DNA from: Dehalococcoidia bacterium
GTDB lineage: Bacteria; Chloroflexota; Dehalococcoidia; Bin125
Length of the DNA: 64,000 nucleotides
Direction of reading: 5' to 3'
Assembly: GCA_965203165.1 (NCBI GenBank)
Contig: OZ241849.1
Coordinates: 1,281,267 to 1,345,266, forward strand
Both the position numbers and the translations under genes were made by a program. Shown here in pieces: positions 1-64,000 of this stretch (positions are counted from its first letter, which is position 1; every line of letters begins with the position of its first letter). The notes beneath the pieces are model-generated. The model made no database searches and was not told the DNA's origin. It saw only the letters and a program-made list of their open reading frames with translations.

Positions 1-669
1 TTGAGTGAAGACGCCCGACGGCGCGTTGAGTTGGCCGAAGTTGTTGAGTCCCCAGCATTCGACTGAGCCGTTCTCGCGCAGCGCGCAAGAGTGCGTGGTG
101 CCGGCGCTGACCTGGGTGAAGACGCCTTCGGGGGCGTTGGCGCGTCCAAAGCTGGCGCGGCCCCAGCAGGCGATTTCTCCCGAAACGCGCAGTCCGCAGG
201 CGTGGAGGTAGCCGGCGCTGACGGCGCTGAATTCGCCGTTGGGCGGATTCGCCTGGCCGTAGTCGAGCACGCTGCGGCCGAAGCTGTTGGTTCCCCAGCA
301 TTCGAGCTGGCCTGTCTCGCGGATGGCGCAGGCGAACTGCCAGCCCACCGCCACATCAACGAACGCGCCTGATGGCGCGTTCTGATCTGCGCCCCAGCAG
401 GCGATTTCGCCGTTCTCTTGGCGGATGGCGCAGTTGTGCCATGCTCCGGCGCTGATGGCGCTGTAGCGGCCTTCGGGGATGTCGCGTAGGTCGGCGGAGT
501 TGCCGCCCCAGCAGCGGATTACTCCGTCGGCGCGGAGGGTGCATTGGTGTTCGCCGCCGGCGTCTAGCGCGAGGTAGCGGCTGGTTGAGGTGGGGGTGGC
601 GGCTTGGGCGAGGGTCAGGGCGGCGAGTAGGAGCGCGGCGATCGCGAGGGCGATCGGGAGGAGTTTATG
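1..669 (-). CDS. RCC1-repeat secreted protein (N-terminal part; C-terminus lies beyond the window start). No in-frame start codon; a C14 homopolymer abuts the signal peptide.
   Basis: Reverse-strand translation gives repeated ...HSCALRENGSVECWG... and ...GEHQCTLRADGVIRCWG... motifs typical of RCC1/ATS1 repeats. It is preceded by a signal-peptide-like KLLPIALAIAALLLAALTLAQA. The frame is open to the window edge. Confidence 0.55.
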
Positions 670-791
670 CCCCCCCCCCCCCCGATCGGGTGAGCGCCGC
701 CGCCGCGCGGCGGGCGCGTTGGGCGGTGGTTTGGGGGTTGGCGGCGTGGTTCACGGTTGTCACTTTACACCAGTGGGGTGCCTGCGTCATA

Positions 792-1550
792 GCGGGGCTT
801 GGTGCGGGGGAGCTGGGCGCGGGGCTTGGTGCTGGTCACGGCGAGATACCCGCGGCAAGCGCGGGTATGACGGATCTCTTTCGCGCGGGTGTAACGGAGG
901 TGGGTGCGCGGGTGTGGCGGGATGGCGGGCGCGGGGGAGTTGGGCGCGGGGCTTGGTGCGCAGCGCGGCGAGATACCCGCGGCAAGCGCGGGTATGACGG
1001 ATCTCTTTCGCGCGGGTGTGACGGGGGTGGGTGCGCGGGTGGGGCGTGGGGGAGTTGGGCGCGGGGCTTGGTGCTGGGCGCGGCGAGATACCCGCGGCAA
1101 GCGCGGGTATGACGAATCTAGCTCGCGCGGGGGTGGCGGGGGTGGGCGTGCGGGTGTGGCGGGGCTTGGGGCGCGGGGAGCTGGGCGCGGGGCTTGGTGC
1201 TGGGCGCGGCGAGATACCCGCGGCAAGCGCGGGTATGACGAATCTAGCTCGCGCGGGGGTGGCGGGGGTGGGCGTGCGGGTGTGGCGGGGCTTGGGGCGC
1301 GGGGAGCTGGGCGCGGGGCTTGGTGCTCGACGCGGCGAGATACCCGCGGCAAGCGCGGGTATGACGGATCTGGGGCGCGGGTGTGGCGGTCTGGCTCGCG
1401 CGGGTGTGACGGTCTGGCTCGCGCGGGTGTGACGGAGGTGGGTGCGGGGGGGTGACGGCCCAGCTCGCGCGGGGGTGGCGGTCTAGCTCGCGCGGGGGTG
1501 GCGGAGGTGGTTTGTGCGGGGGTGGGGGAGGTGGTGGGTGGGGCGGGTAG
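792..1550. repeat. Repeat cluster A: about 6 tandem units of roughly 120 bp, each carrying the palindromic core GGCGAGATACCCGCGGCAAGCGCGGGTATGAC
   Basis: The core recurs with a 120-bp period at about 848, 968, 1088, 1208 and 1334. Inter-core segments are mutually similar (GGGGCTTGGTGC flank), so these are not unique spacers. Confidence 0.85.
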
Positions 1551-1559
1551 CATCTGCTT

Positions 1560-2834
1560 ATGAGCATGCACGCGCCGCAGGAGGCTGGGCCGCTGCCGCC
1601 TGCGGCTGGTGGGGCGCTGCCGCCTGGGGCGCTGCCGCCTGCGCCTGGTGGAGCGCTGCCGCCGGAGGCTGGTACTCCGCTGCGGTATCGGCGGGGGGTT
1701 CGCGACTTTGTTGTTCAGGCGATCTATGTGGGGGTCACCGCGCTGGTGATCGCCTATGTCGTGCTGCAGCTGGGGGGGCGGGAGTACGGCTTCGGCTTCC
1801 TTAATCAGCCGGCGGCCTTTGATGTCGGCAACCAGTGGCTGACCAGCATTGACGGCACGACCAACTCGCGCTTCACGATGTACCTCGTGGGCGTCTGGTC
1901 GACGATTCGCGTGGTTGTGCTGGCGATCGCGCTTTCGACGGTGCTGGGGATTCTGATCGGCGTGGCGCGGCTCTCCTCCAACTGGCTCGTCTCGCGGTTG
2001 GCGATGCTGTTCGTGGAGACTTTCCGCAACGCGCCGCTGTTCGTGCAGATTGTGCTCTGGTACGCGGTCGTGCTGTTCGGGCTGCCGACGATTCAGAACG
2101 TGATCAACATCGGCGATTTCGCCTACCTCTCGAACCGGGGGATCGCGATTCCCTGGCCTGTGCCCGACGGCGGCTGGTGGGGCGGGCCGGACTGGCTGGT
2201 GGGCGTCTGGGTGGCGGCGCTGATCCTGGCGGGCGCGGCGGCCTGGCGGCTGCGCCGCGGGCGGCAGATTTTGGAGCGCGAGACGGGCGAGATTCGGCAC
2301 CCCAACCGCTGGGCGCTGGGGCTGTTCGCCGGGCTGGCGCTGCTCAGCTTTCTGCTGCTGGGCGGGCCGGTCGCGATCGACCGCCCGATCGTCGAGGGCA
2401 CCAGCTACGCCGAGGGGATGGGCATTTTCCCGGAGTTCGCCGCGCTGCTGCTGGGCCTGACGATCTACACCGCCGCGTTCGTCGCGGAGATCGTGCGCGG
2501 CAGCATTCAGGCGCTGCCGCGCGGGCAGAGCGAAGCGGCCAGCGCGATCGGGCTCAACGCCTACCAGCGGCTGACGCTGGTCGTCCTGCCGCAGGCGCTG
2601 CGGCAGATGATCCCCTCGATGACCAATCAGTACCTCAACGTGAGCAAGAATTCGAGCCTCGCTTCGGGCGTCTCCTATTTCGACCTGTTCTTCGTGGCCA
2701 ACATCATTCAGAACAAGATCGGCCACGCGGTCGAGGTCTTTCTGCTGATTATCGTGACCTACATGCTGATGTCGCTGTTGATCTCGGTGGTGATGAACTA
2801 CATCAACCGCCGGGTGACGCTGCACACGGTCTAG
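1560..2834 (+). CDS. Polar/general amino-acid ABC transporter permease (AapQ/BztB-like)
   Basis: Multi-TM protein with the conserved ABC permease EAA-region ...SIQALPRGQSEAASAIGLN.... The N-terminus is proline-rich low complexity. Followed by a second permease and an ATPase. Confidence 0.8.
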   Translation: MSMHAPQEAGPLPPAAGGALPPGALPPAPGGALPPEAGTPLRYRRGVRDFVVQAIYVGVTALVIAYVVLQLGGREYGFGFLNQPAAFDVGNQWLTSIDGTTNSRFTMYLVGVWSTIRVVVLAIALSTVLGILIGVARLSSNWLVSRLAMLFVETFRNAPLFVQIVLWYAVVLFGLPTIQNVINIGDFAYLSNRGIAIPWPVPDGGWWGGPDWLVGVWVAALILAGAAAWRLRRGRQILERETGEIRHPNRWALGLFAGLALLSFLLLGGPVAIDRPIVEGTSYAEGMGIFPEFAALLLGLTIYTAAFVAEIVRGSIQALPRGQSEAASAIGLNAYQRLTLVVLPQALRQMIPSMTNQYLNVSKNSSLASGVSYFDLFFVANIIQNKIGHAVEVFLLIIVTYMLMSLLISVVMNYINRRVTLHTV

Positions 2835-2847
2835 AGGGGAGCGCGCG

Positions 2848-4119
2848 ATGGCCGAGCAGCCGCCGATTCCGCCCGCGCCCGACGCGCCGCCGGTCGGCGT
2901 CCATGCGCCGCGCAAGATCGTGCTGCCGCCGCACCGCGCGCGGGCGCACCGCCCGCTCTCGGAGCGCGCGCGCGAATGGGCGCGGCGCAACCTGTTCGCC
3001 TCGCCCGGGCAGATTGTGATGACGCTGCTCAGCCTGGCGCTGGTCGGCCTGATCGTCGCCGGGCTGGTCTGGTTCGTCTTTTTCGAGGCCAACTGGCGGG
3101 TGATCACCGTCAACCGCTGGCTGCTCTTCGCGGGGGGCTTCCCGCAGGAGGAGTCGTGGCGCTTGTGGCTGAGCGTGGCGGTGGTGTTCCCGCTGATCGG
3201 CGGCGCGTACGGGATGTGGGCCAGCCTGGGGCGGCGCGACCTGCTCTTCATCGCGCTCTCGGCCGCCTTCCTGTTCTTCCTGATGGCGCACGGCGGGGCG
3301 GGGCCCACTTCGTCGATCTGGTTCACCGCCTCGCTGACGCTCTTCTTCCTGGGCTACCTCGTCTGCCGCCGGATTCCGCGCGAGACGGGTCCGCGCCGCG
3401 ATCTGGCGGTGCGCTCGCTGTCGGCGCTGATTGTGCTGGCGCTGCCGATCGTGCTGGCCGTGCTGATGGCCGGCGGCGGGGCTCGCGCGAGCGAGTTCGG
3501 CGGCTTCATGCTCAACCTGATCCTCGCCCCGGTCGGCATTGTCGGGGGGCTGCTGCTGGCGGTGCCGCTGGCGCTAGGGCGGGCCTCCTCGCTGCGCGCG
3601 ATTTCCTGGACCTGCACCGCCTACATCGAGGTGATTCGCGGCGCGCCGCTGATCGGCTGGCTGTTCGTCGCGCTGTTCATCCTCGAAGACATCGTCTCGG
3701 GGCCGCTGATCGTGCGTACGATGATCGTGCTGGCCGTCTTCACCGCGGCCTACGTGGCGGAGTACATCCGCGGCGGGTTGCAGGCGCTGCCCAAGGGGCA
3801 GGCCGAGGCGGCGCAGGCGGTAGGACTGAGCCGCTGGCGCACGCTGCAGACGGTCGTGCTGCCGCAGGCGCTGCGGGTCTCGATTCCGCCGATCGTCGGG
3901 CAGGCGATCGGGCTGTGGAAGGACACGGCGCTGATTTCGATCATCCTGCCGCTGCGCGAGTTGGTGGGCAACTCGCGCGCGGCGATCGCCCAGTCGGAGT
4001 TCATTCCGGACCGGATCGAGGTCTACGCCTTCGCCGCGATCATGTTCTGGATCGTCGCGTTCATGATGTCGCGCATCTCGCAGCGTCTGGAGCGCTCGCT
4101 CGGCCTGGGCGAGCGTTAG
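2848..4119 (+). CDS. Amino-acid ABC transporter permease (AapM/BztC-like)
   Basis: Multi-TM protein; EAA motif ...GGLQALPKGQAEAAQAVGLS...; adjacent to the first permease. Confidence 0.8.
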   Translation: MAEQPPIPPAPDAPPVGVHAPRKIVLPPHRARAHRPLSERAREWARRNLFASPGQIVMTLLSLALVGLIVAGLVWFVFFEANWRVITVNRWLLFAGGFPQEESWRLWLSVAVVFPLIGGAYGMWASLGRRDLLFIALSAAFLFFLMAHGGAGPTSSIWFTASLTLFFLGYLVCRRIPRETGPRRDLAVRSLSALIVLALPIVLAVLMAGGGARASEFGGFMLNLILAPVGIVGGLLLAVPLALGRASSLRAISWTCTAYIEVIRGAPLIGWLFVALFILEDIVSGPLIVRTMIVLAVFTAAYVAEYIRGGLQALPKGQAEAAQAVGLSRWRTLQTVVLPQALRVSIPPIVGQAIGLWKDTALISIILPLRELVGNSRAAIAQSEFIPDRIEVYAFAAIMFWIVAFMMSRISQRLERSLGLGER

Positions 4120-4133
4120 GGCCAACGGCGGCG

Positions 4134-4358
4134 CTAGACGGCGGCGGGCAGGGAAACCGCAACGACGCTGGTCGTGGTGGTTGCCTCGGGGATCGGATCC
4201 CCGTCTTCCACGATGCCCTCGAGGTGAAACTTGATTGCGCTGCGGATCTCAGCTTCGGTCTCTTCGCGGGTCGATCCGGTGGCGATGCAGCCTGGCAAGT
4301 CAGGCACGTAGGCCGAGTAGTTGTTGGCGGCCTTCTCGATCACGACGACGTACTGCAC
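4134..4358 (-). CDS. hicB: HicB-family antitoxin (UPF0150), orphan
   Basis: YVVVIEKAANNYSAYVPDLPGCIATGSTREETEAEIRSAIKFHLEG matches the HicB/UPF0150 signature (YxVxIE...VPDLPGC...EEA). GTG start with a GGAGGTGA ribosome-binding site. No HicA gene is adjacent. Confidence 0.7.
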   Translation of the reverse strand: MQYVVVIEKAANNYSAYVPDLPGCIATGSTREETEAEIRSAIKFHLEGIVEDGDPIPEATTTTSVVAVSLPAAV

Positions 4359-4463
4359 GACTCACCTCCGCTCGCGCAAACCTGCTCGCCGCTGCGGGCA
4401 TCGTCTCCGAGCTTCGGTGGATGCTAGCATCGGCGGTAACCGAACATCGTTTGGAGCAGCCGA

Positions 4464-5306
<843 letters not shown>

Positions 5307-5322
5307 CGGCCGGGAGCGAGCA

Positions 5323-6051
5323 ATGCCGAGCATTCCCGCCGAGCTGGGCGATGTCCGCGCGCTGACCTTTGATGTCTTCGGCACGGTGGTCGACTGGCGC
5401 TCGTCGGTGATCGGCGAGCTGGAGTCGTTCGGCGCGCGGCACGGCCTGGAGGCCGACTGGGGCGTGTTCGCCGATCGCTGGCGGCGCGAGGGCTACGCGG
5501 GCGGGATGCGGCTGGTGCGCGACGGCGAACTGCCTTTTCAGACCGCCGACTCGCTGCACCGGCGAATGCTCGACATCCTGCTCACCGAGCTGGGCGCGGA
5601 GGTCGACGAGGATGAGGTCGCCGATCTCAACCGCGTCTGGCATCGGCTCGCGCCGTGGCCCGACTCGGCGGCGGGGCTGGCGCGGCTGCGCGCCGGCCAC
5701 ACCATCTCGACGCTCTCCAACGGCAACGTCGAGCTGTTGGTCAACATGGCCAAATTCGGCGGGCTGCCCTGGGACTGCATCCTCTCGGCCGAAATCACCG
5801 GCGCGTTCAAGCCTGAGGCGCGCTGCTACGAGCGGGCCGCCGAGCTGCTCGGCTGCGAGCCGCCGCAGGTGATGATGGTGGCCGCCCACCAGGGCGACCT
5901 GCTGGCCGCCGCGCAAACAGGGATGCGCACCGCCTTCGTCCCGCGCCCCAACGAAGCCGGTCCCAACCACCCGGCCGACCTGACCCCCGACCCATCCTTC
6001 AACATCGTCGCTTCCGACTTCCACGACCTCGCCCGCCAGCTCGGCCTCTGA
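5323..6051 (+). CDS. HAD-superfamily hydrolase, haloacid dehalogenase type II-like
   Basis: N-terminal motif FDVFGTVVDW (HAD motif I, typical of L-2-haloacid dehalogenase family). Confidence 0.7.
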   Translation: MPSIPAELGDVRALTFDVFGTVVDWRSSVIGELESFGARHGLEADWGVFADRWRREGYAGGMRLVRDGELPFQTADSLHRRMLDILLTELGAEVDEDEVADLNRVWHRLAPWPDSAAGLARLRAGHTISTLSNGNVELLVNMAKFGGLPWDCILSAEITGAFKPEARCYERAAELLGCEPPQVMMVAAHQGDLLAAAQTGMRTAFVPRPNEAGPNHPADLTPDPSFNIVASDFHDLARQLGL

Positions 6052-6111
6052 CTCGGCGCGCACGCGATATCTTCCCTGCAACGAGGCAGCGAGCGAGCGA
6101 GGAGTGCGACA

Positions 6112-6906
6112 GTGCTGGACGCGCAGAGCTACACGACGATCGAGATTGAAAAGCGCGGCGACGGGGTGGTGATCGCCAGGCTGAACCGCCCCGAGAAGCT
6201 CAACGCGGTCAACGCCGCGATGCACCGCGAGCTGGCTGCCCTGCCGCTTGACGCCAACCGCGACCCGGATGTGCGCGTGCTGGTGCTGACCGGCGCGGGG
6301 CGGGCGTTCTGCGCCGGCGGCGATTTCAGCGCGGATCGCGATGAGCCGATGGGCGGGAGCTACCTCAACTCGCTCAACGAGGCTCGCCTGATCGTGGATA
6401 ACTGGCTGGACCTGGAGAAGCCCGCGATTGCCGCGGTCAACGGCTACGCGCTGGGGCTGGGCGCGACGGTCGCGCTGCTCTCGGATGTGGTCTACGCCGG
6501 CAAGAGCGGCGTGCTCGGCGACACGCACGTGAACATGGGGATCGGGGCGGGCGACGGCGGCGGGGTGCTTTGGCCGATGCTGATCGGCCCTTCCCGCGCC
6601 AAGTACTACCTGATGACCGGCGAGCACATCAGCGCCGAAGCGGCGGCGGCGATGGGGCTGATCCACGCGGCAGTCGAGGATGACGAGCTGATGCCCACTG
6701 CGCTCGGTCTGGCGGAGCGTCTGGCCAACGGGCCGATCCGGGCGATCTCCGCTTCCAAGGTGCCGGTCAACAAGTGGGTCAAGTTCGTCTCGAATCTCGT
6801 GCTGCCCGTCTCCCTGGCGATGGAGGGGATCACGATGAGCGGCGGCGAGGCGTCCGAAGCCCAGGCCGCCTTCCGCGAAAAGCGCCAGCCGCGCTTCCGC
6901 GCCTAG
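6112..6906 (+). CDS. Enoyl-CoA hydratase/isomerase (crotonase family)
   Basis: LNRPEKLNAVN...VLTGAGRAFCAGGDF crotonase signature. Confidence 0.8.
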   Translation: MLDAQSYTTIEIEKRGDGVVIARLNRPEKLNAVNAAMHRELAALPLDANRDPDVRVLVLTGAGRAFCAGGDFSADRDEPMGGSYLNSLNEARLIVDNWLDLEKPAIAAVNGYALGLGATVALLSDVVYAGKSGVLGDTHVNMGIGAGDGGGVLWPMLIGPSRAKYYLMTGEHISAEAAAAMGLIHAAVEDDELMPTALGLAERLANGPIRAISASKVPVNKWVKFVSNLVLPVSLAMEGITMSGGEASEAQAAFREKRQPRFRA

Positions 6907-6968
6907 GCGCTCCCGATATGAGTGCCTGTACCCTGCCGTCTAGCGGGCGCGGGGGATAGGCTCGCGCT

Positions 6969-8531
6969 ATGGGATGGCATCGCCTGCTCTGGATCTTCGC
7001 GTGTCTGGCCTGCGCCGCGATCGCGGCCGCAGCCTGCGTTGACGACGCTGACGACGCGCGCGCCGCGTCGGCGCAGACTGAGCAACAGGCGGAACCGCGG
7101 GCCCGCCAGCAGGCGCAGTCCGAACCGGAAGAGCCAAGCGCCGCCGCGCCGCAGCAGCAGGCCGGCGAGCAGCAGCAGGACGCAGGCGAGGCGCAGTCGG
7201 ATCAGCAGCAGGAGCGGAGCGCTCGCCCGGCAATGCAGGCGCAGCAAAACGGGCAGGCCTACGCGCCGCAGCAGCAGGACGCATACGCGAGCGACGCGGC
7301 CGGTCCGCCCGCGGTCGCCGCGCCGCCGCGCGAAGTGATCACCGACGGATTCCCGCTGACGCCCAGCGCGCCCGCGGCGGGCGACGAATACGGCTGGTCG
7401 GCCGTTGTGGACGGCGACATCATCGCAGTCGGCGCGCCCTACCACGACGCTGTAGCCGAGGATGCCGGCGCGGTTTTCATCTTCGAGCGGAGCGGCGATG
7501 AGTGGGTTGAGACGGCGAAGCTGCTGCCGCCGTTCGGCGAGAAAGACGGGTGGTTCGGGCGCTGGTTGGCGCTCGACGACGGGCGGCTGCTGGTCGGCGC
7601 TCCCTACGAGGATCTCTGGCAAGCGTCAGGCGGCGATTGGGTCGTCGATGTGGGCGCGGCCTACATCTACGAGAAGGTGGACGGGGAGTGGGTGCGCACG
7701 GCGACGTTGCTGCCCGAAACGCTCGCGCCCGGCCTCTCGTTCGGTTGGTCGGTCGCGATCCACGGCGATCGCCTCGCCGTGTCGGCTTGGGCGGAGACAG
7801 TCGGCGAAGAGCTGGCGGGCGCCGTTTACGTCTACCAGGAGGCGAAGGGGCTGTGGCGTCTCGAAGAGCGCATTACCCCGCCCGAGCCGCAGGCCATTCA
7901 CCAGTTCGGGCGCGATATCGAGCTGGAGCAGAACGTGCTGGTCGTCGGCGCGCCGGGCCACGACGGGGATGAGCGCGAAGACATCGGGGCGGTGTTCGTC
8001 TACCACCGGTACGACCACACCTGGAACTTCACCGGCACGTTCATCGCGCCCGACGGCGGCGAGGGCGATGCGCTCGGCTCGCAGGTCACGCTGGCGCTGC
8101 CCTGGTTTGCGGCGGGCGCGCACAGCCATGACGGCGAGGAGTTGGAGGCGGGGGCGGTTTATGTCTGGCGGCTGGGCGATTACTGGGCGCTGCACAGCCG
8201 CTTGACTGCGTCGGATGTGGTGCTCGGCGACTGGTTCGGCTATGCGCCGGCGGTGGAAGGGGAGCGGCTGGTGATCGGCTCGCCGCACCGAGCGGATCCC
8301 GACACCGGCCTCTACCGCACCGGCGCGGCCTACATCTTCGAGCTGGAGGGCGACCAGTGGGTGGAGCGCGGCGTGGTGGGCCCGGTCGATCCCGTCCTGC
8401 ATGGCGAACAGGCGGAGTTCGGCTGGGTCACCGATGTGGACGGCGGCACCATCGTGGTAGGCGCCTGGCTGGCCGACACGGACGCCGGCGAGAACGCCGG
8501 GGCCGCGGCGGTTTATGTCGTTGACCCGTAG
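6969..8531 (+). CDS. FG-GAP repeat lipoprotein
   Basis: Signal/lipobox FACLACAAIAAAAC. A Q/A/E-rich low-complexity linker follows, then repeated ...FGWSVA..GD.L.VGAP... FG-GAP-like repeats. Confidence 0.55.
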   Translation: MGWHRLLWIFACLACAAIAAAACVDDADDARAASAQTEQQAEPRARQQAQSEPEEPSAAAPQQQAGEQQQDAGEAQSDQQQERSARPAMQAQQNGQAYAPQQQDAYASDAAGPPAVAAPPREVITDGFPLTPSAPAAGDEYGWSAVVDGDIIAVGAPYHDAVAEDAGAVFIFERSGDEWVETAKLLPPFGEKDGWFGRWLALDDGRLLVGAPYEDLWQASGGDWVVDVGAAYIYEKVDGEWVRTATLLPETLAPGLSFGWSVAIHGDRLAVSAWAETVGEELAGAVYVYQEAKGLWRLEERITPPEPQAIHQFGRDIELEQNVLVVGAPGHDGDEREDIGAVFVYHRYDHTWNFTGTFIAPDGGEGDALGSQVTLALPWFAAGAHSHDGEELEAGAVYVWRLGDYWALHSRLTASDVVLGDWFGYAPAVEGERLVIGSPHRADPDTGLYRTGAAYIFELEGDQWVERGVVGPVDPVLHGEQAEFGWVTDVDGGTIVVGAWLADTDAGENAGAAAVYVVDP

Positions 8532-8589
8532 GGGGCATTGCGCTCAGCCGCCCTGAGCCTCTCTCACCGCACAATCGCCGCGGACGCGC

Positions 8590-9625
8590 CTGCTGGGGTA
8601 TGGGGGGAGGAAGCGTGAGCGTGCGGGGTTTGGGCGGCGGCAAGCGGGCTTGGCGCTCATCACGGCGAGATACCCGCGGCGAGCGCGGGTATGACGGACC
8701 TATTTTTGCGCGGGTATGGCGGGCCTAACTCTGCGTGGGTATGGCGGAGTGGGTGCGCGGGTGGCCGGAGGAAGCGTGAGCGTGCGGGGTTTGGGCGGCG
8801 GCAAACGGGCTTGGCGCCCATCACGGCGAGATACCCGCGGCAAGCGCGGGTATGACGGACCTAATTTTGCGCGGGTATGGCGGGAGAGGGGCGCGCGGGT
8901 GCGGGGTTTGGGCGGCGGCAAGCGGGCTTGGCGCCCATCACGGCGAGATACCCGCGGCGAGCGCGGGTATGACCCTATTTTTGCGCGGGTATGACGGGCC
9001 GGACTCTGCGCGGGTATGGCGGGAGAGGGGCGCGCGGGTGGCTGGAGGAAGCGTGCGCGTGCGGGGTTTGGGCGGCGGCAAGCGGGCTTGGTGCTCATCA
9101 CGGCGAGATACCCGCGGCGAGCGCGGGTATGACGGACCTCTTTTGCGCGGGTATGGCGGACCTGACTCTGCGCGGGTATGACGGGCCTGATTCTGCGCGG
9201 GTATGGCGGACCTAACTCTGCGCGGGTATGGCGGGAGAGGGGCGCGCGGGGGCTGGAGGAAGTGTGCGCGTGCGGGGTTTGGGCGGCGGCAAGCGGGCTT
9301 GGCGCTCATCACGGCGAGATACCCGCGGCGAGCGCGGGTATGACGGACCTAATTTTGCGCGGGTATGACGGACCTAATTTTGCGCGGGTATGACGGACCT
9401 AATTTTGCGCGGGTATGACGGACCTAATTTTGCGCGGGTATGGCGGGCCTGATTCTGCGTGGGTATGGCGGACCTGACTCTGCGTGGGTATGGCGGGCCT
9501 AACTCTGCGCGGGTATGGCGGGCCTGATTCTGCGTGGGTATGGCGGGCCTGACTCTGCGCGGGTGTGGCGGGCCTGACTCTGCGCAGGTGTGGCGGAGGT
9601 TGCGGTGTGGGGGCGGGGGGCTTAG
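8590..9625. repeat. Repeat cluster B: 5 core palindromes plus nested 25-27 bp iterated half-sites
   Basis: Cores at about 8668, 8836, 8951, 9109 and 9313. GGGTATGACGGACCTAATTTTGCGC x4 at 9340-9440, then about 27-bp GGGTATGGCGGGCCTGAYTCTGCGY units to about 9600. Confidence 0.85.
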
Positions 9626-10497
9626 GTGTCCGTGAATTTTGGGCGGCGCTTTTCGGAGAAGGCTTTTGGGCCTTCGATCGAGTCGTTCATCCCCTGGAGG
9701 TTTTGCTCCATGGCGGCGCCGTATTGCTGGGCGGTGAGCGGCTCCATGTAGTAGCCGCGGTAGAGCGCCTGTTTGAAGTTTTGCACGGCGCGCGGGGCGA
9801 GGTAGAGCATCCGCCGCGCGTAGGCGAGCGCCGTTTCGAGCAGCATTTCGCGGGGCACGACGCGCTGCACCCAGCCGAGCTCGTAGCAGCGGCGGGCGTC
9901 GTATTGGGTGTCGCCCCAGAGGGTCAGCTCGAGCGCGGAGCCGAGCCCGATCTGGCGCGTCAGCGGGGCCATCCAGCCCGCGCCGCCCATGTTCCAGCGC
10001 GCTTCGGCGATGCCCACTTTGGCCTCCTCCGACATGATGCGAATGTCGCACTGCATCGCGTACATGAAGCCGCCGGCGACGGCCCAGCCGTTGATTGCGG
10101 CGATGGTCGGCTTCCAGAGGTTGAGCGTTTCGGAGAGCGGGGTGGGGTTTTTGCGTCGGTCGGGCGCGTGGACGCGCGACTCGCGGCCCTCGCGCGCCGC
10201 CTCGCGCAGCTCCGTCGTGTTGATCAGGTCGGCGCCGGCGCAGAAGGCGCGCCCGGCGCCGGTCAGCACGGCGCAGCGCGCGCGCGGATCGTCGCGGTAC
10301 TGCACAAAGGCGTCGTAGAGCGCCTCCGACAGCCCGTCGCCGATCGCGTTCAGCCGATGCGGGCGGTTCAGCGTGATCAGGTAGATGCCGCCGTCTTCGA
10401 GCAGGTCGACTTTGACCACCGGCCCGAAGGTCTCCTGCGGCGTGGCGCGGTTATGCACCGCGGGGTTGTAGGTCTCGTGCTGCGTCTCGTCCGGCAT
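9622..10497 (-). CDS. Enoyl-CoA hydratase/isomerase family protein
   Basis: MPDETQHE...LNRPHRLNAIG...VLTGAGRAFCAGADL. The start was re-derived (cat at 10495-10497). The 576-aa track ORF is a read-through into cluster C. Confidence 0.8.
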   Translation of the reverse strand: MPDETQHETYNPAVHNRATPQETFGPVVKVDLLEDGGIYLITLNRPHRLNAIGDGLSEALYDAFVQYRDDPRARCAVLTGAGRAFCAGADLINTTELREAAREGRESRVHAPDRRKNPTPLSETLNLWKPTIAAINGWAVAGGFMYAMQCDIRIMSEEAKVGIAEARWNMGGAGWMAPLTRQIGLGSALELTLWGDTQYDARRCYELGWVQRVVPREMLLETALAYARRMLYLAPRAVQNFKQALYRGYYMEPLTAQQYGAAMEQNLQGMNDSIEGPKAFSEKRRPKFTDT

Positions 10498-10605
10498 TTC
10501 GCTGCTCCCAACCGCCGCTGCGCTGCGGCAGGCGCAGGCTAAACTATGGCGCGGCCGTCGATTTGCGGCGATGATTCGAACAGCAAGGCGGGAGGCGAGG
10601 TGCGC

Positions 10606-11061
10606 ATGCAGCCACGAGCGATCGTGCTGATTCTGGCGATGATCTACATCGGCGGGATGGGGCTGGCCTACGGCTTCAACCTCGCGCTGACCCCCGTCTA
10701 CCACGACAACTCGCCGGACTACCCGATCTGGCGGATCATGAACGACATGGCGGTGCCGGTCGTGCTCGTGCTGCTGCCGTTGAACATCTGGCGCAAGTTC
10801 CGCCTGCCGGGCGGCGGCGACGCGGCGGTGACGCGCGAGTACCTGGGGACGACGATCGCCTTCTACGCGGCGATCGCGCTGATCATTCTCTTCTTCTGGG
10901 AGTGGTTCTGGTCGCTGTGGCCGGAGAACGAGGCGGGCGAATTCGTGGTGATCTCGCATCTGATCCACTACCCGGCGGTCGATGTCATCTTCTCGCTGCT
11001 GGCGATTGAGGCGGCGATCTGGCTCTACCGCGAGGCGCGGGCGGCGATGTCTGCGGGCTGA
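10606..11061 (+). CDS. Hypothetical small membrane protein
   Basis: Four predicted hydrophobic helices. ATG at 10606 is preceded by GGGAGGCGAGG; an alternative ATG lies at 10546. Confidence 0.4.
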   Translation: MQPRAIVLILAMIYIGGMGLAYGFNLALTPVYHDNSPDYPIWRIMNDMAVPVVLVLLPLNIWRKFRLPGGGDAAVTREYLGTTIAFYAAIALIILFFWEWFWSLWPENEAGEFVVISHLIHYPAVDVIFSLLAIEAAIWLYREARAAMSAG

Positions 11062-11170
11062 GTCGTGGGCGCGCAGGCCGAAACTGTCGAATGGGGCTAC
11101 GCGGGCGCGGGCGCGCCGGAGCGCTGGGTGGATCTGTCCGCCGACTACGCCGCCTGCGCCGAGGGCGCGA

Positions 11171-11745
11171 GTGTGGCGGAGGTGGTTGAGCGGGGGGGGG
11201 TGTAGGCGGGGCTTGGTGCGCACCGCGGCGAGATACCCGCGGCGAGCGCGGGTATGACGGATCTTTTTGCGCGGGTGTGACGGAGGTGGTTGGGCGCGGG
11301 GGGTGGGGCGGAGGGCGCGCGGGGGGGGGTGTGGGCGGGGCTTGGTGCGCACCGCGGCGAGATACCCGCGGCAAGCGCGGGTATGACGGATCTACTCGCG
11401 CGGGTGTAGCGGAGGTGGTTGGGCGCGGGGGTGTGACGGAGGGCGCGGGGGTGTGGGGGGGTGTGGGCGGGGCTTGGTGCGCACCGCGGCGAGATACCCG
11501 CGGCAAGCGCGGGTATGACGGATCTACTCGCGCGGGTGTGGCGGAGGTGGTTGGGCGCGGGGGGTGGGGGTGTGGGCGGGGCTTGGTGCGCACCGCGGCG
11601 AGATACCCGCGGCAAGCGCGGGTATGACGGATCTACTCGCGCGGGTATGACGGATCTTTGGGCGCGGGTATGGCGGAGGTGGGGCGCGGGGGTGGCGGGT
11701 CTGTTTCGCGCGGGGGTGGCGGAGGTGGTTGGGCGCAGGGCGTAG
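11171..11745. repeat. Repeat cluster C: 4 units of about 110-130 bp with the same core
   Basis: GGGGCTTGGTGCGCACCGCGGCGAGATACCCGCGGCRAGCGCGGGTATGACGGATCT at about 11227, 11353, 11484 and 11595. Confidence 0.85.
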
Positions 11746-11799
11746 CATTTGTGGGGAGCGGCGCGTGGATGGATTGGCGCGAACGCGAGGAGGGGGAAC

Positions 11800-13347
11800 A
11801 TGACTACGCAGGGGTTGCCTACGCAGGGGTTGCCTACGCGGGGGCTGACTACGCTGGTGGAGACTTCGCTGGGGGGGTTGCGGGGGGTTGAGGATGAGGA
11901 GGTGGTCGTGTTTCGGGGGGTGCCGTTTGCGAAAGCGCCGGTGGGGGAGCTGCGCTGGCGGCAGCCGGAGCCGCTTGATCCGTGGAGCGGCGTGCGCGAC
12001 GCGAGCGAGTTTGGGGCGTCGGCGATTCAGCGGCCGCTGCCGGGCGATCTGGGAGATCTGATTGGCATCCCGCTGCAGGAGATCAGCGAGGACTGCCTCT
12101 ATCTCAATGTCTGGACGCCTGCGCTGGATGGCGCGAAGCGGCCAGTGATGGTCTGGATTCACGGCGGCGGCAACACGGTGGGCTCGGGGACGCAGCCGCG
12201 GATCGACGGGCGGCGGTTGGCGCTGGCGGGCGATGTGGTGGTGGTCACGATCAACTATCGGCTGGGCGCGTTCGGCTTTCTGCACGCGCCGGTGCTGGGC
12301 GCGTACGGCAACGAGGGGCTGCTTGACCAGGCGGCGGCGCTCTTCTGGGTGCGGCGCGAGATCGCGGCGTTCGGCGGCGACCCGCAGAATGTGACCGTGT
12401 TCGGGCAGTCGGCGGGCGGCTTCGACATTGCGCATCTGATGGCGATGCCCTCGGCGGCCGGGGCGTTCGACAAGGCGGTTCCGATGAGCGGCTCGCTGAT
12501 CCGCACGATCGGCAAGGATGAGGCGCGGGAGACCACCGAGAAGTTTTTGATTCGGTTCCGCGCGGTCGACGATCCCGAGCGGCTGCGCGATGTGCCCGCG
12601 GAGGAGATTCTGGAGTACCAGCTGGAGCTGACCGGCGGCGGGCTGGGCGGGGTGCGCTTCGGACCGACGGCCGACGGCTACGCGCTGGGGCTCGATGCGG
12701 AGGCGCGGATCGGCGCGGGCATTCAGACGCGCGGGATGCCGCTGCTGATCGGCCACACGCGCGACGAGTTCGCGATCTTCACCGAGACCAATGAGGCGTT
12801 CGCCGAGTTCGGCGAGGACGATCTGTACGGCGCGGCGGCGCTGCAGTTCGGCGTGCGCACCGCGGAAGGGCTTGACTGCTATCGCACGGCGCGCGCCGAG
12901 CGGGGCGAGGCGACGGATCCGCGCAGCCTCTACACGGCGCTGATGACCGACGCGATGTTCCGCATCCCCGCGGTGGCGACGGCCGAGGCGCAGGCGCGGC
13001 ATACGCCGGATGTCTGGTTTTACCGCTTCGATCATCCCTCGCCGGCCTACGACGGGCGGCTGGGCGCGTGCCACTCGCTGGACATTCCGTTCATCTGGGG
13101 CACCTACGAGGCGGAGAACATGCGGCGCTTCTGCGGCGATGATGCGCGGCTGGCCGAGCTGAGCGGGATGATGATGGCGACCTGGCTGAGCTTCGCGAAG
13201 AGCGGCGACCCGAACAACGAGGCGCTGCCGGAGTGGCCGCGCTACGACGCCGAGAGCCGCGCGGTGATGTCGCTGGGGCTGGAGCCGCGCGTGGAGCGCG
13301 ACCCGGGGGCGGCGGAGCGGCGTTTCTGGCAGTCGTTGGAGCTGTAG
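11800..13347 (+). CDS. Carboxylesterase type B (para-nitrobenzyl esterase-like)
   Basis: EDCLYLNVWTP, VMVWIHGGG, and the nucleophile elbow GQSAGG. Confidence 0.8.
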   Translation: MTTQGLPTQGLPTRGLTTLVETSLGGLRGVEDEEVVVFRGVPFAKAPVGELRWRQPEPLDPWSGVRDASEFGASAIQRPLPGDLGDLIGIPLQEISEDCLYLNVWTPALDGAKRPVMVWIHGGGNTVGSGTQPRIDGRRLALAGDVVVVTINYRLGAFGFLHAPVLGAYGNEGLLDQAAALFWVRREIAAFGGDPQNVTVFGQSAGGFDIAHLMAMPSAAGAFDKAVPMSGSLIRTIGKDEARETTEKFLIRFRAVDDPERLRDVPAEEILEYQLELTGGGLGGVRFGPTADGYALGLDAEARIGAGIQTRGMPLLIGHTRDEFAIFTETNEAFAEFGEDDLYGAAALQFGVRTAEGLDCYRTARAERGEATDPRSLYTALMTDAMFRIPAVATAEAQARHTPDVWFYRFDHPSPAYDGRLGACHSLDIPFIWGTYEAENMRRFCGDDARLAELSGMMMATWLSFAKSGDPNNEALPEWPRYDAESRAVMSLGLEPRVERDPGAAERRFWQSLEL

Positions 13348-13398
13348 GCGCTACACTGGGCGCATTCTGGACTGAGGGCGGCGAAAGGACGACTCCCA

Positions 13399-14484
13399 AT
13401 GAAAATCGAAACCGGCTTCGGCGGCGGCTGGCTGGGCGGTATTCCCGAGCAGGTGCGCGCGGCAGAAGCGCGCGGCTTCGACGCCGTGGTGACGCCCGAA
13501 ACGAAGCACGAGTCGACGCTGGCGATGGCGCTGGCGGCGGAGCACACGGAGCGGGTGGAAATCTGCTCGAGCGTGACGATCGCCTTCCCGCGCACGCCGA
13601 TGATCCTGGCGCAGGCGATGTGGGATCTGCAGCAGCTCTCGAAGGGGCGGATGAACATCGGGCTGGGCAGCCAGGTGAAGGGGCACAATGTACGCCGCTT
13701 CGGCGGCACTTGGACGCCGCCGGCCAAGCGGATGGAGCAGTACATCGGGATGATGCGCGCGGTCTGGCACTCGTGGCAGACGGGCGAGCGCCCGGAGTAC
13801 ATCAGCGACAACTACACCTACACGCTGATGACGCCGATGTTCGACCCGGGGCCGATCGAGTACGCGCCGCCGAAGATTTCGCTGGCCAACGTGGGTCCGC
13901 TGATGGCGCAGGTGGCGGGGGCGTGCGCGGACGGGCTGCGTCCGCACGGCTTCATGACGCACAAGGTGATGCTGGACACGGTGCTGCCCAGCGTGAAGAA
14001 GGGCGCGGACCGCGCCGGGCGCACGCTCGACGAGATCGAAATCTCGGTGGGCGGCTTCACGGCGTTCGGGGAGACCGAGGCGGAAGTCGAGCAGGCGATC
14101 GAGGGGCTGCGGCAACCGATTTCGTTCTACGGCTCGACGCGGACGTATCACCACATCTTCGAGGCGCACGGCTTCGATTCGCTGGGCATGCAGCTGCACG
14201 AGCTGTCGCTGCGCGGCGAATGGGACAAGATGATCGACGCGGTGAACTTCGAGGTGGCGGCGGAGATGGCGCACGCGGTGACCTGGGACGACCTGCCCAA
14301 GTACACGCGCGAGCACCTCGATTACGCGGGGCGGATGAACCTGGGGCAGTACGCGCGGACGTCGGATCGCAACCGGCAGGGGAATTTCGCGTACCCGGGC
14401 AGCGCGGAGAAGGCGTCCAAGCCGGCACCGGAGCTGAGCGAGGAGCGGCTGAGCTGGTTGATGGAGGAGCTGGCGCCGATCTAA
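13399..14484 (+). CDS. LLM-class flavin/F420-dependent oxidoreductase (luciferase-like)
   Basis: TIM-barrel luciferase-like family pattern: MKIETGFG...GFDAVVTPE...MNIGLGSQ. Confidence 0.7.
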   Translation: MKIETGFGGGWLGGIPEQVRAAEARGFDAVVTPETKHESTLAMALAAEHTERVEICSSVTIAFPRTPMILAQAMWDLQQLSKGRMNIGLGSQVKGHNVRRFGGTWTPPAKRMEQYIGMMRAVWHSWQTGERPEYISDNYTYTLMTPMFDPGPIEYAPPKISLANVGPLMAQVAGACADGLRPHGFMTHKVMLDTVLPSVKKGADRAGRTLDEIEISVGGFTAFGETEAEVEQAIEGLRQPISFYGSTRTYHHIFEAHGFDSLGMQLHELSLRGEWDKMIDAVNFEVAAEMAHAVTWDDLPKYTREHLDYAGRMNLGQYARTSDRNRQGNFAYPGSAEKASKPAPELSEERLSWLMEELAPI

Positions 14485-14604
14485 GGCGGTGCGCCTGGAC
14501 TCTGCTTGCCTCTTCCCCTTCTGGTCCCTCCCCTTTGGCAGGTGGGGGGTTGGAGGCAGTGAACCACCGCCGGCGCACGCTCGCTACGCCGACCCCCCTC
14601 TTAG

Positions 14605-14627
14605 TCTCCCCCCTGAAAGGGGGGAGA
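14605..14627. terminator. Candidate bidirectional terminator hairpin between convergent genes
   Basis: TCTCCCCCC-tgaaa-GGGGGGAGA forms a perfect 9-bp stem. It lies between the oxidoreductase 3' end (14484) and the methyltransferase 3' end (14645). No clear U-tract. Confidence 0.3.
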
Positions 14628-14644
14628 GATGAATTGGGGAATGT

Positions 14645-15574
14645 TCATGTACGCCGCCCTCTCCGTCGAGCGCGGGTGGTTGCGCGGCGGCGACCTTCGA
14701 GCAGCTGTCGCTGTAGCTCGCGCTGTGGCGCGGCGTTGTCCAAGACCAGGATTGGGCTCGTCAGATCGACGCCGAGATCGACTGCGAGATCGGCCGCTAC
14801 GTCGTGCAGAATCTCGACGCCGATGCTCTGCCGACCCATACGCTGAGCTACGCGGAGCGTTGTCCCGGAGCCTACGAACGGATCGAGTACGACATCACCC
14901 TCGTCGGTGAACAGCTTGATGAACCACTCCGGCAGCCATTCGGGATACGCCGCTGAGTGACCGGTGTTGTGCGCAACCGGCGATCCGTAGAGGACATTGT
15001 TCGGCAGAACGGTGTCTTTGTCAGTCCAATACGCGATCTTCCGTCCGACGCCGCTGCCGGTGGCGCTGTTGTGGCGTGTGAGGTCTGCGTCGCCCAGCTT
15101 CTTCAGCCGAGCCTCCGTCCAGTCGCCGATTGGCACTCGCACCGCGTCCTGGTTCATTTTGAAGTTGCGCTCTTTGGTGAAATGCAGGCAGCGCTCCCAA
15201 GCGTCGCGGAACCGGTTTCGCCAGTAGCCGGGCGCGCTGGTCGTCTTGTGCCAAACGTACTCCTCGACCCACCTGAATTCGCACTCGCTGCGCAGCGCTT
15301 GGATCAGCTCGAGCACGTAGGTGTGGCGCTCTCCGTCTACGCACTTTTCTTTGATGTTGAGTACGAACGAGCCTGTCGGCGCGAGGACGCGGTAAAACTC
15401 GTGCGCCCGCGGAATGAACCACTCGACGTAGTCGTCCGGCCGAATGCCGCCGTAGGTTCGCTTGCGGGCGTCCGCGTAGGGTGGCGACGTGACGATCAGG
15501 TCGACGCTGTCGCTCGGAACGTTGGTGAGCGCGTCAAGGCAGTCGCCCGCGAATAGCGTGATCGAGTCCGGCAT
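14645..15574 (-). CDS. DNA methyltransferase, beta-class N4-cytosine or N6-adenine
   Basis: Motif IV DLIVTSPPY precedes motif I DPFVGSGTT (IV...I order, beta group). Sits in a lower-GC segment adjacent to a putative endonuclease. Confidence 0.8.
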   Translation of the reverse strand: MPDSITLFAGDCLDALTNVPSDSVDLIVTSPPYADARKRTYGGIRPDDYVEWFIPRAHEFYRVLAPTGSFVLNIKEKCVDGERHTYVLELIQALRSECEFRWVEEYVWHKTTSAPGYWRNRFRDAWERCLHFTKERNFKMNQDAVRVPIGDWTEARLKKLGDADLTRHNSATGSGVGRKIAYWTDKDTVLPNNVLYGSPVAHNTGHSAAYPEWLPEWFIKLFTDEGDVVLDPFVGSGTTLRVAQRMGRQSIGVEILHDVAADLAVDLGVDLTSPILVLDNAAPQRELQRQLLEGRRRATTRARRRGRRT

Positions 15575-15585
15575 CGCGATCCTGC

Positions 15586-16410
15586 CTATCGCCCCAGATG
15601 CACTTGCTGAAAGAGATCGCGGCAGAACTGCACTGCTTCGGTGTCGACTTTGTCGGACATGTCCGGCGACAGGTGGTCTTGCATTCGATTTGCGAGCTGC
15701 GCAAAGACCAGATCGAGGGCGTCGTCCACACCGGAAGCGATGGCGTAGAACGTTCGCCCGTCAACGCGCTCGATCCTCTCGCCGACAGCGGCGGGCTGCT
15801 GTCCTGGGCGGCGCGGCAAGATCGTGACCAGATAGCCACGGCCGCTCGACCCCCATCGTTTGGCGCGCAAGAACTGAGAGATGTTGTCGAGCACCTGCTT
15901 CGTGGTGTCGGCATTCATCGTGTTGTGCTTGTTCTTGACCTCCGCCGCGATCCGGGCGTCGTCGTTGAACAGATCGACGAGGCCGTCCTGCTCGGTCCAG
16001 CCCGGCATCGCACCGAGCACGTTCTGGTGAAAGCCGCCGATTGCACTCGCGATTGCCTGCGCCAGCGACCTTGAGCCGTCCAGACGATTGAGATCGTCCA
16101 CACCGCCGCCAAGAACGCAAGCCTGCGCGAGCAGCGCGAAGGGGTCGCGCACATTCTTCTCAAGTCGGGCGGGGATCTCGCGGTCGGCCTCGCCAATTCG
16201 GGAGATCAGCGTTCGGATGGCTGCGTCAAAGTCGGCGTCGCTGATGAACGGGAGCTGTCCGCTTCCACCTGGATCTCGCGGGGGGGGGGGGGGGGGGATA
16301 CGACGAGCGGACGAGCTCACGGCGGACTCCTCGATCGGGCCGCGTACCATACACAGCGGGCCGCCAGGGGCCAAGGCCCGACGGCGGGCCGGGAGAGAAC
16401 GCAGCCGCAC
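15586..16410 (-). CDS. Putative type II restriction endonuclease (PD-(D/E)xK-like); N-terminus contains an 18-nt poly-C/G tract
   Basis: DLFNDDARIAAEVKNKHNTMN fits D...(D/E)xK. Co-oriented directly upstream of the methyltransferase. Family assignment (possibly Eco47II-like) is uncertain. Confidence 0.45.
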   Translation of the reverse strand: MRLRSLPARRRALAPGGPLCMVRGPIEESAVSSSARRIPPPPPPRDPGGSGQLPFISDADFDAAIRTLISRIGEADREIPARLEKNVRDPFALLAQACVLGGGVDDLNRLDGSRSLAQAIASAIGGFHQNVLGAMPGWTEQDGLVDLFNDDARIAAEVKNKHNTMNADTTKQVLDNISQFLRAKRWGSSGRGYLVTILPRRPGQQPAAVGERIERVDGRTFYAIASGVDDALDLVFAQLANRMQDHLSPDMSDKVDTEAVQFCRDLFQQVHLGR

Positions 16411-16442
16411 TCTGTCGGTGCGAGCTAGAGACGAGCGCGGAC

Positions 16443-17228
16443 ATGCCCAACGACTGGCACGAGCTTTTGGATGACCTTGCGGCGGAGCAGCGGTATCTGG
16501 ATGATGCGCTGGCTGCGACTGAGGATGCGGTGTGGGAGCGCGCGACGCCCTGCGAGGGGTGGCTGGTGCGGGATGTGATCGCGCATCTGGCGGAGGTTGA
16601 CGACCATGCGGCGATCGTGGCTTCGGGCGCGCCGCGCTATCCGGACGGGGGCGGGCGCTCGGCGGACGGGCTGCGCTCGCAGGGGCAGGATGAAGCGCGG
16701 CAGATGACGCGGGCGCAGCTGGTCGATTGGTGGCGCGGCGCGCGGGGGCGTCTGGAGGCGGCGCTGCGTCCGCTCGACGCGAAGCATCGGCTGCCGTGGG
16801 CGGGCCCGCCGATGAGCGCGCGCTCGTTCGCCACGGCGCGGCTGATGGAGTGCTGGAGCCACGGGCTGGACGCGCTGGACGGGGCGCAAATCGCGGCGAT
16901 GGACAGCGACCGGCTGCGGCACATCGCGCATCTGGGCTGCATCACGCGGGCGTTCGCCTACCAGACGCGGGGGCTGGAGCCGAACACGGAGCCGCTGCGG
17001 GTCGAGCTGGCGCTGCCCTCGGGCGCGGCGTGGGCGAGCGGTCCGGAGGATGCGGCCAACCGAATCAGCGGCGCGGCGGGCGGTTTCTGCCGCGTCGTGA
17101 CGCAGCGGATTCACTACCGCGATACGGACCTGCAATGGCAGGGCGAGGCGGCGGAGGAGTTTCTGCAGGTGGCACAGGCGTTCGCGGGCCCGCCCGGGCC
17201 GGGGCGGGCGGAGCGGTCGCGGGGGTGA
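16443..17228 (+). CDS. DinB-like / mycothiol maleylpyruvate isomerase N-terminal domain protein (TIGR03083-like)
   Basis: ATPCEGWLVRDVIAHLAEVDDH is the conserved N-terminal motif of this family. Confidence 0.55.
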   Translation: MPNDWHELLDDLAAEQRYLDDALAATEDAVWERATPCEGWLVRDVIAHLAEVDDHAAIVASGAPRYPDGGGRSADGLRSQGQDEARQMTRAQLVDWWRGARGRLEAALRPLDAKHRLPWAGPPMSARSFATARLMECWSHGLDALDGAQIAAMDSDRLRHIAHLGCITRAFAYQTRGLEPNTEPLRVELALPSGAAWASGPEDAANRISGAAGGFCRVVTQRIHYRDTDLQWQGEAAEEFLQVAQAFAGPPGPGRAERSRG

Positions 17229-17234
17229 GGGCAC

Positions 17235-17860
17235 TTGGCGCCCTCGCGCACGCCCCAGATCCGTCATACCCGCGCTCGCCGCGGGTATCTCGCCGTGTTC
17301 GGCACTAGGCCATGTTCTCGCCCCCTTTCCGTCATTCCCTGCGCAGGCAGGGTTGAGAGGCGAGGACGGGACTTGGGTGCAGCGCAGCGAGATACCCGCG
17401 GCGAGCGCGGGTATGACGGAAGGGGCGCGGGTATGACAGAAGGGGGCGTAAGGGAATGACGGGCTTTGCGCGGGCTGCGGGCGTGTGTGTTTTCCGCTCT
17501 CTTCCTCCCTTCGGAGCGTTAGGGGGTGCGAGAGGGCTTTGCGCTGTGCTCGGCGAGATACCCGCGGCGAGCGCGGGTATGACGGAGGAGGCGGCGCGGG
17601 TATGACGGAAGAGGGGGGGCAGGTATGACGATATGGGCCGCAGGGGAATGACGGGGCTTTGCGCGGAGCTGCGGGCGTGTGTGTTTTCCGCTCTCTTCCT
17701 CCCTTCGGAGCGTTAGGGGCGCGAGAGGGCTTTGTGCTGTGCTCGGCGAGATACCCGCGGCGAGCGCGGGTATGACGGATCTTTTTGCGCGGGTATGACG
17801 GAAGAGGGGGCGCGGGTATGACGGAGGAGGGGCGCGGGTATGATGGACCTCGTGTGAACA
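17235..17860. repeat. Repeat cluster D: one inverted core then three forward cores with about 180-bp period
   Basis: Inverted core GTCATACCCGCGCTCGCCGCGGGTATCTCGCC at about 17262; forward cores at about 17390, 17565 and 17747. A conserved TGTGTGTTTTCCGCTCTCTTCCTCCCTTCGGAGCGTTAGGGG appears twice between cores. Confidence 0.85.
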
Positions 17861-17864
17861 GGCG

Positions 17865-19076
17865 CTAGTCGATTTGGGCGCGTTGGAGGATGGCGCGGTT
17901 GATTAGGCCGTCGATTGTTGGGGTGGTGTGAGTGATTTGGATCCGGCTCATGAACGCTCGCGGGCCCAGCTCGATGAAGAGGCTGCCCAGCAGTTCGTCG
18001 GCGAAGCCGCTGGAGACCATTGGGATGTCGGAGAAATCCAGTGTTACGCTGCGGTTTTCGCGTAGGTGTTGCTCTACGGTGCCGCGCACTCGTTGGCCGC
18101 CTGCTCTGGAGCCGACTTCTTGCGCGGCTTCGGTGGCGATCGACAGAGTTGCGGCGGCGGCTTCGTTATCGGGGCGCGGCTCGTGGGATCGTTTTGGGAA
18201 TGAGAGCGCGCGCGCCAGCAGATCCGGGTGATCGACGGCTATTTCGCAGCGCACTACTGTGCCGCTGTAGCGGATTCTTCGTTTGCGCGTTTTGTACTCG
18301 TCCGGTCCGGAGCGCGAGGCGTGCAACAGGGCGAAGCCGGAGTTGAGCTCGAATTCGCCGCCGGAGAGTTTGGCGATGCGGAAGCTTCCCAGCAGGCCGT
18401 CTTTTGCGACTGCGCGGATCAGCGCCTGCTCGTGGTCGCGGATACGCATGCTGCCGGCGAGTCCGCCGCCGCCGTCGGCGATGACCAGCTCGACCCGCTT
18501 CGATTCCTCGTTGAGCGTCGTTTGGGCGAAGCCGCCGGTCGGAGATTCGGCGTGGCGCAGCACATTGTCGGCCAATTCGTAGATCGCCCACTCCAGCGCC
18601 GCGGCGTCGGCGCGCTCGATGCCCGGCTGCGACATCGCAGCGGCCAGCGCGTCGTCGACGATCGGCGCGATTTCCGCCGCCGTGGTGAAGCGCCGCGCGG
18701 GCGGGCGGGCGTCGGCGAGCGGCTGGAGCGGGTAGCGCTCGGGATTGATGAAGTGCGCCCAGTTGGACGCGATCAGCTGCTGCTTGAGCGCGTCGTCCTG
18801 CGGCTCGACCAGCTCGAAGCTCGCGCCGGCCGTCTCGCGGTAGCCGGCCACGACGGGCAGCAGCGGCAGCATTGCGGCGGGGGTGAGCGCCTGACATTGG
18901 GCGAAGTCGAGCGTGACCTGTTGGTGCTCGCCGCGCTCAATGGTGTCGAAGACGGCGGCGCGGACGACGCGCAGCTCGTCAAAGCGGCGCAGCTCGCCGC
19001 GCAGCGTGACGCGATTGCCCTCGTGGCCAACTTCGAGCGGCATAGGGACACAATACGCCCCCACCGACCGCCACAC
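17865..19076 (-). CDS. STAS-like / GHKL ATPase (RsbW-type) / C-terminal DUF4325-like fusion protein
   Basis: Central GHKL-like N-box and G1 motifs ELADNVLRHAES...VELVIADGGGGL. C-terminal ...VTLDFSDIPMVSSGFADELLGSLF... is STAS/DUF4325-like. N-terminal ...VTLDFAQCQALTPAAMLPLL... is STAS-like. Confidence 0.5.
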   Translation of the reverse strand: MWRSVGAYCVPMPLEVGHEGNRVTLRGELRRFDELRVVRAAVFDTIERGEHQQVTLDFAQCQALTPAAMLPLLPVVAGYRETAGASFELVEPQDDALKQQLIASNWAHFINPERYPLQPLADARPPARRFTTAAEIAPIVDDALAAAMSQPGIERADAAALEWAIYELADNVLRHAESPTGGFAQTTLNEESKRVELVIADGGGGLAGSMRIRDHEQALIRAVAKDGLLGSFRIAKLSGGEFELNSGFALLHASRSGPDEYKTRKRRIRYSGTVVRCEIAVDHPDLLARALSFPKRSHEPRPDNEAAAATLSIATEAAQEVGSRAGGQRVRGTVEQHLRENRSVTLDFSDIPMVSSGFADELLGSLFIELGPRAFMSRIQITHTTPTIDGLINRAILQRAQID

Positions 19077-19108
19077 GCCACAGTGCGCGGCGGCGTTAGC
19101 CTGCTGGG

Positions 19109-20356
19109 GTGCTGACTCACCTGCGCGTGCTCGACCTGACGGATCAACGCGGCGTGCTCGCCGGGCAGATGCTGGCGGACCTCGGCGCGGACGTGATTCA
19201 GCTCGAGCCGCCGGGCGGCTCGCGCGGTCGCCGCGTCGCGCCTTTCTTCGCCGCCGACCTGCCTGAGGTTGAGCGCTCGATCTTCTGGACCGCTTACACG
19301 CGCAACAAGCGCAGCGCGACCTGCGATATTGAGCGTCCCGAAGGCCGCGAGCTGCTGCGCCGGCTGCTGGCCGAGGCGGACATCCTGATCGAGTCGTCCG
19401 AGCCCGGCGCGATGGCCGAGCTGGGGCTGGGCTATGAGCAGCTGAGCGCCGATTTTCCGCGGCTGATCTACGCCTCGATCAGCGCGTTCGGGCAGAGCGG
19501 GCCGAAGGCGGGCTATCAAGCGACTGATCTGGTGATCTGGGCGGCGGGCACGCCGCTGTTGATGACGGGCGACGACGACCGCGCGCCGGTGCGCGTCTCC
19601 GTGCCGCAGTCGTGGTCGCATGCCGCGGCGGACGCGGCCGGCGGGGCGATGCTGGCGCTGCACGCGCGTCACGCGACGGGGCGCGGGCAGCATGTGGATG
19701 TTTCGGCGCAAATCTCGGCGGCGCAGGCGACGCTGGGGCAGGTGCTGGCGCACTCGCTCGGCGCGTCGGAGCCGGAGCGCTACGCGGGCGGGGTCAAGGT
19801 GCGCGGAGTCGGCTTTCGCGGTACCACCGAAGTTGAGGACGGCTGGATTGTGCTCACGCTCGCGCCGGGGCCGGCGATCGGGCATTTCGTCAACCACGCG
19901 GTGCGCTGGCTGATCGACGAGGGCGCGCTCGAACCCGAGCTGGCTGAGGAGAACTTCGTCGATTACCCCGACCGCCTGCTGGCCGGCCGCGCCGACCCGG
20001 AACTGATGCCGCGCATCCAGCAGGTGATGCAGGCGCAGGTGCGGGGCAAATCCAAACGCGAAATGCTGGACATATCGATTGCGTACGACCTGCTGCTCGT
20101 GCCGGTGCTGACGGTCCCGGACCTGGCCGAGAGCCGCCAACTTGCGGAGCGCGGCTTCTGGCGCGAGTTTCGACTCGAAGACGGGCGCGCGCTGCGGTTG
20201 CCCTCCGCGCCGCTGCAGATCAGCATCGACGGCGCGGCGCAACGTTGGGATGAACGCCCGCCGCCGCGGCTCGGTCAGCACAACGACGAAATCTGGGGCG
20301 GGCTCGGACTCAGCGCAGAAGAGATCGCTGCGTTGCGCGGAGAGGGCGTGATCTGA
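19109..20356 (+). CDS. CoA-transferase family III (CaiB/BaiF)
   Basis: LRVLDLTDQRGVLAGQMLADLGADVIQLEPPGG N-terminal signature. Confidence 0.8.
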   Translation: MLTHLRVLDLTDQRGVLAGQMLADLGADVIQLEPPGGSRGRRVAPFFAADLPEVERSIFWTAYTRNKRSATCDIERPEGRELLRRLLAEADILIESSEPGAMAELGLGYEQLSADFPRLIYASISAFGQSGPKAGYQATDLVIWAAGTPLLMTGDDDRAPVRVSVPQSWSHAAADAAGGAMLALHARHATGRGQHVDVSAQISAAQATLGQVLAHSLGASEPERYAGGVKVRGVGFRGTTEVEDGWIVLTLAPGPAIGHFVNHAVRWLIDEGALEPELAEENFVDYPDRLLAGRADPELMPRIQQVMQAQVRGKSKREMLDISIAYDLLLVPVLTVPDLAESRQLAERGFWREFRLEDGRALRLPSAPLQISIDGAAQRWDERPPPRLGQHNDEIWGGLGLSAEEIAALRGEGVI

Positions 20357-21573
20357 TGCCAGCCGAGCGGCCGATCCTCGCCGACCTCAAGGTGCTCGAC
20401 CTTTCCTGGATCGTGGCGGGACCGACGGTGGGCCGCGCGCTGGCGGATTTCGGCGCGACGGTGATTCGCGTGGAGTCGGCCGCGCGGGTTGACACGGCGC
20501 GGGTGGTCGGCCCGTTTCACGGCGACGAGCCAGGCGTGGAGAATTCCGGGCTGTACGGCTCGGTCAACGCGGGCAAGCTGGGTGTGGCGCTCAATCTGCG
20601 CTTCCCCGAAGCGCGGGAGGTGCTGCGCGATCTCGTCCGTTGGGCGGATCTGGTCAGCGAGTCGTTCACCGCCGGGGTGCTCGAACAGTGGGATTTGGAC
20701 TACGACGCGCTGCGGCGGATCAAGCCCGATTTGATCATGCTGAGCAGCACGCTGCTGGGGCAGTACGGCCCCGAGCGCTCGGTCTCGGGCTTCGGCACGC
20801 AGGGCGCGGGGATGTCGGGGGCGTTGGATTTGACGGGCTGGCCGGACCGGCCGCCGGCCGGGCCTTTCGGTCCCTACACCGACTACCCGGCGCCGCGTTT
20901 CGCGCTCACCGCGGTGTTGGCGGCGCTTGAACACCGCCGCCGCACGGGGCAGGGCGCGCATATCGACCAGGCGCAGGCCGAGGCCACGCTCCACTTTCTC
21001 GCGCCGGCGCTGATCGATTACCTCAACGGCGGCCCCGCGCTGCAACGGCGCGGCAACGACAACGCGCAGATGTGGCCGCACGGCGTCTATCCGTCGCAGC
21101 CGCCGCCGGACCGCGGCGAGGCGTGGGTCGCGATCGGGGTGCGCGGCGACGCGGACTGGCGCAGCCTCGCGGGGGTAGTCGGCGGGCTCGATGCGGCGCT
21201 GACTGAGTCTCAGCGCCGCGCGCAGTCAGGGGAGATCGACGCCGTGATCGCAGCCTGGACTGCGCAGCGCTCCGCCGGTGCGGCCGAGCGGGTCCTGCAG
21301 GCGGCGGGCGTTCCTGCGCACCGGCTCGCCAGTACGGAGGATGCGGCGAATGATCCGCAGCTGGCGCAGCGCGGGCACTTTGTGCAACTGCCGCACGCGC
21401 TGCTCGGGCAAACCGTGGTAGAAGGGCCGCGCTATCGGCTCTCCGATACTCCGGGCGCGCCGATCCGCCCCGCTCCGCAGGTCGGGGAGCACACGGCGCG
21501 GGTGCTCAAAGAGATTCTCGAATACAGCGACGTGCAGATTACGTCGCTGGCCGCCAGCGGCGCGCTGAGCTGA
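20356..21573 (+). CDS. CoA-transferase family III (CaiB/BaiF)
   Basis: LKVLDLSWIVAGPTVGRALADFGATVIRVE. Its start overlaps the previous stop (TGATG). Confidence 0.8.
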   Translation: MPAERPILADLKVLDLSWIVAGPTVGRALADFGATVIRVESAARVDTARVVGPFHGDEPGVENSGLYGSVNAGKLGVALNLRFPEAREVLRDLVRWADLVSESFTAGVLEQWDLDYDALRRIKPDLIMLSSTLLGQYGPERSVSGFGTQGAGMSGALDLTGWPDRPPAGPFGPYTDYPAPRFALTAVLAALEHRRRTGQGAHIDQAQAEATLHFLAPALIDYLNGGPALQRRGNDNAQMWPHGVYPSQPPPDRGEAWVAIGVRGDADWRSLAGVVGGLDAALTESQRRAQSGEIDAVIAAWTAQRSAGAAERVLQAAGVPAHRLASTEDAANDPQLAQRGHFVQLPHALLGQTVVEGPRYRLSDTPGAPIRPAPQVGEHTARVLKEILEYSDVQITSLAASGALS

Positions 21574-21606
21574 ACGGTTTATCCTGAACGCAGGGGAGGC
21601 GAATCC

Positions 21607-22308
21607 GTGTTGAAGCCGCATGATCCCGTGCTCACCGAGCCGCGCTACTCCGCGTCCGACGCGGCGCTGATCGCCCGAACACGCAGCCAGAACATCTCGA
21701 ATTGGTTCCGCGGCTACGCACGTGCCGGCAAACAGTTCGCGCCGCTCTTTCCCGACCGCGGGCGCACAGCCGACGCTGCGTTGAAGATCGGCTTCCTGGA
21801 ACTGACCGAGGCGATCGTCGTCGCCCGCTTTCGCGAGCTGGGCGTCCCACTACAGCGCATCCGCGCGGCACGGCAATTCGTCGAGGTCCACTTGGACGCA
21901 GAGTATCCGTTCGCGCACCGCAAATTTAAGGTTCGCGGCGGTCGCATCCTGCACGACTTCGAGAGCAAGCAGCCAGACGCAGGACCGGGGTTGGTGCTGA
22001 TCGACGAAGGCAACGCCGCAGGGCAGATCACTCTTCCCGCCTTGGTGCAGGATGCGCTCGACCTCTTCGAGTACTCGTCGGGCGAAGATGCCTGGGCGGC
22101 GCGGATCCATCCCTGCGGATCTGATGCGCCACTGTCCATCGACCCGCACTTCCGCTCAGGTCAGGTCGTTGTCGAAGAGCGCGGAATCACGGTGCATCAC
22201 ATCGCGGGGCGCTTTCGCGCCGGCGAAACTGTTCCGTTTATCGCGCGCGACTACGAAATCGATGTCGCGTCAGTCAATGCTGCGTTGGAATTCGTGCACG
22301 CGGCATGA
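21607..22308 (+). CDS. VapB45-like antitoxin (N-terminal extension plus C-terminal DUF433)
   Basis: C-terminal FRSGQVVVEERGITVHHIAGRFRAGETVPFIARDYEIDVASVNAALEF matches the DUF433 pattern (G.P.I.GTRI.V..I...G.S.EEI...Y.L....I.AAL.Y). Lower GC than its surroundings. Confidence 0.55.
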   Translation: MLKPHDPVLTEPRYSASDAALIARTRSQNISNWFRGYARAGKQFAPLFPDRGRTADAALKIGFLELTEAIVVARFRELGVPLQRIRAARQFVEVHLDAEYPFAHRKFKVRGGRILHDFESKQPDAGPGLVLIDEGNAAGQITLPALVQDALDLFEYSSGEDAWAARIHPCGSDAPLSIDPHFRSGQVVVEERGITVHHIAGRFRAGETVPFIARDYEIDVASVNAALEFVHAA

Positions 22309-22712
22309 ACATGTTCTTCGACGAAAACATCGGCAGAGGAGTGCCGTTGGCGCTGCGCAACGTGGGCTTTCGAAATGTGCGCTACCTGAGGGAGACATTC
22401 CGAAAGCGTATCCGTCGAGGTGAGCGCATCTACGATCGTGATTGGATCCCGATGGTTGGGCAACAAGGCTGGCTCGCCATCACGGAGGATTTGGCAATCC
22501 TGGACAATGAAGATGAACGTGCACTCCTGCTGGAGCACAACATCGGCATCGTGTTCCTCAAGGCGGCGAACCTGCCAGCCAGCGACGTACTCGCGTTCAT
22601 GCTGCGGCGCATGAAGTGGCTGGAAGCAATCGACCAGCAGCCGCGGCCGTTTGCATATGTCACCGGCTTGCGTGGTCGGGCGACATTGGATCCGCGTGTC
22701 GCAGCGCTCTAA
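22305..22712 (+). CDS. DUF5615-family putative toxin (VapC45-like partner of DUF433)
   Basis: MNMFFDENIGRGVPLALRNVGFRNV matches the DUF5615 N-terminus (M.FL.DEN......L...G..V). Overlaps the upstream gene by 4 nt. GC is about 55%. Confidence 0.55.
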   Translation: MNMFFDENIGRGVPLALRNVGFRNVRYLRETFRKRIRRGERIYDRDWIPMVGQQGWLAITEDLAILDNEDERALLLEHNIGIVFLKAANLPASDVLAFMLRRMKWLEAIDQQPRPFAYVTGLRGRATLDPRVAAL

Positions 22713-24223
22713 CCCCCCGCGACCCACTCGGCGATTCGTTCGCCGATCACCATGCTTGTGAAGTTGGTGTTGGCGCGGATCAGGGTTGGCATGATTGAGG
22801 CGTCGGCCACGCGCAGACCTGTTACGCCGAAGACGCGGCCTTCGGAATCGACCACTGCGCCCTCGTCCGGGCTTTGGCCCATTGCGCAGGTGCAGGTTGG
22901 GTGCGCCATGCTTGTGCAGGTCGCGTGGATCCAGGCGTCCAGCAGCTCGTCGTCGTTCGCCGTGGCCTCGTCGAAATCCACTGCGCCGTCGTGATACTGC
23001 GCCAGCGCAGGGTGCTGCGAGAGCCGCCAGGCCAGCCGCGCGCCCTCGCGCAGGCGGCGACGATCTTCTTCGTTATCGTCGAAGCTGACGTCGATTCGGG
23101 GATGTTCGCGGTAATCGGCGCTGGCCAGCGTCACCGCGCCGTAGGAGTTGGGCAGCTGCACGCCCGGCGCGATTCCGAACGTACCGTCGCCTCCCCAGAT
23201 CGCGGCCTGCACATGCCCCAGCAGGTAGACCTGCATATCGTTGAACTCGCCACCTTCGGCGGTATAGCGCAGCAGCGTCTGGGTGAGCGGCTTGTCGATC
23301 TCAGCGACGCCCGGCTTGGCGTGGAAGAGCATCGGCGTCATTGGGTGATCCATCAGCCGTTTGCCTACGCCCGGCAGATCGACGACCGACTCGATGCCCA
23401 GCGCCGACAGTTCGGCAGCCGGCCCGATTCCCGAACGGAGCAGGATCGCCGGACTCTGGATTGCTCCGGCCGAAATGATGATCTGCTTGGCCCGCACCGT
23501 TTGCAGCTCGCCGCCCGAGTCCACCCGCAGCCCTACGGCATGCCCATTCTCGACCAGTATCCGATCGACCAGGCAGCCGCTGCGCAGGGTCAGATTGAGC
23601 CGATGCCGCGCCGCCGACAGGTAGCCGAGGTTCGCCGACCAGCGCACCATGCCGCGGCGATTCATCGCCAGCGGCGAAATGCCGGTGCTCTCCGGATCGT
23701 TCTGGTCGTTGGTCTGCTCGAAGCCCAGCGCGACGCAGGCGTCGTAGAAGCCGCGCTGCACCGGCTCCATCTCCTCGCGCTTCCAGCGGACTACGGGGAT
23801 CGGCCCGCCCTGACCGTGAAAATCGCCGCCCTCGTCCTGATCGTCCTCCAGCCGGCGGAAGTAGGGCAGGCACTCGGCCCAGGCCCAGCGCGCGTCGTCG
23901 GTCAGCTCGGCCCAACGGTCGTAGTCGCCGGGCGCGCCGCGGATCGCCACGCCGGTGTTGATCGCGGAGGAGCCGCCGACCAGCTTGCCGCGCGGCATCG
24001 GCTGATCGCGTCCCGGCACGTAGGTGGCGCTGAAGCCCCAGTCGTGCTTCTCGACCGACGGCTCGTGGATGCTGGCTACATCCTCAGGCAGTGACTCCAC
24101 GCCGGCGAAGTCGGGCCCCGCTTCGAGCAGCAGCACGGAGCGATCGGCGTCCTCGCTGAGCCGCGCGGCCAGCACCGCGCCGGCCGAACCCGCCCCCGCC
24201 ACGATCACGTCGTATTCCATCAT
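22709..24223 (-). CDS. GMC-family oxidoreductase (choline dehydrogenase-like)
   Basis: YDVIVAGAGSAGAVLAARLSED FAD-binding N-terminus. Start taken at MMEYD. Confidence 0.8.
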   Translation of the reverse strand: MMEYDVIVAGAGSAGAVLAARLSEDADRSVLLLEAGPDFAGVESLPEDVASIHEPSVEKHDWGFSATYVPGRDQPMPRGKLVGGSSAINTGVAIRGAPGDYDRWAELTDDARWAWAECLPYFRRLEDDQDEGGDFHGQGGPIPVVRWKREEMEPVQRGFYDACVALGFEQTNDQNDPESTGISPLAMNRRGMVRWSANLGYLSAARHRLNLTLRSGCLVDRILVENGHAVGLRVDSGGELQTVRAKQIIISAGAIQSPAILLRSGIGPAAELSALGIESVVDLPGVGKRLMDHPMTPMLFHAKPGVAEIDKPLTQTLLRYTAEGGEFNDMQVYLLGHVQAAIWGGDGTFGIAPGVQLPNSYGAVTLASADYREHPRIDVSFDDNEEDRRRLREGARLAWRLSQHPALAQYHDGAVDFDEATANDDELLDAWIHATCTSMAHPTCTCAMGQSPDEGAVVDSEGRVFGVTGLRVADASIMPTLIRANTNFTSMVIGERIAEWVAGG

Positions 24224-24236
24224 CGCCCTCTCTTTC

Positions 24237-25657
24237 TCAGGTCTGCCGCTGCGGCGCGGCCGCACTGATCATTCTGACAGCTGCCGCCTCGCCGCCCTGC
24301 CGCCCGGGCGGACCGCTGCCGGGCAGCCGCGGGCGGGCGGCCATCAACACCCAGAGCGCGCCGGTCAGCGCGCCCAGGCCGAGCACCGTGAACGGAACGG
24401 CGTAGCTGCCGGTTGCGTCGTAGAGCACCGCGGAGAGGAAGCCGCCGACCGTCATAAAGGTCGACATCACGACCGACGACCAGCCCATGATCTGGCCGAA
24501 GTTCGACGCGCCGAAGTAGTCGGCGCGCAGCGCCGTGATCAGCGGGGCGCGCGAGCCCCAGGCGAGGCCGTTGACCAGCGCCGCCAGCAGCACGATTTCG
24601 TAGGACGCCGCGAACGCTAACAGAATCGCCGCCGCGCAGTGTCCGAACATCGCCGGAATCAGCAGCAGTCGTTTGGAATAGCGATCGCCGAGATAGCCCA
24701 TTCCCAATTGGCCGACCAGCTGCGCCAGATTCATCACCGTATAGGCGATCCCGGCGTGGGTCAGGGTCAGACCATCGATATCGGTCACCAGCAACGTGAA
24801 GTGGACGAAGACGCCGGAGATCACGAGCAGGGGCGCGCCGTGGGCAAGCGCCAGGCCCCAGAACGCCCGCGTGCGCAACGCCTCGCGCGCGGTGAAATCG
24901 CGGTGCCTGCGTGAATTCGCCGCTGGCTGCGGCGCCGCCGGCGCATCGTGCGCAGACTGTGCAGGCTGCGCCTCCGACGGCGCGGGTCCGCCGTCCTTCT
25001 GTAGTCCGCGGTCCTCGGGGCGGCGCACAAACAGCGTCGCCAGCGTTTGTCCGACGGCGAACAGTACGATTCCGGAAAGCAGCGCGGCGTTGCGCCAGCC
25101 GATCTCCTGGATCATATAACCGACGGGCGTGGCCAGAAATCCGCCCAGCGCGAAACCGGTCGACATATAACCGAGCGCGCGCGAGCGATTGCGCTCGAAC
25201 CAGGTGACGACCGCGACCGAGACGGTCATAAACCCGCCCACCGACGCGCCGATCGCGACGACGAAGTAGAAGCCGATGAACGTCCCCTGGCTCCACAGCT
25301 GGGAGAATGCGAGCAGGCCGATCGCCGTGGAGAGGATGCCCAACCGCATCATCGTCTGCGGGCCGAAGCGGTCGATCAGCCAGCCCTGGATCGGACCGAG
25401 CACGCCCGATTCGATTCGCGTGAGCATGAAGGCGAAGCCGAAGAGCGTGGCCGGCCAGAGGAACTCGGCCTTGAGCTCGGCGACGTAGAAGTGGAAGGCG
25501 TGCATGATTAGCCCGCCCATGAGCATGTTGAGCACGATGCCCGCGATGACGATGTACCAGCCGTAGAAAACGTTCGGGGCGCGCAGTCGCAAAACGTGTC
25601 CTCGTAGGCGGACCGGCTGCGCACCAGGCGGCGGCAGGCGCTTCAACCCCGTGATCA
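24237..25657 (-). CDS. MFS transporter
   Basis: About 12 hydrophobic segments and MFS loop motifs. The start was re-derived (cat at 25655-25657). The 934-aa track ORF is a chimera. Confidence 0.7.
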
Positions 25658-25796
25658 TACAGCCGCCGCCGCTTACAGCCCGCCCTAGCGTCGGGCCGTC
25701 CCGCGACGCACCGCAGCGCCCCGCAGCGTCTTGCGCTCTGGCATACTGCGGGGGCATTGGAGGGCGGCGATCGGGCCGCCGGAAGGGAGCTTGACG

Positions 25797-26732
25797 ATGG
25801 CTGAATCGCAAGGGAAACGCGCCGATGTCGATGCGCTCGCGCAGCAGCTGTCCAACTGGGGGCGCTGGGGCGCGGACGACGAGCGTGGCGCGCTCAACTT
25901 CATCACGCCCGAGACCGCCGCGGCGGCCGCCGCGCTGGTGCGGGACGGCGCGACCGTCTCCTGCGCGCTCGAGCTGGCCAAGACGCCCGCGGCCGACAAT
26001 CCGACGCCGGTGATGCACATGATGACGCTGGCCGGCGACGCCAGCGGGCAATCGCGTCTCCAGGGGATCGAGTCGACCGGCGACTATTTCGCGATCGCCC
26101 CGCACGGGATGGCCAACACGCACCTGGACGCGCTCTGCCACATCCTCGACCAGGGCAAGATGTACAACGGGTTCGAGGCCTCGGAGGTGCTGAGCACGGG
26201 CGCGATGCGCAACGCGATCACGGCGGGCGAAGACGGGATCGTCTCGCGCGGCGTGCTGCTCGACATCCCCGCGCTGCGCGGCGTGGACTGGCTCGAACCG
26301 GGCGCGCCGATCGGCGTCGCCGACCTCGAAGCGGCCGAGCAGCGCCAGAATGTGCGCGTGCGCTCCGGCGACATTCTGTTGATCCGCACGGGGCGCGACA
26401 GCCGGCGCGAGGCGGAGGGCGCCTGGCCGCCGTTCGAGGGTCTGGCCGGGCTGACGCTCGAAACGCTGCCCTGGCTGCGCGAGCGCGAAGTCGCGATCCT
26501 CGGCTGCGACGGCGTCTCCGACATGATCCCCTCGAATGTCGAGGGCTCGCCGCTGCCGATCCACCACATCATCATCACCTACATGGGCGTCCACCTGATC
26601 GACAACGCGCGGCTCGGTCCGCTGTCGGCGGCCTGCGCCGAGCGCAGCCGCTGGGAGTTCCTGCTGACGATCGCCCCGCTGCGGCTGGCCGGCGGCACCG
26701 CCTCGCCGATCAACCCGATCGCCCTCTTCTGA
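25797..26732 (+). CDS. Cyclase-family protein (kynurenine formamidase-like)
   Basis: The putative cyclase fold pattern continues to the C-terminus. ATG at 25797 follows GGAAGGGAG. Confidence 0.6.
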   Translation: MAESQGKRADVDALAQQLSNWGRWGADDERGALNFITPETAAAAAALVRDGATVSCALELAKTPAADNPTPVMHMMTLAGDASGQSRLQGIESTGDYFAIAPHGMANTHLDALCHILDQGKMYNGFEASEVLSTGAMRNAITAGEDGIVSRGVLLDIPALRGVDWLEPGAPIGVADLEAAEQRQNVRVRSGDILLIRTGRDSRREAEGAWPPFEGLAGLTLETLPWLREREVAILGCDGVSDMIPSNVEGSPLPIHHIIITYMGVHLIDNARLGPLSAACAERSRWEFLLTIAPLRLAGGTASPINPIALF

Positions 26733-26917
26733 CCTGCGCTGAGGGGCTGTCCGCGCAAAGGGGTTGGCGAGGCCAGTCGGCGCGCGGCGTCGGAGTAACG
26801 GTGGCCGCCGAGTGCGAAAGCCGACCGAGGCGCAGCGCGCACGGGGCCGCGCCTCTCCGCGAAGCCGCCTAGCGCCTCGCGAGCATCGGCCGTGGCGGTG
26901 GTCATATGTGCTATAGC

Positions 26918-29578
26918 TTACTCCAGCTCGGGCGGCCGCGGCCGGTGAAGCAGATCCCGCATTGAGTCGCTGGGCAGCCGCCTTCCTGGACGGCGCGCGA
27001 TCGAGCCAGAGGGCGGCGCATCGGGAGCCGCGCGGTACCACTCCGGCAACAGTTCCGCCGCCATCGGCGTCATTGGCCGCGTAGTCGCGAAGTGCACCTG
27101 GATTTCGCCTGCTTCGATCGAGGTGAGCACGTCGACCAAACCGTCCAGATCCATCGCAGAGTGCGTGATGTCCTGCAAGGTTTGGTAGAGGAGTGGGTGC
27201 GCGTCCGTAGGGAGCGTCGCGGTGTTGGTGTCCGCATAGTGAGACAGTTCATTGACGACCGCGTCGTAGAGAGCGGAGGCTTCGTGCTGCTGCCGCTGAA
27301 TCGGGATGCGTCCGTTGGTGTCGACGCGATGCACGGCAAGAGCGATGGTCGCTGCCCAGCGCCAGCGGACTGGCCAGAACGGGTTGAACTGCGCGGCGCG
27401 CTCGACCAACTCAACGGCATTGAGCGGATTGACAGCGGAAAACACGTCCGGCGGGATCCCTCTTGTGGCGAACCCCTCGTCAGTGATTGTTGCTGCCTGG
27501 CCGATGTCGACATGCTCGCGCTGCGCCAGTTCGAGCACGGCGGCGGCCCACGCCCGGTTGATGCGCAGGCCGAACGGAGCGTGAGCGATAACGATTTCGT
27601 CTCGCTCCTCTTCCCATGTGTGCTCAATGACGATATCCAGCTCGGACGGAATGACGCCAAGCTGCTCCTCAGTGCTGGTGAGGTAGAGAACAGCAAGTTC
27701 GTCTGGGGTTGTGTTCGATTGTGTACGACCAGCGGTACTGATCTGGTGTAGGAGTTCTACAGCGGAGTCGCTCTGATCTGCGGCTGCGATGATCGAGCGG
27801 CGGATTTTTCCGACTTCAGCTGAGAGCTCGCGACTGCGCCCTATGCCTTCACCTGGCCAGCTGGGCGGGTCGGCGCGGTCTTCGATTTGGGTGACCCAAA
27901 CAATCCCTTCCGGGTCGACGCGGCGGACCTGCCAATAGTGGCGGGCGAGCATGAAGGACATGCCTTGTTCCAGCCCGGACGCAAAGAGCTCATCGAGAAT
28001 GCCGACCTCCTTGAGATTCTCCGCGTTGACCGCGCGGAACGTTCCGGTATCGGGGATTGTCCCGCTGTTTGTCAGCGCGATGCGTCGCGTATCAGGCAAC
28101 GGCACGAGCCCATCGCGTCGCGACGACTCTGCGATCAACGGCTGGGACCGGGCGCGGCCGCTGCCCACGCCGTTGATTTGCATTTGCACAGCCGCGTCAA
28201 ACTGGTCTTCAGTGAGCTCTGCATACGGCGCCGCCCGGCGGAACATGTCGAACAGAGCTACAGGGTCCGCGAAATTGGCGGCACTGATTTCGGCGGCAAT
28301 GTGCTGCGCAAGGACATCGAGCGGCATGGGGGGTTGCTGGAGCATGTCGAGCGTGCCGGTGCGCGTGGCTTGCACAAGCGCGGCGCCCTCGATCCAGCCA
28401 TCGACCGATGTCGGGAATAGCGCGCCGTTCGGGATTCGACCTTGCACTCGCCCTGAACGGCCAACCCGCTGCAAGAACGTTGCGATGCGCTTTGGCGAGC
28501 CGATTTGACAAACCAGATCGACTGCGCCGATGTCGATTCCCAGTTCGAGCGACGCGGTGGCAACCACTGCGCGGACATCTCCCCGCTTCATCCGCTCTTC
28601 GAGTGCATCGCGGCGGGCGCGGGAAACTGCGCTGTGGTGGACTCCAACCGCATCTTCTCCGAGAATGTCGCGCAGGGCAGCGACGACGGATTCCGCATCA
28701 GCCCGCGAGTTGACGAAGACGAGGGTAGTGCGGTGTTCGCGGATCAGCTCGGCGATGCGCTTAGCAGTGAAGCTCCAATCCGCCTTGAAGCGCAGATCAG
28801 ATATCGGGTCCTGCGCGCCTTGAGGGATAGTCGGCTCAAGCCAGACCTCGATCTGCTGCTGGTGGCCCAGGTCGACGATGTGGCAAGGCAGCGGCTGGCC
28901 ATTGCGGTCGAGGCCGGAAAGGTAAGCGGCCACTTCATCCATCGGCTTCTGTGTGGCAGAGAGGCCGATGCGGGCCGGGCGCTGTCGCGCGACGTGATCG
29001 AGGCGTGCCAGGGCGAGCGCCAGGTGTGTGCCCCGTTTGTCCTGAACCAGATGGTGAATCTCGTCGATGATCACCGTTTCGACGGTGCGGAAGAGGGCGC
29101 GGCCTCGCGGCGACGAGAGCATGATGTGGAGAGATTCCGGCGTCGTGTTGAGGATGTGCGGCGGGTTGTTGTTGATGTAGTCGCGCTCTTCACGAGTTGA
29201 GTCGCCGGTCCGAACGGCGGTCCTCACGTTCGGCGCCCGCCGGCTTGACGCAAATGCGCGATCGGCGATCTCGTCGAGAGGGCCGTTGAGGCTGCGCTGG
29301 ATGTCGTTGGCGAGGGCCTTGAGCGGCGAGACGTAGAGGATTCGCAGCTCGTTGCCGAGCTGGCCGCGCGCGTCCTCTGCAATCAGCGCGTTGATTCCGG
29401 CAAGGAACGCGGTCAGGGTCTTACCGCTGCCTGTCGGCGCGGCGATCAGCGTGTCGTTGCCTGCCTGGATGCTGGGCCAGCCTTGGACCTGCGTCTCAGT
29501 CGGGCCGCCGGGGAACTTCTCTTGGAACCACTCGCGCACAAGTGGGTGAAAGCGGTCCAGCACATCGGAAGCAGTCAT
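26918..29578 (-). CDS. lhr: Lhr-like ATP-dependent DEAD/DEAH-box helicase
   Basis: Walker A AAPTGSGKT, DEIH box, and an 886-aa length typical of the Lhr core. Confidence 0.8.
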   Translation of the reverse strand: MTASDVLDRFHPLVREWFQEKFPGGPTETQVQGWPSIQAGNDTLIAAPTGSGKTLTAFLAGINALIAEDARGQLGNELRILYVSPLKALANDIQRSLNGPLDEIADRAFASSRRAPNVRTAVRTGDSTREERDYINNNPPHILNTTPESLHIMLSSPRGRALFRTVETVIIDEIHHLVQDKRGTHLALALARLDHVARQRPARIGLSATQKPMDEVAAYLSGLDRNGQPLPCHIVDLGHQQQIEVWLEPTIPQGAQDPISDLRFKADWSFTAKRIAELIREHRTTLVFVNSRADAESVVAALRDILGEDAVGVHHSAVSRARRDALEERMKRGDVRAVVATASLELGIDIGAVDLVCQIGSPKRIATFLQRVGRSGRVQGRIPNGALFPTSVDGWIEGAALVQATRTGTLDMLQQPPMPLDVLAQHIAAEISAANFADPVALFDMFRRAAPYAELTEDQFDAAVQMQINGVGSGRARSQPLIAESSRRDGLVPLPDTRRIALTNSGTIPDTGTFRAVNAENLKEVGILDELFASGLEQGMSFMLARHYWQVRRVDPEGIVWVTQIEDRADPPSWPGEGIGRSRELSAEVGKIRRSIIAAADQSDSAVELLHQISTAGRTQSNTTPDELAVLYLTSTEEQLGVIPSELDIVIEHTWEEERDEIVIAHAPFGLRINRAWAAAVLELAQREHVDIGQAATITDEGFATRGIPPDVFSAVNPLNAVELVERAAQFNPFWPVRWRWAATIALAVHRVDTNGRIPIQRQQHEASALYDAVVNELSHYADTNTATLPTDAHPLLYQTLQDITHSAMDLDGLVDVLTSIEAGEIQVHFATTRPMTPMAAELLPEWYRAAPDAPPSGSIARRPGRRLPSDSMRDLLHRPRPPELE

Positions 29579-29909
29579 GATGTGAGCAGCATAGGATCAG
29601 GTGGACACTGTGTCGTTGAAAGAGACCCAGCCATGCCCAGCAAATGGCCCGCCGTCCACGACGAAGCCCTCACCCTTTCCGTCAGATCCACGCCTGCGGC
29701 GCGCGCGCTTTCGGCAACCCGCCCCCGCCGGCCGGCCGCCTCGCTGGTGACAGCTGGCCATACCGCCGCCAGATCGTCCGCGGCGGCGAGCCCAACGCCC
29801 TCTGCCTCGCCTTATCCGGATCACCCTGCTCGTCAAGACGCCCTCTGCCGTTAGTGTGAACAGGCCGGGAGCGGCGCGCAGCCGCTTCGAGGCTGAATGG
29901 AGACCCACC

Positions 29910-32516
29910 ATGACCACTAGTTTGCCGCTTGACGGGGCGCTGGTGCTGGATTTGGCCGACGAGCCGGCGGTTGCCGCGGGGCGCTACCTCGCTGATCTGG
30001 GCGCGCGGGTGGTGCGCGTCGAATCCGCCAGCGGCGATCGCCTGCGCCGCGTCGGTCCGTGGGTCGACGGCGAGCCGGGCATTGAGCGCGGCCTGCGCCA
30101 CCTGCTCTACAACCAGGGCAAGCAGTCGCTGGCGCTGGCGTTGGACGCGCCCGAAGCCTGGGACGTGATCGAGCGGCTCGCCGAGCGCGCCGATGTCGTG
30201 ATCGGCCCGGTCGAGAAGTCGGAGCGCGCGCGCCGCGCCTTTGAGCGGCTGCGGCGCAACGCCGAAGCGGGCGCCGAGGACGCGCCGAGCGTGATCGACA
30301 TCGTCTTCCGTCGCGGCGATCCGGAGCAGGCCGCCACGGACCTGATCGCGATGGCGGCCGGCAGCCAGCTGGTCTGCAACGGCTTCCCCGACACCGCGCC
30401 CGACTATCCGGCGGGCAAGCTCGGCTACAAGCAGACCGCCTACTGCGCGGTCGCCGCGGCGGTGTCGGCGATCTGGCAGCGCTGGCGCGGCGGCGGCGCG
30501 GTCGGCAGCGTCGTCAGCATGCAGGAGGCGGTCGCCTCGACGATGATTCAGGCGGCCAACCAGAACCTCTACGTCTGGCACGGGATGATCGCGGAGCGCG
30601 ACGGCACCGGCGGGCTCAAGTATCCGGTGGTCGGGGCGGGCTTCGGCGCGTACGAGCAGGGCCGCTTCGAAGACGGCGAGATCGTTTTCATCAACACGCC
30701 GGGCTCGACCTACCAATGCGCCGACGGCAAGTGGGTGACATATCTGGGCAACCCGACCAGCACGGCGTGGGAGAACTTCCCCAACTGGTACGCGGAGGTG
30801 ACGGGCGACGACACGCTGCTCCAGGAGCCGTGGACCTCGCAGGATTACCGCGTCGCGCACCGCGAGGAGATGATCGAGTTCACGCGCCGCTTCTGCGCGG
30901 CGCAAAACCGCGAGGATCTGGTGCGCCGCGCGCAGGCGGAAGGCGATCTCGGCCTGCCGGTGCAGACCGCGCACGATCTGGTCGGCGACATCCATCTACA
31001 GGAGCGCGGCTTCTTCCGCGCCGTCGAGCACCCGCAGCTGGGGCGCAGCATTACGCTGCCACGCTCGCCTTACCGCTCGGACGCCTACGATTTCGGCTCG
31101 CGTCCCGCGCCGGCGCTCGGCGCGCACAGCGTTGAAGTGCTGCGGGAGATCGGCGGTCTCGGCAACGGCGAGATCGGCGAGCTGATCGAGTTGGGCATCG
31201 TGCGCGGCGACCGCTCGCAGTTGAACGGCGCAAACGGTTCGCTTGGCGCTTCGATTAGTGCAAACGGCGCGGCGGCTGCGCCGCCCGCGCTGAACGCGCC
31301 CGCCGATCACGGCGCGGATTCGCTGCCGCTGGCCGGCGTGCGCGTGCTCGACTTCTGCTGGATGGCGGCGGGGCCGCTGATCACCGAGATGCTGGCCAAC
31401 CTCGGCGCGGATGTGATCAAGATCGAGTCCGCCTCCGGGCTGGACAGCGTGCGCGAGTTTTCGCACCCGCCGCGCGGCTTCTCGATCGACACCGGCGCAT
31501 TCTTCAACGACACCAACACCGACAAGCGGAGCATCACGCTCAACCTGCACAAGCCGCAGAGCCTCGAACTGATCCGTAGCGTGCTCGACCAGTTCGACAT
31601 CGTGACCAACAACTTCGCGCCGGGCGCGATGCAGAAGTTCGGCCTCACCTACGACGAGCTGCGCGCGATCAAGCCCGATCTGATCTACGCCTCGTTCCCG
31701 GTGATGGGCACGTGGGGGCCGAACAACAGCTGGCGCGGGATCGGCAACGGCGTGACGGGGCTCTCGGGCGTGGTGGGGCAGACGGGACAAGCGGACCGCG
31801 CGCCGATCGGGCTGGGCTCGCTGCACACCGATTTCACGCTCGCGCCGATCGCCGCTTCGCAGATCATCGCCGCGCTGATCCACCGCGAGCGCACGGGCGA
31901 GGGGCAGGAGATCGAGATCGCGCAGTACGAGGCGGCCGTCCACCTGCTTGACGCCGAGCTGGTCGACGCGCTGGTCAACGACGCCGACACGCCGCGGATC
32001 GGCAACCGCTCGACCGAGTACGCGCCGCACGGCCTCTTTCCGGCCAACGGGAACGATGAGTGGCTCGCGGTCGCGGTGCGCGGAACGGGCGAGTGGCTCG
32101 AGCTCTGCGACGTGATCAAACGCCCCGACCTGGCGGAGCGCGGCGAGCTGCGCAGCCTCGCCGGGCGCAAAGCGGCGGAGGACGAGATCGAAGCCGCGCT
32201 GGCGGCCTGGTCGAGCCAGCTCGACCCATGGCGCGCAGCCGGTCTGCTGCAGGCGCGCGGCATCCCCGCCTCGCCCGCCGAAACCGCCCGCGACCTGGTG
32301 CTCAACGACGACGGGATTCAGCCCTATTTCTTCCATTTCCAGCGCGGCGAGGCGCCTTTCATGGTGCAGCACCAGCCGTTCACCTGGAACGGCCGCCGGC
32401 TGGGCAAGCGGGGCTCGCCCGAACTGGGCGAGCACAACGAGCAGGTGCTCAAAGAGGAGTGGGGCGTGGGCGATGAGCGCTACGTTGACCTGCTGGTCGA
32501 GCAGGTCATCTTCTAA
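29910..32516 (+). CDS. Tandem (double-domain) CoA-transferase family III protein
   Basis: Two complete CaiB/BaiF units: LVLDLADEPAVAAGRYLADLGARVVRVE... and VRVLDFCWMAAGPLITEMLANLGADVIKIE.... ATG at 29910 follows GGAG. Confidence 0.8.
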   Translation: MTTSLPLDGALVLDLADEPAVAAGRYLADLGARVVRVESASGDRLRRVGPWVDGEPGIERGLRHLLYNQGKQSLALALDAPEAWDVIERLAERADVVIGPVEKSERARRAFERLRRNAEAGAEDAPSVIDIVFRRGDPEQAATDLIAMAAGSQLVCNGFPDTAPDYPAGKLGYKQTAYCAVAAAVSAIWQRWRGGGAVGSVVSMQEAVASTMIQAANQNLYVWHGMIAERDGTGGLKYPVVGAGFGAYEQGRFEDGEIVFINTPGSTYQCADGKWVTYLGNPTSTAWENFPNWYAEVTGDDTLLQEPWTSQDYRVAHREEMIEFTRRFCAAQNREDLVRRAQAEGDLGLPVQTAHDLVGDIHLQERGFFRAVEHPQLGRSITLPRSPYRSDAYDFGSRPAPALGAHSVEVLREIGGLGNGEIGELIELGIVRGDRSQLNGANGSLGASISANGAAAAPPALNAPADHGADSLPLAGVRVLDFCWMAAGPLITEMLANLGADVIKIESASGLDSVREFSHPPRGFSIDTGAFFNDTNTDKRSITLNLHKPQSLELIRSVLDQFDIVTNNFAPGAMQKFGLTYDELRAIKPDLIYASFPVMGTWGPNNSWRGIGNGVTGLSGVVGQTGQADRAPIGLGSLHTDFTLAPIAASQIIAALIHRERTGEGQEIEIAQYEAAVHLLDAELVDALVNDADTPRIGNRSTEYAPHGLFPANGNDEWLAVAVRGTGEWLELCDVIKRPDLAERGELRSLAGRKAAEDEIEAALAAWSSQLDPWRAAGLLQARGIPASPAETARDLVLNDDGIQPYFFHFQRGEAPFMVQHQPFTWNGRRLGKRGSPELGEHNEQVLKEEWGVGDERYVDLLVEQVIF

Positions 32517-32532
32517 TCACCGCCTCCGCGAC

Positions 32533-34280
32533 TCATTCGCGCTCCGACTCGCCGCGGTCCACTTCAACGAAAGCGCGGGTCAACGCCTCTTCCATTGCAG
32601 TCGGAGGCTCCGCACCACCGGGTTCCGGATCGCCGTCAGCCGCCCGAGCCGACGGCTCTGCTTCGTCCGAGCCATCGCCCACATGCACAACACGCCAGAC
32701 GCCGTCGAACTCCCAGCCAGCCTCTTCGACAGCAGATCGATCTTCAACCGCGCCCAAAACAAGGTGGCCAGCAGCGCCCGCGCCACTCCGCTCGCGATCG
32801 ACGCGAAGGATCTTGACCGGGATGAGATCCCCTTTTCTGACAACGTCTTCGACGCTGCCGTCGGCGCCCGGGGCGAGTTGAGAGACATCCATGTGCCCGT
32901 GGACGTACGTCCCTTCAATTCGCGCGTTCACAACTCTTTTCGATTGTACGCCCGCAACTTCGGCGATTACGAACGGTTCGGTGCGCAGCCGCGCTACGAC
33001 ACTGTCCCATTCTTGGGAGGCCGCCTGGCGCATCGAGAGGCGCAGATCTGCGGAGCCCGCGCGCACCGCCAGAACGTGCACTTGTACATCCTGCCCTACC
33101 TGGAACATGTCGCTGGCGACTGTGTCGTGACTCCACGAAACTTCCCTGTTCGGTATGAGCCAACTGACGCCGCCGTACTCCACGGACACACTGCCGTTTG
33201 ATCGGATCTTGCTGATCTTGCCGGCGATGACGTCGCCCTTCTTCAGCCCGGTTAGCGCCGTGCGTTTCCGCGCCGCGCGCTCTGAGAGAATCGCCTCTTT
33301 TTGCCTGGGATCGAACTTGACCACCTTGAACCACAACGAACTGCCGCGCTTGTACTTGCGAACATCCGCGTCGGCGAGTTGGCTTCGCGGCGCGAGTGCT
33401 ACTGCGCCTCGAACCATGACCTTCAAGCCGTCTTCGCTGTAGTCGACGATGCGGCCGTGCACCAGCGCATCCTCGGTGTAACAGCGTTCGAGTTCGTCCC
33501 ACCCGATCAAGTAGTTCGCGCTGTCCGCGGTCACCGTGTAGTCGTCAAGCCACAACTTATGCATCGGTGATCGCGCCCCAGCTCCGAGGTGTCGGAGCCG
33601 GCGGTGTTTCTTGTCCAGAATCTGGTCCTGGCGCTTCCGCGTGCCGTCGGCTTGCAGCACCCGCCGGCACCACCCGGCTCGATGTATCTGCGGCAGGAGT
33701 TCAGTGCTGTAGCGGGTCAGCATCGCATGCATGAGCGGGAGAAAATCGCTGTCCTCCGAGAACAGGATGGCGACATCAAACTCCCCTTGCGCCGCCATGG
33801 CGAGCACATCCACGGTCAGCTGCGTGTCAACCTCCTGTTCGAAGGGTTTGCACCGCTCCGCCCAACGTGGGTGCGACGCCTTCGGATAGTGAAGCGGTGG
33901 ATCAATGACTGTGATTTTCGGGCTGTCGACCGGGTCAGACATATTGCCGTCCAACCACGCGTACTTTCTCGCAAGGCTGTCGGCGTGCCTCTTCGACTCC
34001 TTCTGCTGATGGGGCAGGCCGCGATACACACGGACCTCTGACAGCTTCAGTGGGGGCAATCCGCGTCGCTCTGGCCTTTTGTTGTACTGTTCGCAGACCA
34101 GTCTTCCGAGCTCGCCAGGGTGAAAGTGCCCAGCATTGTCGAGGCGGTCCCCGAACAGCCTGGCAGCATTCTGCCGGGCGTTCTCGTAATCGACGAACAG
34201 CACCGTCTTGAGATGATCGACATCGGACGCCGCGTGGTCCTGTGTTCTCGCAACATCCGGCTCGTGGTGATCAAGCGGCA
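32533..34280 (-). CDS. NYN-domain (LabA-like) ribonuclease fused to three S1 RNA-binding domains
   Basis: NYN: TVLFVDYENARQNA...FDVAILFSEDSDFLPLM. Three S1-like segments: GRIVDYSEDGLKVMV..., GDVIAGKISKIRSNGSVSVE..., VIAEVAGVQSKRVVNARIEGTYVHGHM.... Likely GTG start overlapping the upstream stop (GTGCCGCTTGA). Confidence 0.55.
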
Positions 34281-34891
34281 CTCGGAGCCTCGCTCTCGAG
34301 GACCTGATCAAGAACGTGCCAGGCCAGAGTATGTTGCCTGATGGCCCCGGCGCTGAGGCGCCAATCTCGCCACAGATGCTCTTGACCGGTCCATGCTGCA
34401 AGATCAAGCCGAGGCGCTGCACCTGCGCCAAACCGATCAGTGATCGCACGCACCACCGGCGCACAGTCTCGATCAGTTGAGAACAGTACCGCAACAGCTA
34501 GCTCGGATGCTCCAGCAGCGGCGAGCTGCGCCCAATTAAACAGCTCGGTCGACAGCGTCGTGTAGAGTTCTTTGACCGTTCTCCATCGAGGCTCATCGTA
34601 CGCGTGCTCCCAAACGTAGACGCGCTCACCACCATGCCTGGACTCCCAGGCTTGGCCTAACTCTTCGTAGAACCGGTGCTCTACACTCCCGTGTTCGCGC
34701 GGGATGCCTCGAAACACGCACGATTGGAGCAGTTCATAGGCCGAATCGCCCGAGTTGGCCTCGCGGCCCATCTCGTCGCAGATGGCCTCGCCAAGCCTCC
34801 ACGGGTCAAAGTGGCCGTCGCCGCCCGACTGGGCTGCCGCGAATGAGCGTGCATCCTCATAGTCGATGAATGCGATGACCTGCGTCGCCAT
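34271..34891 (-). CDS. Stand-alone NYN-domain (LabA-like) protein
   Basis: MATQVIAFIDYEDARSF...ELAVAVLFSTDRDCAPVV. Its start may be further upstream (35020). Confidence 0.55.
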   Translation of the reverse strand: MATQVIAFIDYEDARSFAAAQSGGDGHFDPWRLGEAICDEMGREANSGDSAYELLQSCVFRGIPREHGSVEHRFYEELGQAWESRHGGERVYVWEHAYDEPRWRTVKELYTTLSTELFNWAQLAAAGASELAVAVLFSTDRDCAPVVRAITDRFGAGAAPRLDLAAWTGQEHLWRDWRLSAGAIRQHTLAWHVLDQVLESEAPSAA

Positions 34892-35601
34892 TGGCGTCTC
34901 CGCCAGAAACGAGCCAGCCCCGCCGCACCGGTTCTTTACGCCGGCCGGCAGGGCTGCCCATCCGCTCAGCTGCTGAGTGCCCGAGTGCTCTAGGTACGCG
35001 CCACTTACGTTCTCCGGCATCTCGTCGCGTGGCTGGCGCCTGGAGGAGTTCGTCCTTGCCAGACAGGTTGTGCCCCTGCGATGTCCACCGAAACGCGTCG
35101 ATCGGTTCCCCTAGCTCGAGCTCCTCTCCGGGTTTCTCCCGGAAGACTGAGCCTCTTCATCCTAGCACACACTCTGATCCGTGTGTCAAGCTCCAGTCGC
35201 AAGACGCGCCAAAGCCCCTTCAGGGCTCAAGTCTGCTGGACCGATCTCTCGCAAACGGACCACGGCGCGGCGGCGGTGAGGCGCAGTTCGCTGCGTTGGG
35301 CTTGCTGCTGCCGGAGGTCCGTTGGGGCGGCGCTGCGGCAGAGGGCGATGTCGCTGAGCAAGTCGGCGCGTTGGGCGGTGACGGTGGCGCGGGTGGTGCG
35401 TTGGGGGATGGGGCGGATGCCGGCGCCGCGTTGGCGGGGCAGGAGGGTGAACGTACCCATATTCTGATTAGGTGCCGGGCGGCGGGGTTTGTCAAGTGGA
35501 TGAGGATGTGGAGGCGGGCGCGGGGCGCTGTGCTGGGCGCGACGGGGGTTTCGGCACCGGGTGTGCTGGGATTGTTTGGGTCGGGGCAGTGAGGTTTTGG
35601 G

Positions 35602-35790
35602 GCGCGATGGGGTTGGGCGCGGGCTGTGCGAGCGGCGCGATGGAGTTGGGCGCGGGCTGTGCGAGCGGCGCGACGGAGTTGGCGCGGGCCGTGCCAAGGG
35701 CGCGACGGCGCGCGCGGGCCGTGCTAAGGGCACGGTGGAGTTGGGCGCGGGTTTGTGCCAGGGGCGCGCGACGGCGACGGGCCTCGGCTA
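35602..35790. repeat. Degenerate 33-bp tandem repeat (about 5 copies) in the 3' region of glnK
   Basis: GCGCGATGGRGTTGGGCGCGGGCTGTGCGAGCG appears twice as perfect copies, then diverged copies. Confidence 0.5.
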
Positions 35791-36132
35791 GAGGACGTCG
35801 GGGCCGCGTTCGCCGGTGCGGACACGGATGGCGTCCTCTACGTCGGAGACGAAGATTTTGCCGTCGCCGATGTTGCCGGTGCGCGCGTTGGTCAGGATTG
35901 CGTCCAGCGCCTTGTCGGCCCAGTCCTGGGTTGAGACGACGATGGTCAGCTTGACCTTGGGCAGCATGTCCACCCGGTAGGGCTGGCCGCCGCGGCCGTC
36001 GCGCTGCACGCCGCCCTGGTGGCCGTGGCCGGCCACGTTTTCGACGTGCATGCCGTTGATCTCGAGCTTGACCAGCGCTCGCTTGACCTCGTCCATGGCC
36101 TCCGGGCGAATGATCGCCTCGATCTTCTTCAT
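35788..36132 (-). CDS. glnK: Nitrogen regulatory protein P-II
   Basis: MKKIEAIIRPE...; T-loop GHGHQGG... in a homologous position; immediately downstream of amt. Confidence 0.9.
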   Translation of the reverse strand: MKKIEAIIRPEAMDEVKRALVKLEINGMHVENVAGHGHQGGVQRDGRGGQPYRVDMLPKVKLTIVVSTQDWADKALDAILTNARTGNIGDGKIFVSDVEDAIRVRTGERGPDVL

Positions 36133-37472
36133 TATCGCGACCTCCTGCGCAGAACTTCGAAGCCGACGACCGGCTCTTCGTGCTCTTCCGAGCTCGCCGC
36201 CCAGCTGACGCCGATCTCGTCAAACTGGTAGGCGGGCTCGTTGTGTCCCGCTCGATCCAGACCGATCAGTTCCTCGCGCGGCTCCACCCGCAGCGGGATG
36301 AACTTGCCGATCACCCAGAACAGCCCGATCGACAGCGCCAGCGACCACGCGAATGCGGCCAGCACGCCGACGATCTGCTTCCAGAACAGGTCCCACGAAC
36401 CCTCGATTGCCCCGCTCACGCCGTTGATCGCCGTCACGGCGAACAGGCCGGTGGCCAGCGCGCCCCAGATGCCGCCCACGCCGTGGACGGCGAAGACATC
36501 GAGCGTGTCGTCGAGGTGCCCCCAGTTGTGCAGCAGGCGCACGGCGTAGAAGCCGAGCACACTGGCCATCCCGCCGATCATGATCGCCGGCATGGCGTCG
36601 AGATAGCCGTCGGTGGCGGGCCAGAGGCCGACGAAGCCCGCGGCTGGCGTGATTGCGACCAGCCCGGCCACGGCGCCGGTCGCCGCGCCGATGATTGAGG
36701 GGTGCCCGGTGTAGCGCCAGCTGAGCAGGGTCCAAGCCACCGCGCCGGCGCCGGCCGAGATGTGCGTCTGCACGAAGGCGCTGGCGGCGAGGCCGTCGGC
36801 CGCCAGCGCGGAGCCGGCGTTGAAGCCGAACCAGCCGAACCAGAGCAGGCCCGCGCCGAGCACGACCTTGGAGACATCGTGGGGGTCGGTCTCCGCCACG
36901 CTGTCGCGGCGGCGTCCGACGAAGATTGCGCCGGCCAGCGCGGCAGCGCCGGCGTTGATGTGCACCACGGCGCCGCCCGCGAAGTCCACCGCGCCCAAGT
37001 CGAGCAGCCAGCCGCCCGGAGCCCAGACCCAGTGCGCCAGCGGCGCGTAAACGATCGTGACCCAGGCCACGGTGAAGACGATCAGCGCGCTGAAGCGGAT
37101 GCGCTCGACGAACGCGCCGGTGATCAGCGCCGGGGTGATGATCGCGAACATCATCTGGAAGCCCATGAAGATGATGTCGGGCACGCCGCCGGAGGAGGGC
37201 CAGACGCCATCCTCGTCCGGCCCCAGGCCGCGCAGGCCGAAGTTTTTGAGGTCGCCGACGAAGCCGCCGATGTCGCCGCTGAACGCCAGGCTGTAGCCCC
37301 AGAGCACCCAGACGATCGTGACGACGCCCATCATCGTGAACGACTGCATGATCGTGGAGGCGGCGTTCTTGGTCCGCACCAGGCCGCTGTAGAAGAATGC
37401 GAGACCCACCACCATCAGCAGCACCAGCGCCGCTGAGACCAACAACCAGGCGACATTGCCTCCGTCGAGCAT
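36132..37472 (-). CDS. amt: Ammonium transporter
   Basis: Amt/MEP signature, 11 TM segments, GAVAGLVAITPAAG... region. Confidence 0.9.
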   Translation of the reverse strand: MLDGGNVAWLLVSAALVLLMVVGLAFFYSGLVRTKNAASTIMQSFTMMGVVTIVWVLWGYSLAFSGDIGGFVGDLKNFGLRGLGPDEDGVWPSSGGVPDIIFMGFQMMFAIITPALITGAFVERIRFSALIVFTVAWVTIVYAPLAHWVWAPGGWLLDLGAVDFAGGAVVHINAGAAALAGAIFVGRRRDSVAETDPHDVSKVVLGAGLLWFGWFGFNAGSALAADGLAASAFVQTHISAGAGAVAWTLLSWRYTGHPSIIGAATGAVAGLVAITPAAGFVGLWPATDGYLDAMPAIMIGGMASVLGFYAVRLLHNWGHLDDTLDVFAVHGVGGIWGALATGLFAVTAINGVSGAIEGSWDLFWKQIVGVLAAFAWSLALSIGLFWVIGKFIPLRVEPREELIGLDRAGHNEPAYQFDEIGVSWAASSEEHEEPVVGFEVLRRRSR

Positions 37473-37714
37473 TGCGGTTTCTCCTCTTCAGCGGCGGGGC
37501 GGCGAGGGCCGCCCGCGGCGCGGTTCGGCGCTGCGGATTGCGCGGGAACGCACAAGGTCGCACAGGGCCCCGTTCGCGCGCTTGCGTAGAATACAACGAT
37601 GCGCGGCTAGCGCTACAGCGATCGCCCGATTGTGAAGTTGACAGTTGAGTCGGCTGATAAGATCACCCGCACTGCGGCTCCCGCAGCCGCCCCCGAAGAC
37701 CGCCCGGAGACCGC

Positions 37715-38491
<777 letters not shown>

Positions 38492-38711
38492 TTGAGTTGG
38501 CGGCCGCTCGGTCGCCGCGGCGCGCGCGCCGGGCGCGCAGGCGGTGGATAAGCGCTCCAGGCAACGCAGCCGCTGTTGCGCAACCGTCATCCACAGGTTG
38601 TTGACAGGACCGCGGCGAGGCTGAATACGGATACAATCAAGGGCAGCGGCGCACGTGCCGCTGCGACGCGGTGGATGAGACGGCGGCAAAGCCGCCGCTC
38701 CCGGAGCCGAC

Positions 38712-39722
38712 ATGGACGACCATTCCGCCCCCCCCAGCGAGGCCGCGACCGACGACGCCTACGCGCTCGTCTTCCCCGGCCAGGGCTCGCAGTCCGTCGG
38801 CATGGCCGGCAAGGTGCTCGAGGTCCACCCGGCCGCCGAGCACTGGTTCGAGCGCGCCAATCAGCTGCTCGATTACGACCTGCTGGGCCTGATCGAGCGC
38901 GGCCCGGTGGAAGACCTCAACGAGACCGAGCATTCGCAGCCCGCGATCTTCGTGGCCAGCGTCGCTTGGCTCGAAGCGCTGCGAGCCACCTGGCACGCCG
39001 CCGGGCGAAAACTCAGCCCGACCGTCGTCTCCGGGCACAGCATGGGGCAGATCACCGCGATGTTCTCGGCCGGCTCGATCAACTTCGACGACGCGCTGCG
39101 GCTGGTCAAAAGCCGCGGCGAGCTGATGCGCGACGCCAATCTGCGCCGCCCCGGCGGGATGGCCTCGATCATCGGCCTGCGCGACCGCGTGCTCCGCTCG
39201 CTGGTCGGCGAGGCCGCCAACGACGGCACGATCGTGGTCGCCAACGACAACTGCCCCGGGCAGACCGTGGTCTCGGGCGACGACGCGCCGCTGCGCCGCC
39301 TGATGCGGCTGGCCGAGGACCACGGGGCGCGGCGGGTCGTGCGGCTGCCGATCTCGATCGCCTCGCATTCCCCGCTGATGGCCGACGCGCAGACGCAGTT
39401 CCGCGACGCGGTGCGCTCGGTCAAGTGGAGCGAGCCGGTCGTGCCGGTCGTGAGCAACATCAGCGGCGGCCTGATGCACACCAGCGACCAACTGGTCCAC
39501 GAGCTCTCCGACGCGCTCACCGCGCCGGTGCAGTGGCAGACGGCGGTCAAGACGATGGCCGCGCAGGGCTCGACGCTGTTCGTCGAAGCGGGGCCGGGCG
39601 ATGTGCTCTCGAAGCTCGTGCGGCGCATCTCGCGCACCTCCTGGACATTCCCGCTCTCCGACGACGACGCCGGACTGGGCGTGCGCGACTACCCGGACAA
39701 GAGCGACGGGATCCCCAAGTGA
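38712..39722 (+). CDS. fabD: Malonyl-CoA:ACP transacylase
   Basis: FPGQGSQSVGM and GHSMGQ active-site motifs. Confidence 0.85.
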   Translation: MDDHSAPPSEAATDDAYALVFPGQGSQSVGMAGKVLEVHPAAEHWFERANQLLDYDLLGLIERGPVEDLNETEHSQPAIFVASVAWLEALRATWHAAGRKLSPTVVSGHSMGQITAMFSAGSINFDDALRLVKSRGELMRDANLRRPGGMASIIGLRDRVLRSLVGEAANDGTIVVANDNCPGQTVVSGDDAPLRRLMRLAEDHGARRVVRLPISIASHSPLMADAQTQFRDAVRSVKWSEPVVPVVSNISGGLMHTSDQLVHELSDALTAPVQWQTAVKTMAAQGSTLFVEAGPGDVLSKLVRRISRTSWTFPLSDDDAGLGVRDYPDKSDGIPK

Positions 39723-39774
39723 GCCAGCCAGCGAGCCGCCGCCGGCTGCGCGCGGGCAATCCGCAGGCGGCCTG

Positions 39775-41022
39775 ATGCGGCGCACCGTGATCACCGGACT
39801 TGGCGCGGTCACGCCGGTCGGCAATGACATGCCGAGCAGCTGGGACGCGCTGATCGCCGGGCGCAGCGGCGTCGGGCGGCTGGAACGCTTCGACCCCGAA
39901 GCGGCCGGCATCCGCATTCCGATCGCCGCCGAAGTGCGCGGCTTCGAGCCCGACGCCGTGCTGCCCAACGACAAGGCGCTGCGCCACATCGATCGCAATG
40001 TGCAGTACGCGCTCGCCGCCGGCTTGGAGGCGTTGGCCGACTCCGCACTCGAGGTCAACGAGGACAACCGCGACCGGGTCGGGGTGATCTTCGGCAGCGG
40101 CGGCGGCGGAATGGAGCTCGTGATCCGCTGGGAGAACGTGCTCCAGGAGCGCGGCGCGCGGCGCGTCTCGCCGTTTGCGATGCCCAACCTGATCGCCGAC
40201 GCTGCCAGCGGGCACATCGCGATCGCGACCAGCGCGGCCGGGCCCAACTATTCGCCCACATCGGCCTGCGCGACGGGCGCGAACGCGGTCTCCGACGGGA
40301 TGCTTCAGATCGCGGCCGGTCGCGCCGACGCGCTGATCGTGGGCGGCTCGGAGGCGATCATTCTGCCGCTCTTCCACGCCTGCTTCGAGCGCATGGGCGT
40401 GCTCTCCGCGCCCGCCGAGCCGCTCTCCGCCTCGTGCCGCCCCTACGACCTGCACCGCGACGGCTTCGTGCCCGGCGAAGGCGCGGCGGCGCTGATGATC
40501 GAGGAGCTTGAGCACGCCCGCGCGCGCGGCGCGCGCATCTACGCCGAGGTGGTCGGCGGCGGCAGCGCCAACGACGCGCACGACATGGCGCAGCCCGACA
40601 GCGACGGCCTGGGGCTGATCGTCTCGGTCGAGCAGGCCTTAAATCAGGCGCAGATCGATCTCGCCGAGGTCGGCTACATCAGCACTCACGGCACCGCCAC
40701 CAAGCTTGGGGACCAGGTCGAGACCACGGCGATCAAGCGGCTCTTCGGCGCGCACGCCGAGGACCTCGCGATCTCTTCGATTAAGCCCGCCACCGGGCAC
40801 ATGATGGGCGCGAGCGGCGCGCTGGAAGTCAGCGTCTGCGCGCTGGCGCTGCATCACGGCGTCGCGCCGCCCACGCTCAACTACGAAACGCCCGATCCCG
40901 ATTGCGACCTCGACTGCATCCCCAACGAGGCGCGCGAAATTGATCTGGAGGCCGCCCTTTCCGTCTCCGTCGGCCTCGGCGGCCACAACGCCGCCGTCCT
41001 GCTCAAGCGCTACCGCGAATGA
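39775..41022 (+). CDS. fabF: 3-oxoacyl-ACP synthase II (KAS II), copy 1
   Basis: Cys-His-His triad contexts SACATG, STHGTAT and GHMMGASG. ATG at 39775 (MRRTVITGLGAVTPVG). Confidence 0.85.
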   Translation: MRRTVITGLGAVTPVGNDMPSSWDALIAGRSGVGRLERFDPEAAGIRIPIAAEVRGFEPDAVLPNDKALRHIDRNVQYALAAGLEALADSALEVNEDNRDRVGVIFGSGGGGMELVIRWENVLQERGARRVSPFAMPNLIADAASGHIAIATSAAGPNYSPTSACATGANAVSDGMLQIAAGRADALIVGGSEAIILPLFHACFERMGVLSAPAEPLSASCRPYDLHRDGFVPGEGAAALMIEELEHARARGARIYAEVVGGGSANDAHDMAQPDSDGLGLIVSVEQALNQAQIDLAEVGYISTHGTATKLGDQVETTAIKRLFGAHAEDLAISSIKPATGHMMGASGALEVSVCALALHHGVAPPTLNYETPDPDCDLDCIPNEAREIDLEAALSVSVGLGGHNAAVLLKRYRE

Positions 41023-42275
41023 CCCGCAGCGCTGAGCGCGAGCGCGTCGTGATCACCGGCATCGGGCCGGTCACCCCGATCGGCATCGGCGTCGACGCCT
41101 TCTGGGACTCGCTGCGCGAGGGGCGCTCCGGCGTGCGCCGCGTGCCCGCCCTGGCCGAGGCCGGGCTCAAGGTGCAGATCGCCGCCGACATCCCCGAGTT
41201 CGACCCCACCGACTTTATGGACGCCAAGGCCGCCCGCCGCATGGCGCGCTTCGCCCAGCTCGCCGTCGCCGCCGGCCGCCTCGCCGTGGCCGACGCCGGG
41301 CTCGATCTTGCGCAACACGACACCGAGCGGATCGCCACGATCGTCAACACCGGCGGCGGCGGCGTCACGACCATCGCGGACCAGGCCGCGGTGCTCAACG
41401 AGCGCGGGCCCGGCCGCGTCTCGGCGCTGTTCGTGCCGATGATGGCGGGCAACATGGCCTCCTGCCAGGTCTCGATCGAGCTCGGCCTGCGCGGCCCGGT
41501 GATCACCTCGCTTGCCGCCTGCGCCAGCAGCGTCTACGCCTTCATCGACGGCCGCCAGATGCTGCTCGGCGGCGAGGCCGAACTGGCCCTCGCCGGCGGC
41601 GCGGAGTCCAATGTCTCCCCGCTGGGCATCGCCGGCCTGGCCAACATGCACGCGCTCTCGCGCCGCAACGAGGAGCCGACCCGCGCCTCGCGCCCCTTCG
41701 ACCGCGACCGCGACGGCTTCGTTTTCGGCGAAGGCGCGGTCGTCTGCATCCTCGAAACGCTTGAGCAGGCGCAGCGGCGCGGCGCGCGCATCTACGCCGA
41801 AGTGCTCGGCGGCGGGCGCACCGCCGACGCCTTCCACATCACCGCGCCCGATCCTCAGGGCGAGGGCGCAGCCCGCGCGATGCGGGCCGCGCTGCGCAAC
41901 TCCGAGCTCGAGCCCGAGGCGATCGACTACATCTGCGCGCACGGCACGGGCACCGCGCTCAACGACGCGATCGAGACCCGCGCGATTCACGATGTCTTCG
42001 GCGCGCACGCCGCGCGGCTTGCCGTCAGCTCGCCCAAGAGCATGACCGGCCACCTGATGGGCGCCGCCGGCGCGCTCTCGGCCGCCGCTGCCGCGCTCGC
42101 GCTCTATCACGGCGTCCTGCCGCCCACGATCAACCACGAGCACGCCGACCCCGACTGCGACCTCGATTACGTGCCTCAACGCTCGCGCCCCGCCGAGCTG
42201 CGCCACGCCCTGGTCAACGGCTTCGGCTTCGGCGGCCAGAACGGGGTTGTCGCGCTGGCCCGCTTGAGTGAGTAG
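41019..42275 (+). CDS. fabF: 3-oxoacyl-ACP synthase II (KAS II), copy 2
   Basis: AACASS, CAHGTGT, GHLMGAAG. Its start overlaps the previous stop (ATGA). Confidence 0.85.
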   Translation: MTRSAERERVVITGIGPVTPIGIGVDAFWDSLREGRSGVRRVPALAEAGLKVQIAADIPEFDPTDFMDAKAARRMARFAQLAVAAGRLAVADAGLDLAQHDTERIATIVNTGGGGVTTIADQAAVLNERGPGRVSALFVPMMAGNMASCQVSIELGLRGPVITSLAACASSVYAFIDGRQMLLGGEAELALAGGAESNVSPLGIAGLANMHALSRRNEEPTRASRPFDRDRDGFVFGEGAVVCILETLEQAQRRGARIYAEVLGGGRTADAFHITAPDPQGEGAARAMRAALRNSELEPEAIDYICAHGTGTALNDAIETRAIHDVFGAHAARLAVSSPKSMTGHLMGAAGALSAAAAALALYHGVLPPTINHEHADPDCDLDYVPQRSRPAELRHALVNGFGFGGQNGVVALARLSE

Positions 42276-42335
42276 CCTCACTGCTGCGGCGCACTCCCAA
42301 CCCGCGCCGCGCGACATCACGCGGAGGGAGCCCCG

Positions 42336-42590
42336 ATGAGCGCCGTCCAGGACCGCGTCCGACAACTGATCGCCGACCAACTCCGCCAGCCGCTCGAAAA
42401 GGTCGCCAACGATTCGCACCTGATCGACGACCTCGACGCCGACTCGCTGGACATCGTCGATCTGACGATCGCCATCGAGGAGGAATTCTCGACCGACGAC
42501 AACCAGCTCGAGATCCCTGAAGAAGACGCCGCCGAGATCCGCACGGTGCAGGAGCTGCTCGACTACCTCGCCAATCACGGAATCGTCTGA
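42336..42590 (+). CDS. acpP: Acyl carrier protein
   Basis: DLDADSLDIVDL phosphopantetheine-attachment motif; 84 aa, acidic. Confidence 0.85.
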   Translation: MSAVQDRVRQLIADQLRQPLEKVANDSHLIDDLDADSLDIVDLTIAIEEEFSTDDNQLEIPEEDAAEIRTVQELLDYLANHGIV

Positions 42591-42597
42591 GACCGCC

Positions 42598-42975
42598 GTG
42601 CCTCTGCAACGCATCCGCGCCGAGGCGATCCCCTACGCCCAGGCCGCGCAGCGGGCAGCGCAAGTGAGCGCGCAACCCGGCGCACAGCCAGCCGCGGAAG
42701 ACGGCGAACAACGCAGTGCGCAAGACGGCGCGGAACCCAACTCCGGGCTTGATGCCGAAGGCATCCGCCTGCGCGAGGGCCGCACCCTGCTCAACCGCTC
42801 GGTCGACTCGGCCTCCGCGCTGATCGTCGTCGAGGGCGCGATGCGAATCGGCGTGCTCGACGATGACGCCCTACTCATCCAGGGCGAAGGCGTCCTGCTG
42901 CCCGCAGGCGCCACCTACTCCCTCCGCGCCGAGCAGGAGTCGGTGGCATTTGTCTTCTCCACCCGCCCCCAGTAA
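42598..42975 (+). CDS. Small cupin-domain protein
   Basis: C-terminal beta-barrel-like segment; N-terminal low complexity. Weak call. Confidence 0.35.
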   Translation: MPLQRIRAEAIPYAQAAQRAAQVSAQPGAQPAAEDGEQRSAQDGAEPNSGLDAEGIRLREGRTLLNRSVDSASALIVVEGAMRIGVLDDDALLIQGEGVLLPAGATYSLRAEQESVAFVFSTRPQ

Positions 42976-42987
42976 GGCCGCCTGCGC

Positions 42988-43311
42988 TCACCAACCCACA
43001 GGCCGGCGCTGATGATCTTCTCGATAGAGGATCACATCTCCGATTCGGACCATTGACGGATAGACGCCGATCAGGTGCCCGAACACGCATCGCAGGTAGT
43101 GAACTCGTGCGACCGTTCGGCCATCGTCGTCGTAGAAACGCATGAAGTAGGACTGGCCGCCCAAGCTGCATCGGTAAGACGGTCTCATGGTCTTGTCTTC
43201 GAGTTTCTGCGTTAGGCGTCCATCGGCGGCTCGCTCGAACAGCTCCAGCGCATCGAAGAGATCATGGAGCTCGTATTCTTGTATTCTGACACTGCGAGGT
43301 TTGGCTGGCAT
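42988..43311 (-). CDS. Hypothetical protein (lower-GC)
   Basis: 107-aa ORF in a locally lower-GC stretch; no recognisable family. Confidence 0.3.
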   Translation of the reverse strand: MPAKPRSVRIQEYELHDLFDALELFERAADGRLTQKLEDKTMRPSYRCSLGGQSYFMRFYDDDGRTVARVHYLRCVFGHLIGVYPSMVRIGDVILYREDHQRRPVGW

Positions 43312-43324
43312 GGAAACTGCTCAG

Positions 43325-43600
43325 ATGAAGAATCGCCAGGTGCGGGCGGAGCTGGCTGACCAGCTGCGCGCCTGTCTTGCCGGTGACGCGGATGTCCGCG
43401 ACTTTCTCGCCTTCGAGGCAGACTACGGCCTCGATGACGAGATAGACAACGATCTCCGCCTGTTGCTGGACGGCCTCGCATTGCTCGGCTACGAAGTGCG
43501 CAGCGGATGGGCGCCGGCAGCCGCTTTCGAGGATCTGGCCCGCGAAACGTTGGACGAGCTCGCGCCGCAGGCTGTGGCGACCGAGGCGGCGGCTGACTGA
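43325..43600 (+). CDS. Hypothetical acidic protein divergent from the previous ORF
   Basis: MKNRQVRAELADQLRACLAGDADVRDFLAFEADYGLDDEIDNDL...; about 91 aa. Confidence 0.3.
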   Translation: MKNRQVRAELADQLRACLAGDADVRDFLAFEADYGLDDEIDNDLRLLLDGLALLGYEVRSGWAPAAAFEDLARETLDELAPQAVATEAAAD

Positions 43601-43604
43601 GCGG

Positions 43605-44588
43605 CTACGACGAGCCCAGCACCTTTTCCGGCTCCCAGAGGCCTGGGGCGATTGGGTCGCTGCGCAGGACTGCGGCCACTGCGCCCGACTCACTCAGCGC
43701 CAGCGCGTGGCGCTTGCCTTCCGCAGGGCGGGCTCGAATTGGCTGGCCGCGGCGAACCCGCGACAACTGCTCTCCGCTGAGCGTGAAGGCCGGCCAGTCG
43801 GCGAACAGCCGCGCGGGCGAGTCCGACAACTCCCAGATACGCTCCTCCTGCGCGGCCGCCTCCAGCGCCTGCGGCGTGTGCGCGTCCGCTGCGGTCAGAT
43901 CGCCGATTTGCGTGCGGCGCATTTCCGTCACGTGCGCCCCGCAGCCCAGCGCCGCGCCCAAATCGCGCGCCACCGCGCGCACGTAGGTGCCGGTGCTGAC
44001 GCGCATCGCCAGTTTCAGCTGCGGCAGCTCGAGCGAGACCAGCTCGAGTTCATGGATTGTCACCGTGCGGGGCTCGATCTCCAACGGCTGACCCGCCCGC
44101 GCGGCGCGATGCGCCGCGACGCCGCCGACCTTGACCGCGCTGTAGCGCGGCGGCGCCTGCTCGATTGTGCCCCGAAACGGAGCCAGCGCAGCTTCGAGCT
44201 GCGCTTCGGTCAGCGCCGGCACCTCGCCCGTCGAGATCACCTCGCCCTCGCTGTCGTCGGTATCCGTCGCCGCGCCGAGCAGCAGCGTGGCCTCGTAGGA
44301 CTTGGCGTAGGGCGTGAGGTACTCATTCAGGCGCGTCGCCAGCCCCACGAAGATCGGCAGCAGGCCCGTCGCCAGCGGATCCAGCGTGCCGCCGTGCCCT
44401 ACGCGGCGCAGGTTCGTCCAGCGGCGCACATCGCGGACGATGTCGTGCGAAGTCGGCCCGCTCGGCTTGTCGACCAGGAAGATCGCGCCGGGATGCTCGG
44501 GGCCGCGCTTGCGCCGCCGGCGGCCGCCGCGGCGGCGCGGCGGGCGCGCGCCCTGCTCCGCTTCCGTGTTGGTCTCCGCGTCGCTCAT
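43605..44588 (-). CDS. truB: tRNA pseudouridine(55) synthase
   Basis: FLVDKPSGPTSHDIVRDVRR...GHGGTLDPLATGLL. Confidence 0.85.
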   Translation of the reverse strand: MSDAETNTEAEQGARPPRRRGGRRRRKRGPEHPGAIFLVDKPSGPTSHDIVRDVRRWTNLRRVGHGGTLDPLATGLLPIFVGLATRLNEYLTPYAKSYEATLLLGAATDTDDSEGEVISTGEVPALTEAQLEAALAPFRGTIEQAPPRYSAVKVGGVAAHRAARAGQPLEIEPRTVTIHELELVSLELPQLKLAMRVSTGTYVRAVARDLGAALGCGAHVTEMRRTQIGDLTAADAHTPQALEAAAQEERIWELSDSPARLFADWPAFTLSGEQLSRVRRGQPIRARPAEGKRHALALSESGAVAAVLRSDPIAPGLWEPEKVLGSS

Positions 44589-44986
44589 GTCGACGCCTGC
44601 TGCTGATCGGCCGCGCCCTCGGCCGCCAGCGTGCGCAGCCGCGCGCTGATCTCGGCCGACAGCGCGATCCGGTCGTCGCGCTCGAACTCAATCAGCGGAA
44701 TGCGCTTCAGATGCAGCTTCTTGCGCAGGGTGCGGTGGACAAACGGCTCGGCGCTGCGCAGCGCGGCGAGCGCATTTTGCAGCGCGGCGGCCTGCGCCTC
44801 GGCCGACTCGTTCGGCTCGGTCATCACCGAGACCAACGCCCGCGCACGGCGCAGGTCGCGGCTGGCGCGCACTTCCGTCACGCTCAGCAGCGGCACATCG
44901 AGCCGCGGATCCTTCAGCTCCCCGGCGACCACCTCGGCCAGCGTGTCGCGCAGCAGATCGTTTACCCGCGCCATGCGATCAGTCAT
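44585..44986 (-). CDS. rbfA: Ribosome-binding factor A
   Basis: RVNDLLRDTLAEVVAGELKDPRL...LSVTEVRASRDLRRARALVSVM. Confidence 0.85.
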   Translation of the reverse strand: MTDRMARVNDLLRDTLAEVVAGELKDPRLDVPLLSVTEVRASRDLRRARALVSVMTEPNESAEAQAAALQNALAALRSAEPFVHRTLRKKLHLKRIPLIEFERDDRIALSAEISARLRTLAAEGAADQQQAST

Positions 44987-45001
44987 CAGCAGCGCCTCTC
45001 G

Positions 45002-46834
45002 TCAGCGCGGCGCGGCGTGAATCTCACCGCCCGATGAAATCCGCGACTGCGTCTCCACGTGGTAGAACTCCAGCTGATCGCCCGCCTCGAAATCGTCGAA
45101 CGTCGTCAGCGCGATGCCGCATTCCTGGCCAGCGTCGACCGACTGCACATCGTCCTGGAAGCGGCGCAGGTTGCGAATCTCGCCGCCTGCGATCAGCTCG
45201 CCGCCGCGGTAGACATGCACCTGCGCGCCGCGCTGAATTGCGCCGTCCAGCACCCGCGAACCGGCGATCTTGCCGAGCCCCCGAATCGGGAAGACTTGCA
45301 GCACCTCGGCATGCGCGTCGACCACCTGCATCTCGACCGGTTGGAGCATGCCCGTGATCGCCGCTTCCACCTCTTCGATCACCTGATAGATGATGCTGTA
45401 GGAGCGGATCTCGACCCCTTCCGTCTCGGCCAGCCTGGCCGCGCCGGGCTCAATGGCGCAGTTGAAGGCGATCACGATTCCCTCGGAGGCGAGCGCGAGG
45501 TTGACATCGGTGCCGGTCACCGCGCCCGCGGCGGCGTGGATAACCTTGACCGCCACCTCTTCGTTGCTCAGGCGCTCGAGCGAATCGCGCAGCGCTTCGA
45601 CGCTGCCCACCACATCGGTCTTCACGATCAGGTTGAGCGAGCTGACGCCGCCGCGCGAGATTTCGCCGAACAGCGCGTCGAGGCTGGCCGAGTGGCGCAG
45701 TTGCGCCTCGCGCGCCTCACGCGCCCGCTTGGCCTGCTCGTAGATGCGCTTCGCCTCGCGATCGCTGGCCGCCACGCGGAAAGCGTCGCCCGCGTTGGCC
45801 ACATCCTGCAGCCCGAGCGCCACGACCGGCGTCGAAGGTCCTGCATCCCGAATTCGCATTCCGGCGAAATCGGTCATCGCCTTGATCCGCCCCCAGGTTC
45901 GGCCGACCAGCACGGCGTCGCCCTGGCGCAGCCGCCCGCGCTGTACCAGCAGCGTCGTGCGCGGCCCCTGCCGACGGTCCAGCTCCGCCTCGATCACCAC
46001 CCCCGCGGCGGCCCGCTCCGGATTCGCCTGAAAGTTGCTGATGTCGGCCAGCAGGCCGACCGTTTCCAACAGATCGTCCAGCCCGTCGCCGCGCGTTGCC
46101 GACACCTGCACCAGCGGCACCTCGCCGCCGTATTCCTCGATCTGCACCCCCGCCTCGGCCAGCGAGGCCTTGACCCGATCCGGGTTGACGTTGTCCAAGT
46201 CCATCTTGTTCAGCGCGACGACCATCGGCACTTCCGCCGCCTGGATGTGGTTGATCGCCTCGCGCGTCTGCGGCATTACCCCGTCGTTGGCGGCCACCAC
46301 CAACACGGCGATATCGGTCGCGCTCGCTCCCCGCGCGCGCATCTCCGTGAACGCCTCGTGGCCCGGCGTGTCGATGAAGGTCAGCAGCCGTCCATCGGCC
46401 TCCGCCTGGTAGGCGCCGACTCGCTGCGTAATCCCGCCCGCCTCGCCTTCCGCCACATTCGCCTCGCGGATGGCGTCGAGCAGGCTCGTCTTGCCGTGGT
46501 CCACGTGCCCCAGCACTGCGATCACCGGCGGACGCGGGCGGAGCGCCGCCGGATCGTCCCGATCGGCTTCGAGATCGGTCAGGAAATCGAGCGTCACGGG
46601 CGCTTCCGGCTCGGCGATCACATCGCCCTGCTCCTCCGGCTCGAAGCCGTACGTGAGCGCCACCACCGCCGCCGTGTCGTAGTCCAGCGTCTTGCTCACG
46701 TCGGCCATCACGCCGTTGAGCATCAGCGTCTTGATCACGGTCACGGGCGTGTCGTCGAGCAGCTCGGCAAGCTCGCGCACGGTCAGCGTGCGGGGAATTT
46801 GCAGTGTCTGCGCGGGGGGTTCCTGCGTCGTCAT
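45002..46834 (-). CDS. infB: Translation initiation factor IF-2 (short form, about 610 aa)
   Basis: G-domain [12 protein letters not shown]...DTPGHEAF...NKMD. The start was re-derived at MTTQEPPAQ (cat at 46832-46834). The 836-aa track ORF carries a spurious N-terminal extension. Confidence 0.9.
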
Positions 46835-47130
46835 ATCGCTTCCTCCTGCCCCGGGCCGTAGGCCCGCGAAATTTCGCCGCTCAATGCGGCCGGGATCGCG
46901 CAGCGCAGCGCGCGGGCCAGCGGGCGCAGGTCGGCGGCCAGCGCTGCGGCGCAGGCGCCGCCCCGATGTACATACGCGCCGCGCCCCTCCGCCGCGCCCA
47001 AGCGCAGCTCGCCGGCCGGCGTCCGCGCCATGCGCCCCAGCGCCGCCTTGGGCGCCGCTCGGCGGCAGACCACGCAGCGGCGCAGGGGCGCATCGGACAG
47101 GCGGCTGCTGGGCGGGGCGACTGCGGCCAC
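46831..47130 (-). CDS. ylxR: YlxR/RnpM-family protein (DUF448)
   Basis: RRCVVCRRAAPKAALGRMARTPAGELRLG...GRGAYVHRGGACAA. Conserved nusA-ylxR-infB order; its stop overlaps the infB start. Confidence 0.7.
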   Translation of the reverse strand: MAAVAPPSSRLSDAPLRRCVVCRRAAPKAALGRMARTPAGELRLGAAEGRGAYVHRGGACAAALAADLRPLARALRCAIPAALSGEISRAYGPGQEEAI

Positions 47131-47201
47131 GGCTGCTCCTTCCTCGATCGGCGCGCGCCTGCCGAGGAAGGTCCGCGGGCGCCGCGCCGATCAGCGCACG
47201 G

Positions 47202-48641
47202 TTAGAACTCGTCCTCGTAATCGGCGTACTGCGCGTAGGGGTCTTCGTCTTCGTCGATCTCCTCGACGGTTTCGATGTAGCGCGGGCGGCGGCGCGGGCG
47301 GCGCTGCTGATCTTCCTGCTCGCGCTGCAGCACTTCCTCCCCGAAACGAATTTGGCCCGGCTGAGAGGCGGCCGGCTGCAGTTCCGTCGCGGCCAGGGCC
47401 GGCTCCGGTTCCGGCTCTTCCTCGACCAGTGCGGCCGGCTGGTAGGACGGCGGCGCGGCCGGCTCGTCCACCGCCGGCGTCGGTTCGGGCGGCTCGGCCG
47501 CCGGCAACGCAATCGGCGGGGGCGGCGCCATCGGCTCCGGCACGATCACCAATTCCTCCTGCGGCGCAAACGCGCCGCGCCCTTCGTCGCTGAGACGCTC
47601 CGCCACCGTCTGCGGTTTGATGTCGATCCGGTGGCCTGTCAGCCGCGCCGCCAGCCGCACATTCTGCCCGTCCCGCCCGATCGCCAGGCTCAACTGCTGA
47701 TCGGGCACGGCCACCTCGGCCGTGTTCGTGCCGCGCACGAATCGCACCGCCAGCGTGTGCGCCGGGCTCAGCGCGTGCTCGACATAGAGCCGCGGGTCGT
47801 GATCCCACTGCACCACATCGATTCGCTCGCCGTTCAACTCGTTGACCACGTTCTGGATCCGAATTGCGCGCATCCCCACGCAGGCGCCGATCGCATCAAC
47901 CCCCTCCTGGCGCGAGTAGACGGCGATTTTCGTGCGGTAGCCGGGTTCGCGCGCGAGGCCGCGAATTTCGATCGTGCCGCGTCCGATCTCCGGCACTTCC
48001 ATCTCGAACAGCCGCCGCACAAACTCCGGGCGCCGCCGCGAAATCACGATCTGCGGTCCCTTGTTGGCCTGCAGCACCTCGATCATCAGCGCACGGATTC
48101 GCTGCCCGCTGCGGTAGTGCTCCATCCGCACCTGCTCATCGCTCGGCAGCACCGCCTCCGCGCGGCCAAGATCCACAATCACCTGGTGGTTGTCGATCCG
48201 CTGCACCAGGCCCGAGACGATCCCGCCCTCCTGCCCGGAGTACTCCTCGAACACCGCGTCGCGCTCGGCTTCGCGCAGCGCCTGGAGCACCACCTGCTTC
48301 GCCGTCTGCGCCTCGATTCGCCCGCCCACCTCGCCGACCTGATGCTGCTGCCGCAGCATCGAGCCGATCGCCGCGCCCGCGTCGATCGCCTGCGCCCGCT
48401 CCAGGTCGATCTGTAGATCCTCGTCGGCGATGTCCTCCTCGATTTCCACGACCTCCATCTCCGACCAGACATCCATCGCCCCGTCGTAGCGATCGATCCT
48501 GACCGACACCTCGCCCGGCAAGTCGTAGCCGCGCTTCACCGCAGCCGCCATGCCGCGCTCCACGGCGTCGAACACGACGTCCTCATTGAGGGCCTTTTCG
48601 GCCGTCAGCTGCTTGATCGCCAGGAGAAATTCGGTCTTCAT
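47202..48641 (-). CDS. nusA: Transcription termination/antitermination factor NusA with an acidic C-terminal tail
   Basis: [16 protein letters not shown]...; S1 and KH domains. Start re-derived at M16 (cat at 48639-48641). Confidence 0.9.
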
Positions 48642-48797
48642 CGCGCTGCCCATCGCGCTAGCCGCTGGGGAGCGGCCCGTTCGCACACACGCTTCAGTCG
48701 TGATCCGGGGCCGCGCACGCCAGATGCGGTCTCAGCCCCGCTGGACTCTCAGCATACACCCGCAACCGACCTGGAACGCCCGCGTCTCAGTCGCGCA

Positions 48798-50513
48798 TCA
48801 GTCACTCAGGGCGGCGAGCGCAGCCTGCGTTACCGAAGCGGCCTCCGCCAGCGCGATGTTGCGCGGCTCCGCTTCGGCGCGCGCCTTCAGCTCCACCTCG
48901 CCGTCGCGCAGTCCGCGCGGTCCCAGCGTGATGCGCAGCGGGACGCCGATCAGGTCGGCGTCGTTGAATTTCACGCCCGGCCGCTCGTCGCGATCGTCGC
49001 TCAGGCAGGACAGCCCGGCCGCTTCCAGGTCGGCTTCAAGGCGCTCCAGCGCGGCGCCCACATCCTCGCGCTCCGCCCCGATCGCCACAACATGCACATC
49101 GTAGGGCGCGACGGAGGGCGGCCAGACGATGCCCTGCTCGTCATGGTTGGCCTGCACCACCGCGGCCAGCAGCCGCTCGAGGCCGATGCCGTAGCAGCCC
49201 ATCACGGGCAGCACGCGCTCGCCCTCGGCGTTGAGCACGCCCGCGGCCATTGGCTCGGCGTAGACCTCGCCCAGTCGGAAGATGTGACCCAGCTCCACCC
49301 CGCGCTGCATTAGCAGCCGCCCACCGGCGCACGCCGCGCAGGGCGAGCCGGCCTGCGCCAGGCCGATGTCTGCGACTGTTCCTGCGGACCAGCCGCGCCC
49401 GTAATTCAGGTTGCGCAGGTGATAGCCCTCGCGGTTCGCGCCGCCGATCAGGTTGCGGGCTTCGACCACGCTGGGGTCCGCGACGACCCGCGCCGCGTCG
49501 AGCCCGACCGGCGAGGCATAGCCTGCTATCCAGCCGGCGTCGGCGACCTCCTCCGGCGTCAACGCCCGCGCTTCGTCCGCGCCCAGCGCGTTGATCAGCT
49601 TCAGCTCGTTGACCTCCAGGTCGCCGCGAATCACCGCGAAGGTCGGCTCGCCGTCCACCAAGAAGAAGGCAGCCTTCGCGGTGCGTTCCGCCGGCACGCC
49701 GAGGAATTCGGCCAGCGCCTCGATCGTCGTCGTGCCCGGCGTCGCCACATCCTCCATTGGCAGGGCGTCCTCTTCCGACGCTGCGCCGCGGGAGAACTCG
49801 GCCCGCTCCTGGTTCGCCGCGTAGCCGCACGAGTCGCAGAGCGCGATGTTGTCCTCGCCGATTTCGGTGAGGAAGATGAACTCCTCCGACTGCTTGCCGC
49901 CGATCGCGCCTGAATCCGCCTGCACCGCCACGACGGGCACCGCGCAGCGCCGATACACATTGTGGTAGGCCTCCGCCATCGCCGCGTAGGTTTGCTGGAA
50001 CGCCTGCTCGTCGATATCGAACGAGTAGGCGTCCTTCATGATGAACTCGCGCACGCGGATCAGGCCGCCGCGCGGGCGCGGCTCGTCGCGGAACTTGGTC
50101 TGCATCTGGAACACGCGCTGGGGCAGGTCGCGGTAGGACTGCGCCGTCTTGCGGAACAGGTCCGTCACCGCTTCTTCGTGCGTCGGCGCGAGCACCATCG
50201 GCCGCTCGCGGCGGTCGCGCAGTTGGAACAGCACCGGCCCGTAGGAGCGGTCGCGGCCCGTCTCCTGCCAGAGCTCGAGCGGCTGCATCGCGGGCATGCG
50301 GATTTCCTGAGCTCCCGCGGCCTCCATCTCCTCGCGCACGATTTGCTCGATTTTGCGCAGGCTGCGCCAGGCTGCGGGCATGAATGAGTAGACGCCCGCG
50401 GCGAGCTGCACGATCAGTCCGGAGCGCAGCAGCAGTTGGTGGTTGGCGCTGTCCGCGTCGCCCGGGGCTTCGCGCAGGGTGCGCCCGAACATGCCGCTCA
50501 TTCGCGTGGCCAT
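48798..50513 (-). CDS. proS: Proline--tRNA ligase
   Basis: MATRMSGMFGRTLREAP...; class II motifs. The start was re-derived (cat at 50511-50513). The 731-aa track ORF reads into repeat cluster E. Confidence 0.9.
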   Translation of the reverse strand: MATRMSGMFGRTLREAPGDADSANHQLLLRSGLIVQLAAGVYSFMPAAWRSLRKIEQIVREEMEAAGAQEIRMPAMQPLELWQETGRDRSYGPVLFQLRDRRERPMVLAPTHEEAVTDLFRKTAQSYRDLPQRVFQMQTKFRDEPRPRGGLIRVREFIMKDAYSFDIDEQAFQQTYAAMAEAYHNVYRRCAVPVVAVQADSGAIGGKQSEEFIFLTEIGEDNIALCDSCGYAANQERAEFSRGAASEEDALPMEDVATPGTTTIEALAEFLGVPAERTAKAAFFLVDGEPTFAVIRGDLEVNELKLINALGADEARALTPEEVADAGWIAGYASPVGLDAARVVADPSVVEARNLIGGANREGYHLRNLNYGRGWSAGTVADIGLAQAGSPCAACAGGRLLMQRGVELGHIFRLGEVYAEPMAAGVLNAEGERVLPVMGCYGIGLERLLAAVVQANHDEQGIVWPPSVAPYDVHVVAIGAEREDVGAALERLEADLEAAGLSCLSDDRDERPGVKFNDADLIGVPLRITLGPRGLRDGEVELKARAEAEPRNIALAEAASVTQAALAALSD

Positions 50514-50875
50514 CAGTCCCGCTCCTCCTGCGCTTCCTGCGACTGTATCGAGCGCTCCCGCTCCGCGCAGCGCCGCCGCGCCCAGGGGCGAAACAGCCGC
50601 CCCAGCTCGAACGAGTCCCAGACCGCGTAGGCGAGACGGCAGAGGAGCAAGCCTCCGGCCAGCGCCGTGAGCATGCTCACCGCGATCCCCGTTCCGTCGT
50701 CGAGCCCCAGCAGTGGAGTCGCCGCGCCGCCGCCGATCGCGCCCAGCAGCGCGCAGGGCAGCGCGAAGATGGCGCCCACCGCACGGCGCCGCAGGCTGAG
50801 GCCGATCCAGGCCAGTGCGCCCAAGGCTGCCCATGTGAGCAGAAACAGCGTCAAAAAGATCGCGTCGAAGAGCAC
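50513..50875 (-). CDS. Hypothetical small membrane protein upstream of proS
   Basis: Three hydrophobic helices (LFDAIFLTLFLLTWAALGALAWIGL...). GTG start; its stop overlaps the proS ATG. Confidence 0.35.
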   Translation of the reverse strand: MLFDAIFLTLFLLTWAALGALAWIGLSLRRRAVGAIFALPCALLGAIGGGAATPLLGLDDGTGIAVSMLTALAGGLLLCRLAYAVWDSFELGRLFRPWARRRCAERERSIQSQEAQEERD

Positions 50876-50889
50876 CCTGCCAGCCTATG

Positions 50890-51615
50890 CCCGGCGCAAC
50901 CCCGCCATACCCGCGCCGCAACTCCGTCATACCCGCGTTTGCCGCGGGTATCTCGCCGCGGTGAGCACCAAGCACCGTTCCCGCCTCCCACACCCCCGCT
51001 CACCGTGCCCGCCCAAGCGGCGTCCGAGCGCCGCCGGACGTTTGGGGGCGGGGTGTTGCGCTGCGCGTGGGTCTGCGCAGGATCGATCGAGTGGGAGGCG
51101 TGGAGGCGAGCGCGGGGTTCCGTGCAGAACTCGGCGAGATACCCGCGGCAAGCGCGGGTATGACGGATCTTTTCGCGCGGGTGTGGCGGACCTTTTCGCG
51201 GGTGTGGCGGACCTTTTCGCGCGGGTGTGACGGAGCTTTTCGCGCGGGTGTGGCGGACCTTTTCGTGCGGGTGTGACGGACCTTTTCGCGGGTGTGACGG
51301 ACCTTTTCGTGGGTGTGGCGGACCTTTTCGCGCGGGTATGACGGACCTTTTCGCGCGGGCGTGACGGACCTTTTCGTGGGTATGACGGACCTTTTCGCGC
51401 GGGTGTGGCGGACCTTTTCGCGCGGGTGTGGCGGACCTTTTCGCGCGGAGCGGCGGGGCTCTTGTGCGCGGGGGTGGCGAATGAGGCGGTTGGAGGCCAG
51501 GGACGGTGCTTGGTGCCCAGCGCGGCGAGATACCCGCGGCAAGCGCGGGTATGACGGATCTTTTTCGCGCGGGTATGACGGACCTCATTTTGCGCGGGGG
51601 TGGCGGGTTTGTTGT
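50890..51615. repeat. Repeat cluster E: one inverted core, two forward cores, and about 15 iterations of a 23-25 bp half-site unit
   Basis: Inverted core at about 50925; forward cores at about 51133 and 51525. GGACCTTTTCGCGCGGGTGTGGC-like units span 51170-51440. Confidence 0.85.
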
Positions 51616-51739
51616 GTAGGTGTTGGCGGGGTCGTTGCGTGGGAGTAACGGGAGCGGGAATTGTGAGCAGGCCCTAGCCTGCCCAACGCCATTGCTTGTG
51701 CTTGGCAGAGATTGGGGAGCGGGGATGTGCGGAGCGGCA

Positions 51740-52750
51740 ATGCGCTGGGTTGCGTGTTTTGTTCTCACTGCCGCCGCAGCTGCTGCGCTGATGGCTTGCG
51801 TGGGCGCTGAGCAGCCCGCCGCTCCGCAGCCGCGCGCTGCGCAGAGCGAAGGCGCTCCGGCCCAGTCCGGACCGATCATCGAAAGCGCTCTCAGCGACGG
51901 TCAATCCGCCAGCCCGCCCGCAGTGGGCTTCGCCGCCCTCAGCGCCGGCAGAGAGCACACCTGCGCGCTGCGCAGCACGGGCGAGATTGCCTGCTGGGGC
52001 AGCGACGAGTTTGGCCAATCCGATGCGCCGACGGGCAGCTTCACGGCCGTCAGCGCCGGCGCCGGGCACTCCTGCGGCCTGCGCGCCGACGGCGAAATCG
52101 TCTGTTGGGGCTACGACGGCGACGGTCAAACTGCGGCGCCGGGCGGCTCCTTCACCGCGGTGAGCGCCGGCGCCGGGCATTCCTGCGGCCTGCGCCAAAG
52201 CGGCGAAATTAGCTGTTGGGGCTGGAACGAGGACGGTCAGACCGACGCCCCGGCGGGCAGCTACGCCGCAGTCAGCGCCGGCATCCGACACAGTTGCGGC
52301 CTGCGCACCGACGGCGAGCTCGCCTGCTGGGGCTCCAGCGAGTTTCTGGTGACGACCGTTCCCGCCCCTGCGTTCTCGATCCTGCACTTCACCTTCGTGG
52401 ACGCGGGCGGGTACCACGCCTGCGCGCTCCAGCGAGCCGACAGAATCGTCTGTTGGGGCGACAACCGCGCCCGTCAGGCCGCCTCGCCGCAGGAAGCGTT
52501 CGTCGGCTTCGCTGCGGTGAGCGCGGGCGATGGGCACACCTGCGCCCTGCTCAAGGCTGGGATCCAAGTGGCAGAGGAGGGCTCAGTTTTCTGTTGGGGC
52601 GACAACAGGTTCGGCCAGACCGACTCGCCCGAAGGCGCGTTCGTCGCCATCAGCGCCGGCGGCCGGCACACCTGCGCGCTGCGCGAAACCGGCGAGATCG
52701 AGTGCTGGGGCCTCAACGACGAGGGGCAGACCGACGCCCCGCCTCGTTGA
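51740..52750 (+). CDS. RCC1-repeat lipoprotein
   Basis: [20 protein letters not shown] lipobox, followed by six or more HSCGLR..GE..CWG RCC1-like repeats. Confidence 0.6.
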
Positions 52751-52832
52751 CACGCAGCACGCGGGAGATGACGCCTGCGGCTCACCCTGCGACACTGAAG
52801 GGAAGCTGGACTCACCATCCCAGGAGCTCGCC

Positions 52833-53984
52833 GTGGCCGCTCGCAACCCTACCCGCTCTGTTCAGGTTGGCAACGTGACGATTGGCGGCGGTGGCCCGAT
52901 TGTCGTGCAGTCAATGGCGGCCACGCGCACGCAGGATGTGGAGGCGACGGTGCGGCAGGTGCGGCTGCTGGAAGCGGCGGGGGCGGATCTGGTGCGGGTC
53001 GCCGTCGATTCGCGCAAGGATGTCGCGGCCTTGGCCGAGGTGCGGGCGCAGACCAGCGCGCCGCTCTCCGTCGACCTGCAGGAGAACTACCGCCTCTGCG
53101 TCGAGGTCGCGCCGCATGTGGACAAGATCCGCTACAACCCCGGCCATCTGCACCACCACGAGAAGCAGAAGAGCGTCGCCGACAAGGTCGCCTTCATCGC
53201 TCAGACCGCCGCCGACAACGACTGCGCGATCCGGGTCGGCGTCAACTGCGGCTCGATCGATCCGCGGATGCTCGAGCGCTACCCGGGCGACCACGTTTCG
53301 GCGATCGTGGCCAGCGCGGCGGAGCACTGCGCGCTGCTCGACGGGCTCGGCTTCAAGCGTTACGTCGTCTCGCTCAAGGACTCCGATTGGAAGCAGGTGG
53401 TCGAGGTCAACCGGCGCTTCGCCGCGGAGCGGCCCGATGTGCCGCTGCACCTCGGCGTGACCGAGGCGGGCATGCCGCCGGAGGGCGTGATCAAGACGCG
53501 CGTGGCCTTCGAGCAGCTGGTCTCGCAGGGCATCGGCGACACGGTGCGCGTCTCGCTCACTGTGCCCTTCGACGACAAGGGGCTGGAGATTTCCACCGCC
53601 CGCGAGATTCTGGCCGACATTGAGGCGGGCCGCTTCCGCTCGGTCCCGCCGCGCTTCGACGAGGGGCTGAACATCATCTCCTGCCCCTCCTGCTCGCGCG
53701 TGGAGAACGAGAAGTTCGTCGAGCTGGCGCAGGATGTCAAAGTGATGACCGAGTACGCGAAGGAGCACGACATCACGATTGCCGTGATGGGCTGCCGCGT
53801 GAACGGTCCGGGCGAGACGGACGACGCCGATCTGGGCCTCTGGTGCGGCCCGGCGGCGGTGAATCTGAAGCGGGGGGAGGAATCGCTCGGGCACTACCCC
53901 TACGACGAAATCCTGCCCCGGCTCAAGCAGGAGCTGGATGATATCATCGAGAGGCTCGGCGCTCACAAGGGGCAGGGACGATGA
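52833..53984 (+). CDS. ispG: 4-hydroxy-3-methylbut-2-enyl diphosphate synthase
   Basis: [19 protein letters not shown]... and a C-terminal CPSC...C Fe-S region. GTG start at 52833 with CAGGAG 6 nt upstream. The 484-aa track ORF overlaps the RCC1 gene and is too long. Confidence 0.8.
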
Positions 53985-54175
53985 GAACAGTACGGTCTTG
54001 CCTCGCCGCTGTGAAGAAGCACCGCGCGCGGACCGCATTCGCGGCCTTCGCCATCGTTATGGGTCTCGTGCCCATAGCCGTGGCAGGTCCGGAGCCGACC
54101 TTGATGCTGGGCAGCGTAGCTTCGCTCGTCGGTGCGCTGATCATCGCCGGAAACATCCAGCCGTCTCAGCGCTAA
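53981..54175 (+). CDS. Hypothetical 64-aa membrane peptide
   Basis: Its ATG overlaps the ispG stop (ATGA). One or two hydrophobic helices. Confidence 0.3.
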
Positions 54176-54186
54176 CGAGGTCCACG

Positions 54187-54450
54187 ATGAGCAACGAACC
54201 TCTCGGCCAGACTGACGCAGAGCGCGAAGAGTATCCGGATGTCACCGACATCCGGCCGGTTGAGGTTGAATTCGCTGAGGACATCGGCGGCGTCGCCGAA
54301 GTTGATTTCGAGGCCGACGAGCTGGACATCCTCTTCGCTGCCTGCAAGATCTCCGGAGAGGAATCTCTGGAGTTCATCAAGCGCGCGGCGTTGGAACGCG
54401 CCGCCGAACTGATCGAGAAGCAGCCCGCCGCGCCTGCGGCATCTTCCTGA
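54187..54450 (+). CDS. Hypothetical 87-aa acidic protein
   Basis: MSNEPLGQTDAEREEYPDVTDIRPVEVEF...; no recognisable family. Confidence 0.3.
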   Translation: MSNEPLGQTDAEREEYPDVTDIRPVEVEFAEDIGGVAEVDFEADELDILFAACKISGEESLEFIKRAALERAAELIEKQPAAPAASS

Positions 54451-54457
54451 CCAACCA

Positions 54458-54652
54458 ATGCTTCGACCATTCGCCCGGGTCCGCAGCGCCCGCGGCGAGA
54501 TCCGCAAACACCCCGTCCGAGCCGCGATCTTCACCCTTTGGACAGCGGGGATCGTCGTCTCCCTCGCTCTCAGCGGCTTTCACCCCATCTCAGCGATCGT
54601 GGGCACCGCCTCTCTGCTGGCAGCCTGGGTCTACATCTGGGCGACGCGGTAG
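54458..54652 (+). CDS. Hypothetical 64-aa membrane peptide
   Basis: AAIFTLWTAGIVVSLALSGFHPISAIVGTASLLAAWVYIW has two hydrophobic helices. Confidence 0.3.
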   Translation: MLRPFARVRSARGEIRKHPVRAAIFTLWTAGIVVSLALSGFHPISAIVGTASLLAAWVYIWATR

Positions 54653-54655
54653 ACC

Positions 54656-55345
54656 TTAGCGCCCGCCGAACGCCTCGCCGTTGAAGCGATCGATTGTCGT
54701 GAAGCCCTCGACCGGGCCGCGCTTCAGACGCGTCAGTTGCTTGACCGGCTTGCCGATTGGCAGGAACGCGCAGACTGCGTAGTGATCGGGCAGCCCCAGA
54801 ACGGACTTCAGGCGCGGCTCTTCGGCGATCGGGATTGTCGTCAGCGTTCCGCCGTAGCCCTCGTTGCGCGCCATTAGCAGGATGCTCCAGACGAACGGGT
54901 AGATCGACGCGCCCGAAATCACGCCCACCCGATCCAACTCCTTGTCCACTGACGCCACCACGCCCAGGTCCACGCAGATCGCCAGCAGCACCGGCGCGTT
55001 GGTGTAGGGGCGGTGCAGCATCCCCGGCACCCGCACATCGGCGGCCGACTCGTCGGTGATCGACGACGGAAACGCGGCGTTCCAGGGTCCCTCGCCGGCC
55101 CGCTGCATGGCCACGTAGCGCCGCGCCGGGCGCTGCGCGCACTCCGCGATTTGCGCGCGGATTTCCGCGTCGCGCACGACGATCACGTGCCAGCCCTGCC
55201 GATTGCCCCCGCTGGGCGCGAACCGCGCGTGCTCCAGAATGCGCTTCAGCGTCTCGTCCGGCACCGGATCGTCGGTGAACTCCCGCGCTGCGAATGTCGT
55301 GCGGATCACCTCGCTGATTTCCATCTGATCCCCCATATGCTGCAT
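54656..55345 (-). CDS. Nitroreductase-family protein
   Basis: REFTDDPVPDETLKRILEHARFAPSGGNRQGWHVIVV. Confidence 0.75.
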   Translation of the reverse strand: MQHMGDQMEISEVIRTTFAAREFTDDPVPDETLKRILEHARFAPSGGNRQGWHVIVVRDAEIRAQIAECAQRPARRYVAMQRAGEGPWNAAFPSSITDESAADVRVPGMLHRPYTNAPVLLAICVDLGVVASVDKELDRVGVISGASIYPFVWSILLMARNEGYGGTLTTIPIAEEPRLKSVLGLPDHYAVCAFLPIGKPVKQLTRLKRGPVEGFTTIDRFNGEAFGGR

Positions 55346-55374
55346 GCGTACCGCTGAGGACGGATTCTACGCGC

Positions 55375-56214
55375 GTGTCGATCCTCGAAGTCATCGTCCT
55401 CGCCGTCGTCCAGGGGCTCACCGAATTTCTGCCGATCAGCAGCAGCGGCCACCTCGCCCTGACGCGCTGGCTGTTCGGCTGGGACGACCCCGGCTTGGCC
55501 TTTGATGTCGCCGTCCACGCCGGCACGCTGCTGGCGATCGTCTGGGCGTTTCGGCATGAAATCGTCGCGGTCCTGCGCGGCCTGCGGCTGAGCGCGGCGG
55601 ACGCGGCGGACGCGGCGCGCGCGCCGCGCGTTGACGGGCTGACTCCCCAACGGCTCATCGCGCTGGGCTTCGTCGCCACCGTGCCGCTGGCGATCATCGG
55701 CGCGCCGCTCTACGCGGCGCTCGAATCCGACCTGCGCGGGCCGACCAGCGCCGCCGCGTTTCTGCTGGTCACCGCCGCGCTGATCGCGCTGGCCGAGTGG
55801 CGCGCCCGCGGGTCGCCCAACGAGTCGCTGGCGAGCCTCACGCTGCCCCGCGCCGCGGCGATCGGCGTCGCGCAGGCGCTTGCCGCGCTGCCCGGCCTCT
55901 CGCGCGCGGGGATGTGCATCGTGGCCGGCGTGTCGCTCGGACACAGCCGCGAGGCGGCAGCCCGCTTCGCTTTCTGGCTGGCGTTGCCGGCGCTGACGGG
56001 GGCGGGCGCGCTGGCGATCCGCGCCGTGCTCGAGGAGGACGCCGCCGCGCAGATCGGGCATTTGGCGCTGGGAGCGGCCGTCGCCTGTCTTGCCGCGCTG
56101 CTCGCGATTCGCGCGCTGCTCTGGCTGACCCGCTCCCGCTCGCTTATGCCTTTCGCCGGCTGGTGTCTGCTGGCGGGCGGCGCCAACCTGATCGCGCGGG
56201 CGGCGGGGGGCTAA
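55375..56214 (+). CDS. uppP: Undecaprenyl-diphosphatase
   Basis: EVIVLAVVQGLTEFLPISSSGHL is the BacA/UppP signature. Confidence 0.85.
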   Translation: MSILEVIVLAVVQGLTEFLPISSSGHLALTRWLFGWDDPGLAFDVAVHAGTLLAIVWAFRHEIVAVLRGLRLSAADAADAARAPRVDGLTPQRLIALGFVATVPLAIIGAPLYAALESDLRGPTSAAAFLLVTAALIALAEWRARGSPNESLASLTLPRAAAIGVAQALAALPGLSRAGMCIVAGVSLGHSREAAARFAFWLALPALTGAGALAIRAVLEEDAAAQIGHLALGAAVACLAALLAIRALLWLTRSRSLMPFAGWCLLAGGANLIARAAGG

Positions 56215-56840
56215 TTCTCGTCGCGCCAGATCAGCGTCAGGTCGGCGGTGAAGCCGCGCAGCACATCTTCGCCCGAAAGCGTGTCGGGGCGCTTGAGCAC
56301 CTCAGGCGGCCGATCGGGCCGGTAGATGTGCGCAGTGCTCGTGAACGGATCGATCAACCAGCCGAGCCGCACGCCGTAGGAAAGCCAGAGCTCCATCTTC
56401 TCCTGCTGGCGATGCAGTTGGTCGGATGGAGAGACGATTTCGACGACAAAGTCTGGGCAGATTTGCCAGATGCCTTCGTCGCCCGGCGCGATTTGGCGGG
56501 CCCGTTGCGGCGAAATCCAGGCGACATCCGGCGCTCGCACCACGCGGTTGCCCAGGCGAAAGAACCCGTCGGCGGTTGTTCCGCGCCCGCCCCCACCAGC
56601 GCGCATCCAGATGAAGAGTTGCCCGCCGAAATCGAATGCGCGCTCGCTGCTCGCGCCGCCGGCTCCGCTCACGATCACCAGCCTTCCCAGTTCGTCGAAC
56701 TCAAACTCGCGGTCTTCGTTCAGACTGCACAGATCGATCAGCGCCTGGTCGCTCAGCGCCCACGCCGACGGCAGCGCCAGGGTAAGCGGCGCAGAGGGCG
56801 CAATCGCAGGCGCGGGCGGCGGGGCTTCAAGCGTGACCAT
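56211..56840 (-). CDS. Uma2-family (DUF820) PD-(D/E)xK endonuclease
   Basis: PDFVVEIVSPS core motif; 209 aa is typical of the family. Confidence 0.65.
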   Translation of the reverse strand: MVTLEAPPPAPAIAPSAPLTLALPSAWALSDQALIDLCSLNEDREFEFDELGRLVIVSGAGGASSERAFDFGGQLFIWMRAGGGGRGTTADGFFRLGNRVVRAPDVAWISPQRARQIAPGDEGIWQICPDFVVEIVSPSDQLHRQQEKMELWLSYGVRLGWLIDPFTSTAHIYRPDRPPEVLKRPDTLSGEDVLRGFTADLTLIWRDEN

Positions 56841-57137
56841 GATGCCGTGAGTATACGTGCGCGGCGCCTGGATGCCGCGCCGCCACCCTCATCGGTCGCA
56901 CCGCCAGGGCCTAATCGAGCCAACGTCAACGGACGCCCCCTCGGTCCTGTAGAACTGGCATCTGAAAATGACGGAACAGGTCGCGAGGCATAAGGCATCA
57001 ATCTTCGGCAAACGCTAATGCTCTTTCGCCATTTCTGCCCAGCCGAGGTACTCTGAAATCACCACATCGCGGACGACATCCTGAGGCACCGTCCGCGATA
57101 CGACCACTCAGCCTCAGGAACAGTAGAGGAGCAGGCA

Positions 57138-57380
57138 ATGTCTTCGCTTAACGCTGACATGCGGAAGTTTCGACGGGACCTCGACAGGGCCTTCAAGGAT
57201 GCCGTGCAGTCCAGCGCTACGCCGATTGCTCGAGAAGCGATGAAAGCTGCGCGAGCAGCAAATGCGCAGCAGGTGGAGTTCCGCTGTGAAAACGACGGCT
57301 GGACAACGACCGCCACCACCGAAGCGGATCTCAGGCATCGGATCAAGGCGCACTTCAGGAGCTCCCGGCACAAAGCCTGA
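57138..57380 (+). CDS. Hypothetical 80-aa protein
   Basis: AGGAGCAGGCAATG ribosome-binding site and start, in a lower-GC intergenic stretch; no recognisable family. Confidence 0.35.
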   Translation: MSSLNADMRKFRRDLDRAFKDAVQSSATPIAREAMKAARAANAQQVEFRCENDGWTTTATTEADLRHRIKAHFRSSRHKA

Positions 57381-57518
57381 CGGACGACTCGCCTAGATCT
57401 GGAAGCGTGGCCACCGGTGGTACCGGTGCGCAATCAACGCTCCCTGAGTCCGCACCCGGAGCAGCGCAGCCCGCATTGTTCCCGCTACCCGCTAGCCTCT
57501 GCGCATGGAGGAGCGGCT

Positions 57519-60008
57519 ATGACAGACCCTGCGGCGCTTGGCGGACTGCGCATCATCGACCTTGGCCAGGGGCTGGCGGCGCCTTTTGCGGCCAAGCTGC
57601 TTGGCGACCTTGGGGCTGATGTGATCAAGGTTGAGCCGCCCGGCGGCGATGCGGCGCGCCGCCGTGGGCCGTTTCCCGACGAGGCTGTCGATCCCGAGGC
57701 CAGCGCGCCCTTCCTGTATGCCAACACCAGTAAACGCGGCATCGTCCTCGACCCTGACGATGCCGACGACCGGCGTCTGCGCGACGCGCTGATTGGCGAT
57801 GCGCAGCTCGTGTTCGCCAGCGAGCCTGAGCCGCAGCTGGCGCGGCGCGGGATCGGGTTCGATGATCTCCGCGCGCTCAACCCCTCGATCATTCTGGTCA
57901 CCGTGACGGGCTTCGGCTCGGACGGGCCTTACGCCGACTGGCAGTGGAACAACCTGATCGCCTGCGCGATTGGCGGCTTCTCGCATCTCTGCGGGCGCGC
58001 CGAGCGCGAGCCGTTGCAGCTGGGCGGCTCGATTCCCGAAACTCTGGCCGGGGCTTACGCCGCCGTGGCCGCGCTGATTGCGCTGCGCGGGCAGCAGGCG
58101 CAGGCGCAGGCGCTGCCGCGGGCGGAGCATGTCGATGTCAGCGTGCTCGAAGCGGCCGTCAATATGGCGCTGCTCGTCACCCAGCGCTACGAGTACACCG
58201 GGCAGCTCGGCGCGCGCCGCGCCGACATCGGCCCCGCGCCGTCCTTCATTCTGCCGACCAGCGACGGCTACATCGGCGCGAACACGCTGACCCAGGCGCA
58301 ATGGGAGGTGATGTGCCAGTTTTTCGGACGCCCCGAGCTGATCGAAGACCCGAAGTTCGCCGATGTCTGGGGGCGCATTGAGAACTCGCGCCAGCTGGCC
58401 GACGAGCTGGCCGCGCTGACGCGCGACCGCACCGCCGACGAAATCTTTCACGAGGCGCAGGCCTGGCGCATTCCCTTCGGGCTGGTGCCCACGCTCGCCG
58501 AAGCGCTTGATCTGCTGCCCCACCGCGAGCGCGGCTTCCTCTTCGAGTTCGACCATCCGCGCGCCGGGCGCGTGCGGATGCCGGGGGCGCCCTGGATGTT
58601 CGGCGAGCAGCGCCCGAGCGGCGCGCCGCCGCCGCTGCTCGATCAGCACGGCGAGGAAATCCGCGGCGGCGATGTCTGGCGCGGCGCGGCGCCGCCCGCG
58701 GTCGAACCTGTCGATCAGCCGGTCGAGCGCCCGCTCGAAGGTCTGCGCGTGATCGACCTCTCGATGTTTATGTCGGGGCCGATGACCACAATGATCTTCG
58801 CCGACGCCGGGGCCGACGTGATCAAGGTCGAATCGGTGCAGCGGATCGACGGCTGGCGGGCCGGCGGCGCGATCGACATTCCCGAATTCTGGGAGACCGC
58901 GCCGCAGTTCAACTGGGTCAACCGCAACAAGCAGGGCATCACGCTCAATCTGACCGATCGGCGCGGCGCCGACGCGATCCGCACGATGGTGGAAGAGGCC
59001 GACATTCTGGTCGAGAACTACACCCCGCGCGTGATGGGGAACTTCGGCCTGGCCTGGGACGACCTGCGGGCGATCAATCCCGAGCTGATCATGCTCTCGA
59101 TGCCCGGCTTCGGCCTGACCGGCAGTTGGACCAACTACACCGCGTTCGCCAACACCACCGAGCAGATGTCCGGCTTGCCGCACCTGACCGGCTACGCCGG
59201 CGACCAGCCGATTTTCTCCGGCACCACGGGCGGCGACCCTCTTGCCGGGGTGATGGGCGCGCTGGCGCTGCTCTCCGCGCTCGAACGCCGCCGCCGGCTT
59301 GCAGCCGCCGGGCAGCCCGGCGGCTGCCACATCGATCTCTCGCAGACCGAGACCGCCGCCGCCTACATCGGCGACGCGCTCACCGCCTATGCAATCAGCG
59401 GGCGCGACCCCGGGCGCGTCGGCAACGCGCATCCGCGCATGGCGCCCCACAACACCTATCCCTGCCGCCCCGATGAGCGGGACGATCTGCAGGATGAAGC
59501 GCGGGAGCGCTGGGTGGCGATCGCCTGTCCCGACGACGACGCCTTCGCCAGGCTCGCCGAAGTCTGCGGACGCCCTGAATGGGCATCCGCCGACGGCCGC
59601 TGGCGCACGCTTGCCGACCGCCAGCGCTCGCTCGCCGAGCTCGACGCCGCCATCGCCGAGTGGACTCGCGCGCGCGACGCGAGGGAGATTATGCGCCGGC
59701 TGCAGGCCGTCGGCGTGCCCGCCGCCGCCGTCTATCACGGGCTCGACCTGCTCGAAGACGAGCAGCTTGCCGCCCGCGGCTTCTTCATCACCCAGGAGCA
59801 CCGCTACGCCGGACGGAAGCGCTACCCGCTCCAGCCCTACCGCTTCCGCCATTGGCCCGCGCCGCGCGCCGACCAGCCGTCGCCCACGCTGGGGCGCGAC
59901 ACCCGCGCCGTGCTCGCCCGCCTCACCGACATTTCCCCCGAAACCATCGACCAATGGGAGCGCGAGGATGTGACCGGCCAGACCCACATCGCCGCGCGCG
60001 CCGACTGA
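57519..60008 (+). CDS. Tandem (double-domain) CoA-transferase family III protein
   Basis: Two CaiB/BaiF units: LRIIDLGQGLAAPFAAKLLGDLGADVIKVEPPGG... and LRVIDLSMFMSGPMTTMIFADAGADVIKVE.... Start re-derived at MTDPAAL. Confidence 0.8.
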   Translation: MTDPAALGGLRIIDLGQGLAAPFAAKLLGDLGADVIKVEPPGGDAARRRGPFPDEAVDPEASAPFLYANTSKRGIVLDPDDADDRRLRDALIGDAQLVFASEPEPQLARRGIGFDDLRALNPSIILVTVTGFGSDGPYADWQWNNLIACAIGGFSHLCGRAEREPLQLGGSIPETLAGAYAAVAALIALRGQQAQAQALPRAEHVDVSVLEAAVNMALLVTQRYEYTGQLGARRADIGPAPSFILPTSDGYIGANTLTQAQWEVMCQFFGRPELIEDPKFADVWGRIENSRQLADELAALTRDRTADEIFHEAQAWRIPFGLVPTLAEALDLLPHRERGFLFEFDHPRAGRVRMPGAPWMFGEQRPSGAPPPLLDQHGEEIRGGDVWRGAAPPAVEPVDQPVERPLEGLRVIDLSMFMSGPMTTMIFADAGADVIKVESVQRIDGWRAGGAIDIPEFWETAPQFNWVNRNKQGITLNLTDRRGADAIRTMVEEADILVENYTPRVMGNFGLAWDDLRAINPELIMLSMPGFGLTGSWTNYTAFANTTEQMSGLPHLTGYAGDQPIFSGTTGGDPLAGVMGALALLSALERRRRLAAAGQPGGCHIDLSQTETAAAYIGDALTAYAISGRDPGRVGNAHPRMAPHNTYPCRPDERDDLQDEARERWVAIACPDDDAFARLAEVCGRPEWASADGRWRTLADRQRSLAELDAAIAEWTRARDAREIMRRLQAVGVPAAAVYHGLDLLEDEQLAARGFFITQEHRYAGRKRYPLQPYRFRHWPAPRADQPSPTLGRDTRAVLARLTDISPETIDQWEREDVTGQTHIAARAD

Positions 60009-60117
60009 GGCAAACGCCTCGCCCGGACCTCGTCTGGCCGCTGCCGCCGCAACGCTGATACCCTCCCAAACGCGCAGCAACACGCCGCCAACACCCGCCA
60101 GACGAAAGGAACCGTCC

Positions 60118-61005
60118 ATGCGACTGGCCAGCTTCTCCTTCGAGGATCGCGAGCGGGTTGGAGTGATCGTCGGCGACGAAATCGTCGACCTGTTCCTCGC
60201 CGAACCCGAGGCTCCGACCGACATGTGCGACTTTCTCGCGGCCGGCGAGGAAACCCGCGTGATGGCGGAGATGGCCGTCGAGCGGGGCGGCAACCGGCGT
60301 CCGCTGGGCGAGGTGCGGCTGCTCGCGCCGGTGCCGCGCCCGAGCAAGTTCCTCGCGGTCGGGCTCAACTATGCGGACCACATCGCCGAAACCGGCGCGG
60401 AGACGCCGCGCTACCCGACGATCTTCACCAAGCAGCGCACCTGCGTGAACCGCCCCGGCGGCGAAATTCAGATCCCGCTCGCCTCGAAAAATGTCGACTA
60501 CGAGGGCGAACTGGGCATTGTGATCGGCCAGGCTTGCCGCCACGTCGCCGCGGCCGACGCGCCCTCCGTGATCGCCGGCTACACGATCGTCAACGATGTT
60601 TCGGTGCGCGACTGGCAGAATCGCACGCGGCAGTTCACGATGGGCAAGTCGTTCGACAGCCACGGGCCGATGGGGCCGGTGATCGTCAGCGCGGACGAGC
60701 TGGGCGACCCGCACGCGCTTGGCATTCGCACGTTCGTCAACGGCGAGCTGCGGCAGAACTCCAACACCGAGCACCTGATCTTCAACTGCTTCGACATCGT
60801 CGAATACCTCAGCACCGCCTTCACGCTGGAGCCGGGCGATGTGATCGCGACGGGCACGCCGTCGGGCGTGGCGGTCGCCATGACGCCGCCGCGCTGGCTC
60901 ACGCCGGGCGACATCGTGCGGGTCGAAATCAACGGCATCGGGGCGCTGGAAAACATCTGCGCGGCAGAGCCGCAGCCGGCGGCGGACGGCAGCGAGCATC
61001 ACTAG
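60118..61005 (+). CDS. Fumarylacetoacetate hydrolase (FAH) family protein
   Basis: KFLAVGLNYADH...DYEGELGIVIG is the FAH-family fold signature. Confidence 0.8.
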   Translation: MRLASFSFEDRERVGVIVGDEIVDLFLAEPEAPTDMCDFLAAGEETRVMAEMAVERGGNRRPLGEVRLLAPVPRPSKFLAVGLNYADHIAETGAETPRYPTIFTKQRTCVNRPGGEIQIPLASKNVDYEGELGIVIGQACRHVAAADAPSVIAGYTIVNDVSVRDWQNRTRQFTMGKSFDSHGPMGPVIVSADELGDPHALGIRTFVNGELRQNSNTEHLIFNCFDIVEYLSTAFTLEPGDVIATGTPSGVAVAMTPPRWLTPGDIVRVEINGIGALENICAAEPQPAADGSEHH

Positions 61006-61039
61006 CCGAAAGCGAGGGCGGCGCCCGGCGCCTACGGCG

Positions 61040-62059
61040 TTATTCGCCGCCGCTGGCGCCCGGCGACGCTTCCTCGACCCGCCGCAGGATTTCCTCGGCG
61101 AGCGACTTGAAGTCGAAAAACGCATCCTGGGCTGCGAGCGCGTGACTGCCAATCGCTCCGTCTCCTGCCGACAGATCGAAAATCGGCTTTCGCGCATCCT
61201 GGCCCAGCGGGATCAGGCTGCGGTAGTGTTTCACCGTCGCAATGCAGTTGCGGTCGGATTCCGTGTCCGCTCCCGCCGACGCTTCGCGCAGCACGTTGTG
61301 CGCGTATTCCACAGGCATCCGCTGAACCCAGCGATCGTAGGCCTGTACCGGACGATGTTCGCGCTCAATGTACTGTTGCACAAGATAGCCGAGAGGCGCC
61401 ATATCGCCCGTCGGCAGCTCAAACTCAGGCTCCGGCCAATTTTCCCGCCGCTTCCGCCAGTCGGCTCGCCAGCGAGTCAGCGTTGGACCGAGATTGCGCA
61501 ATCCCTGACGCGAGAACAGGTCCGCCGCAAGCGGCACGACCACGAAGTCGGTCGCAATCAACGCAGAGCGGTTGATCGCGCCCAGGCTGGGCCCCAAATC
61601 GACGACGATCAGATCCGCCTCACTTGATCGAGCGCCTGCCTGCATGACCTGCCAGAACGCGGTCACTACCCGAAACGCGCGATAGAGGTTCTCGCCTCCG
61701 AGGCAATTCGGCCACTCCGAGGACAGCAGCTCTTCGAATCCGGATAGCGCGAGGTCGCCCGGGAGGAGATGCAGGCCGTCCGTAATCCAGATTGGAGACG
61801 GTTCCTGTAGATCGCCAACTCGCGTCAGCGGCTCCACGCACTGGTAGATCGTCTCCGGCGCGCCCGGCACCGGTCGATCCCACAGCCGCAGCATGGCGTC
61901 TTCGTCTCGAAACGCCGCAGTCAGATTCGCCTGGGGGTCCAGATCTACCGCCAGCACCGATCGACCGACTCGGGGCAGCATCCACGCCAGGTGATACACC
62001 AGCGACGTTTTGCCGACCCCGCCCTTGTTGTTGAAGAATGTCAGCACGGGTACGCTCAT
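61040..62059 (-). CDS. ParA/MinD-like P-loop ATPase
   Basis: TFFNNKGGVGKTS deviant Walker A. About 340 aa with a long C-terminal region. Its start overlaps the upstream stop (ATGA). Confidence 0.6.
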   Translation of the reverse strand: MSVPVLTFFNNKGGVGKTSLVYHLAWMLPRVGRSVLAVDLDPQANLTAAFRDEDAMLRLWDRPVPGAPETIYQCVEPLTRVGDLQEPSPIWITDGLHLLPGDLALSGFEELLSSEWPNCLGGENLYRAFRVVTAFWQVMQAGARSSEADLIVVDLGPSLGAINRSALIATDFVVVPLAADLFSRQGLRNLGPTLTRWRADWRKRRENWPEPEFELPTGDMAPLGYLVQQYIEREHRPVQAYDRWVQRMPVEYAHNVLREASAGADTESDRNCIATVKHYRSLIPLGQDARKPIFDLSAGDGAIGSHALAAQDAFFDFKSLAEEILRRVEEASPGASGGE

Positions 62060-63267
62060 GATCCCGCCCTCACCGTGCAAGACACCCAATTCGGGTCAAC
62101 CCGAAATTCGGGATCTGGTTGATCATTCTCGTGCAGCGCCCGCCGGGCATCCTGAATCCCGTACCCGAACCGTTGCACCAGGCCGAGCGCTCGCATCGTC
62201 TCGGTCAGATTCGGATTGCGGTAATCTACCGCCTCGGGCTGGCCGAAGGTTTCCTTCGTTACGATACCGTACGGACCTCCCGGACTCATGATCTCCACCC
62301 GGTCATCGTACCAGTAGACCCGCACCGGCGCATTCGTCGACTCGTAGGTCCGATGCATCACAGCGTTCCGCGTCAACTGTTGCAGCGCAAACAGCGGGTA
62401 GCTCGAATGGCGCTGCTCGACCGGCCCCGACCGAATGTCGATGCTTGTCCTGATATGCGCGCGCAGCTTTTCGTCCAGGCGGCGAATCACTTGGGCAATC
62501 GGCCCGTCGTATTGCCCTTCATCGACGATCTCGTCGCCAAGCTTCTGCCCCGCAATTCGCAAGAACTGGACGTACGCGCCGGGGAAGAAATCCAGCGGGC
62601 TCTTGCCGAGCGTCAGAATGCCGGTTACCGTCGGCGTGGGATCAGACACCGAGATGATCATTTTGGTTGCCGCCAGGCGCTCTTCCACCGTGCGATCGTT
62701 TCGCGCCAGCAATTCCGGATTGACCGCCGCGATCAGATACTCCCCCTCAAAGCGGAGCAAGTCGAGATCCGCGATCCGCGCCCGCCGCACCGGCTGCGCG
62801 TCGAAGTATCGATCCAGATACCAACGCCGCTCGTTCAAAATCCGCTCGTCTTGCGCGGTCGCGACCCGACACGTTGGGCCGATGCGAACCACAATCCGCC
62901 CCTGATAGCTGACGGGCGGCGAGTCCGACGGGTGAACCGTCACCACTGCCACCTCATCGCCTCGCAGCGTGCGTTTTTCGACGGACAAGGTAGGCGGCGG
63001 CACGATGTTGCCGTCCGACCGTACGTTACTCAGGTTAGTCAGCAGACCATCCGAAATGTCGAGCCCGTTCGGCTGTCCTGCGTTGTCCACGCCCACAAAC
63101 ACGACACCGGCGCGCCGATGATTCGCCAGGTCATTCGCGAATCCGCATACCGCCTCGCGAATCCGCTTCCCGGACTCCCGGCTGAGTAATTCCTTGAATT
63201 CCACGGATTCGCCTTCGCCCGCGGCCAGCATCCCCTCCAACTCCGCATCCGAGTATGTCCCGGCCAT
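62056..63267 (-). CDS. AlbA_2 (Schlafen-like) DNA-binding domain plus HATPase_c_4 protein (often annotated as RecG-like or transcriptional regulator)
   Basis: N-terminal ESVEFKELLS...REAVCGFANDLANHRRAGVVFVGVDNAG (AlbA_2 pattern). C-terminal VRVYWYDDRVEIMSPGGP (HATPase_c_4 pattern). Confidence 0.55.
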   Translation of the reverse strand: MAGTYSDAELEGMLAAGEGESVEFKELLSRESGKRIREAVCGFANDLANHRRAGVVFVGVDNAGQPNGLDISDGLLTNLSNVRSDGNIVPPPTLSVEKRTLRGDEVAVVTVHPSDSPPVSYQGRIVVRIGPTCRVATAQDERILNERRWYLDRYFDAQPVRRARIADLDLLRFEGEYLIAAVNPELLARNDRTVEERLAATKMIISVSDPTPTVTGILTLGKSPLDFFPGAYVQFLRIAGQKLGDEIVDEGQYDGPIAQVIRRLDEKLRAHIRTSIDIRSGPVEQRHSSYPLFALQQLTRNAVMHRTYESTNAPVRVYWYDDRVEIMSPGGPYGIVTKETFGQPEAVDYRNPNLTETMRALGLVQRFGYGIQDARRALHENDQPDPEFRVDPNWVSCTVRAGS

Positions 63268-63279
63268 GCGTGGTCTCTT

Positions 63280-63885
63280 CTACTCCCCCGCCAGCTTAGC
63301 GCGGACTGGGGGCCAGAGTTGGGCGAACCTCGGCACGCTGCCTGGGGGAGTGGGGCGGGCCGCGAAGAAGCGGCCGCCGGGGCGGGTGCGCAGCTCGATC
63401 AGCAGCGGGCCGGGGGCGGCCAGCAGATCATCCAGCGCCGCATCCAACTCCTCCGCTTCCGAGAAGCTCGCCGTGGCGCGATAGCCCGCGCCGGCCGCCA
63501 GCGCCGCGAAATCGACCCGCTCCTCCGACGGCAGCGGCTGCGCGCCCGAAGTCTCGTAGACGCCGTTATGCACCACGAAATGCACGAAATTCTCCGCGCC
63601 CGTCCCCGCAATCGTGCCCAGCGAACCGAGCTGCATCATCAGCGAGCCGTCGCCGTCGATCACCCAGACCTCGCGCTCCGGCTGTGCCAGCGCCACGCCC
63701 AGACCGAGCGCGGATGCGCCGCCCATGAAGCCGATGCAGGCCAAATTCAGGTCGCCCGGCGCGCGCTCCGCCCAGAGGCCGTTGGCGGTCATCGTGCCCA
63801 CCACGACCTGGTCCGACCAGTGCCGCGCCAGCACATCCAGCGCCGCCTCCAGCGACATTCGCCCGCCCGCTTCCGCGCCGCTCAT
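63280..63885 (-). CDS. Thiamine-diphosphate enzyme, C-terminal (PP-binding) domain protein; sulfopyruvate/phosphonopyruvate decarboxylase beta-subunit-like
   Basis: GDGS...N TPP-binding motif (VIDGDGSLMMQLGSL...NGVYETSG). About 200 aa, typical of a split beta subunit. Confidence 0.55.
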   Translation of the reverse strand: MSGAEAGGRMSLEAALDVLARHWSDQVVVGTMTANGLWAERAPGDLNLACIGFMGGASALGLGVALAQPEREVWVIDGDGSLMMQLGSLGTIAGTGAENFVHFVVHNGVYETSGAQPLPSEERVDFAALAAGAGYRATASFSEAEELDAALDDLLAAPGPLLIELRTRPGGRFFAARPTPPGSVPRFAQLWPPVRAKLAGE

Positions 63886-64000
63886 GAGGTCGTCGCTCCG
63901 ACCAGCAGCGCGACCGGCCCCTCGCGCTCTTCGGCCTCTTCAAACGCCTCGCCCACGTAGTGCAAGTCCTCGACGCCGTCGAGCAGATGGCTCGGCACGC
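63882..64000 (-). CDS. Partial ORF: probable alpha subunit of the same split TPP decarboxylase (C-terminal end only)
   Basis: Reverse frame ...VPSHLLDGVEDLHYVGEAFEEAEEREGPVALLVGATTS* ends in TGA overlapping the ATG of the beta subunit (ATGA). Truncated by the window edge. Confidence 0.35.
   Translation of the reverse strand, partial: VPSHLLDGVEDLHYVGEAFEEAEEREGPVALLVGATTS

Follow-up and report, generated by a model that had tools for sequence, protein, structure and literature searches.

What kind of repeat fills the spaces between the genes of this 64,000-nt stretch from a Dehalococcoidia bacterium (the window), and which enzyme might read it? An earlier note had described about 21 copies of a palindromic core, whose 9-bp stem is perfect and whose loop has 5 nt, confined to five intergenic clusters that make up roughly 6% of the sequence, and we confirmed each of these points.

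The tagged hairpin and its five clusters

The stem pattern ATACCCGCG-N5-CGCGGGTAT matched the 64-kb window 21 times without mismatch, against 0.00 matches expected from shuffled sequences, and a search with the 37-nt core allowing up to 3 mismatches returned 20 matches. The 9-bp stem was perfect in 21/21 copies, and the 5-nt loop was GCAAG or GCGAG, or GCAAA in one copy, in agreement with the earlier description of a varying loop on a conserved stem. Read on the opposite strand, every copy has the form CGTC-ATACCCGCG-CTYGC-CGCGGGTAT-C-TCGCC. The tetranucleotide CGTC lies immediately 5' of the stem in 20 of the 21 copies (GGTC in the remaining one), a C follows the stem directly in all of them, and the tail reads CTCGC in 21/21 (CTCGCC or CTCGCT). 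The flanks thus consist of CGTC and CTCGCC, with no GTAG in them. The complete unit spans about 52 nt on the C-rich strand and is composed of CCGTC, the hairpin ATACCCGCG-CTYGC-CGCGGGTAT and the extension C-TCGCC-N7-GCACCAAGCCC. Overall, the predicted functional unit is this tagged hairpin of about 52 nt with its extended tail.

The earlier note had listed flanks shared among the clusters. As seen here, these are no loose modules, and the 5' flank (GGGCTTGGTGC-N7-GGCGAG) belongs to the conserved unit of about 52 nt, which also forms both ends of a nuclease gene cassette (see below). The sharing is literal only in part: GGGGCTTGGTGC occurs as such in clusters 1 and 3 and is replaced by the variants GGGCTTGGCGC, GGGCTTTGCGC and GGTGCTTGGTGC elsewhere, and GGATCT on the other side becomes GGACCT in cluster 2 and GGAAGG or GGAGGA in cluster 4.

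When folded as DNA, the C-rich strand adopted the predicted hairpin (-12.3 kcal/mol, z = -3.3), which was stable whichever strand was folded. The orientation was identical in 19 of the 21 copies, so that most neighboring copies stand head to tail; the reversed copies, at 17266 and 50929, each open their cluster as part of an inverted pair, and such pairs fold into a long REPIN-like hairpin (z = -3.8). Neither this orientation bias nor the half-sites described below appear in the earlier note.

The clusters, at the places given in the earlier note, extend over 838-1368, 8662-9347, 11225-11631, 17260-17779 and 50923-51558. All five lie between ORFs that are coding-like by GC3 and supported by Pfam, gene calls on syntenic contigs concur, and the gene contexts are mixed (divergent, convergent and tandem). 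The repeat periods of clusters 1 and 4 were determined with Tandem Repeats Finder. Cluster 1 (792-1550, minus strand), located between an RCC1-repeat gene on the minus strand and an ABC permease gene on the plus strand with its ATG at 1560, holds five head-to-tail units with a period of 126 bp (previously given as 120 bp), followed by a half-site array at 1353-1510. Its extended tagged units, all on the minus strand, occupy 821-872 (CCGTC-ATACCCGCG-CTTGC-CGCGGGTAT-CTCGCC-N7-GCACCAAGCCC), 948-999, 1063-1114, 1189-1240 and 1315-1366. Cluster 2 (8590-9625, minus strand), between the convergent ends of an FG-GAP gene (8531) and an enoyl-CoA hydratase gene (9622), contains five units with stems at 8670, 8831, 8948, 9108 and 9319, and half-site arrays of 25-bp period. 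Cluster 3 (11171-11745, minus strand) contains four units with stems at 11233, 11362, 11494 and 11603 and a half-site array at 11616-11722, and is bounded by direct repeats of GTGGCGGAGGTGGTTG.

Clusters 4 and 5 are of mixed strand. In cluster 4 (17235-17860), the reversed unit 17261-17312, whose tag is on the plus strand, pairs inversely with 17368-17418; units 17533-17584 and 17726-17777 follow with a 193-bp period, rather than the approximately 180 bp first reported, and half-sites continue up to 17847. Cluster 5 (50890-51615) opens with the reversed unit 50924-50976 (tag on the plus strand), paired with 51114-51166, and continues with a half-site array and a last unit at 51506-51557. The summed cluster spans amount to about 3.7 kb, or 5.8% of the window. 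Within the inverted pair of cluster 4, we also observed a decayed tagged hairpin of a second type on the plus strand (17330-17354, CGTC-ATTCCCTGC-GCAG-GCAGGGtt), which is to be compared with the hairpins of loci L021 and L108.

A GIY-YIG nuclease gene bracketed by the hairpin

In related Dehalococcoidia, the same hairpin accompanies a 96-aa ORF that matches the Pfam GIY-YIG family (PF01541, residues 5-76, E ~6e-15) and has no second domain. At loci L042, L086, L101, L102, L103, L116 and L117, the hairpin lies on either side of the gene, no farther than about 250 bp away and with the tags pointing outward; at L052, only one side has it. The window unit 821-872 matches, at 52/52 nt, the L086 unit whose end lies 20 nt upstream of the ssn ATG. 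In several species the ssn gene occupies one fixed site beside rpsO, and the 96-aa nuclease is the sole cargo ever found between hairpin ends. No ssn gene is present in the 64-kb window, where tblastn returned noise only.

The NTS/SRM motifs are bound and cut, as single-stranded DNA only, by the GIY-YIG nuclease Ssn of about 95 aa (Chenal 2025, PMC11893778). For SsnA of Neisseria meningitidis, which has no action on RNA, the base that matters most for binding is the C following the palindrome, and the 3 nt preceding it control cutting (PMC11893778). Residues Y8, Y19 and E66 of the 96-aa protein are spaced as Y6, Y17 and E64 of N. meningitidis SsnA. The protein is 55 to 63% identical to "GIY-YIG nuclease family proteins" of Proteobacteria, and the closest solved structures are UPF0213 proteins, which are distant (E = 1e-6). 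NCBIfam has no model for it, and no Neisseria-labelled protein was found among the best 120 matches in two database searches. Judged from its sequence, the 96-aa protein is most likely an Ssn-type single-strand nuclease and a candidate reader of the hairpin, whose C-rich unit, CCGTCATACCCGCGCTTGCCGCGGGTATCTCGCC, would be the predicted single-stranded substrate.

Around paralogues of the ssn gene that are 63 to 67% identical, and around the more divergent paralogue of L021, the tagged hairpins are different ones, namely ATTCCCGC (L114), ATTCCAGC/ATTCCAGG (L113) and ATTCCTGC (L021); the L114 hairpin differs from the N. meningitidis NTS by 1 mismatch, on both sides of the gene. Nuclease and hairpin therefore co-vary, over at least four hairpin types, which suggests that it is Ssn that reads the motif. 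For the mining of Ssn enzymes as single-strand DNA tools, the presence of four or more cognate pairs in one clade would also be useful. The published SRM pattern, HGTCWYN(0-2)YYVSBRHN(0-5)WNVSBRGN(0-2)RNCYNB, is a hand-made search aid and no definition; it matched 0/21 window copies, which fail at the W position because their loop ends in C, and it matched a copy of the same hairpin in L021 with the loop CTTGA, as well as the L113 and L114 hairpins. The pattern therefore under-counts nuclease-hairpin pairs.

Given these observations, we think it probable that the repeats are an Ssn-related motif family, that is, CGTC-tagged REPs of the NTS/NTSvar type, cut by an Ssn encoded elsewhere in the genome, and that the window arrays are gene-less ends of ssn cassettes. 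By analogy with the work in Neisseria and Wolbachia, the 9-bp hairpin would fold when the C-rich strand becomes single stranded during replication, during repair or in incoming DNA. The Ssn of about 96 aa would then bind the hairpin together with the following C and nick the DNA 5' of the CGTC tag, at a distance of a few nucleotides, as its Neisseria counterpart suggests. The window arrays, as derivatives of cassette ends that lack the gene, may gain length on the tag side through repair and slippage that accompany nicking, and lose it through recombination between arms or units. In the cell, the repeats may provide sites for breaks in one specific strand and thereby influence how the flanking DNA recombines or is taken up, as in Neisseria. 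To our knowledge, natural competence, which Ssn modulates in Neisseria, has not been described for these organisms.

Half-site rows and strain differences

Beyond the hairpins, the window contains about 50 additional half-sites (GCGGGT[AG]TG[AG]CGG) with a period of 21 to 25 bp. Each corresponds to the tag and the proximal arm alone. They are confined to the tag side, both in the window family and around ssn in L114 and L052; growth by nicking and slippage on that side would explain the position of these rows. The longest array of cluster 2 (9332-9597, minus strand) holds 10.6 copies with a 25-bp period; on the tagged strand each reads CCGTCATACCCGCGC plus a 10-nt linker, and the copies are perfect close to the hairpin and show A-to-G changes farther away. 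The array of cluster 5 (51152-51448, minus strand) holds 13.3 copies with a 21- to 23-bp period. A gradient of decay is clear at 9319, 11603 and 17751 and not clear in the longest array (51139).

These rows, located on the expected cutting side of Ssn, look new. It is conceivable, if rather unlikely, that they, with their freshest copies beside the hairpin in several arrays, are footprints of a transposase-free multiplication of the repeat, in which repeated single-strand nicking by Ssn beside the hairpin, followed by repair synthesis or slippage, would add one "tag plus arm" at a time, next to tandem copying of 120- to 190-bp units. If true, this would make Ssn and its motif a self-amplifying pair, one by which intergenic DNA is remodeled. 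On the same reading, the half-sites could be extra cut sites when paired with the single distal arm, since N. meningitidis SsnA cuts a hairpin built from two half-oligonucleotides.

The hairpin element was found in about 20 other Chloroflexota assemblies, long-read chromosomes included. Across about 20 Chloroflexota species, its 23-nt palindrome shows no variation, and genes there are only about 80% identical to those of the window. The names of the metagenome-assembled genomes suggest that the host lineages are sponge associated. Strains that are about 96% identical differ in the gain, loss and collapse of clusters. The independently assembled strain of L108 has the element at matching places and lacks cluster 3 completely, with one decayed half-site remaining at the syntenic position. 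In the syntenic L107, cluster 4 has collapsed to a single double-tagged hairpin, and a complete 177-bp composite unit is inserted without target duplication at a site where three sister strains lack it; no copy above about 85% identity was found as a donor for this insertion among the DNA compared. At the other loci, 18 pairs were head to tail versus 9 with the tags outward and 1 with the tags inward. No exact match to the tagged hairpin was found in viral contigs, and there is therefore no sign of phage carriage. The same stem occurs with the typical CCA tail in Rhodopseudomonas; together with the near-exact Neisseria NTS beside a paralogue, this identity suggests nuclease-hairpin pairs that are old or were shared horizontally. 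Testable hints come from the half-site rows and from the gains, losses and collapses among strains on how REPs multiply and decay.

Alternative explanations and known systems

The earlier note had raised the possibility of classical REP/BIME elements, which a RAYT (an IS200/IS605-type Y1 transposase) with its gene elsewhere in the genome would have made and moved. Short GC-rich intergenic palindromes in mosaic clusters, inverted pairs that form REPIN-like hairpins (z = -3.8) and a copy content that varies between strains would all agree with this. However, RAYT cleaves at GTAG and the tag here is CGTC, a class of REPs reported without flanking RAYT (PMC3733652); phmmer with an approximate E. 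coli RAYT query, a weak probe, found no match among 4,724 ORFs in 800 kb around hairpins; and no transposase family recurred among 148 coding-like ORFs less than 500 bp from hairpins at 100 loci, in a Pfam scan that listed families with at least two members, so that a lone transposase could be hidden. Since the gene that the hairpin does bracket encodes a GIY-YIG nuclease, we regard a RAYT partner as very improbable. The lack of a recurrent transposase family nearby also bears on the idea that the clusters are MITEs, non-autonomous remnants of a conventional transposon or IS whose terminal inverted repeat is the hairpin and which spread by recombination only. The 177-bp unit of L107, complete and missing at that site in three sister strains, and the resemblance of inverted pairs to an emptied cassette fit such an origin, but the L107 insertion has no target-site duplication and the sole cargo is the 96-aa nuclease, fixed beside rpsO in several species; we give this idea hardly any credence.

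A transcribed structured RNA (an sRNA, mRNA stabilizer or terminator working through its RNA hairpin), also raised in the earlier note, has equally little to recommend it as the RAYT. The hairpin is stable on either strand, a short T run follows some copies (GACGGATCTTTTT), and Di Nocera and colleagues have argued for transcription and an RNA-level role of many REPs. Nevertheless, no Rfam family reached the gathering threshold in the 64-kb window (0 matches), the terminator scan was null at the hairpins, where the T run begins 9 nt past the stem, and 19/21 copies share one orientation irrespective of their divergent, convergent or tandem context. The stem never varies, and there is therefore no covariation to count. 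Nothing about an RNA hairpin would call for a conserved tag and tail that stay unpaired, or for rows of half-sites unable to fold, and N. meningitidis SsnA leaves RNA untouched. A tRNA scan of the window found nothing, and promoter and terminator predictions gave no sites at the hairpins and counts equal to those of shuffles. About 70 half-sites in one orientation, at a regular 21 to 25 bp (approximately two helical turns), also resemble iteron arrays for a duplex DNA-binding protein, nucleoid or regulatory, that would read CGCGGGTATGACGG and might sit on the palindrome as a dimer, Ssn being merely a neighbor. This is very improbable, as no DNA-binding gene is associated with the hairpins, the hairpin type follows the ssn paralogue, entire clusters are dispensable in sister strains, and the distal half-sites decay freely and are therefore not under selection.

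Other candidates were rejected. A CRISPR-like array is at odds with "spacers" that are themselves repeated modules; a coding sequence is at odds with the GC3 and with clusters missing in sister strains; and an assembly artefact is at odds with the presence of the element in many independent assemblies.

The Ssn-related reading places the window among known systems as follows. One of the closest is the NTS/SRM-Ssn pair, which shares with our family an oriented hairpin whose stem directly follows CGTC and is directly followed by C, hundreds of clustering intergenic copies, a single-domain GIY-YIG gene of about 95 aa bracketed by the motif, and paralogues with their own hairpins. NTSvar, CGTCATACTCGGG-N5-CCCGAGTATC (PMC11893778), has the same layout, with a 9-bp stem that begins ATAC, a 5-nt loop and an end in GTAT-C. 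In contrast, the stem here is ATACCCGCG, the conserved tail (CTCGCC-N7-GCACCAAGCCC) is longer, and head-to-tail tandem units and tag-side half-site rows are present. The host also differs, being a member of the Chloroflexota, with Chloroflexi unmentioned in the text of PMC11893778. The family in Chloroflexota, the head-to-tail units and the half-site rows on the tag side look novel.

The earlier view of a modular, REP/BIME-like family is borne out in that the repeats are REPs of the CGTC-tagged superfamily in mosaic arrays. Compared with the features of CGTC REPs, they have the CGTC tag, a stem within 8-9 bp, AT at positions 1-2 and a loop within 4-5 nt. With the CGTC-3/4 families they share a tag outside the stem, a 9-bp stem starting with AT, a 5-nt loop and a short unpaired tail (PMC3733652). 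The absence of a RAYT association is a further likeness, and Rhodopseudomonas, which has the same stem, is named in PMC3733652. CGTC REPs were described in five phyla, Chloroflexi not among them; most formed head-to-head dimers, few were grouped, and head-to-tail pairs counted as negligible (Di Nocera, De Gregorio and Rocco 2013, PMC3733652). Here, head-to-tail tandems dominate, and the tail is CTCGCC versus CCA. In 2013 no enzyme that makes or reads these REPs was known, which left them an orphan class. A candidate reader, mainly in Proteobacteria, came with the Ssn study of 2025, and the present loci extend the pairing to uncultured Dehalococcoidia.

The Neisseria intergenic mosaic elements (NIMEs, RS units bounded by dRS3) are likewise intergenic mosaics beside variable genes, in which a tagged palindrome alternates with cluster-specific modules. 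dRS3, however, has an 8-bp stem and a 4-nt loop and is also a phage integration target, of which none was seen here, and half-site rows are not described for NIMEs in the cited literature. The REP/BIME and REPIN-RAYT systems of E. coli and Pseudomonas resemble our family in their mosaic clusters, in inverted pairs that form long hairpins, and in a short palindrome with an unpaired tag that brackets a small resident nuclease gene and is read, in our family predictably, as single-stranded DNA. They differ in the tag (GTAG versus CGTC) and in the enzyme, an HUH/Y1 transposase, no Y1 member of which was found near the copies, versus the GIY-YIG nuclease bracketed here.

Repeat units and half-site rows in the window

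The repeat family described in the earlier note is real, since the bare stem ATACCCGCG-N5-CGCGGGTAT has 21 matches with 0 mismatches in the window, against 0.00 expected from shuffles, and these fall in the same five clusters (clusters 1 to 5, at 792-1550, 8590-9625, 11171-11745, 17235-17860, and 50890-51615). A pattern search of the window with the 37-nt core gave 20 matches at up to 3 mismatches, and a profile derived from these units recovered exactly the same 21 and no full copy in a decayed state. The clusters together make up about 5.8% of the window (G+C, 64 to 72%), close to the 6% claimed. The description of every copy as intergenic also held, as the ORFs on either side of each cluster have Pfam support and a coding-like GC3, and none overlaps a cluster; the gene context is divergent at clusters 1 and 5, convergent at clusters 2 and 4, and tandem at cluster 3. 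The units are indeed in tandem, but Tandem Repeats Finder gave periods of 126 bp in cluster 1 and 193 bp in cluster 4 instead of the 120 bp and about 180 bp first read.

In the window, 19 of the 21 copies share one orientation. The other two (stems at 17266 and 50929) are reversed; each stands first in its cluster and pairs, in inverted orientation, with the copy after it. The pair at 17255-17400, folded as single-stranded DNA, gave one long hairpin (z = -3.8). On the G-rich strand, the hairpin is followed by half-sites, further copies of GCGGGT[AG]TG[AG]CGG that correspond to the 3' arm and the next five bases, with a period of 21 to 25 bp. The + strand of the window has 71 such sites and the - strand 3; 21 are part of full hairpins, and a single one, at 590, lies outside the clusters. 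The longest rows, as resolved by Tandem Repeats Finder, are at 9332-9597 (10.6 copies) and 51152-51448 (13.3 copies). In the rows after 9319, 11603, 17751, and 51530, the half-sites are perfect next to the hairpin and have A-to-G changes further out; a clear decay gradient was not seen in the longest row.

Other repeats were also observed. RCC1-repeat genes adjoin clusters 1 and 5 (1-750, - strand, and ~51700-53984, + strand), and the 111-bp tandem repeat at 51927-52341 encodes RCC1_2 repeats and lies outside the hairpin family. The 14-C run at 670-683 lies close to where the - strand RCC1-repeat gene starts, either just within the gene or upstream of it, and could reflect a tract prone to slippage or an assembly homopolymer error. 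A further G-rich intergenic tandem array at 35599-35783 (33-bp period, ~5 copies) contains units resembling GCGCGACGGAGTTGGGCGCGGG together with small CCGTGC...GCACGG hairpins; it may be related, in decayed form, to the same repeat superfamily.

The tagged hairpin and its predicted partner gene

Read on the opposite strand, every copy has the form CGTC-ATACCCGCG-CTYGC-CGCGGGTAT-C-TCGCC, tag variants aside; the unpaired tag is CGTC in 20/21 and GGTC in 1/21, and the C after the stem and the CTCGC tail are present in 21/21. In CGTC-tagged repetitive palindromes (REPs), CGTC stands unpaired at one end, the stem of 8 to 9 bp starts with AT, the loop has 4 to 5 nt, and the tail is short; these REPs occur mainly in Alphaproteobacteria without an associated RAYT, the IS200/IS605-type transposase of REPs (Di Nocera 2013, PMC3733652). 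NTS (CGTCATTCCCGCGMAVGCGGGAATCYRG), NTSvar (CGTCATACTCGGG-N5-CCCGAGTATC), and SRM are hairpin motifs of Ssn, a small GIY-YIG single-strand nuclease; the 94-aa SsnA binds and cuts NTS/SRM only as ssDNA and only on the tagged strand, with the cut placed a few nucleotides 5' of the tag, the C following the palindrome is the key base for binding, and an ssn gene typically has its own motif on both sides (Chenal 2025, PMC11893778). The window element matches both descriptions.

An ssn gene was not found within the 64-kb window. When ORFs from 800 kb around the hairpins were searched with an approximate consensus for small GIY-YIG proteins, four matched, and Pfam gave GIY-YIG as their sole domain (E about 6e-15). 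The start codon lies 35 to 40 nt from the hairpin in three of the loci compared (L052, L042, and L086). The L052 protein has 96 aa (MPRQPCVYILASRPHG...DLYLDLA), and the spacing of Y8, Y19, and E66 here equals that of Y6, Y17, and E64, the catalytic residues mutated in Neisseria meningitidis SsnA (Chenal 2025, PMC11893778). The putative assignment to Ssn is based on the domain, size, residue spacing, and gene context of the protein. Searching the database with one such protein gave a tight Chloroflexota clade at >=76% identity, below which came proteins of 55 to 67% identity, mostly from other phyla, with a few Chloroflexota paralogues (e.g., P0039, from a Dehalococcoidia chromosome).

In L101, L102, L103, L116, and L117, contigs that encode members of this clade, a tagged hairpin, a leader of ~40 nt, ssn (291 bp), a spacer of ~45 to 170 nt, and an inverted hairpin follow one another, with the tags pointing outward. 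A ~52-nt unit is common to both cassette ends and all window copies; over 52 nt, the copy at window 821-872 shows no difference from the unit preceding ssn in L086. Therefore, the shared 5' flank of the earlier note is not a free-standing module and belongs to the extended terminal repeat of the cassette. The inverted pairs of the window look like ssn cassettes minus the gene. Moreover, ssn occupies one conserved site adjoining rpsO in L102 (4001-4291), L103 (4001-4291), L114 (159-452), L116 (1201-1491), and L117 (1201-1491), and behaves like a resident rather than a hopping gene. In several species this site has rpsO and a 114-aa ORF on one side and a FeThRed_B-like gene and an M17 peptidase on the other; it is kept even for an ssn paralogue with a different hairpin type.

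The lower-identity ssn paralogues have other tagged hairpins on both sides: ATTCCAGC and ATTCCAGG in L113 (P0039, 67% identity), ATTCCCGC-GCAG-GCGGGAAT in L114 (P0034, 63%), and ATTCCTGC in L021 (a divergent paralogue). In L115 (P0026, 81%), ATTGCCGCG is found upstream. Hairpin type and ssn paralogue vary together. The L114 hairpin differs from the N. meningitidis NTS by one mismatch and also fits the published SRM pattern. The ssn genes of L114 and L052 are likewise bordered, on the tag side, by rows of their own half-sites, so these rows are general in this group.

Further hairpin types were noted. Remnants of a second tagged family lie at window 17330-17354, 17452-17463, and ~17643-17656 (CGTC-ATTCCCTGC-GCAG-GCAGGGtt, plus GGGAATGACGG half-sites); its intact hairpins, of the ATTCCTGC type, flank the divergent L021 paralogue and occur in the syntenic strain L108. 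The ATACCCGCG type shares its tag and tail with a sister hairpin, ATTGCCGCG-N5/6-CGCGGCAAT; the two regularly alternate in opposite orientation, as heterodimers (L052 7760-7990, L102 4400, L103 4398, L115 1419, and L086 2230-2300).

A stem-pattern scan of species-representative genomes gave at least 100 matches. Nearly all of the matches listed were in Dehalococcoidia or Chloroflexota MAGs, which make up ~20 of the 80 assemblies listed; the copies there share the tag and tail of the window element and, in most cases, its upstream GGTGC-N7-GGCGAG. The identical 9-bp stem also occurs in Alphaproteobacteria, as cgtc-ATACCCGCG-cttgt-CGCGGGTAT-ccacg, in L015, L016, L051, and L057 (Rhodopseudomonas palustris JSC-3b and R. 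faecalis) and in the MAGs L026 and L035; the Rhodopseudomonas copies end in the CCA-type tail usual for CGTC REPs. An identical stem with another tail suggests that one hairpin specificity is common to different phyla.

Strain differences and alternative readings

Syntenic contigs of strains 95 to 97% identical to the window were compared. Cluster 3, bounded in the window by direct repeats GTGGCGGAGGTGGTTG, is absent from L108, where one decayed half-site remains at its place; this fits loss or gain through inter-unit recombination. Cluster 4 is reduced in the strain L107 to CCGTC-ATgCCCGCG-gcgag-CGtGGGTAT-GACGG, the product expected of recombination between the identical arms of an inverted pair. 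Double-tagged hairpins (CCGTC-stem-loop-stem-GACGG) in several genomes (L040 1209, L050 5484, L069 4605, L071 4379, L079 1555, L099 25, and L107 ~13995) resemble inverted dimers that have collapsed. A complete 177-bp unit (5' module, hairpin, and five half-sites) is found only in L107, right after the carboxylesterase stop codon and without target duplication; a donor copy was not found in the DNA compared.

A restriction-modification pair at window 14645-16410 (- strand; N4/N6 DNA methylase and Eco47II-type endonuclease; lower GC, 0.64) is replaced in L108 (11345-12701) by a HaeIII-type endonuclease and a D12-class methylase, with a tagged hairpin beside a second-type hairpin at the left junction. 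Some strains carry toxin-antitoxin-like small genes (HicB-like; DUF433 with PIN domain) that are absent at the matching window places (L108 1171-1395; L107 17832-18943; L109 4401-5081 and 9076-10196; L110 6677-7809); intergenic sites of this kind are generally variable. A phage origin was set aside, as viral contigs gave no exact match to the tagged hairpin.

The earlier note described the repeats correctly and considered a RAYT substrate or a structured RNA. RAYT-driven REPs are not supported: the tag is wrong, no such association is reported for CGTC REPs (PMC3733652), and no transposase family recurs among 148 hairpin-adjacent ORFs. Nor is an RNA element or terminator, since the Rfam scan of the window gave no match and the terminator scan none at the hairpins, the gene contexts are mixed, and the half-sites are incapable of folding; the stem is invariant, and therefore covariation cannot be counted. 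The half-site rows are regular and could possibly represent duplex-binding iterons; nevertheless, the half-sites degrade, strains can do without them, and no protein stands out as a candidate to bind them. In place of a RAYT, the partner of the hairpin is a predicted Ssn-type GIY-YIG single-strand nuclease, its gene bracketed by the hairpin in related genomes.

Comparison with CGTC-tagged REPs and Ssn motifs

The way the arrays grow and their role in these organisms are inferences rather than observations. Compared with NTSvar, the window element has the same layout and another inner stem. Its copies do not match the published SRM pattern, failing at one loop position, whereas the version of the hairpin with the loop CTTGA passes. 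The units are head-to-tail, an arrangement stated to be negligible for CGTC REPs, and neither publication describes half-site rows (Di Nocera 2013; Chenal 2025). The conserved unit is also longer here, and the host phylum, Chloroflexota, is new for the motif.

Follow-up and report, generated by a model that had tools for sequence, protein, structure and literature searches.

A poly-C tract of variable length at the 5′ end of a restriction endonuclease gene as a probable phase-variation switch in sponge-associated Dehalococcoidia

A pure C18 tract lies near the 5′ end of a restriction endonuclease gene in the window (the whole 64 kb stretch of DNA that was analysed) and, judged from its sequence context, rather likely serves as a phase-variable on/off switch of that gene. 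This interpretation had been put forward from the letters of the window by themselves (the sequence-only reading) and gained support from the comparison with relatives, in which frame-breaking differences in tract length occur beside an intact enzyme body of 220 codons under selection. It is carried by the anatomy of the locus, the missing start codon downstream of the tract, the length polymorphism and the purifying selection on the gene body, all of which were directly observed.

The gene pair and its homopolymer tract

The open reading frame at 15586-16410 (minus strand) was assigned to the Eco47II family by Pfam (PF09553 RE_Eco47II, E = 9e-28; residues 53-247 of 274, profile positions 1-201 of 202) and to REase_II by PADLOC (E = 4e-21). 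Read from a GTG that is linked to a ribosome-binding site, the gene covers 15586-16320 (minus strand) and would encode 244 aa, composed of an 8-residue leader, poly-proline, an 8-residue linker and the Eco47II-family domain; this product reads MSSSARRIPPPPPPRDPGGSGQ-LPFISD..., with the predicted N-terminal peptide MSSSARRIPPPPPPR. An AlphaFold model of the endonuclease (31 homologues in the alignment) reached a mean pLDDT of 91.9, with low confidence only at residues 1-20 (leader and poly-proline), which are disordered. Sequence search returned no PDB homologue of the endonuclease, and relatives emerged by fold comparison only, the best PDB folds being EcoO109I (TM 0.61, probability 1.0), followed by AvaII. 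Across the 31 homologues E127, K129 and the block N130-K131-H132-N133-T134 were invariant and D116 nearly so; the enzyme combines a conserved E-x-K catalytic block with a nuclease fold, as in the PD-(D/E)XK type. Fold and Pfam family (RE_Eco47II) are common to the window enzyme, EcoO109I (RG/GNCCY), AvaII (G/GWCC) and Eco47II (GGNCC), while identity to the solved structures (EcoO109I, AvaII) is only 10-14%. The matches of the modelled fold to EcoO109I and AvaII would fit the GGNCC specificity of Eco47II. To our knowledge, none of these three enzymes carries an N-terminal poly-proline leader.

The DNA methyltransferase gene (14645-15574, minus strand; 309 aa, with an SPPY motif) begins 11 nt past the stop codon of the endonuclease gene and has an SD-like site of its own. 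It was recognised by Pfam (PF01555 N6_N4_Mtase, E = 7e-42) and by PADLOC (MTase_II), and its best solved relative was M.PvuII, an N4-cytosine enzyme (E = 2.4e-26), so that by homology the window methyltransferase is probably N4-cytosine specific. The junction of the two genes, including the SD-like site of the methyltransferase, was conserved in 12 loci, and every contig holding the whole methyltransferase gene had it intact, at 309-311 aa. No homopolymer run of 7 or more was found in the methyltransferase reading frame of the window, and no controller gene was found at the restriction-modification locus. With a recognised Type II endonuclease family and a separate, adjacent methyltransferase, the pair is classed, by sequence, as a Type II restriction-modification system.

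The divergent neighbour of the endonuclease gene encodes a TIGR03084/MDMPI-type (mycothiol-type) protein, and the order MDMPI-type gene, endonuclease, methyltransferase, luciferase-like gene is kept throughout the relatives. The pair (14645-16320) has a G+C content of 63-64% and a GC3 of 0.76-0.78, compared with a window average of 68% and a GC3 of 0.87 in the neighbour gene; low G+C, yet the same syntenic position in all relatives, suggests an old acquisition. A variable spot lies by the MDMPI-type gene (17274-17787 in the window, 1068-2140 in contig L003, 858-1921 in L004): the window has about 510 bp there that are absent from L001, and L003, L004 and L007 carry a PIN_10 and DUF433 (toxin-antitoxin-like) pair.

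The tract itself was seen as G18 on the plus strand at 16280-16297 and C18 on the coding minus strand. The sequence-only reading had correctly described an 18-nt poly-G/C run in the 5′ coding part and had placed it at 16281-16298, one position too far. On the coding strand the bases ATC CCC CCC CCC CCC CCC CCG specify isoleucine and PPPPPP, the prolines being codons 9-14 from the GTG; orthologous tracts of C8 to C33 occur in 13 other loci. Under an iid model with the base composition of the window, 0.00025 G runs of 18 or more are expected in 64 kb. Run lengths in the window become about 4-fold fewer per extra base and otherwise end at 9, a C14 run at 670-683 excepted; the C18 tract is beyond chance. 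It begins 23 nt past a conserved AGGAG-N6-GTG (22-23 nt across loci) and lies 10 codons ahead of the conserved N-terminus of the Eco47II-family endonuclease. The locus has three features of a contingency locus: an uninterrupted repeat of hypermutable length (C18 here, pure C8 to C33 in the 13 others), located between start codon and functional domain, with non-3n length polymorphism beside a conserved gene body.

Translation start and tract length among relatives

Distant homologues (about 50% identity) begin M-x-x-L-x-F-I-S-D right at the domain, and the tract-free orthologue (L010/L011) likewise starts there, with GTG GCG CAG CTC TCT TTC ATC. In the tract-bearing clade the position of this ancestral start codon is occupied by GGA, GGC or GGG, and the first in-frame ATG, GTG or TTG past the tract follows 41-46 codons downstream. 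The earlier claim that no alternative start exists downstream of the tract was borne out in all 14 loci; initiation at that distant codon would delete two confidently modelled helices (residues 28-55). With the ancestral start lost and the 41-46 codons past the tract free of in-frame starts, translation must begin upstream and cross the tract.

Upstream, an SD-like AGGAG (16327-16331, minus strand) stands 6 nt ahead of GTG 16320-16318 (minus strand), and AGGAG-6-GTG was present in 12 of the 13 loci with upstream sequence; gene calls starting at this GTG occur in every subclade. By this conservation the GTG is probably the start codon. The sequence-only reading had begun the protein at the ATG of MVRGP, about 20 codons before the tract, and this start was given up in favour of the GTG linked to the ribosome-binding site, which puts the tract 8 codons past the start. 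The ATG (16350) lies within a conserved TATGGT hexamer, the conserved SD sequence precedes the GTG instead, and the ATG frame is closed by TGA 21 nt before the tract in L003, L004/L007 and L012. In L008 the GTG is missing and only the ATG is in frame. The start of the longest reading frame, a GTG at 16410, was rejected as well, being located upstream of the promoter-like element and near the start of the divergent gene.

This promoter-like element consists of the conserved hexamers TTGGCC (−35-like; 16369-16374, minus strand) and TATGGT (−10-like; 16346-16351, minus strand, containing the MVRGP ATG at 16350-16348). TTGGCC-17-TATGGT was identical in 13 of 13 loci with upstream sequence. It agrees with the consensus at 8 of 12 positions, with the threshold of the scan tool set at 9, and the tool reported no sigma-70 promoter in 15500-16600; it is the conservation of the element by which it is probably a promoter. 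A 21-nt element, GCTGTGTATGGTACGCGGCCC (16337-16357, minus strand), spans the −10 region together with the site at which transcription probably begins and is invariant in all tract-bearing loci, although the coding DNA of these lineages differs by up to 18%. This exceeds the need of a −10 hexamer, and the element may be an operator or part of overlapping divergent promoters. A GGCCGC...GCGGCC palindrome at the −10 region was discarded as a structured element, its fold energy being no better than that of shuffled sequence (z 0.70).

Homologues 75-99% identical were collected from two complete Dehalococcoidia MAG chromosomes (OZ241913.1 and OZ251457.1; GTDB representatives), further long contigs and many short-read scaffolds. 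Contigs with names ending in _x_c or _x_l are presumably metaMDBG long-read assemblies. The JGI metagenome_contigs gave no match by peptide patterns or an invariant 20-mer, and protein P0011 was not located on any contig. The short-read scaffolds, assembled with metaSPAdes, bear the study code PANK22-1, which denotes tissue of Caribbean Agelas sponges (Pankey et al. 2022, PRJNA555077; sample table, PMC13083261). As the scaffolds come from Agelas tissue samples, the lineage is sponge-associated; the genome, earlier described as environmental-type, belongs to host-associated rather than free-living Dehalococcoidia.

The tract was uninterrupted and at the same position in all 14 assemblies. Within the lineage of the window its length was C13 (L014), C15 (L001), C16 (L005), C17 (L015), C18 (window), C19 (L013, and L002 at a contig end) and C33 (L016); in other lineages C8 (L012), C11 (L004), C12 (L007 and L009), C14 (L008) and C15 (L003) were found. 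A pure C tract is therefore located at the same place in every close relative, with a length that differs nearly everywhere; this comparison, proposed by the sequence-only reading, had the outcome expected of phase variation. A tract-free orthologue in close relatives, named there as evidence against a switch, was not encountered: the one orthologue without a tract, L010 (75% aa identity), is an outgroup that differs in its 5′ region and starts canonically. Most of the compared lineages are about 5-18% divergent in DNA, so that these lengths document evolutionary change rather than rapid switching. Consensus sequences at G/C homopolymers of 11-33 nt are unreliable with Illumina and with long reads, and any single length may be off by one base or more. 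In L016, an Illumina scaffold from Agelas dispar, positions 2501-3250 hold the C33 tract (11 prolines, in frame with the GTG), an exceptional length among homopolymers in bacterial coding sequence and one whose exact value is uncertain.

Read from the GTG, the full enzyme would be made in 3 of 12 loci (window, L001 and L016) and peptides of 27-37 aa in the other 9; this share is about the third that an unconstrained length would give. L003, L007, L009 and L012 would need exactly one base more to be in the GTG frame, and in L004, L005, L013 and L014 the body is in a frame closed by TGA. Four lineages have the body in the third, start-poor frame and not in that of the GTG, which reads as an OFF state without proving it. 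Each subclade of the protein collection contained GTG-started full-length forms (P0043, P0044, P0047, P0058, P0060, P0066, P0068), and the collection also included at least 21 shortened gene calls of 188 aa.

The enzyme body of 220 codons was without indels in all 10 loci measured, with dN/dS of 0.05-0.28, out-of-frame loci included. An intact body under purifying selection means that the out-of-frame loci are not decaying pseudogenes; by these ratios, selection maintains the gene body while tract length wanders freely. As a counterpoint, a share of only 3 ON loci in 12 is uncomfortably low for a gene under purifying selection.

One comparison came from a single sequencing run (SRR18249264): L004 (metaSPAdes, ERZ23495663) and L007 (Logan) differ in 4,571 bp solely by C11 vs C12. 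This could reflect mixed reads and equally sequencing or PCR slippage, and the two were not counted as independent evidence, since the sample table shows one read set. The tract-free pair L010/L011, also from one read set, was identical.

The proposed switch and its alternatives

In the proposed mechanism, transcription would begin just downstream of TTGGCC-17-TATGGT, the presumed promoter, and translation at the GTG of the conserved AGGAG-N6-GTG, the use of this GTG being likewise presumed. With the ancestral domain-adjacent start lost in the clade, ribosomes could reach the enzyme only by translating the tract into poly-proline. Tract length would be altered by slipped-strand mispairing at replication, mechanism and rate both being presumed. 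In the lineage of the window a length of 0 mod 3 (15, 18, 33) would give the full enzyme of 243-249 aa, and any other length would end translation after 27-37 residues. The methyltransferase, with no repeat and with a ribosome-binding site of its own, would presumably still be expressed independently of the endonuclease gene, although an early abort in the latter could lower it through polarity. Restricting cells would then coexist in the population with non-restricting, still methylated ones, the two presumably interconverting in both directions.

The main rival is a fixed in-frame poly-proline leader, in which real changes would occur in steps of 3 and odd lengths would be sizing errors. Such a leader might be a flexible N-terminal tail, or an EF-P-dependent throttle that keeps the endonuclease below the methyltransferase. 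The in-frame members of the window's lineage do differ by multiples of 3 (15, 18, 33), the low-confidence, disordered residues 1-20 of the model fit a dispensable tail, the purifying selection on the body is as expected for a constantly used gene, and no sequencing platform is free of errors at long G/C homopolymers. Nevertheless, 9 of 12 assemblies from three pipelines would have to be wrong here only, with neither the 220-codon body nor the methyltransferase showing any other indel, and the protein collection contains at least 21 shortened gene calls. The leader peptide is, moreover, not conserved, non-3n indels occur between start and tract, and a run of C11-C33 is physically unstable during replication whatever its role in the protein. 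A fixed leader is for these reasons regarded as unlikely.

Less likely than the mis-sized leader are two further explanations. Slippage of RNA polymerase on the long run, or of tRNA-Pro on CCC-C while poly-proline is slowly made, could provide some in-frame product at any DNA length; expression would then be set mainly at the level of RNA or ribosome, with the tract as a leaky attenuator instead of a binary switch in the DNA. Homopolymer runs and CCC-C/poly-proline sites are known to be prone to slippage, and L003, L007, L009 and L012, one base short of the GTG frame, nonetheless have an intact and selected body. Transcriptional slippage is, however, best documented for A/T runs, L004, L005, L013 and L014 are in the TGA-closed frame, and 3 ON and 9 OFF loci are already expected from unconstrained DNA length, with no need of recoding; this explanation is considered unlikely. 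Alternatively, the tract could belong to the 5′ untranslated region or promoter, its length tuning transcription or mRNA structure, with translation from a non-canonical downstream start. A poorly conserved leader peptide, frame changes between lineages and a near-cognate ATC at the isoleucine of FISD would suit this arrangement. That ATC, however, lies inside the conserved domain, two residues past the conserved L-x-F, no canonical start follows for at least 41 codons, and both the conserved SD-GTG upstream and the GTG-read full-length forms in every subclade stand against it, which makes an untranslated tract very improbable.

An assembly or sequencing artefact (two-colour poly-G or a chimeric join), which the sequence-only reading had kept as its alternative and to which the break of contig L002 at the tract with junk sequence upstream could point, is negligible as an explanation for the existence of the tract, found with conserved flanks and synteny in 14 assemblies from separate samples and at least three pipelines, with the exact length per assembly still uncertain.

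Known homopolymer loci, a second tract and implications

Homopolymer contingency loci are textbook knowledge for a few host-adapted pathogens. Homopolymer-controlled restriction-modification genes have been described in H. pylori, C. jejuni, Neisseria and Mycoplasma (PMC3936762, PMC4889913), among them the Type IIG genes JHP1272/HP1353-54 of Helicobacter pylori with poly-C tracts (PMC3936762) and cj0031 of Campylobacter jejuni with a poly-G tract (PMC4889913). In common with the window locus, the H. pylori and C. jejuni genes have a pure G/C run inside the reading frame, truncation by a change of 1 or 2 nt, lengths that vary by strain and a host-associated bearer. Their tract is located in a fused restriction and modification protein, so that methylation switches too, whereas here it would affect a stand-alone Type IIP-like endonuclease beside a separate methyltransferase free of a tract. 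Tracts of 8-14 in H. pylori and C. jejuni contrast with up to C33 in the predicted switch here, and the host here, an uncultured high-GC Chloroflexota sponge symbiont, is unlike either.

Surveys of simple-sequence repeats also cover the Type III mod and the Type I hsdM/hsdS genes (PMC5909438, PMC7383803). Phasevarions share with the window locus such repeats in restriction-modification loci, which there give ON/OFF subpopulations; their hallmark, a phase-variable methyltransferase with a repeat in mod, hsdM or hsdS and a switching methylome, is absent here, the tract being in the endonuclease gene, and it is defence and DNA uptake, not epigenetic regulation, that would be affected. By analogy, the locus would work like the known homopolymer-controlled restriction-modification genes; with its repeat in the endonuclease and not in the methyltransferase gene, it is no phasevarion.

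In Listeria monocytogenes inlA carries a 5′ poly(A) tract, and a general role in gene inactivation has been proposed for homopolymers at 5′ gene ends (Orsi et al. 2010, PMC2831843). As in inlA, the tract here lies a few codons past the start, where a frameshift would inactivate the gene efficiently and reversibly; the frameshift peptide has 8 aa for InlA and would have 27-37 aa here. That study dealt with poly(A)/poly(T) tracts in genomes of low GC, about 7 nt long at most, in contrast to poly(C/G) of 8-33 nt at 68% GC. A full-text literature search aimed at Chloroflexi found no paper on a contingency locus in that group. New here are the host (an uncultured Chloroflexota sponge symbiont of 68% GC), the stand-alone Type IIP-like endonuclease gene, placed first in an operon that lacks a controller protein, the apparent recruitment of a leader in place of the ancestral start, and the tracts of up to C33.

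The second tract named by the sequence-only reading, C14 on the plus strand at 670-683 (G14 on the coding minus strand), was confirmed and, like C18, lies just past a start codon, so that the two long tracts of the 64 kb are both in this position, C18 in a gene of defence and C14 in a gene for a secreted protein. The latter, an RCC1-repeat gene (minus strand, 1 to about 745), runs off the start of the window. Its G14 splits the signal peptide: a charged n-region (...QRARRAAAALTRS) precedes the tract, the hydrophobic core with an AQA site (HKLLPIALAIAALLLAALTLAQA) comes after it, and the RCC1 repeats follow. As assembled, the tract is out of frame and the body is in a frame devoid of starts, which a length of G13 or G16 would connect to the start-bearing one. 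In the orthologue P0073 (84% identity) the glycine run is in frame. The gene calls P0072 and P0076 are truncated and begin inside the signal peptide, and P0091 (57% identity) has GGGG at the tract site.

Other repeats were noted in the window. A third homopolymer just past a start codon, C8 at 38728-38735, forms codons 6-8 of the reading frame 38712-39722 (plus strand), an Acyl_transf_1 (FabD-like), housekeeping-type gene. REP/MITE-like intergenic repeats with a hairpin core (gagatacccgcggcaagcgcgggtatgacgg) and G-rich arms are located at about 800-1500, 8600-9400, 11200-11900 and 17613 of the window and at 1863-2010 of L002; this family contains the G9 runs 11192-11200 and 11321-11329 and several G7 runs.

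A wider hypothesis is held only tentatively: Dehalococcoidia symbionts of Agelas might keep a set of unusually long poly-G/C contingency loci that stochastically switch phage defence and secreted, eukaryotic-like RCC1-repeat proteins thought to interact with the host, and the tract might also have been a safety catch during establishment of the R-first, controller-less operon. Were such a repertoire true, bet-hedging in the style of pathogens would extend to a mutualistic, high-GC, non-proteobacterial symbiont.

For annotation, it matters that gene callers split the endonuclease gene into at least three product classes (full-length, fortuitously extended and 188-aa truncated), so that such loci are systematically misread in metagenomes, and that consensus MAG sequences hide heterogeneity of the tract. 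If the phase-variable switch is real, populations of these symbionts would be heterogeneous in restriction and in at least one secreted protein of eukaryotic-like type, which would bear on their response to the many viruses of sponge tissue, on DNA exchange and on their interaction with host cells.

Follow-up and report, generated by a model that had tools for sequence, protein, structure and literature searches.

The window, a stretch of 64,000 nucleotides from the genome of a Dehalococcoidia bacterium, carries a minus-strand gene for a protein in which a GHKL domain lies between two STAS-like segments. The preliminary description gave the gene as an open reading frame of 403 amino acids at 17865..19076 (-). 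The frame is there, with all three of the peptides quoted from it, but the start has to be moved. Because the homologues all begin at the position of Met12 ('MP..'; 35 of 35 in the homologue alignment), we take the ATG at 19043 (codon 19041-19043) as the start, and not the GTG at 19076. The complete CDS predicted from the frame and the homologue starts is 17865-19043 (-), with 392 codons and a stop codon at 17865-17867. The 11-codon GTG-initiated extension (19044..19076, -) is absent from all of the 392-418 aa homologues and is probably untranslated. Residue numbers below are those of the 392-aa protein, in which Ser345 is S356 of the 403-aa frame.

The surroundings are as first described. A repeat cluster (17230-17864) lies on one side and two CoA-transferase family III genes on the other, with 65 bp between the ATG and the divergent CoA-transferase start (19109), and the window holds no sigma factor or PP2C gene within about 5 kb. 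An Eco47II-type restriction-modification (R-M) pair is located 1.5 kb from the gene, and a PIN_10 gene at 22305-22712. We found no vapC or co-oriented PIN gene at the locus, no DISARM genes in the region of the window that we examined and no paralogue elsewhere in the window. A promoter and terminator scan gave nothing close to the gene, and the sole Rfam match was sub-threshold and produced by a hairpin within the repeat cluster. An NCBIfam search of the protein returned no meaningful match (RsbA_anti_sig, E 0.056).

Two kinase-substrate pairs are central to the comparisons that follow. CapK/CapS and VapK/VapS were described in 2026 as two-protein switches in stress and phage defence (Chambers et al., EMBO J; PMC13373217). 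VapK is a STAS-GHKL kinase and VapS a DUF4325 antitoxin, and VapKSC is a toxin-antitoxin and anti-phage system (PMC13373217; PDB 9Z7O). VapS inhibits the PIN toxin VapC, and its tail residues 94-116 are needed to block the VapC active site (PMC13373217). The activating signal of both kinases is single-stranded DNA (ssDNA), which stacks on a conserved aromatic residue in a loop of the kinase STAS domain (VapK F54, CapK W68); serine phosphorylation then breaks the CapS dimer and makes VapS let go of VapC. The pairs are described as a modular sensor through which DNA damage leads to the expression of immune operons or the release of a toxin (PMC13373217).

The N-terminal domain (aa 1-105; 18729..19043, -) was modelled with AlphaFold2 (residues 1-108, pLDDT 93). 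A Foldseek search of this model against the PDB returned STAS proteins as all of its top 15 matches (probability 1.00, TM 0.5-0.7), among them SpoIIAA (1tid_B, TM 0.65/0.60), RsbV (6m36_D, TM 0.65/0.70) and MlaB. The modelled domain has a STAS fold, the topology of which is beta-hairpin/alpha/beta/alpha/beta/alpha; the Pfam STAS_2 model matches the segment at a non-significant E of 0.29. It contains an 'LDFxxC' strand-loop and a conserved 'NWAHF' motif (N94, W95, H97), and its collinear alignment to VapK makes it the counterpart of the VapK/CapK STAS domain. Conservation was assessed in a family alignment of 31 sequences (A1) and, more widely, on 138 family representatives. The latter have no conserved Ser/Thr at the N-terminus of helix 2 in this domain. 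At column 54, 64% of the relatives have F/Y and the window protein has Thr, and the ssDNA-stacking aromatic (VapK F49/F54; CapK W68) aligns to Ala52.

The GHKL (Bergerat-fold) ATP-binding/kinase domain (aa 115-270; 18234..18701, -) is delimited by conserved motifs and by its hhalign alignment to the VapK family. We identified an N box (E156/N160, with the N160 codon at 18564-18566, -), a G1 box (D190xGxG194), a G2 box (G216LxG219) and motif IV (G261-T262). E156, N160, D190, G192, G216 and L217 are 100% conserved in the 138 representatives, and the remaining positions nearly so (G219 and G261 98%, G194 94%, T262 92%). Pfam matches to the core were under the gathering score, both for HATPase_c_2 (E 1e-4, 22.7 bits against 27.4) and for HATPase_c (E 7e-3). 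In the PDB, the family profile matched SpoIIAB (E 0.04) and RsbW (E 0.5) only marginally. With the whole-protein model, Foldseek placed the TopoVI-B, Hsp90 and GyrB ATPases on top; GHKL ATPases rank level with kinase-pathway proteins.

An ATP-lid segment, 'G(G/V)TRDxxxNxG', spans 9-11 residues in 135 of the 138 representatives and is missing in three; the hhalign alignment shows it to be homologous with VapK's 'GNTT' motif. The window protein and its clade do not have it. Comparison of lengths across the family puts an 11-residue deletion between K214 and D215 (18399..18404, -) and leaves a shortened G1-G2 spacing of 26 residues, which we take to be near that of SpoIIAB. With the deletion, the kinase of this clade may be less active or no longer active at all. 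The Mg/ATP-contacting motifs and Ser345 are all kept in the lid-less clades (A1 alignment).

Between the kinase and the C-terminal domain the full-length model has a low-confidence stretch (aa 281-296; 18156..18203, -; pLDDT blocks 53-65). Across the family, the linker region is anywhere between 21 and 54 residues long, and it is rich in indels in A1. We interpret it, at about 16 residues here, as a probable flexible tether between the GHKL and DUF4325 parts.

The C-terminal domain (aa 297-392; 17868..18155, -) belongs to DUF4325: PF14213 matches aa 327-388 of the 403-aa frame at 55.7 bits (E 4e-15; gathering score 23). VapS itself is a DUF4325 protein too (E 6e-18). The match to this STAS-like family bears out, together with the fold modelled for the N-terminal domain, the original proposal that one polypeptide carries a STAS fold on either side of a GHKL domain. 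The A1 profile matches the VapS crystal-structure chain 9z7o_A (E 5e-7), and hhalign against full-length VapS (probability 91.9%) pairs residues 315-384 with VapS 18-87. The preliminary description saw no obvious phosphorylatable Ser/Thr in either STAS segment, which does not hold for this one. Ser345 (codon 18009..18011, -), in the motif V-S-S345-G-F-A-D-E, is aligned exactly with VapS Ser48, an experimentally defined phospho-site (PMC13373217), and is the predicted phospho-acceptor. It is invariant in A1 and 97% conserved in the 138 representatives (D349 99%, E350 100%), and in the full-length model it opens the predicted helix H345-359, at the N-terminus of STAS helix 2.

The last 23 codons and the stop (17865..17936, -) could not be aligned at the nucleotide level with a 96%-identical relative, and blastn matches to L011 and L001 end at 17937-17941. 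As judged from these alignments, a recombination or indel breakpoint lies inside the gene near 17937. The peptide past the breakpoint still fits the family pattern 'IDGLIxRAI'.

The window protein had been placed in an RsbW-type partner-switching frame, which proved approximate: the match to SpoIIAB/RsbW is marginal, as given above, and the homology to VapK is strong. hhalign of A1 against the VapK family gave a probability of 96.8% (E 2.8e-10) over 241 collinear columns that cover STAS and GHKL. The relationship is seen by profile methods only, and a BLASTP comparison of the window protein with a single VapK sequence was not significant. The closest characterised relatives are VapK and VapS and not RsbW/RsbV. 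By homology, residues 1-270 correspond to a putative VapK-type serine kinase and residues 297-392 to a VapS-type DUF4325 STAS domain. The CapS structures were not matched by the family profile. The E. coli reference locus has three genes, among which vapK and vapS are neighbours separated by 4 bp; since they are a known kinase and its substrate, the fusion is a Rosetta-stone link between the two.

The fused architecture is widespread. At least 533 clusters (50% identity) match at E<=1e-30, and among the best 150 of the 533 matches nearly all are 400-430 aa long and aligned over their full length, so orthologues are consistently fused and not split. Homologues number about 5,000 in all. The hundreds of clusters come from Chloroflexota, Nitrospirota, Gemmatimonadota, Proteobacteria, Firmicutes and Cyanobacteria. 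A subfamily from gut Firmicutes has the same architecture and is homologous over the full length (probability 100%, E 9e-40). Sequence comparison indicates that the STAS-GHKL-DUF4325 fusion is ancestral and maintained. Against close orthologues, dN/dS is 0.2-0.45 (0.15-0.43 per domain, 0.20 for GHKL), and the gene keeps its synteny across relatives while R-M and toxin-antitoxin cassettes come and go. In the Dehalococcoidia genome it is a stand-alone gene, vertically retained and under purifying selection. Going by bin names alone, the relatives may come mostly from sponge-symbiont metagenome-assembled genomes (MAGs).

We compared gene neighbourhoods to search for a partner. All-against-all BLAST of the ORFs within 6 kb at 47 loci revealed no conserved partner gene, and the synteny of neighbours is lineage-specific only (at most 10 of the 47 loci, common enzymes). 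For the marine MAG subfamily of the window protein we took the 125 nearest neighbours from 22 lineages, and the great majority of them are genes of metabolism or housekeeping. A Pfam and PADLOC scan of these found no family with more than three members and sporadic defence matches. No sigma-factor or PP2C family is among the 25 commonest Pfam families, to which the scan is confined, so a single occurrence could escape it. Within that scope, orthologues do not sit alongside sigma-factor or rsbU-type genes. Members of the Firmicutes subfamily lie in variable, defence-rich or mobile regions, again with no fixed partner. One sits within a type I R-M operon, with hsdR on one side and hsdM on the other, and another is flanked by serine recombinases; others are beside Zeta toxin and SIR2_2, ThsA_Macro, or a Schlafen-type helicase with SNF2/DUF1156.

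On balance, and with modest confidence, we read the gene product as the kinase-substrate module of CapK/CapS and VapK/VapS in single-chain form, which would be gated by a signal and would phosphorylate its own STAS domain. A self-contained switch, as first proposed, stays the best reading, since the terminal segments are STAS folds and the orthologues are fused and, in the neighbourhoods scanned, do not adjoin sigma-factor or rsbU-type genes. At rest, the STAS domain on its tether would present Ser345 to the kinase or sit on it, and the surface around Ser345 would make contact either with itself or else with the kinase domain or a partner protein. A signal would be sensed at the interface of the N-terminal STAS and GHKL domains. 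The ligand there is ssDNA in CapK/VapK; we do not assume the same here, because the stacking aromatic aligns to Ala52 and column 54 is Thr. The GHKL domain would then move phosphate from ATP onto Ser345, and phospho-Ser345 would break the contact and flip the switch, as in CapS and VapS. Domain and neighbourhood scans turned up neither a phosphatase nor an output domain, and no gene conserved as a partner. As there is no DNA-binding or toxin-blocking extension, the output would be exerted in trans, on a partner whose gene lies elsewhere, or would consist in a change of the protein's own oligomeric state or activity.

Other readings share part of this evidence. The gene could encode an autonomous defence or stress effector kinase in which the STAS domain at the C-terminus serves as an auto-inhibitory pseudo-substrate, and the kinase, once freed by a trigger such as infection or DNA damage from the nearby restriction system, phosphorylates host or phage proteins in trans. 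The defence-rich and mobile settings of the partnerless Firmicutes subfamily fit this, as do the Eco47II-type pair, the PIN_10 toxin-antitoxin pairs that flank the locus in relatives and a homologous GHKL-DUF4325 module in a DISARM model (DrmA). We nevertheless consider it unlikely: the neighbours in the window's own subfamily are metabolic or housekeeping genes with few defence matches, the gene keeps its syntenic place by vertical descent whereas the R-M and toxin-antitoxin cassettes come and go, and a strictly conserved Ser345 with its motif is more to be expected of a true substrate than of a pseudo-substrate. It is quite improbable that the protein is a partner-switching anti-sigma factor with a built-in antagonist, whose GHKL domain sequesters a sigma factor or regulator encoded elsewhere while the tethered STAS competes until phosphorylated. 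Such a protein would share the domain logic of RsbW/RsbV and SpoIIAB/SpoIIAA, the weak profile matches (SpoIIAB, RsbW, RsbA_anti_sig) point the same way, and the fused Rv1364c of M. tuberculosis binds SigF in vitro (PMC7693655). However, the likeness to VapK is far stronger, the N-terminal STAS is a CapK/VapK feature absent from RsbW, and no sigma-factor or PP2C family is shared by the 22 lineages (25 commonest Pfam families) or present within about 5 kb.

The missing lid raises the prospect of a degenerate pseudokinase, or of an ATP-binding clamp (a GHKL ATPase and not a protein kinase), kept in this clade for scaffolding. The sub-threshold Pfam kinase-type models and the TopoVI-B, Hsp90 and GyrB matches are consistent with that, but intact Mg/ATP-contacting motifs and Ser345 in the lid-less clades, the GHKL dN/dS and a G1-G2 spacing near that of SpoIIAB make it a decidedly unlikely outcome. 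A VapKS-like control of a PIN toxin, with the STAS domain keeping the neighbouring PIN_10 nuclease inactive until phosphorylated, would draw on the inhibition of a PIN toxin by VapS (PMC13373217), on the reported coupling of DUF4325 genes to a PIN subgroup (PMC5499597) and on position: PIN_10 abuts the 3' end of the gene in L001, L003 and L011, overlapping it in L001 and L011, and the window has its own PIN_10. Yet the protein stops at the equivalent of VapS residue 95, without the VapC-blocking tail (94-116), and each PIN_10 has its own DUF433 partner and lies on the opposite strand. In the window, repeats stand where relatives have the adjacent PIN_10 pair, and the gene is still intact; neighbourhoods of other lineages contain no PIN genes. 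For these reasons we rejected the PIN_10 link as the main explanation, and regard it as very improbable indeed.

Returning to the single-chain kinase-substrate module, a wider reading can be offered tentatively. STAS-GHKL-DUF4325 proteins may be a widespread, autonomous phospho-switch that serves as a one-gene sensor of stress or infection, with the kinase and its only substrate on one chain and, as output, a phosphorylation-driven change in their own assembly or in how they bind an unlinked target. CapKS and VapKSC, in which the module is split, would be its specialised derivatives or its ancestors, and the lid-less Dehalococcoidia variant would be naturally re-tuned. A fused family that has neither an effector nor a repressor domain, and no fixed neighbour, suggests that the module may function independently of an adjacent pathway. 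The defence and mobile contexts in gut Firmicutes and the housekeeping contexts in marine MAGs fit a blurred boundary between immunity and general stress. The fused protein also offers a minimal one-protein system for studying kinase gating and the effect of STAS-serine phosphorylation. In the literature we found incidental mentions of DUF4325 only, and for several thousand proteins whose annotation goes no further than 'DUF4325 domain-containing protein' the reading supplies a concrete role that can be tested.

The STAS substrate of such serine kinases is normally a separate protein. The preliminary description treated the fusion of kinase and STAS as a departure from this norm; there is a precedent in Rv1364c, which is reported to autophosphorylate its own fused STAS domain (PMC7693655). 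Rv1364c is alike in having a GHKL kinase and STAS on one polypeptide, a likeness of architecture. It differs in its sensor, its PP2C phosphatase and its SigF network, whereas the window protein has an N-terminal STAS, a DUF4325-type STAS and no phosphatase. SpoIIAB/SpoIIAA and RsbW/RsbV likewise combine a GHKL Ser kinase and its STAS antagonist; SpoIIAA and RsbV superpose on the N-terminal domain of the window protein (TM 0.6-0.7), and SpoIIAB aligns weakly to the N-terminal half of the kinase. Here, by contrast, the kinase bears an extra STAS and is fused to its substrate, and no sigma factor or PP2C is associated. The PADLOC DrmA model PDLC02567 (positions 138-393 of 1750) matches the GHKL and DUF4325 part (E 1.3e-18; aa 159-400 of the 403-aa frame), so the fused kinase-STAS module is also a domain of a defence helicase; the window protein has no helicase or other effector. 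A CSD-NusB-NUDIX variant is, beside DrmA, another homologue with a fused candidate output domain.

The CapK/CapS pair differs from the window protein in the additional N-terminal HTH of CapK, the wHTH DNA-binding domain that makes CapS a repressor and the immune operon, which has no equivalent downstream of the window gene. No HTH was matched by Pfam in the window protein, which opens at a STAS strand and closes with a STAS domain. What the two share is a STAS-GHKL kinase and a conserved Ser in STAS helix 2, phosphorylation of which breaks a protein interface in CapS. VapKSC is a three-gene operon with separate VapK and VapS, whereas the window gene stands alone amid metabolic genes and encodes kinase and substrate as one protein, with the ATP lid partly deleted and without the inhibitory tail of VapS. 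Both parts are nonetheless homologous and collinear with VapK and VapS, the N-box Asn and the G boxes are kept, and VapS S48 corresponds to Ser345.

The minus-strand ORF at 17865..19076 (403 aa) contains all the peptide strings quoted in the preliminary description. However, the 35 database homologues retrieved with the whole protein (35/35; 390-418 aa, 97% coverage) start at the ORF's twelfth residue, 'MP..'. Because all of them begin there, the real CDS is, on this sequence comparison, 17865-19043 (-), encoding 392 aa; these coordinates were verified, and residues are numbered accordingly (11 lower than in the 403-aa ORF of the preliminary description). The C-terminal domain matches Pfam DUF4325 (E 4e-15; 55.7 bits, cut-off 23). 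HATPase_c_2 and HATPase_c matched the middle region, both below their gathering scores, and the four Bergerat-fold motifs (E156xxxN160, D190xGxG194, G216-L-x-G219 and G261-T262) are present, with 92-100% conservation in 138 family representatives. The match of the N-terminal segment to Pfam STAS_2 was not significant (E 0.29). Nevertheless, the best PDB matches of the AlphaFold2 model of residues 1-108 (pLDDT 93) were all STAS proteins, namely SpoIIAA (TM 0.65/0.60), RsbV (0.65/0.70), and MlaB, with probability 1.00 each. The full-length model (pLDDT 84, pTM 0.73) has low confidence at residues 281-296. The earlier proposal of a single STAS-GHKL-STAS(DUF4325) polypeptide is confirmed, and structure prediction supports its N-terminal STAS fold.

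A search of PDB sequences with the family profile returned a single significant match, 'Escherichia VapS' (9z7o_A, E 5e-7), on the C-terminal domain; matches of the GHKL part to SpoIIAB, RsbW and histidine kinases were marginal. [quoted passage not shown] We took the VapK sequence from the AlphaFold source file of that paper, collected its family as an alignment (A3), and compared the two families profile to profile. They are collinear across STAS and GHKL (probability 96.8%, E 2.8e-10, 241 columns). VapS itself matches DUF4325 (E 6e-18), and its full length aligns with residues 315-384 of the window protein. In E. coli, vapK, vapS and vapC lie head to tail, with a 4-bp gap between vapK and vapS. 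Because the VapK family aligns with the STAS and GHKL domains and VapS, itself a DUF4325 protein, with the C-terminal domain, sequence homology indicates that the window protein is a fusion of a VapK-like kinase and a VapS-like substrate domain. Such a fusion is not mentioned in PMC13373217, and we found none in the other literature searched. The RefSeq name of one plasmid-borne relative is only 'DUF4325 domain-containing protein'.

HMMER and hhalign alignments agree in placing VapS Ser48 (residue 66 by chain index in the tagged construct that was crystallised) at Ser345, which in the motif 'V-S-S-G-F-A-D-E' is the second Ser. All members of the 31-sequence family alignment have Ser345, and it is 97% conserved in the 138 representatives; conservation is also high at the residues that follow, F347 (90%), A348 (96%), D349 (99%), and E350 (100%). 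In the full-length model Ser345 begins a predicted helix (345-359), where the acceptor of STAS domains canonically lies. No Ser/Thr is conserved at the corresponding position of the N-terminal STAS domain, as would be expected by analogy with the STAS domain that CapK and VapK carry on the kinase side. The earlier view that neither STAS segment carries a phosphorylatable Ser/Thr fails for the C-terminal domain, where Ser345 is 97-100% conserved.

Since both halves are homologous to a pair with experimental support, and the catalytic motifs and acceptor Ser are conserved, we read the protein as a tethered kinase and substrate. Once a signal is sensed, the GHKL domain would transfer phosphate to Ser345 in the C-terminal STAS domain of the same polypeptide, either in cis or within an oligomer. 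By analogy with CapS and VapS, this would break a protein-protein interface centred on Ser345. The tether between the kinase and the C-terminal STAS is flexible and varies in length across the family. A precedent is M. tuberculosis Rv1364c, a protein with fused kinase and STAS domains that is reported to autophosphorylate (PMC7693655). The self-contained switch proposed earlier is partly supported, with one amendment: an acceptor Ser does stand at the canonical position.

This copy has two peculiarities. The window clade and its sister Dehalococcoidia clade lack an 11-residue ATP-lid segment, 'G(G/V)TRDxxxNxG', that 135 of the 138 representatives have and that corresponds in alignment to VapK's invariant 'GNTT' motif. 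The deletion may alter activity, though the GHKL domain is still constrained. The aromatic residue required for ssDNA activation (VapK F54, CapK W68) aligns with Ala52, and Thr occupies column 54, where 64% of the family have F/Y. Because of these two replacements, ssDNA sensing by the window protein cannot be assumed.

The family is large and uncharacterised. Searching all of 1.84 billion cluster representatives by HMMER with the profile of the family gave 5,155 matches at E<=1e-3, of which 533 reached E<=1e-30. Among the best 150, nearly all align end to end and have 400-430 aa, so the orthologues are fused; the few short matches look like fragments. The window belongs to a Dehalococcoidia MAG lineage, in which OZ241913.1 has ~96% nucleotide and 95% protein identity to it. 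Other relatives, at 30-42% identity, belong to Nitrospirales, Gemmatimonadota/Longimicrobiales, Alpha- and Gammaproteobacteria, Binatia, and Acidobacteria MAGs. Among loci L011-L057 of the relatives, many bin names resemble those of marine-invertebrate or sponge-symbiont MAG projects (SB0661_bin, RHO1_bin, CLI1_bin, Candidatus Palauibacter, UUID-named OZ/OY chromosomes). The spread of the closest relatives over at least six phyla at 30-42% identity, together with such names, hints at putative habitat-linked horizontal transfer. Purifying selection acts on the gene (dN/dS 0.2-0.45 overall; N-terminal STAS 0.15, GHKL 0.20, C-terminal STAS 0.43).

Several variants were also observed. One 855-aa metagenomic protein (P0045) continues from the STAS-GHKL-DUF4325 core into C-terminal CSD (cold-shock), NusB-like, and NUDIX domains; these may be an output or nucleic-acid-binding module fused to the core, or the product of faulty gene calling. 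On Alicyclobacillus acidocaldarius plasmid NC_013207.1 (H4; 750-1700), a tblastn match of a Firmicutes homologue spans two adjacent genes annotated 'hypothetical protein' and 'STAS-like domain-containing protein', which may represent a naturally split kinase/STAS version. A PADLOC DrmA model (PDLC02567) contains a homologous GHKL-DUF4325 module (E 1.3e-18). One ORF among the neighbours from 22 lineages also matches this model (E 6e-12); in one lineage, the gene may thus have another GHKL-DUF4325 paralogue next to it.

No neighbour family was shared beyond lineage synteny across 47 loci. Metabolic or housekeeping genes make up most of the 125 nearest neighbours in 22 lineages; among these neighbours no Pfam family recurs more than three times and PADLOC matches are sporadic. 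A gut Firmicutes subfamily, full-length homologous to the window family (hhalign probability 100%, E 9e-40, 385 columns), differs from the window subfamily in occupying variable or mobile, defence-rich regions. On a human faecal contig (MT837999.1, 'Bacteriophage sp.', 2029-7648), a 439-aa full-architecture homologue lies inside a type I R-M operon between hsdR (ResIII/EcoEI_R_C) and hsdM (N6_Mtase/HsdM_N), with overlapping stop and start codons. Other Firmicutes homologues adjoin a Zeta toxin and SIR2_2 protein on a serine-recombinase element, adjoin ThsA_Macro, lie between a Schlafen-type helicase and an SNF2/NOV_C helicase with DUF1156, or sit beside DUF4379 and GNAT genes or beside DUF3800 genes between serine recombinases. 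The gut metagenome homologues (L065-L072) are often on serine-recombinase elements. No fixed partner gene was found in the gut Firmicutes contexts examined, which suggest that this subfamily travels in defence islands.

Genes of the window lineage run as follows: two CoA-transferase genes, the gene studied here, a PIN_10+DUF433 pair, an MDMPI-family gene, an Eco47II-type R-M pair, and a luciferase-like oxidoreductase gene; the presence of the PIN_10+DUF433 and R-M cassettes varies by genome. In three relatives (L011, ~96% identical to the window, L001 and L003), a PIN_10 + DUF433/HTH_66 toxin-antitoxin pair occupies the position equivalent to 17219-17936. In the window its place is taken by a ~630-bp repeat cluster (about 17230-17864; a 193-bp unit x2.2, 20-23-bp sub-repeats 'GCGCGGGTATGACGGAAG..', and long hairpins, one with a sub-threshold Rfam MIR8622 match), and the gene sits between this cluster and the two CoA-transferase genes, as first described. 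Nucleotide alignment with close relatives, including the 96%-identical one, stops within the last 24 codons (17865-17936). The C-terminal peptide differs ('ITHTTPTIDGLINRAILQRAQID' versus 'VRGANPVIDGLIDRAIMRRVRGE') and keeps the family pattern and conserved residues. This suggests a putative recombination breakpoint inside the gene, tied to loss of the toxin-antitoxin pair or gain of the repeats. The R-M pair (14645-16410 (-); N6_N4 DNA methylase 14645-15574, Eco47II-family endonuclease 15586-16410) lies 1.5 kb from the gene and varies between genomes as a cassette, found in L003 and L011 and missing from L001. A second HTH_66/DUF433 + PIN_10 pair (21607-22712 (+)) lies just past the two CoA-transferase genes; this segment aligns with L001 and not L011, where another sequence of about the same length takes its place. 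In a second Dehalococcoidia lineage the gene lies in another backbone, and two genes away from it is a variable R-M/ParE region.

These contexts bear on other readings. It is very improbable that the protein controls the PIN_10 toxin, as it lacks an inhibitory tail and PIN_10 is dispensable and has its own DUF433 partner. The defence-rich Firmicutes contexts would suit an autonomous effector kinase with the C-terminal STAS as a pseudo-substrate; we consider this unlikely, given the strict conservation of Ser345 and the contexts of the window subfamily, which do not support it.

A conventional anti-sigma factor with a built-in antagonist is quite unlikely, since the protein's similarity to RsbW is weak and no sigma factor or PP2C phosphatase turned up within about 5 kb in the window, as described earlier, or among the 25 commonest Pfam families of the 125 nearest neighbours in 22 lineages. 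The ATP-lid deletion could indicate a degenerate pseudokinase or ATPase clamp, but the intact motifs and purifying selection make this decidedly doubtful.

The tethered kinase-substrate reading is best placed beside the known systems. CapK (HTH-STAS-GHKL), activated by ssDNA, phosphorylates a conserved Ser of CapS, a STAS-wHTH repressor (Chambers et al., EMBO J 2026; PMC13373217). Once this 2026 CapK/VapK work is known, the fused architecture follows naturally. No output domain and no conserved partner gene was found for it. Unlike CapS, the window protein has no wHTH, and unlike VapS it has no VapS-type tail, ending at the equivalent of VapS residue 95; its output would therefore be a trans-acting interaction or altered self-assembly. 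The protein is most aptly classed as an effector-less, fused form of the recently described CapK/CapS-VapK/VapS module.

Follow-up and report, generated by a model that had tools for sequence, protein, structure and literature searches.

The window (the whole 64,000-nucleotide stretch of DNA analysed here), which comes from an uncultured Dehalococcoidia bacterium, carries a pair of overlapping minus-strand genes that, together with the non-coding stretch upstream of them, make up a replaceable cassette.

32517..35787, no strand: replaceable cassette, consisting of the upstream non-coding stretch and both genes, bounded by the stop of the glnB/P-II gene (35788) and the stop of the CoA-transferase gene (32516)
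34271..34891, minus strand: small gene, encoding an NYN-fold paralogue, a probable pseudo-nuclease that keeps D10, D140 and D142 and is altered at V106 and Y110
34271..34281, minus strand: translational-coupling junction, an 11-nt overlap of the small-gene stop and the large-gene start, with the GTG lying within GTGCCGCTTGA
32533..34281, minus strand: large gene, whose product joins a predicted NYN endonuclease domain to three S1 OB folds, a C-terminal motif and a tail (Pfam, AF2 model and alignment)

A sequence-only reading of this DNA had noticed two consecutive minus-strand ORFs and a GTG start of the second gene embedded in the stop of the first, and both observations are confirmed. In the ORF reading of the window, the small gene extends from ATG at 34891 to TGA at 34271 (206 aa) and is preceded by GGAG, 9 nt 5' of the ATG; a start at 35020, giving 249 aa, was rejected, as the same extension carries stop codons in the 90%-identical relative L005. 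The large gene extends from GTG at 34281 to its stop at 32533 (582 aa), with GAGG 7–8 nt 5' of the GTG. The length of 653 aa proposed earlier for the large protein is that of the maximal ORF, which opens at TTG 34494 and runs inside the small gene; 582 aa is preferred because gene callers and the N-termini of homologues agree. The surroundings are as first described: the GC content at the pair is 0.61–0.63 (over 32500–35000) versus ~0.70 in the flanks, and the pair comes after an Lhr-like helicase gene (26918..29578, minus strand) and a CoA-transferase gene (29856..32516, plus strand).

Both genes are real, with dN/dS values versus relatives of 0.14 (small) and 0.33 (large). They are adjacent in every retrieved locus and overlap or abut in 11 of 11 allele classes examined, and the junction gaps in the 11 alleles are −11, −11, −4, −4, +1, −1, −1, +1, −4, +1 and +17 nt. 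One relative, P0056, looks like a natural fusion of the small and large proteins, with two NYN domains and S1.

The large protein is built of an N-terminal NYN domain, three OB folds, a short family-specific motif and a tail:

33517..34212, minus strand: NYN domain, residues 24–255, with the full catalytic set D31/D152/D177
33277..33474, minus strand: S1 domain a, residues 270–335 (AF2 strands 273–333), aligned colinearly to domain 2 of E. coli bS1
33028..33240, minus strand: S1 domain b, residues 348–418, the best Pfam S1 stretch, swapped between alleles
32746..32976, minus strand: S1 domain c, residues 436–512 (Pfam, AF2 model and bS1 alignment), swapped between alleles
32683..32718, minus strand: C-terminal motif specific to the family, GWEFDGVWRVVH (consensus GWxFDxxGR), residues 522–533, with W523 and F525 invariant in the 14-homologue alignment
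32536..32676, minus strand: tail with predicted disorder, acidic and rich in Pro/Gly/Ala, residues 536–582 (pLDDT <50 at 536–567 and 569–582)

The NYN domain scores 29.4 bits against PF01936 (cut-off 24.2) with an alignment that covers HMM positions 74–114 only; relatives P0056 and P0080 align over positions 2–116. The register of the catalytic motifs was set against 155 relatives, and the triad was assigned by analogy to MARF1 D358/D426/D452 and D14/D92/D115 of PDB entry 2QIP; searches of PDB sequences with small-family and canonical-family profiles gave no usable NYN alignment. All three aspartates, D31, D152 and D177, are invariant in an alignment of 14 large-protein homologues, as are N34, E148, E150, D158 and D179. 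According to published work, NYN enzymes with this Asp triad are Mn/Mg-dependent endonucleases of single-stranded RNA.

The three Pfam S1 (PF00575) stretches of the large protein score 74.6 bits, and in its AlphaFold model they correspond to five-stranded OB folds at residues 273–333, 351–416 and 438–511 with pLDDT values of 80–92. The order first proposed for this protein, NYN followed by three S1 domains, is thus borne out by Pfam and AlphaFold alike. The array aligns colinearly to residues 94–339 of E. coli bS1 (domains 2–4), and bS1 is its top Foldseek match. The protein is not itself a bS1 (rpsA): it scores 104 bits against the NCBIfam equivalog (cut-off 368) and lacks the ribosome-binding domain 1. 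The GWxFDxxGR motif is found in all NYN-S1 proteins and is missing from the ribosomal S1 matches. The tail contains a short helix, TAMEEAL-xRA, also present in P0079 and P0084.

The small protein and the N-terminal domain of the large protein are paralogues. It has the NYN/PIN-like fold despite the lack of a match to it in the Pfam PF01936 search; partners P0045, P0046, P0048 and P0054 carry precomputed PF01936 matches. It consists of a single NYN fold, in which no HTH, RHH or AbrB domain was found. Residues V106 and Y110 occupy the positions of a Glu and a catalytic Asp of canonical relatives, so that the middle Asp of the triad is replaced by Tyr and the Glu preceding it by Val. Of the 155 family members, 128, every large protein included, have an Asp at the former position, which is equivalent to MARF1 D426 and 2QIP D92, and the 27 sequences of the small-partner type all have a His or Tyr there. 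For this reason, the earlier description of the small gene as a 'stand-alone NYN nuclease' is probably wrong, and the 'acidic clusters' ascribed to both genes have to be corrected for the small protein, from which two canonical acidic residues are lost. The small protein is probably a pseudo-nuclease, judging from its residues. It retains D10, D140 and D142, which are invariant in the small family, and most members have E108, so it may possess residual or altered catalysis. The same retained residues would be expected of a symmetric two-nuclease enzyme, in which both NYN proteins are active and the small one is a true stand-alone nuclease; the replacement of the middle Asp in every small partner and the loss of the preceding Glu make such an enzyme very unlikely.

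Upstream of the small gene, the cassette contains two further features:

34892..35787, minus strand: upstream non-coding part of the cassette, 896 nt, with no conserved third gene, Rfam family or consensus promoter detected
35584..35768, no strand: tandem array of five 33-nt copies at the cassette's left end, allele-specific

Two candidates for a third cassette gene were rejected: a 77-aa ORF called in L001–L004 is not conserved in L005, a 297-aa ORF of L005 is not conserved either, and neither has family matches. There is no sensor, regulator or mobility gene within the cassette, and an Rfam scan of 24000–44000 with E-values up to 1 found no non-coding RNA. The scan for consensus promoters upstream of the pair returned 0 sites, and terminator-like sites are no commoner at the locus than in shuffled sequence. 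A promoter candidate, TTGACA-19 nt-TAGGAT at 35189..35159, was picked out by eye. The five-copy array is limited to L001–L004, with nothing comparable in other alleles. An antitoxin made of repeat RNA, like ToxI of the type III ToxIN system, was therefore rejected, the array being confined to the window allele and not found upstream of the others.

The edges of the cassette are sharp. In blastn comparisons with L007, L008, L013, L014 and L031, DNA identity of 85–90% stops exactly at 35788 and restarts at 32516/32515, and nothing alignable to these five was found in between. Ten flanking genes are 85–96% identical at the amino acid level in related genomes, whereas the pair occupying the same slot is 28–37% identical. 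The dN/dS of the large gene is 0.33–0.57 versus 0.02–0.15 for the flanks, and dS is discordant with that of the flanks in both directions. All dN/dS values are below 1, and both genes are under purifying selection; positive selection is not demonstrated.

The large gene is also mosaic internally, with S1 modules exchanged among alleles at interdomain linkers. L014 is a chimera that resembles L013 up to the linker between S1a and S1b and L007 beyond it, and its S1b alone is common to L028, an allele from a second slot. S1b of the L007 and L008 alleles is 56% identical to S1-like proteins P0027/P0028, which have the length of ribosomal S1, and 37% identical to S1b of the window. The small protein varies together with the NYN domain (r = 0.92) and with S1a (0.87), but not with S1b (0.31) or S1c (0.47); its co-variation with NYN and S1a could reflect physical linkage alone. 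The reshuffling of S1 modules suggests diversifying selection on the recognition specificity of the OB array.

The family is very rare, with ~15 clusters among 1.8 billion representatives and a full-length relative in one of 185,579 GTDB species representatives. Searches of viral contigs and phage genomes returned no relatives of the pair. A phage or plasmid origin was rejected on these grounds and because actinobacterial plasmids hold only remote stand-alone NYN genes (26–28% identical). In every retrieved clade genome the pair sits in the same slot, beside amtB-glnB and fab genes and ~8 kb from infB-rbfA-truB, and a second, unrelated genomic context (context B) was found in L009–L012 and L028. 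The sequence-only reading had named a conserved rRNA/tRNA-processing operon as the setting that would speak against its idea of an RNA-targeting system. The setting is different: no RNA-processing gene shares an operon with the pair, the conserved amt-glnB/fab neighbours do not co-evolve with it, and there is the second context.

These observations bear on a housekeeping role in RNA processing or decay, which would make the pair a lineage-specific heterodimeric NYN RNase whose bS1-like array engages mRNA or rRNA, like RNase E/G or Rae1, and whose fast evolution results from weak constraint. Such a role would sit well with the constant slot near infB-rbfA-truB, with purifying selection on both genes and with the derivation of the S1 array from a ribosomal protein, and bacterial NYN genes have been tied to tRNA/rRNA maturation by their neighbourhood (Matelska 2017). 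We nevertheless find it quite unlikely, given the contrast in identity between the pair and its ten flanking genes, the sharp cassette edges and intragenic module swapping, the unrelated second context, the near absence of full-length relatives from GTDB species representatives, and the position of the pair outside any RNA-processing operon.

Variable slots nearby contain an Lhr/BrxH/DpdJ-like helicase, a DRT-like reverse transcriptase (E-value 6e-11), a canonical NYN gene (HEC-09, 43 bits) and a TmtA/Tiamat-like gene (261 bits). Such defence-like genes were seen in the variable slot next to the pair and also in context B, in a small sample in which they are few and all loci were retrieved via homology to the pair. 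A diversity-generating retroelement was considered for L013 and L031 and rejected, as no direct repeat of at least 30 nt links their RT-like and NYN-S1 genes; the window allele has no RT.

The earlier idea of a conflict system gains indirect support from the finding of a hypervariable, mosaic cassette in a fixed slot with variable defence-like neighbours. The reading we prefer, with a probability of about one in two, is that the two genes encode the subunits of an RNA-targeting nuclease module involved in genetic conflict, which acts in phage defence/abortive infection or in a toxin-antitoxin-like manner. The large protein would be the effector, a metal-dependent NYN endoribonuclease with the complete triad D31/D152/D177, tethered to a three-OB array that was copied from bS1 domains 2–4 and would hold single-stranded RNA. 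The small protein would be a duplicated NYN domain devoid of the middle catalytic Asp (Tyr110 in its place) and the preceding Glu. With the stop and start codons overlapping, it would be made in a fixed proportion to the effector and would pair with the catalytic NYN domain, most likely to restrain or gate it like an antitoxin or regulator; alternatively, it might complete the RNA-binding surface. Recombination within the conserved flanks would pass the cassette from one relative to another. The analysis shows the gene structure, the folds, the loss of residues, the linkage, the rarity, the cassette boundaries and the mosaicism; from these we infer that the large protein cuts RNA, that the two subunits dimerise, that the small one inhibits the large one, and that the pair acts in defence.

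A toxin-antitoxin module that serves addiction alone, without an immune role, would use many of the same parts: the NYN-S1 protein as the toxin, the upstream pseudo-NYN protein as a protein antitoxin that blocks it through heterodimerisation, and allelic diversity as a product of selfish turnover of incompatible alleles. An inactive partner that comes first and an overlapping stop/start are typical of type II operons, and it is established that PIN-like RNases are the commonest toxins of such modules (Matelska 2017). The co-variation of the inactive paralogue with the toxin domain and the lower GC of an apparently exchangeable cassette point the same way. However, the small protein lacks the DNA-binding and disordered parts of an antitoxin, its rate of evolution is lower than that of the 'toxin' (dN/dS of 0.14 vs 0.33), the module is far bigger than usual toxin-antitoxin pairs, and there is an apparent natural fusion. 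We consider a plain addiction module unlikely, while noting that it is hard to tell from the preferred explanation, since many toxin-antitoxin modules serve in defence.

The S1 array also allows for a guard or decoy sensor, which we regard as a long shot. Host S1 is hijacked by Qbeta replicase and T4 RegB. The three OB folds, by mimicking bS1 domains 2–4, might bind S1-hijacking phage factors or RNAs and thereby free the NYN domain from the pseudo-NYN partner, leading to destruction of RNA; shuffling of S1 modules and occasional re-copying from rpsA would keep the decoy matched to phage targets, and the likeness of S1b in L007 and L008 to P0027/P0028 may be an instance of such re-copying.

Under the conflict-module reading, the locus combines a predicted intact NYN RNase, an RNA-binding array derived from a ribosomal protein and a dedicated inactive paralogue, and its fixed slot, allelic replacement and module swapping at linkers are a signature that usually marks immunity or addiction genes. 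NYN (LabA-like) nucleases abound in bacteria and, to our knowledge, hardly any have been characterised, and we know of almost no experimentally studied defence in Chloroflexota. If confirmed, the pair would represent an RNA-targeting conflict system from this phylum, a naturally occurring PIN-superfamily nuclease controlled by a pseudo-enzyme, and an example of S1 domains serving as exchangeable specificity modules.

The pair could not be assigned to a named defence system before, and this stands: no system listed in PADLOC is matched by composition or by full-length models, the large gene gives just a 21-bit partial match to HEC-09 (over 44 residues) and the small gene gives none. Other alleles score 29–32 bits against HEC-09, a PADLOC candidate that is an Hma-embedded NYN protein and provided no phage protection in reported assays. 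The window pair and HEC-09 share a MARF1-like NYN domain and a defence-type neighbourhood, but HEC-09 is a single gene with an N-terminal IF2B/5-like domain and without S1.

Similar to VapBC type II modules, the pair is a putative two-gene operon with overlapping genes, a PIN-superfamily domain (here NYN, a predicted RNase), an upstream partner and variable, apparently exchangeable loci. Its gene sizes are atypical for a VapBC-like system. The partner is a 206-aa paralogous pseudo-nuclease and not a DNA-binding antitoxin, and a VapBC-type antitoxin was rejected for want of a DNA-binding domain; the putative toxin, in turn, is of the NYN type and carries a 250-aa RNA-binding array. The PK3 pollen-killer locus of Arabidopsis also encodes two different LabA-type NYN proteins (KPOK3A and KPOK3C), which work jointly at this hypervariable genetic-conflict locus, where the antidote is a HEAT-repeat protein. 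The likeness is an analogy only, since PK3 is eukaryotic, mitochondrial and unrelated in sequence to the window pair.

The closest kin of the NYN domains are in the LabA-like family (PF01936/COG1432), which includes VPA0982 (PDB 2QIP), the MARF1 NYN domain (5YAA, 6FDL) and a CRISPR-associated NYN ribonuclease of Bacteroides fragilis. The window NYN domains differ from these in coming as a heteropair, one member intact and the other degenerate, and in the fusion of the intact member to three S1 domains rather than to OST-HTH/LOTUS, RRM or nothing. Their sequence subfamily (VDYEN...EKEVD...LFSxDxD) is remote from solved NYN structures and has no PDB sequence match.

NYN-OST-HTH fusions have been predicted to degrade RNA as stand-alone systems (Anantharaman et al. 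2010, as cited in PMC5499597), and effectors with OST-HTH and multiple S1 domains belong to the TERNS3 conflict systems (PMC8195603). Both resemble the window pair in coupling an NYN RNase or effector to a dedicated RNA-binding module, and TERNS3 also in using multi-S1 arrays as effector parts of predicted conflict systems; the window pair differs from both in having no OST-HTH. A direct fusion of NYN to three S1 domains with a pseudo-NYN partner was not found described in the searchable literature.

The three OB folds of the large protein are colinear with bS1 domains 2–4, and unlike bS1 they come without domain 1, the ribosome anchor, and with the family-specific GWxFDxxGR motif. The joining of a nuclease to an RNA-binding S1/OB part is itself a recurrent design, which the large protein shares with RNase E/G, PNPase, RNase R and Rrp44/Dis3, where Rrp44 is made up of PIN, OB and S1.

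The two genes of the pair lie in tandem on the minus strand, with glnB upstream and a CoA-transferase gene downstream.

34891..34271, minus: small gene, ATG to TGA, 206 aa, N-terminus MATQVIAFIDYEDA
34281..32533, minus: large gene, GTG to stop, 582 aa, conserved core starting TVLFVDYENA
29856..32516, plus: CoA-transferase gene, 886 aa, two tandem family III modules (two Pfam stretches)
26918..29578, minus: Lhr-type helicase gene, 886 aa (DEAD, Helicase_C, WH_Lhr, DEAD_assoc), GC ~0.63
35584..35768: 33-nt tandem repeat, five copies, directly after the glnB stop

The GTG of the large gene is contained in GTGCCGCTTGA, which gives an 11-nt overlap with the small gene, and a GAGG lies 7–8 nt upstream of it. 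Both the start within the end of the upstream gene and the lower GC proposed in the sequence-only reading are borne out, the latter at 0.61–0.63 across the pair versus ~0.70 around it. The 653 aa given there for the large protein correspond to the maximal reading frame from TTG 34494, which runs inside the small gene; gene calls on related contigs and a conserved N-terminal leader of the homologues favor 582 aa. A 249-aa longer form of the small gene was ruled out by stop codons within the extension in L005, a 90%-identical relative. The CoA-transferase gene is convergent with the large gene, their stop codons being separated by only 16 nt.

The main new result is that the pair is part of a replaceable, mosaic cassette. 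In five of the related loci (L007, L008, L013, L014 and L031), all related loci having been retrieved by homology to the pair, the neighboring genes (amtB, glnB, fabG, fabD, two KAS genes, the CoA-transferase and a cyclase) are syntenic with those of the window at 85–96% protein identity, whereas protein identity drops to 28–37% for the NYN pair that occupies the same slot. DNA homology breaks off precisely at the stop codon of glnB (35788) and restarts precisely at that of the CoA-transferase gene (32516), and the cassette therefore spans 32517..35787, including upstream non-coding DNA. The slot holds at least eight allele classes, and two further classes are found in another context (glyoxalase ... 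pair ... SDR). The L014 allele resembles L013 over the left flank, the small gene, the NYN domain and the first S1 domain (S1a), as far as position 11666, and resembles L007 from 11731 through the second and third S1 domains (S1b, S1c) into the CoA-transferase gene, which places a crossover in the S1a/S1b linker. S1b alone is common to L014 and L028, an allele from the other context (87% DNA identity).

The S1b module of L007 (9160..9801), L008 (7017..7664), L014 (11731..12372) and L028 (1945..2183) is 83–100% identical in protein sequence between alleles that share just 38–41% identity in the NYN domain. It is nearer to P0027/P0028, S1-like proteins of ribosomal-S1 length (56%), than to S1b of the window (37%), and may represent capture or gene conversion from rpsA. 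The 33-nt repeat array lies at the left edge of the cassette in the window-type allele only (L001–L004); other alleles lack it.

Divergence of the window from two related loci (dN/dS; dS)
L005, large gene: 0.33 (NYN 0.28, S1 domains 0.35–0.42); 0.40
L005, small gene: 0.14; 0.38
L005, cyclase and CoA-transferase flanks: 0.11–0.12; 0.20–0.22
L005, Lhr helicase: 0.15; 0.53
L001, large gene: 0.57; 0.03
L001, small gene: 0.12; 0.03
L001, flanks: 0.00–0.10; 0.10–0.18

The dS of the pair is above that of the flanks against L005 and below it against L001. Because it departs in both directions, it indicates that the cassette has an exchange history of its own. Both genes are under purifying selection and thus functional; dN/dS above 1, the strict sign of positive selection, was not seen in the pair against either L005 or L001. 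In one cluster of sequences with ≥90% identity, S1a and S1b are about twice as dense in variable sites as the NYN domain.

The NYN-S1 family is very rare. Among 5.8 billion proteins, a word-indexed search detected about 16 NYN-S1 proteins together with 14 small partners, all metagenomic. Only a handful of further NYN-S1 clusters (P0079, P0080, P0084, P0086, P0101, P0104, P0123) came from an exhaustive profile search that covered 1.84 billion representatives. A full-length relative occurs in one of 185,579 GTDB species representatives, the 3.17-Mb Dehalococcoidia MAG OZ251529.1, and no relatives were found in the viral contigs and phage genomes searched. A housekeeping RNase would account for the constant chromosomal slot and for purifying selection, but it is unlikely given 30% identity within 90% flanks, module swapping, a second genomic context and such extreme rarity.

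The exhaustive search yielded 851 relatives at E ≤1e-3, 294 of which reach 1e-10; the majority are stand-alone proteins of ~200 aa, and PF01936 membership was bona fide in 25 of 25 scanned. A broader clade of stand-alone proteins of this size shares the signature FIDYQN...EKGID...DTDLLPA (L016 9998..10621, L018 4073..4819, plasmid loci L033 and L034). Its members come from genomes of Actinomycetota and Chloroflexota as well as from plasmids of actinobacteria, and the duplicated pair probably descends from this clade. On plasmids the relatives are limited to remote stand-alone NYN genes; a FIDYQN-type copy among these, in Dietzia, adjoins an EcoRI-family methyltransferase, a DUF262 protein and a Shedu nuclease.

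The NYN domain and three S1 segments first read from the sequence of the large protein hold up in Pfam (NYN 29.4 bits vs a threshold of 24.2; three S1 stretches, 74.6 bits) and in the AlphaFold model (mean pLDDT 68.7). The model has a moderately confident NYN-type α/β domain (residues 24–250), three confident OB folds (273–333, 351–416, 438–511) and, beyond them, a short conserved stretch plus an acidic disordered tail. Ribosomal protein bS1 provides the top PDB matches in Foldseek, and residues 94–339 of E. coli bS1 (domains 2–4) are colinear with the S1 array in a single alignment piece. The large protein scores far below the rpsA cut-off (104 vs 368 bits) and, unlike the ribosomal S1 matches, carries a GWxFDxxGR motif. 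On these grounds, the array looks like a captured bS1 fragment without the ribosome-anchoring domain 1. The ligand of S1 domains is single-stranded RNA.

The canonical second motif of the NYN family is E-K-G-[I/V]-D, with Asp in 128 of 155 aligned members. From motif position and spacing to the third Asp, this residue is assigned as the putative equivalent of MARF1 D426 and 2QIP D92. Published NYN studies describe D426 as one of three Asp making up the active site, the mutational test being of the first Asp only (B. fragilis D13); NYN domains bearing this triad cleave single-stranded RNA as metal-dependent endonucleases. All large proteins keep the motif as E-K/Q-E-V-D, and D31, N34, E148, E150, D152, D158, D177 and D179 are invariant in them. 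All small partners have His or Tyr in place of the Asp (Tyr110 in the window) and lack the preceding Glu (Val106 in the window); they retain D10, D140 and D142, with K107 invariant and R141 nearly so. We conclude that the large protein is the probable catalytic subunit and that the small one, taken initially for a stand-alone nuclease, is most likely a pseudo-nuclease, although it may have altered catalysis. That both proteins are active nucleases is very improbable in view of the Asp-to-Tyr/His substitution. A two-subunit RNase anatomy is highly probable.

In all 11 allele classes examined (window, L005, L007, L008, L009, L013, L014, L028, L029, L030, L031), the small gene immediately precedes the large one on the same strand, with junction gaps of -11, -11, -4, -4, +1, -1, -1, +1, -4, +1 and +17 nt. 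In P0056, a 744-aa metagenome protein known from one contig, a single reading frame encodes two NYN domains and, after them, S1 domains. This looks like a natural fusion of a small-type NYN with a large NYN-S1 protein, consistent with the two parts acting together, but the single frame may be a sequencing or assembly frameshift. Across allele pairs, small-protein identity tracks the NYN domain (r 0.92) and S1a (0.87), and not S1b (0.31) or S1c (0.47). This fits a small-NYN partnership but could be a product of physical linkage alone.

Between the CoA-transferase and cyclase genes there is a second variable slot whose contents depend on the genome.

Contents of the second slot
Window, L005, L014: Lhr-type helicase, lower GC, 85–86% identical; generic PADLOC matches DpdJ, BrxH, SngC
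L013 15466..16998, L031 15417..16952: 510–511-aa protein; PADLOC RT_UG23, UG36, Drt8, weak but consistent, best E 6e-11
L007: DUF11 protein and canonical NYN gene; HEC-09, 43 bits
L008: empty

Against L005, the dS of the helicase exceeds that of the flanks more than twofold. The 510–511-aa protein, whose PADLOC matches are to defence-associated reverse transcriptases, has no Pfam match and is possibly the product of a novel DRT-like gene. In the alternative context, a TmtA/Tiamat-like gene (PADLOC, 261 bits; L009 5816..8917, minus, a 1033-aa SACS/NOV_C protein) lies two genes downstream of the pair. These defence-like neighbors are suggestive, as guilt by association at few loci.

Separately, the 16-mer TCCGTCATACCCGCGC occurs in 40 copies at ≤1 mismatch (0.08 expected), nearly all on the minus strand, at window positions 859–1436, 8683–9422, 11246–11677, 17260–17847 and 50923–51582. 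The composite arrays have periods of 23–25 nt and ~110–280 nt and include the hairpin ATACCCGCG-GCAAG-CGCGGGTAT. With further copies in L005, L009, L011, L015, L017 and L028, the element represents a dispersed, REP/BIME-like repeat family in this Dehalococcoidia lineage.

In the mechanism we propose, the large protein would cleave RNA held by its own bS1-derived array, and the small pseudo-NYN would pair with the catalytic NYN domain, most likely restraining or gating it. The upstream position, translational coupling and co-variation suggest an antitoxin-like role, but inhibition specifically by the small subunit is tentative. The S1 modules would be a diversifying specificity element, and the module would serve genetic conflict, either phage defence/abortive infection or addiction; we put this conflict reading as a whole at about 50%. 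A purely selfish toxin-antitoxin pair, which these analyses do not distinguish from defence, is unlikely.

The domains are of known kinds (LabA-like NYN, S1), and no description of an NYN protein with three S1 domains or of an NYN/pseudo-NYN operon was found in the searchable literature. As first supposed, no named defence system matches the pair; its sole PADLOC relative, HEC-09, has a different architecture and gave no protection in reported assays. Two LabA-type NYN proteins are also required at the PK3 killer locus of Arabidopsis, which resembles the pair by analogy only. The nearest concepts include PIN-toxin TA modules, together with the NYN-OST-HTH 'RNA degradation systems' and OST-HTH+S1 effectors, which are predictions from comparative genomics.
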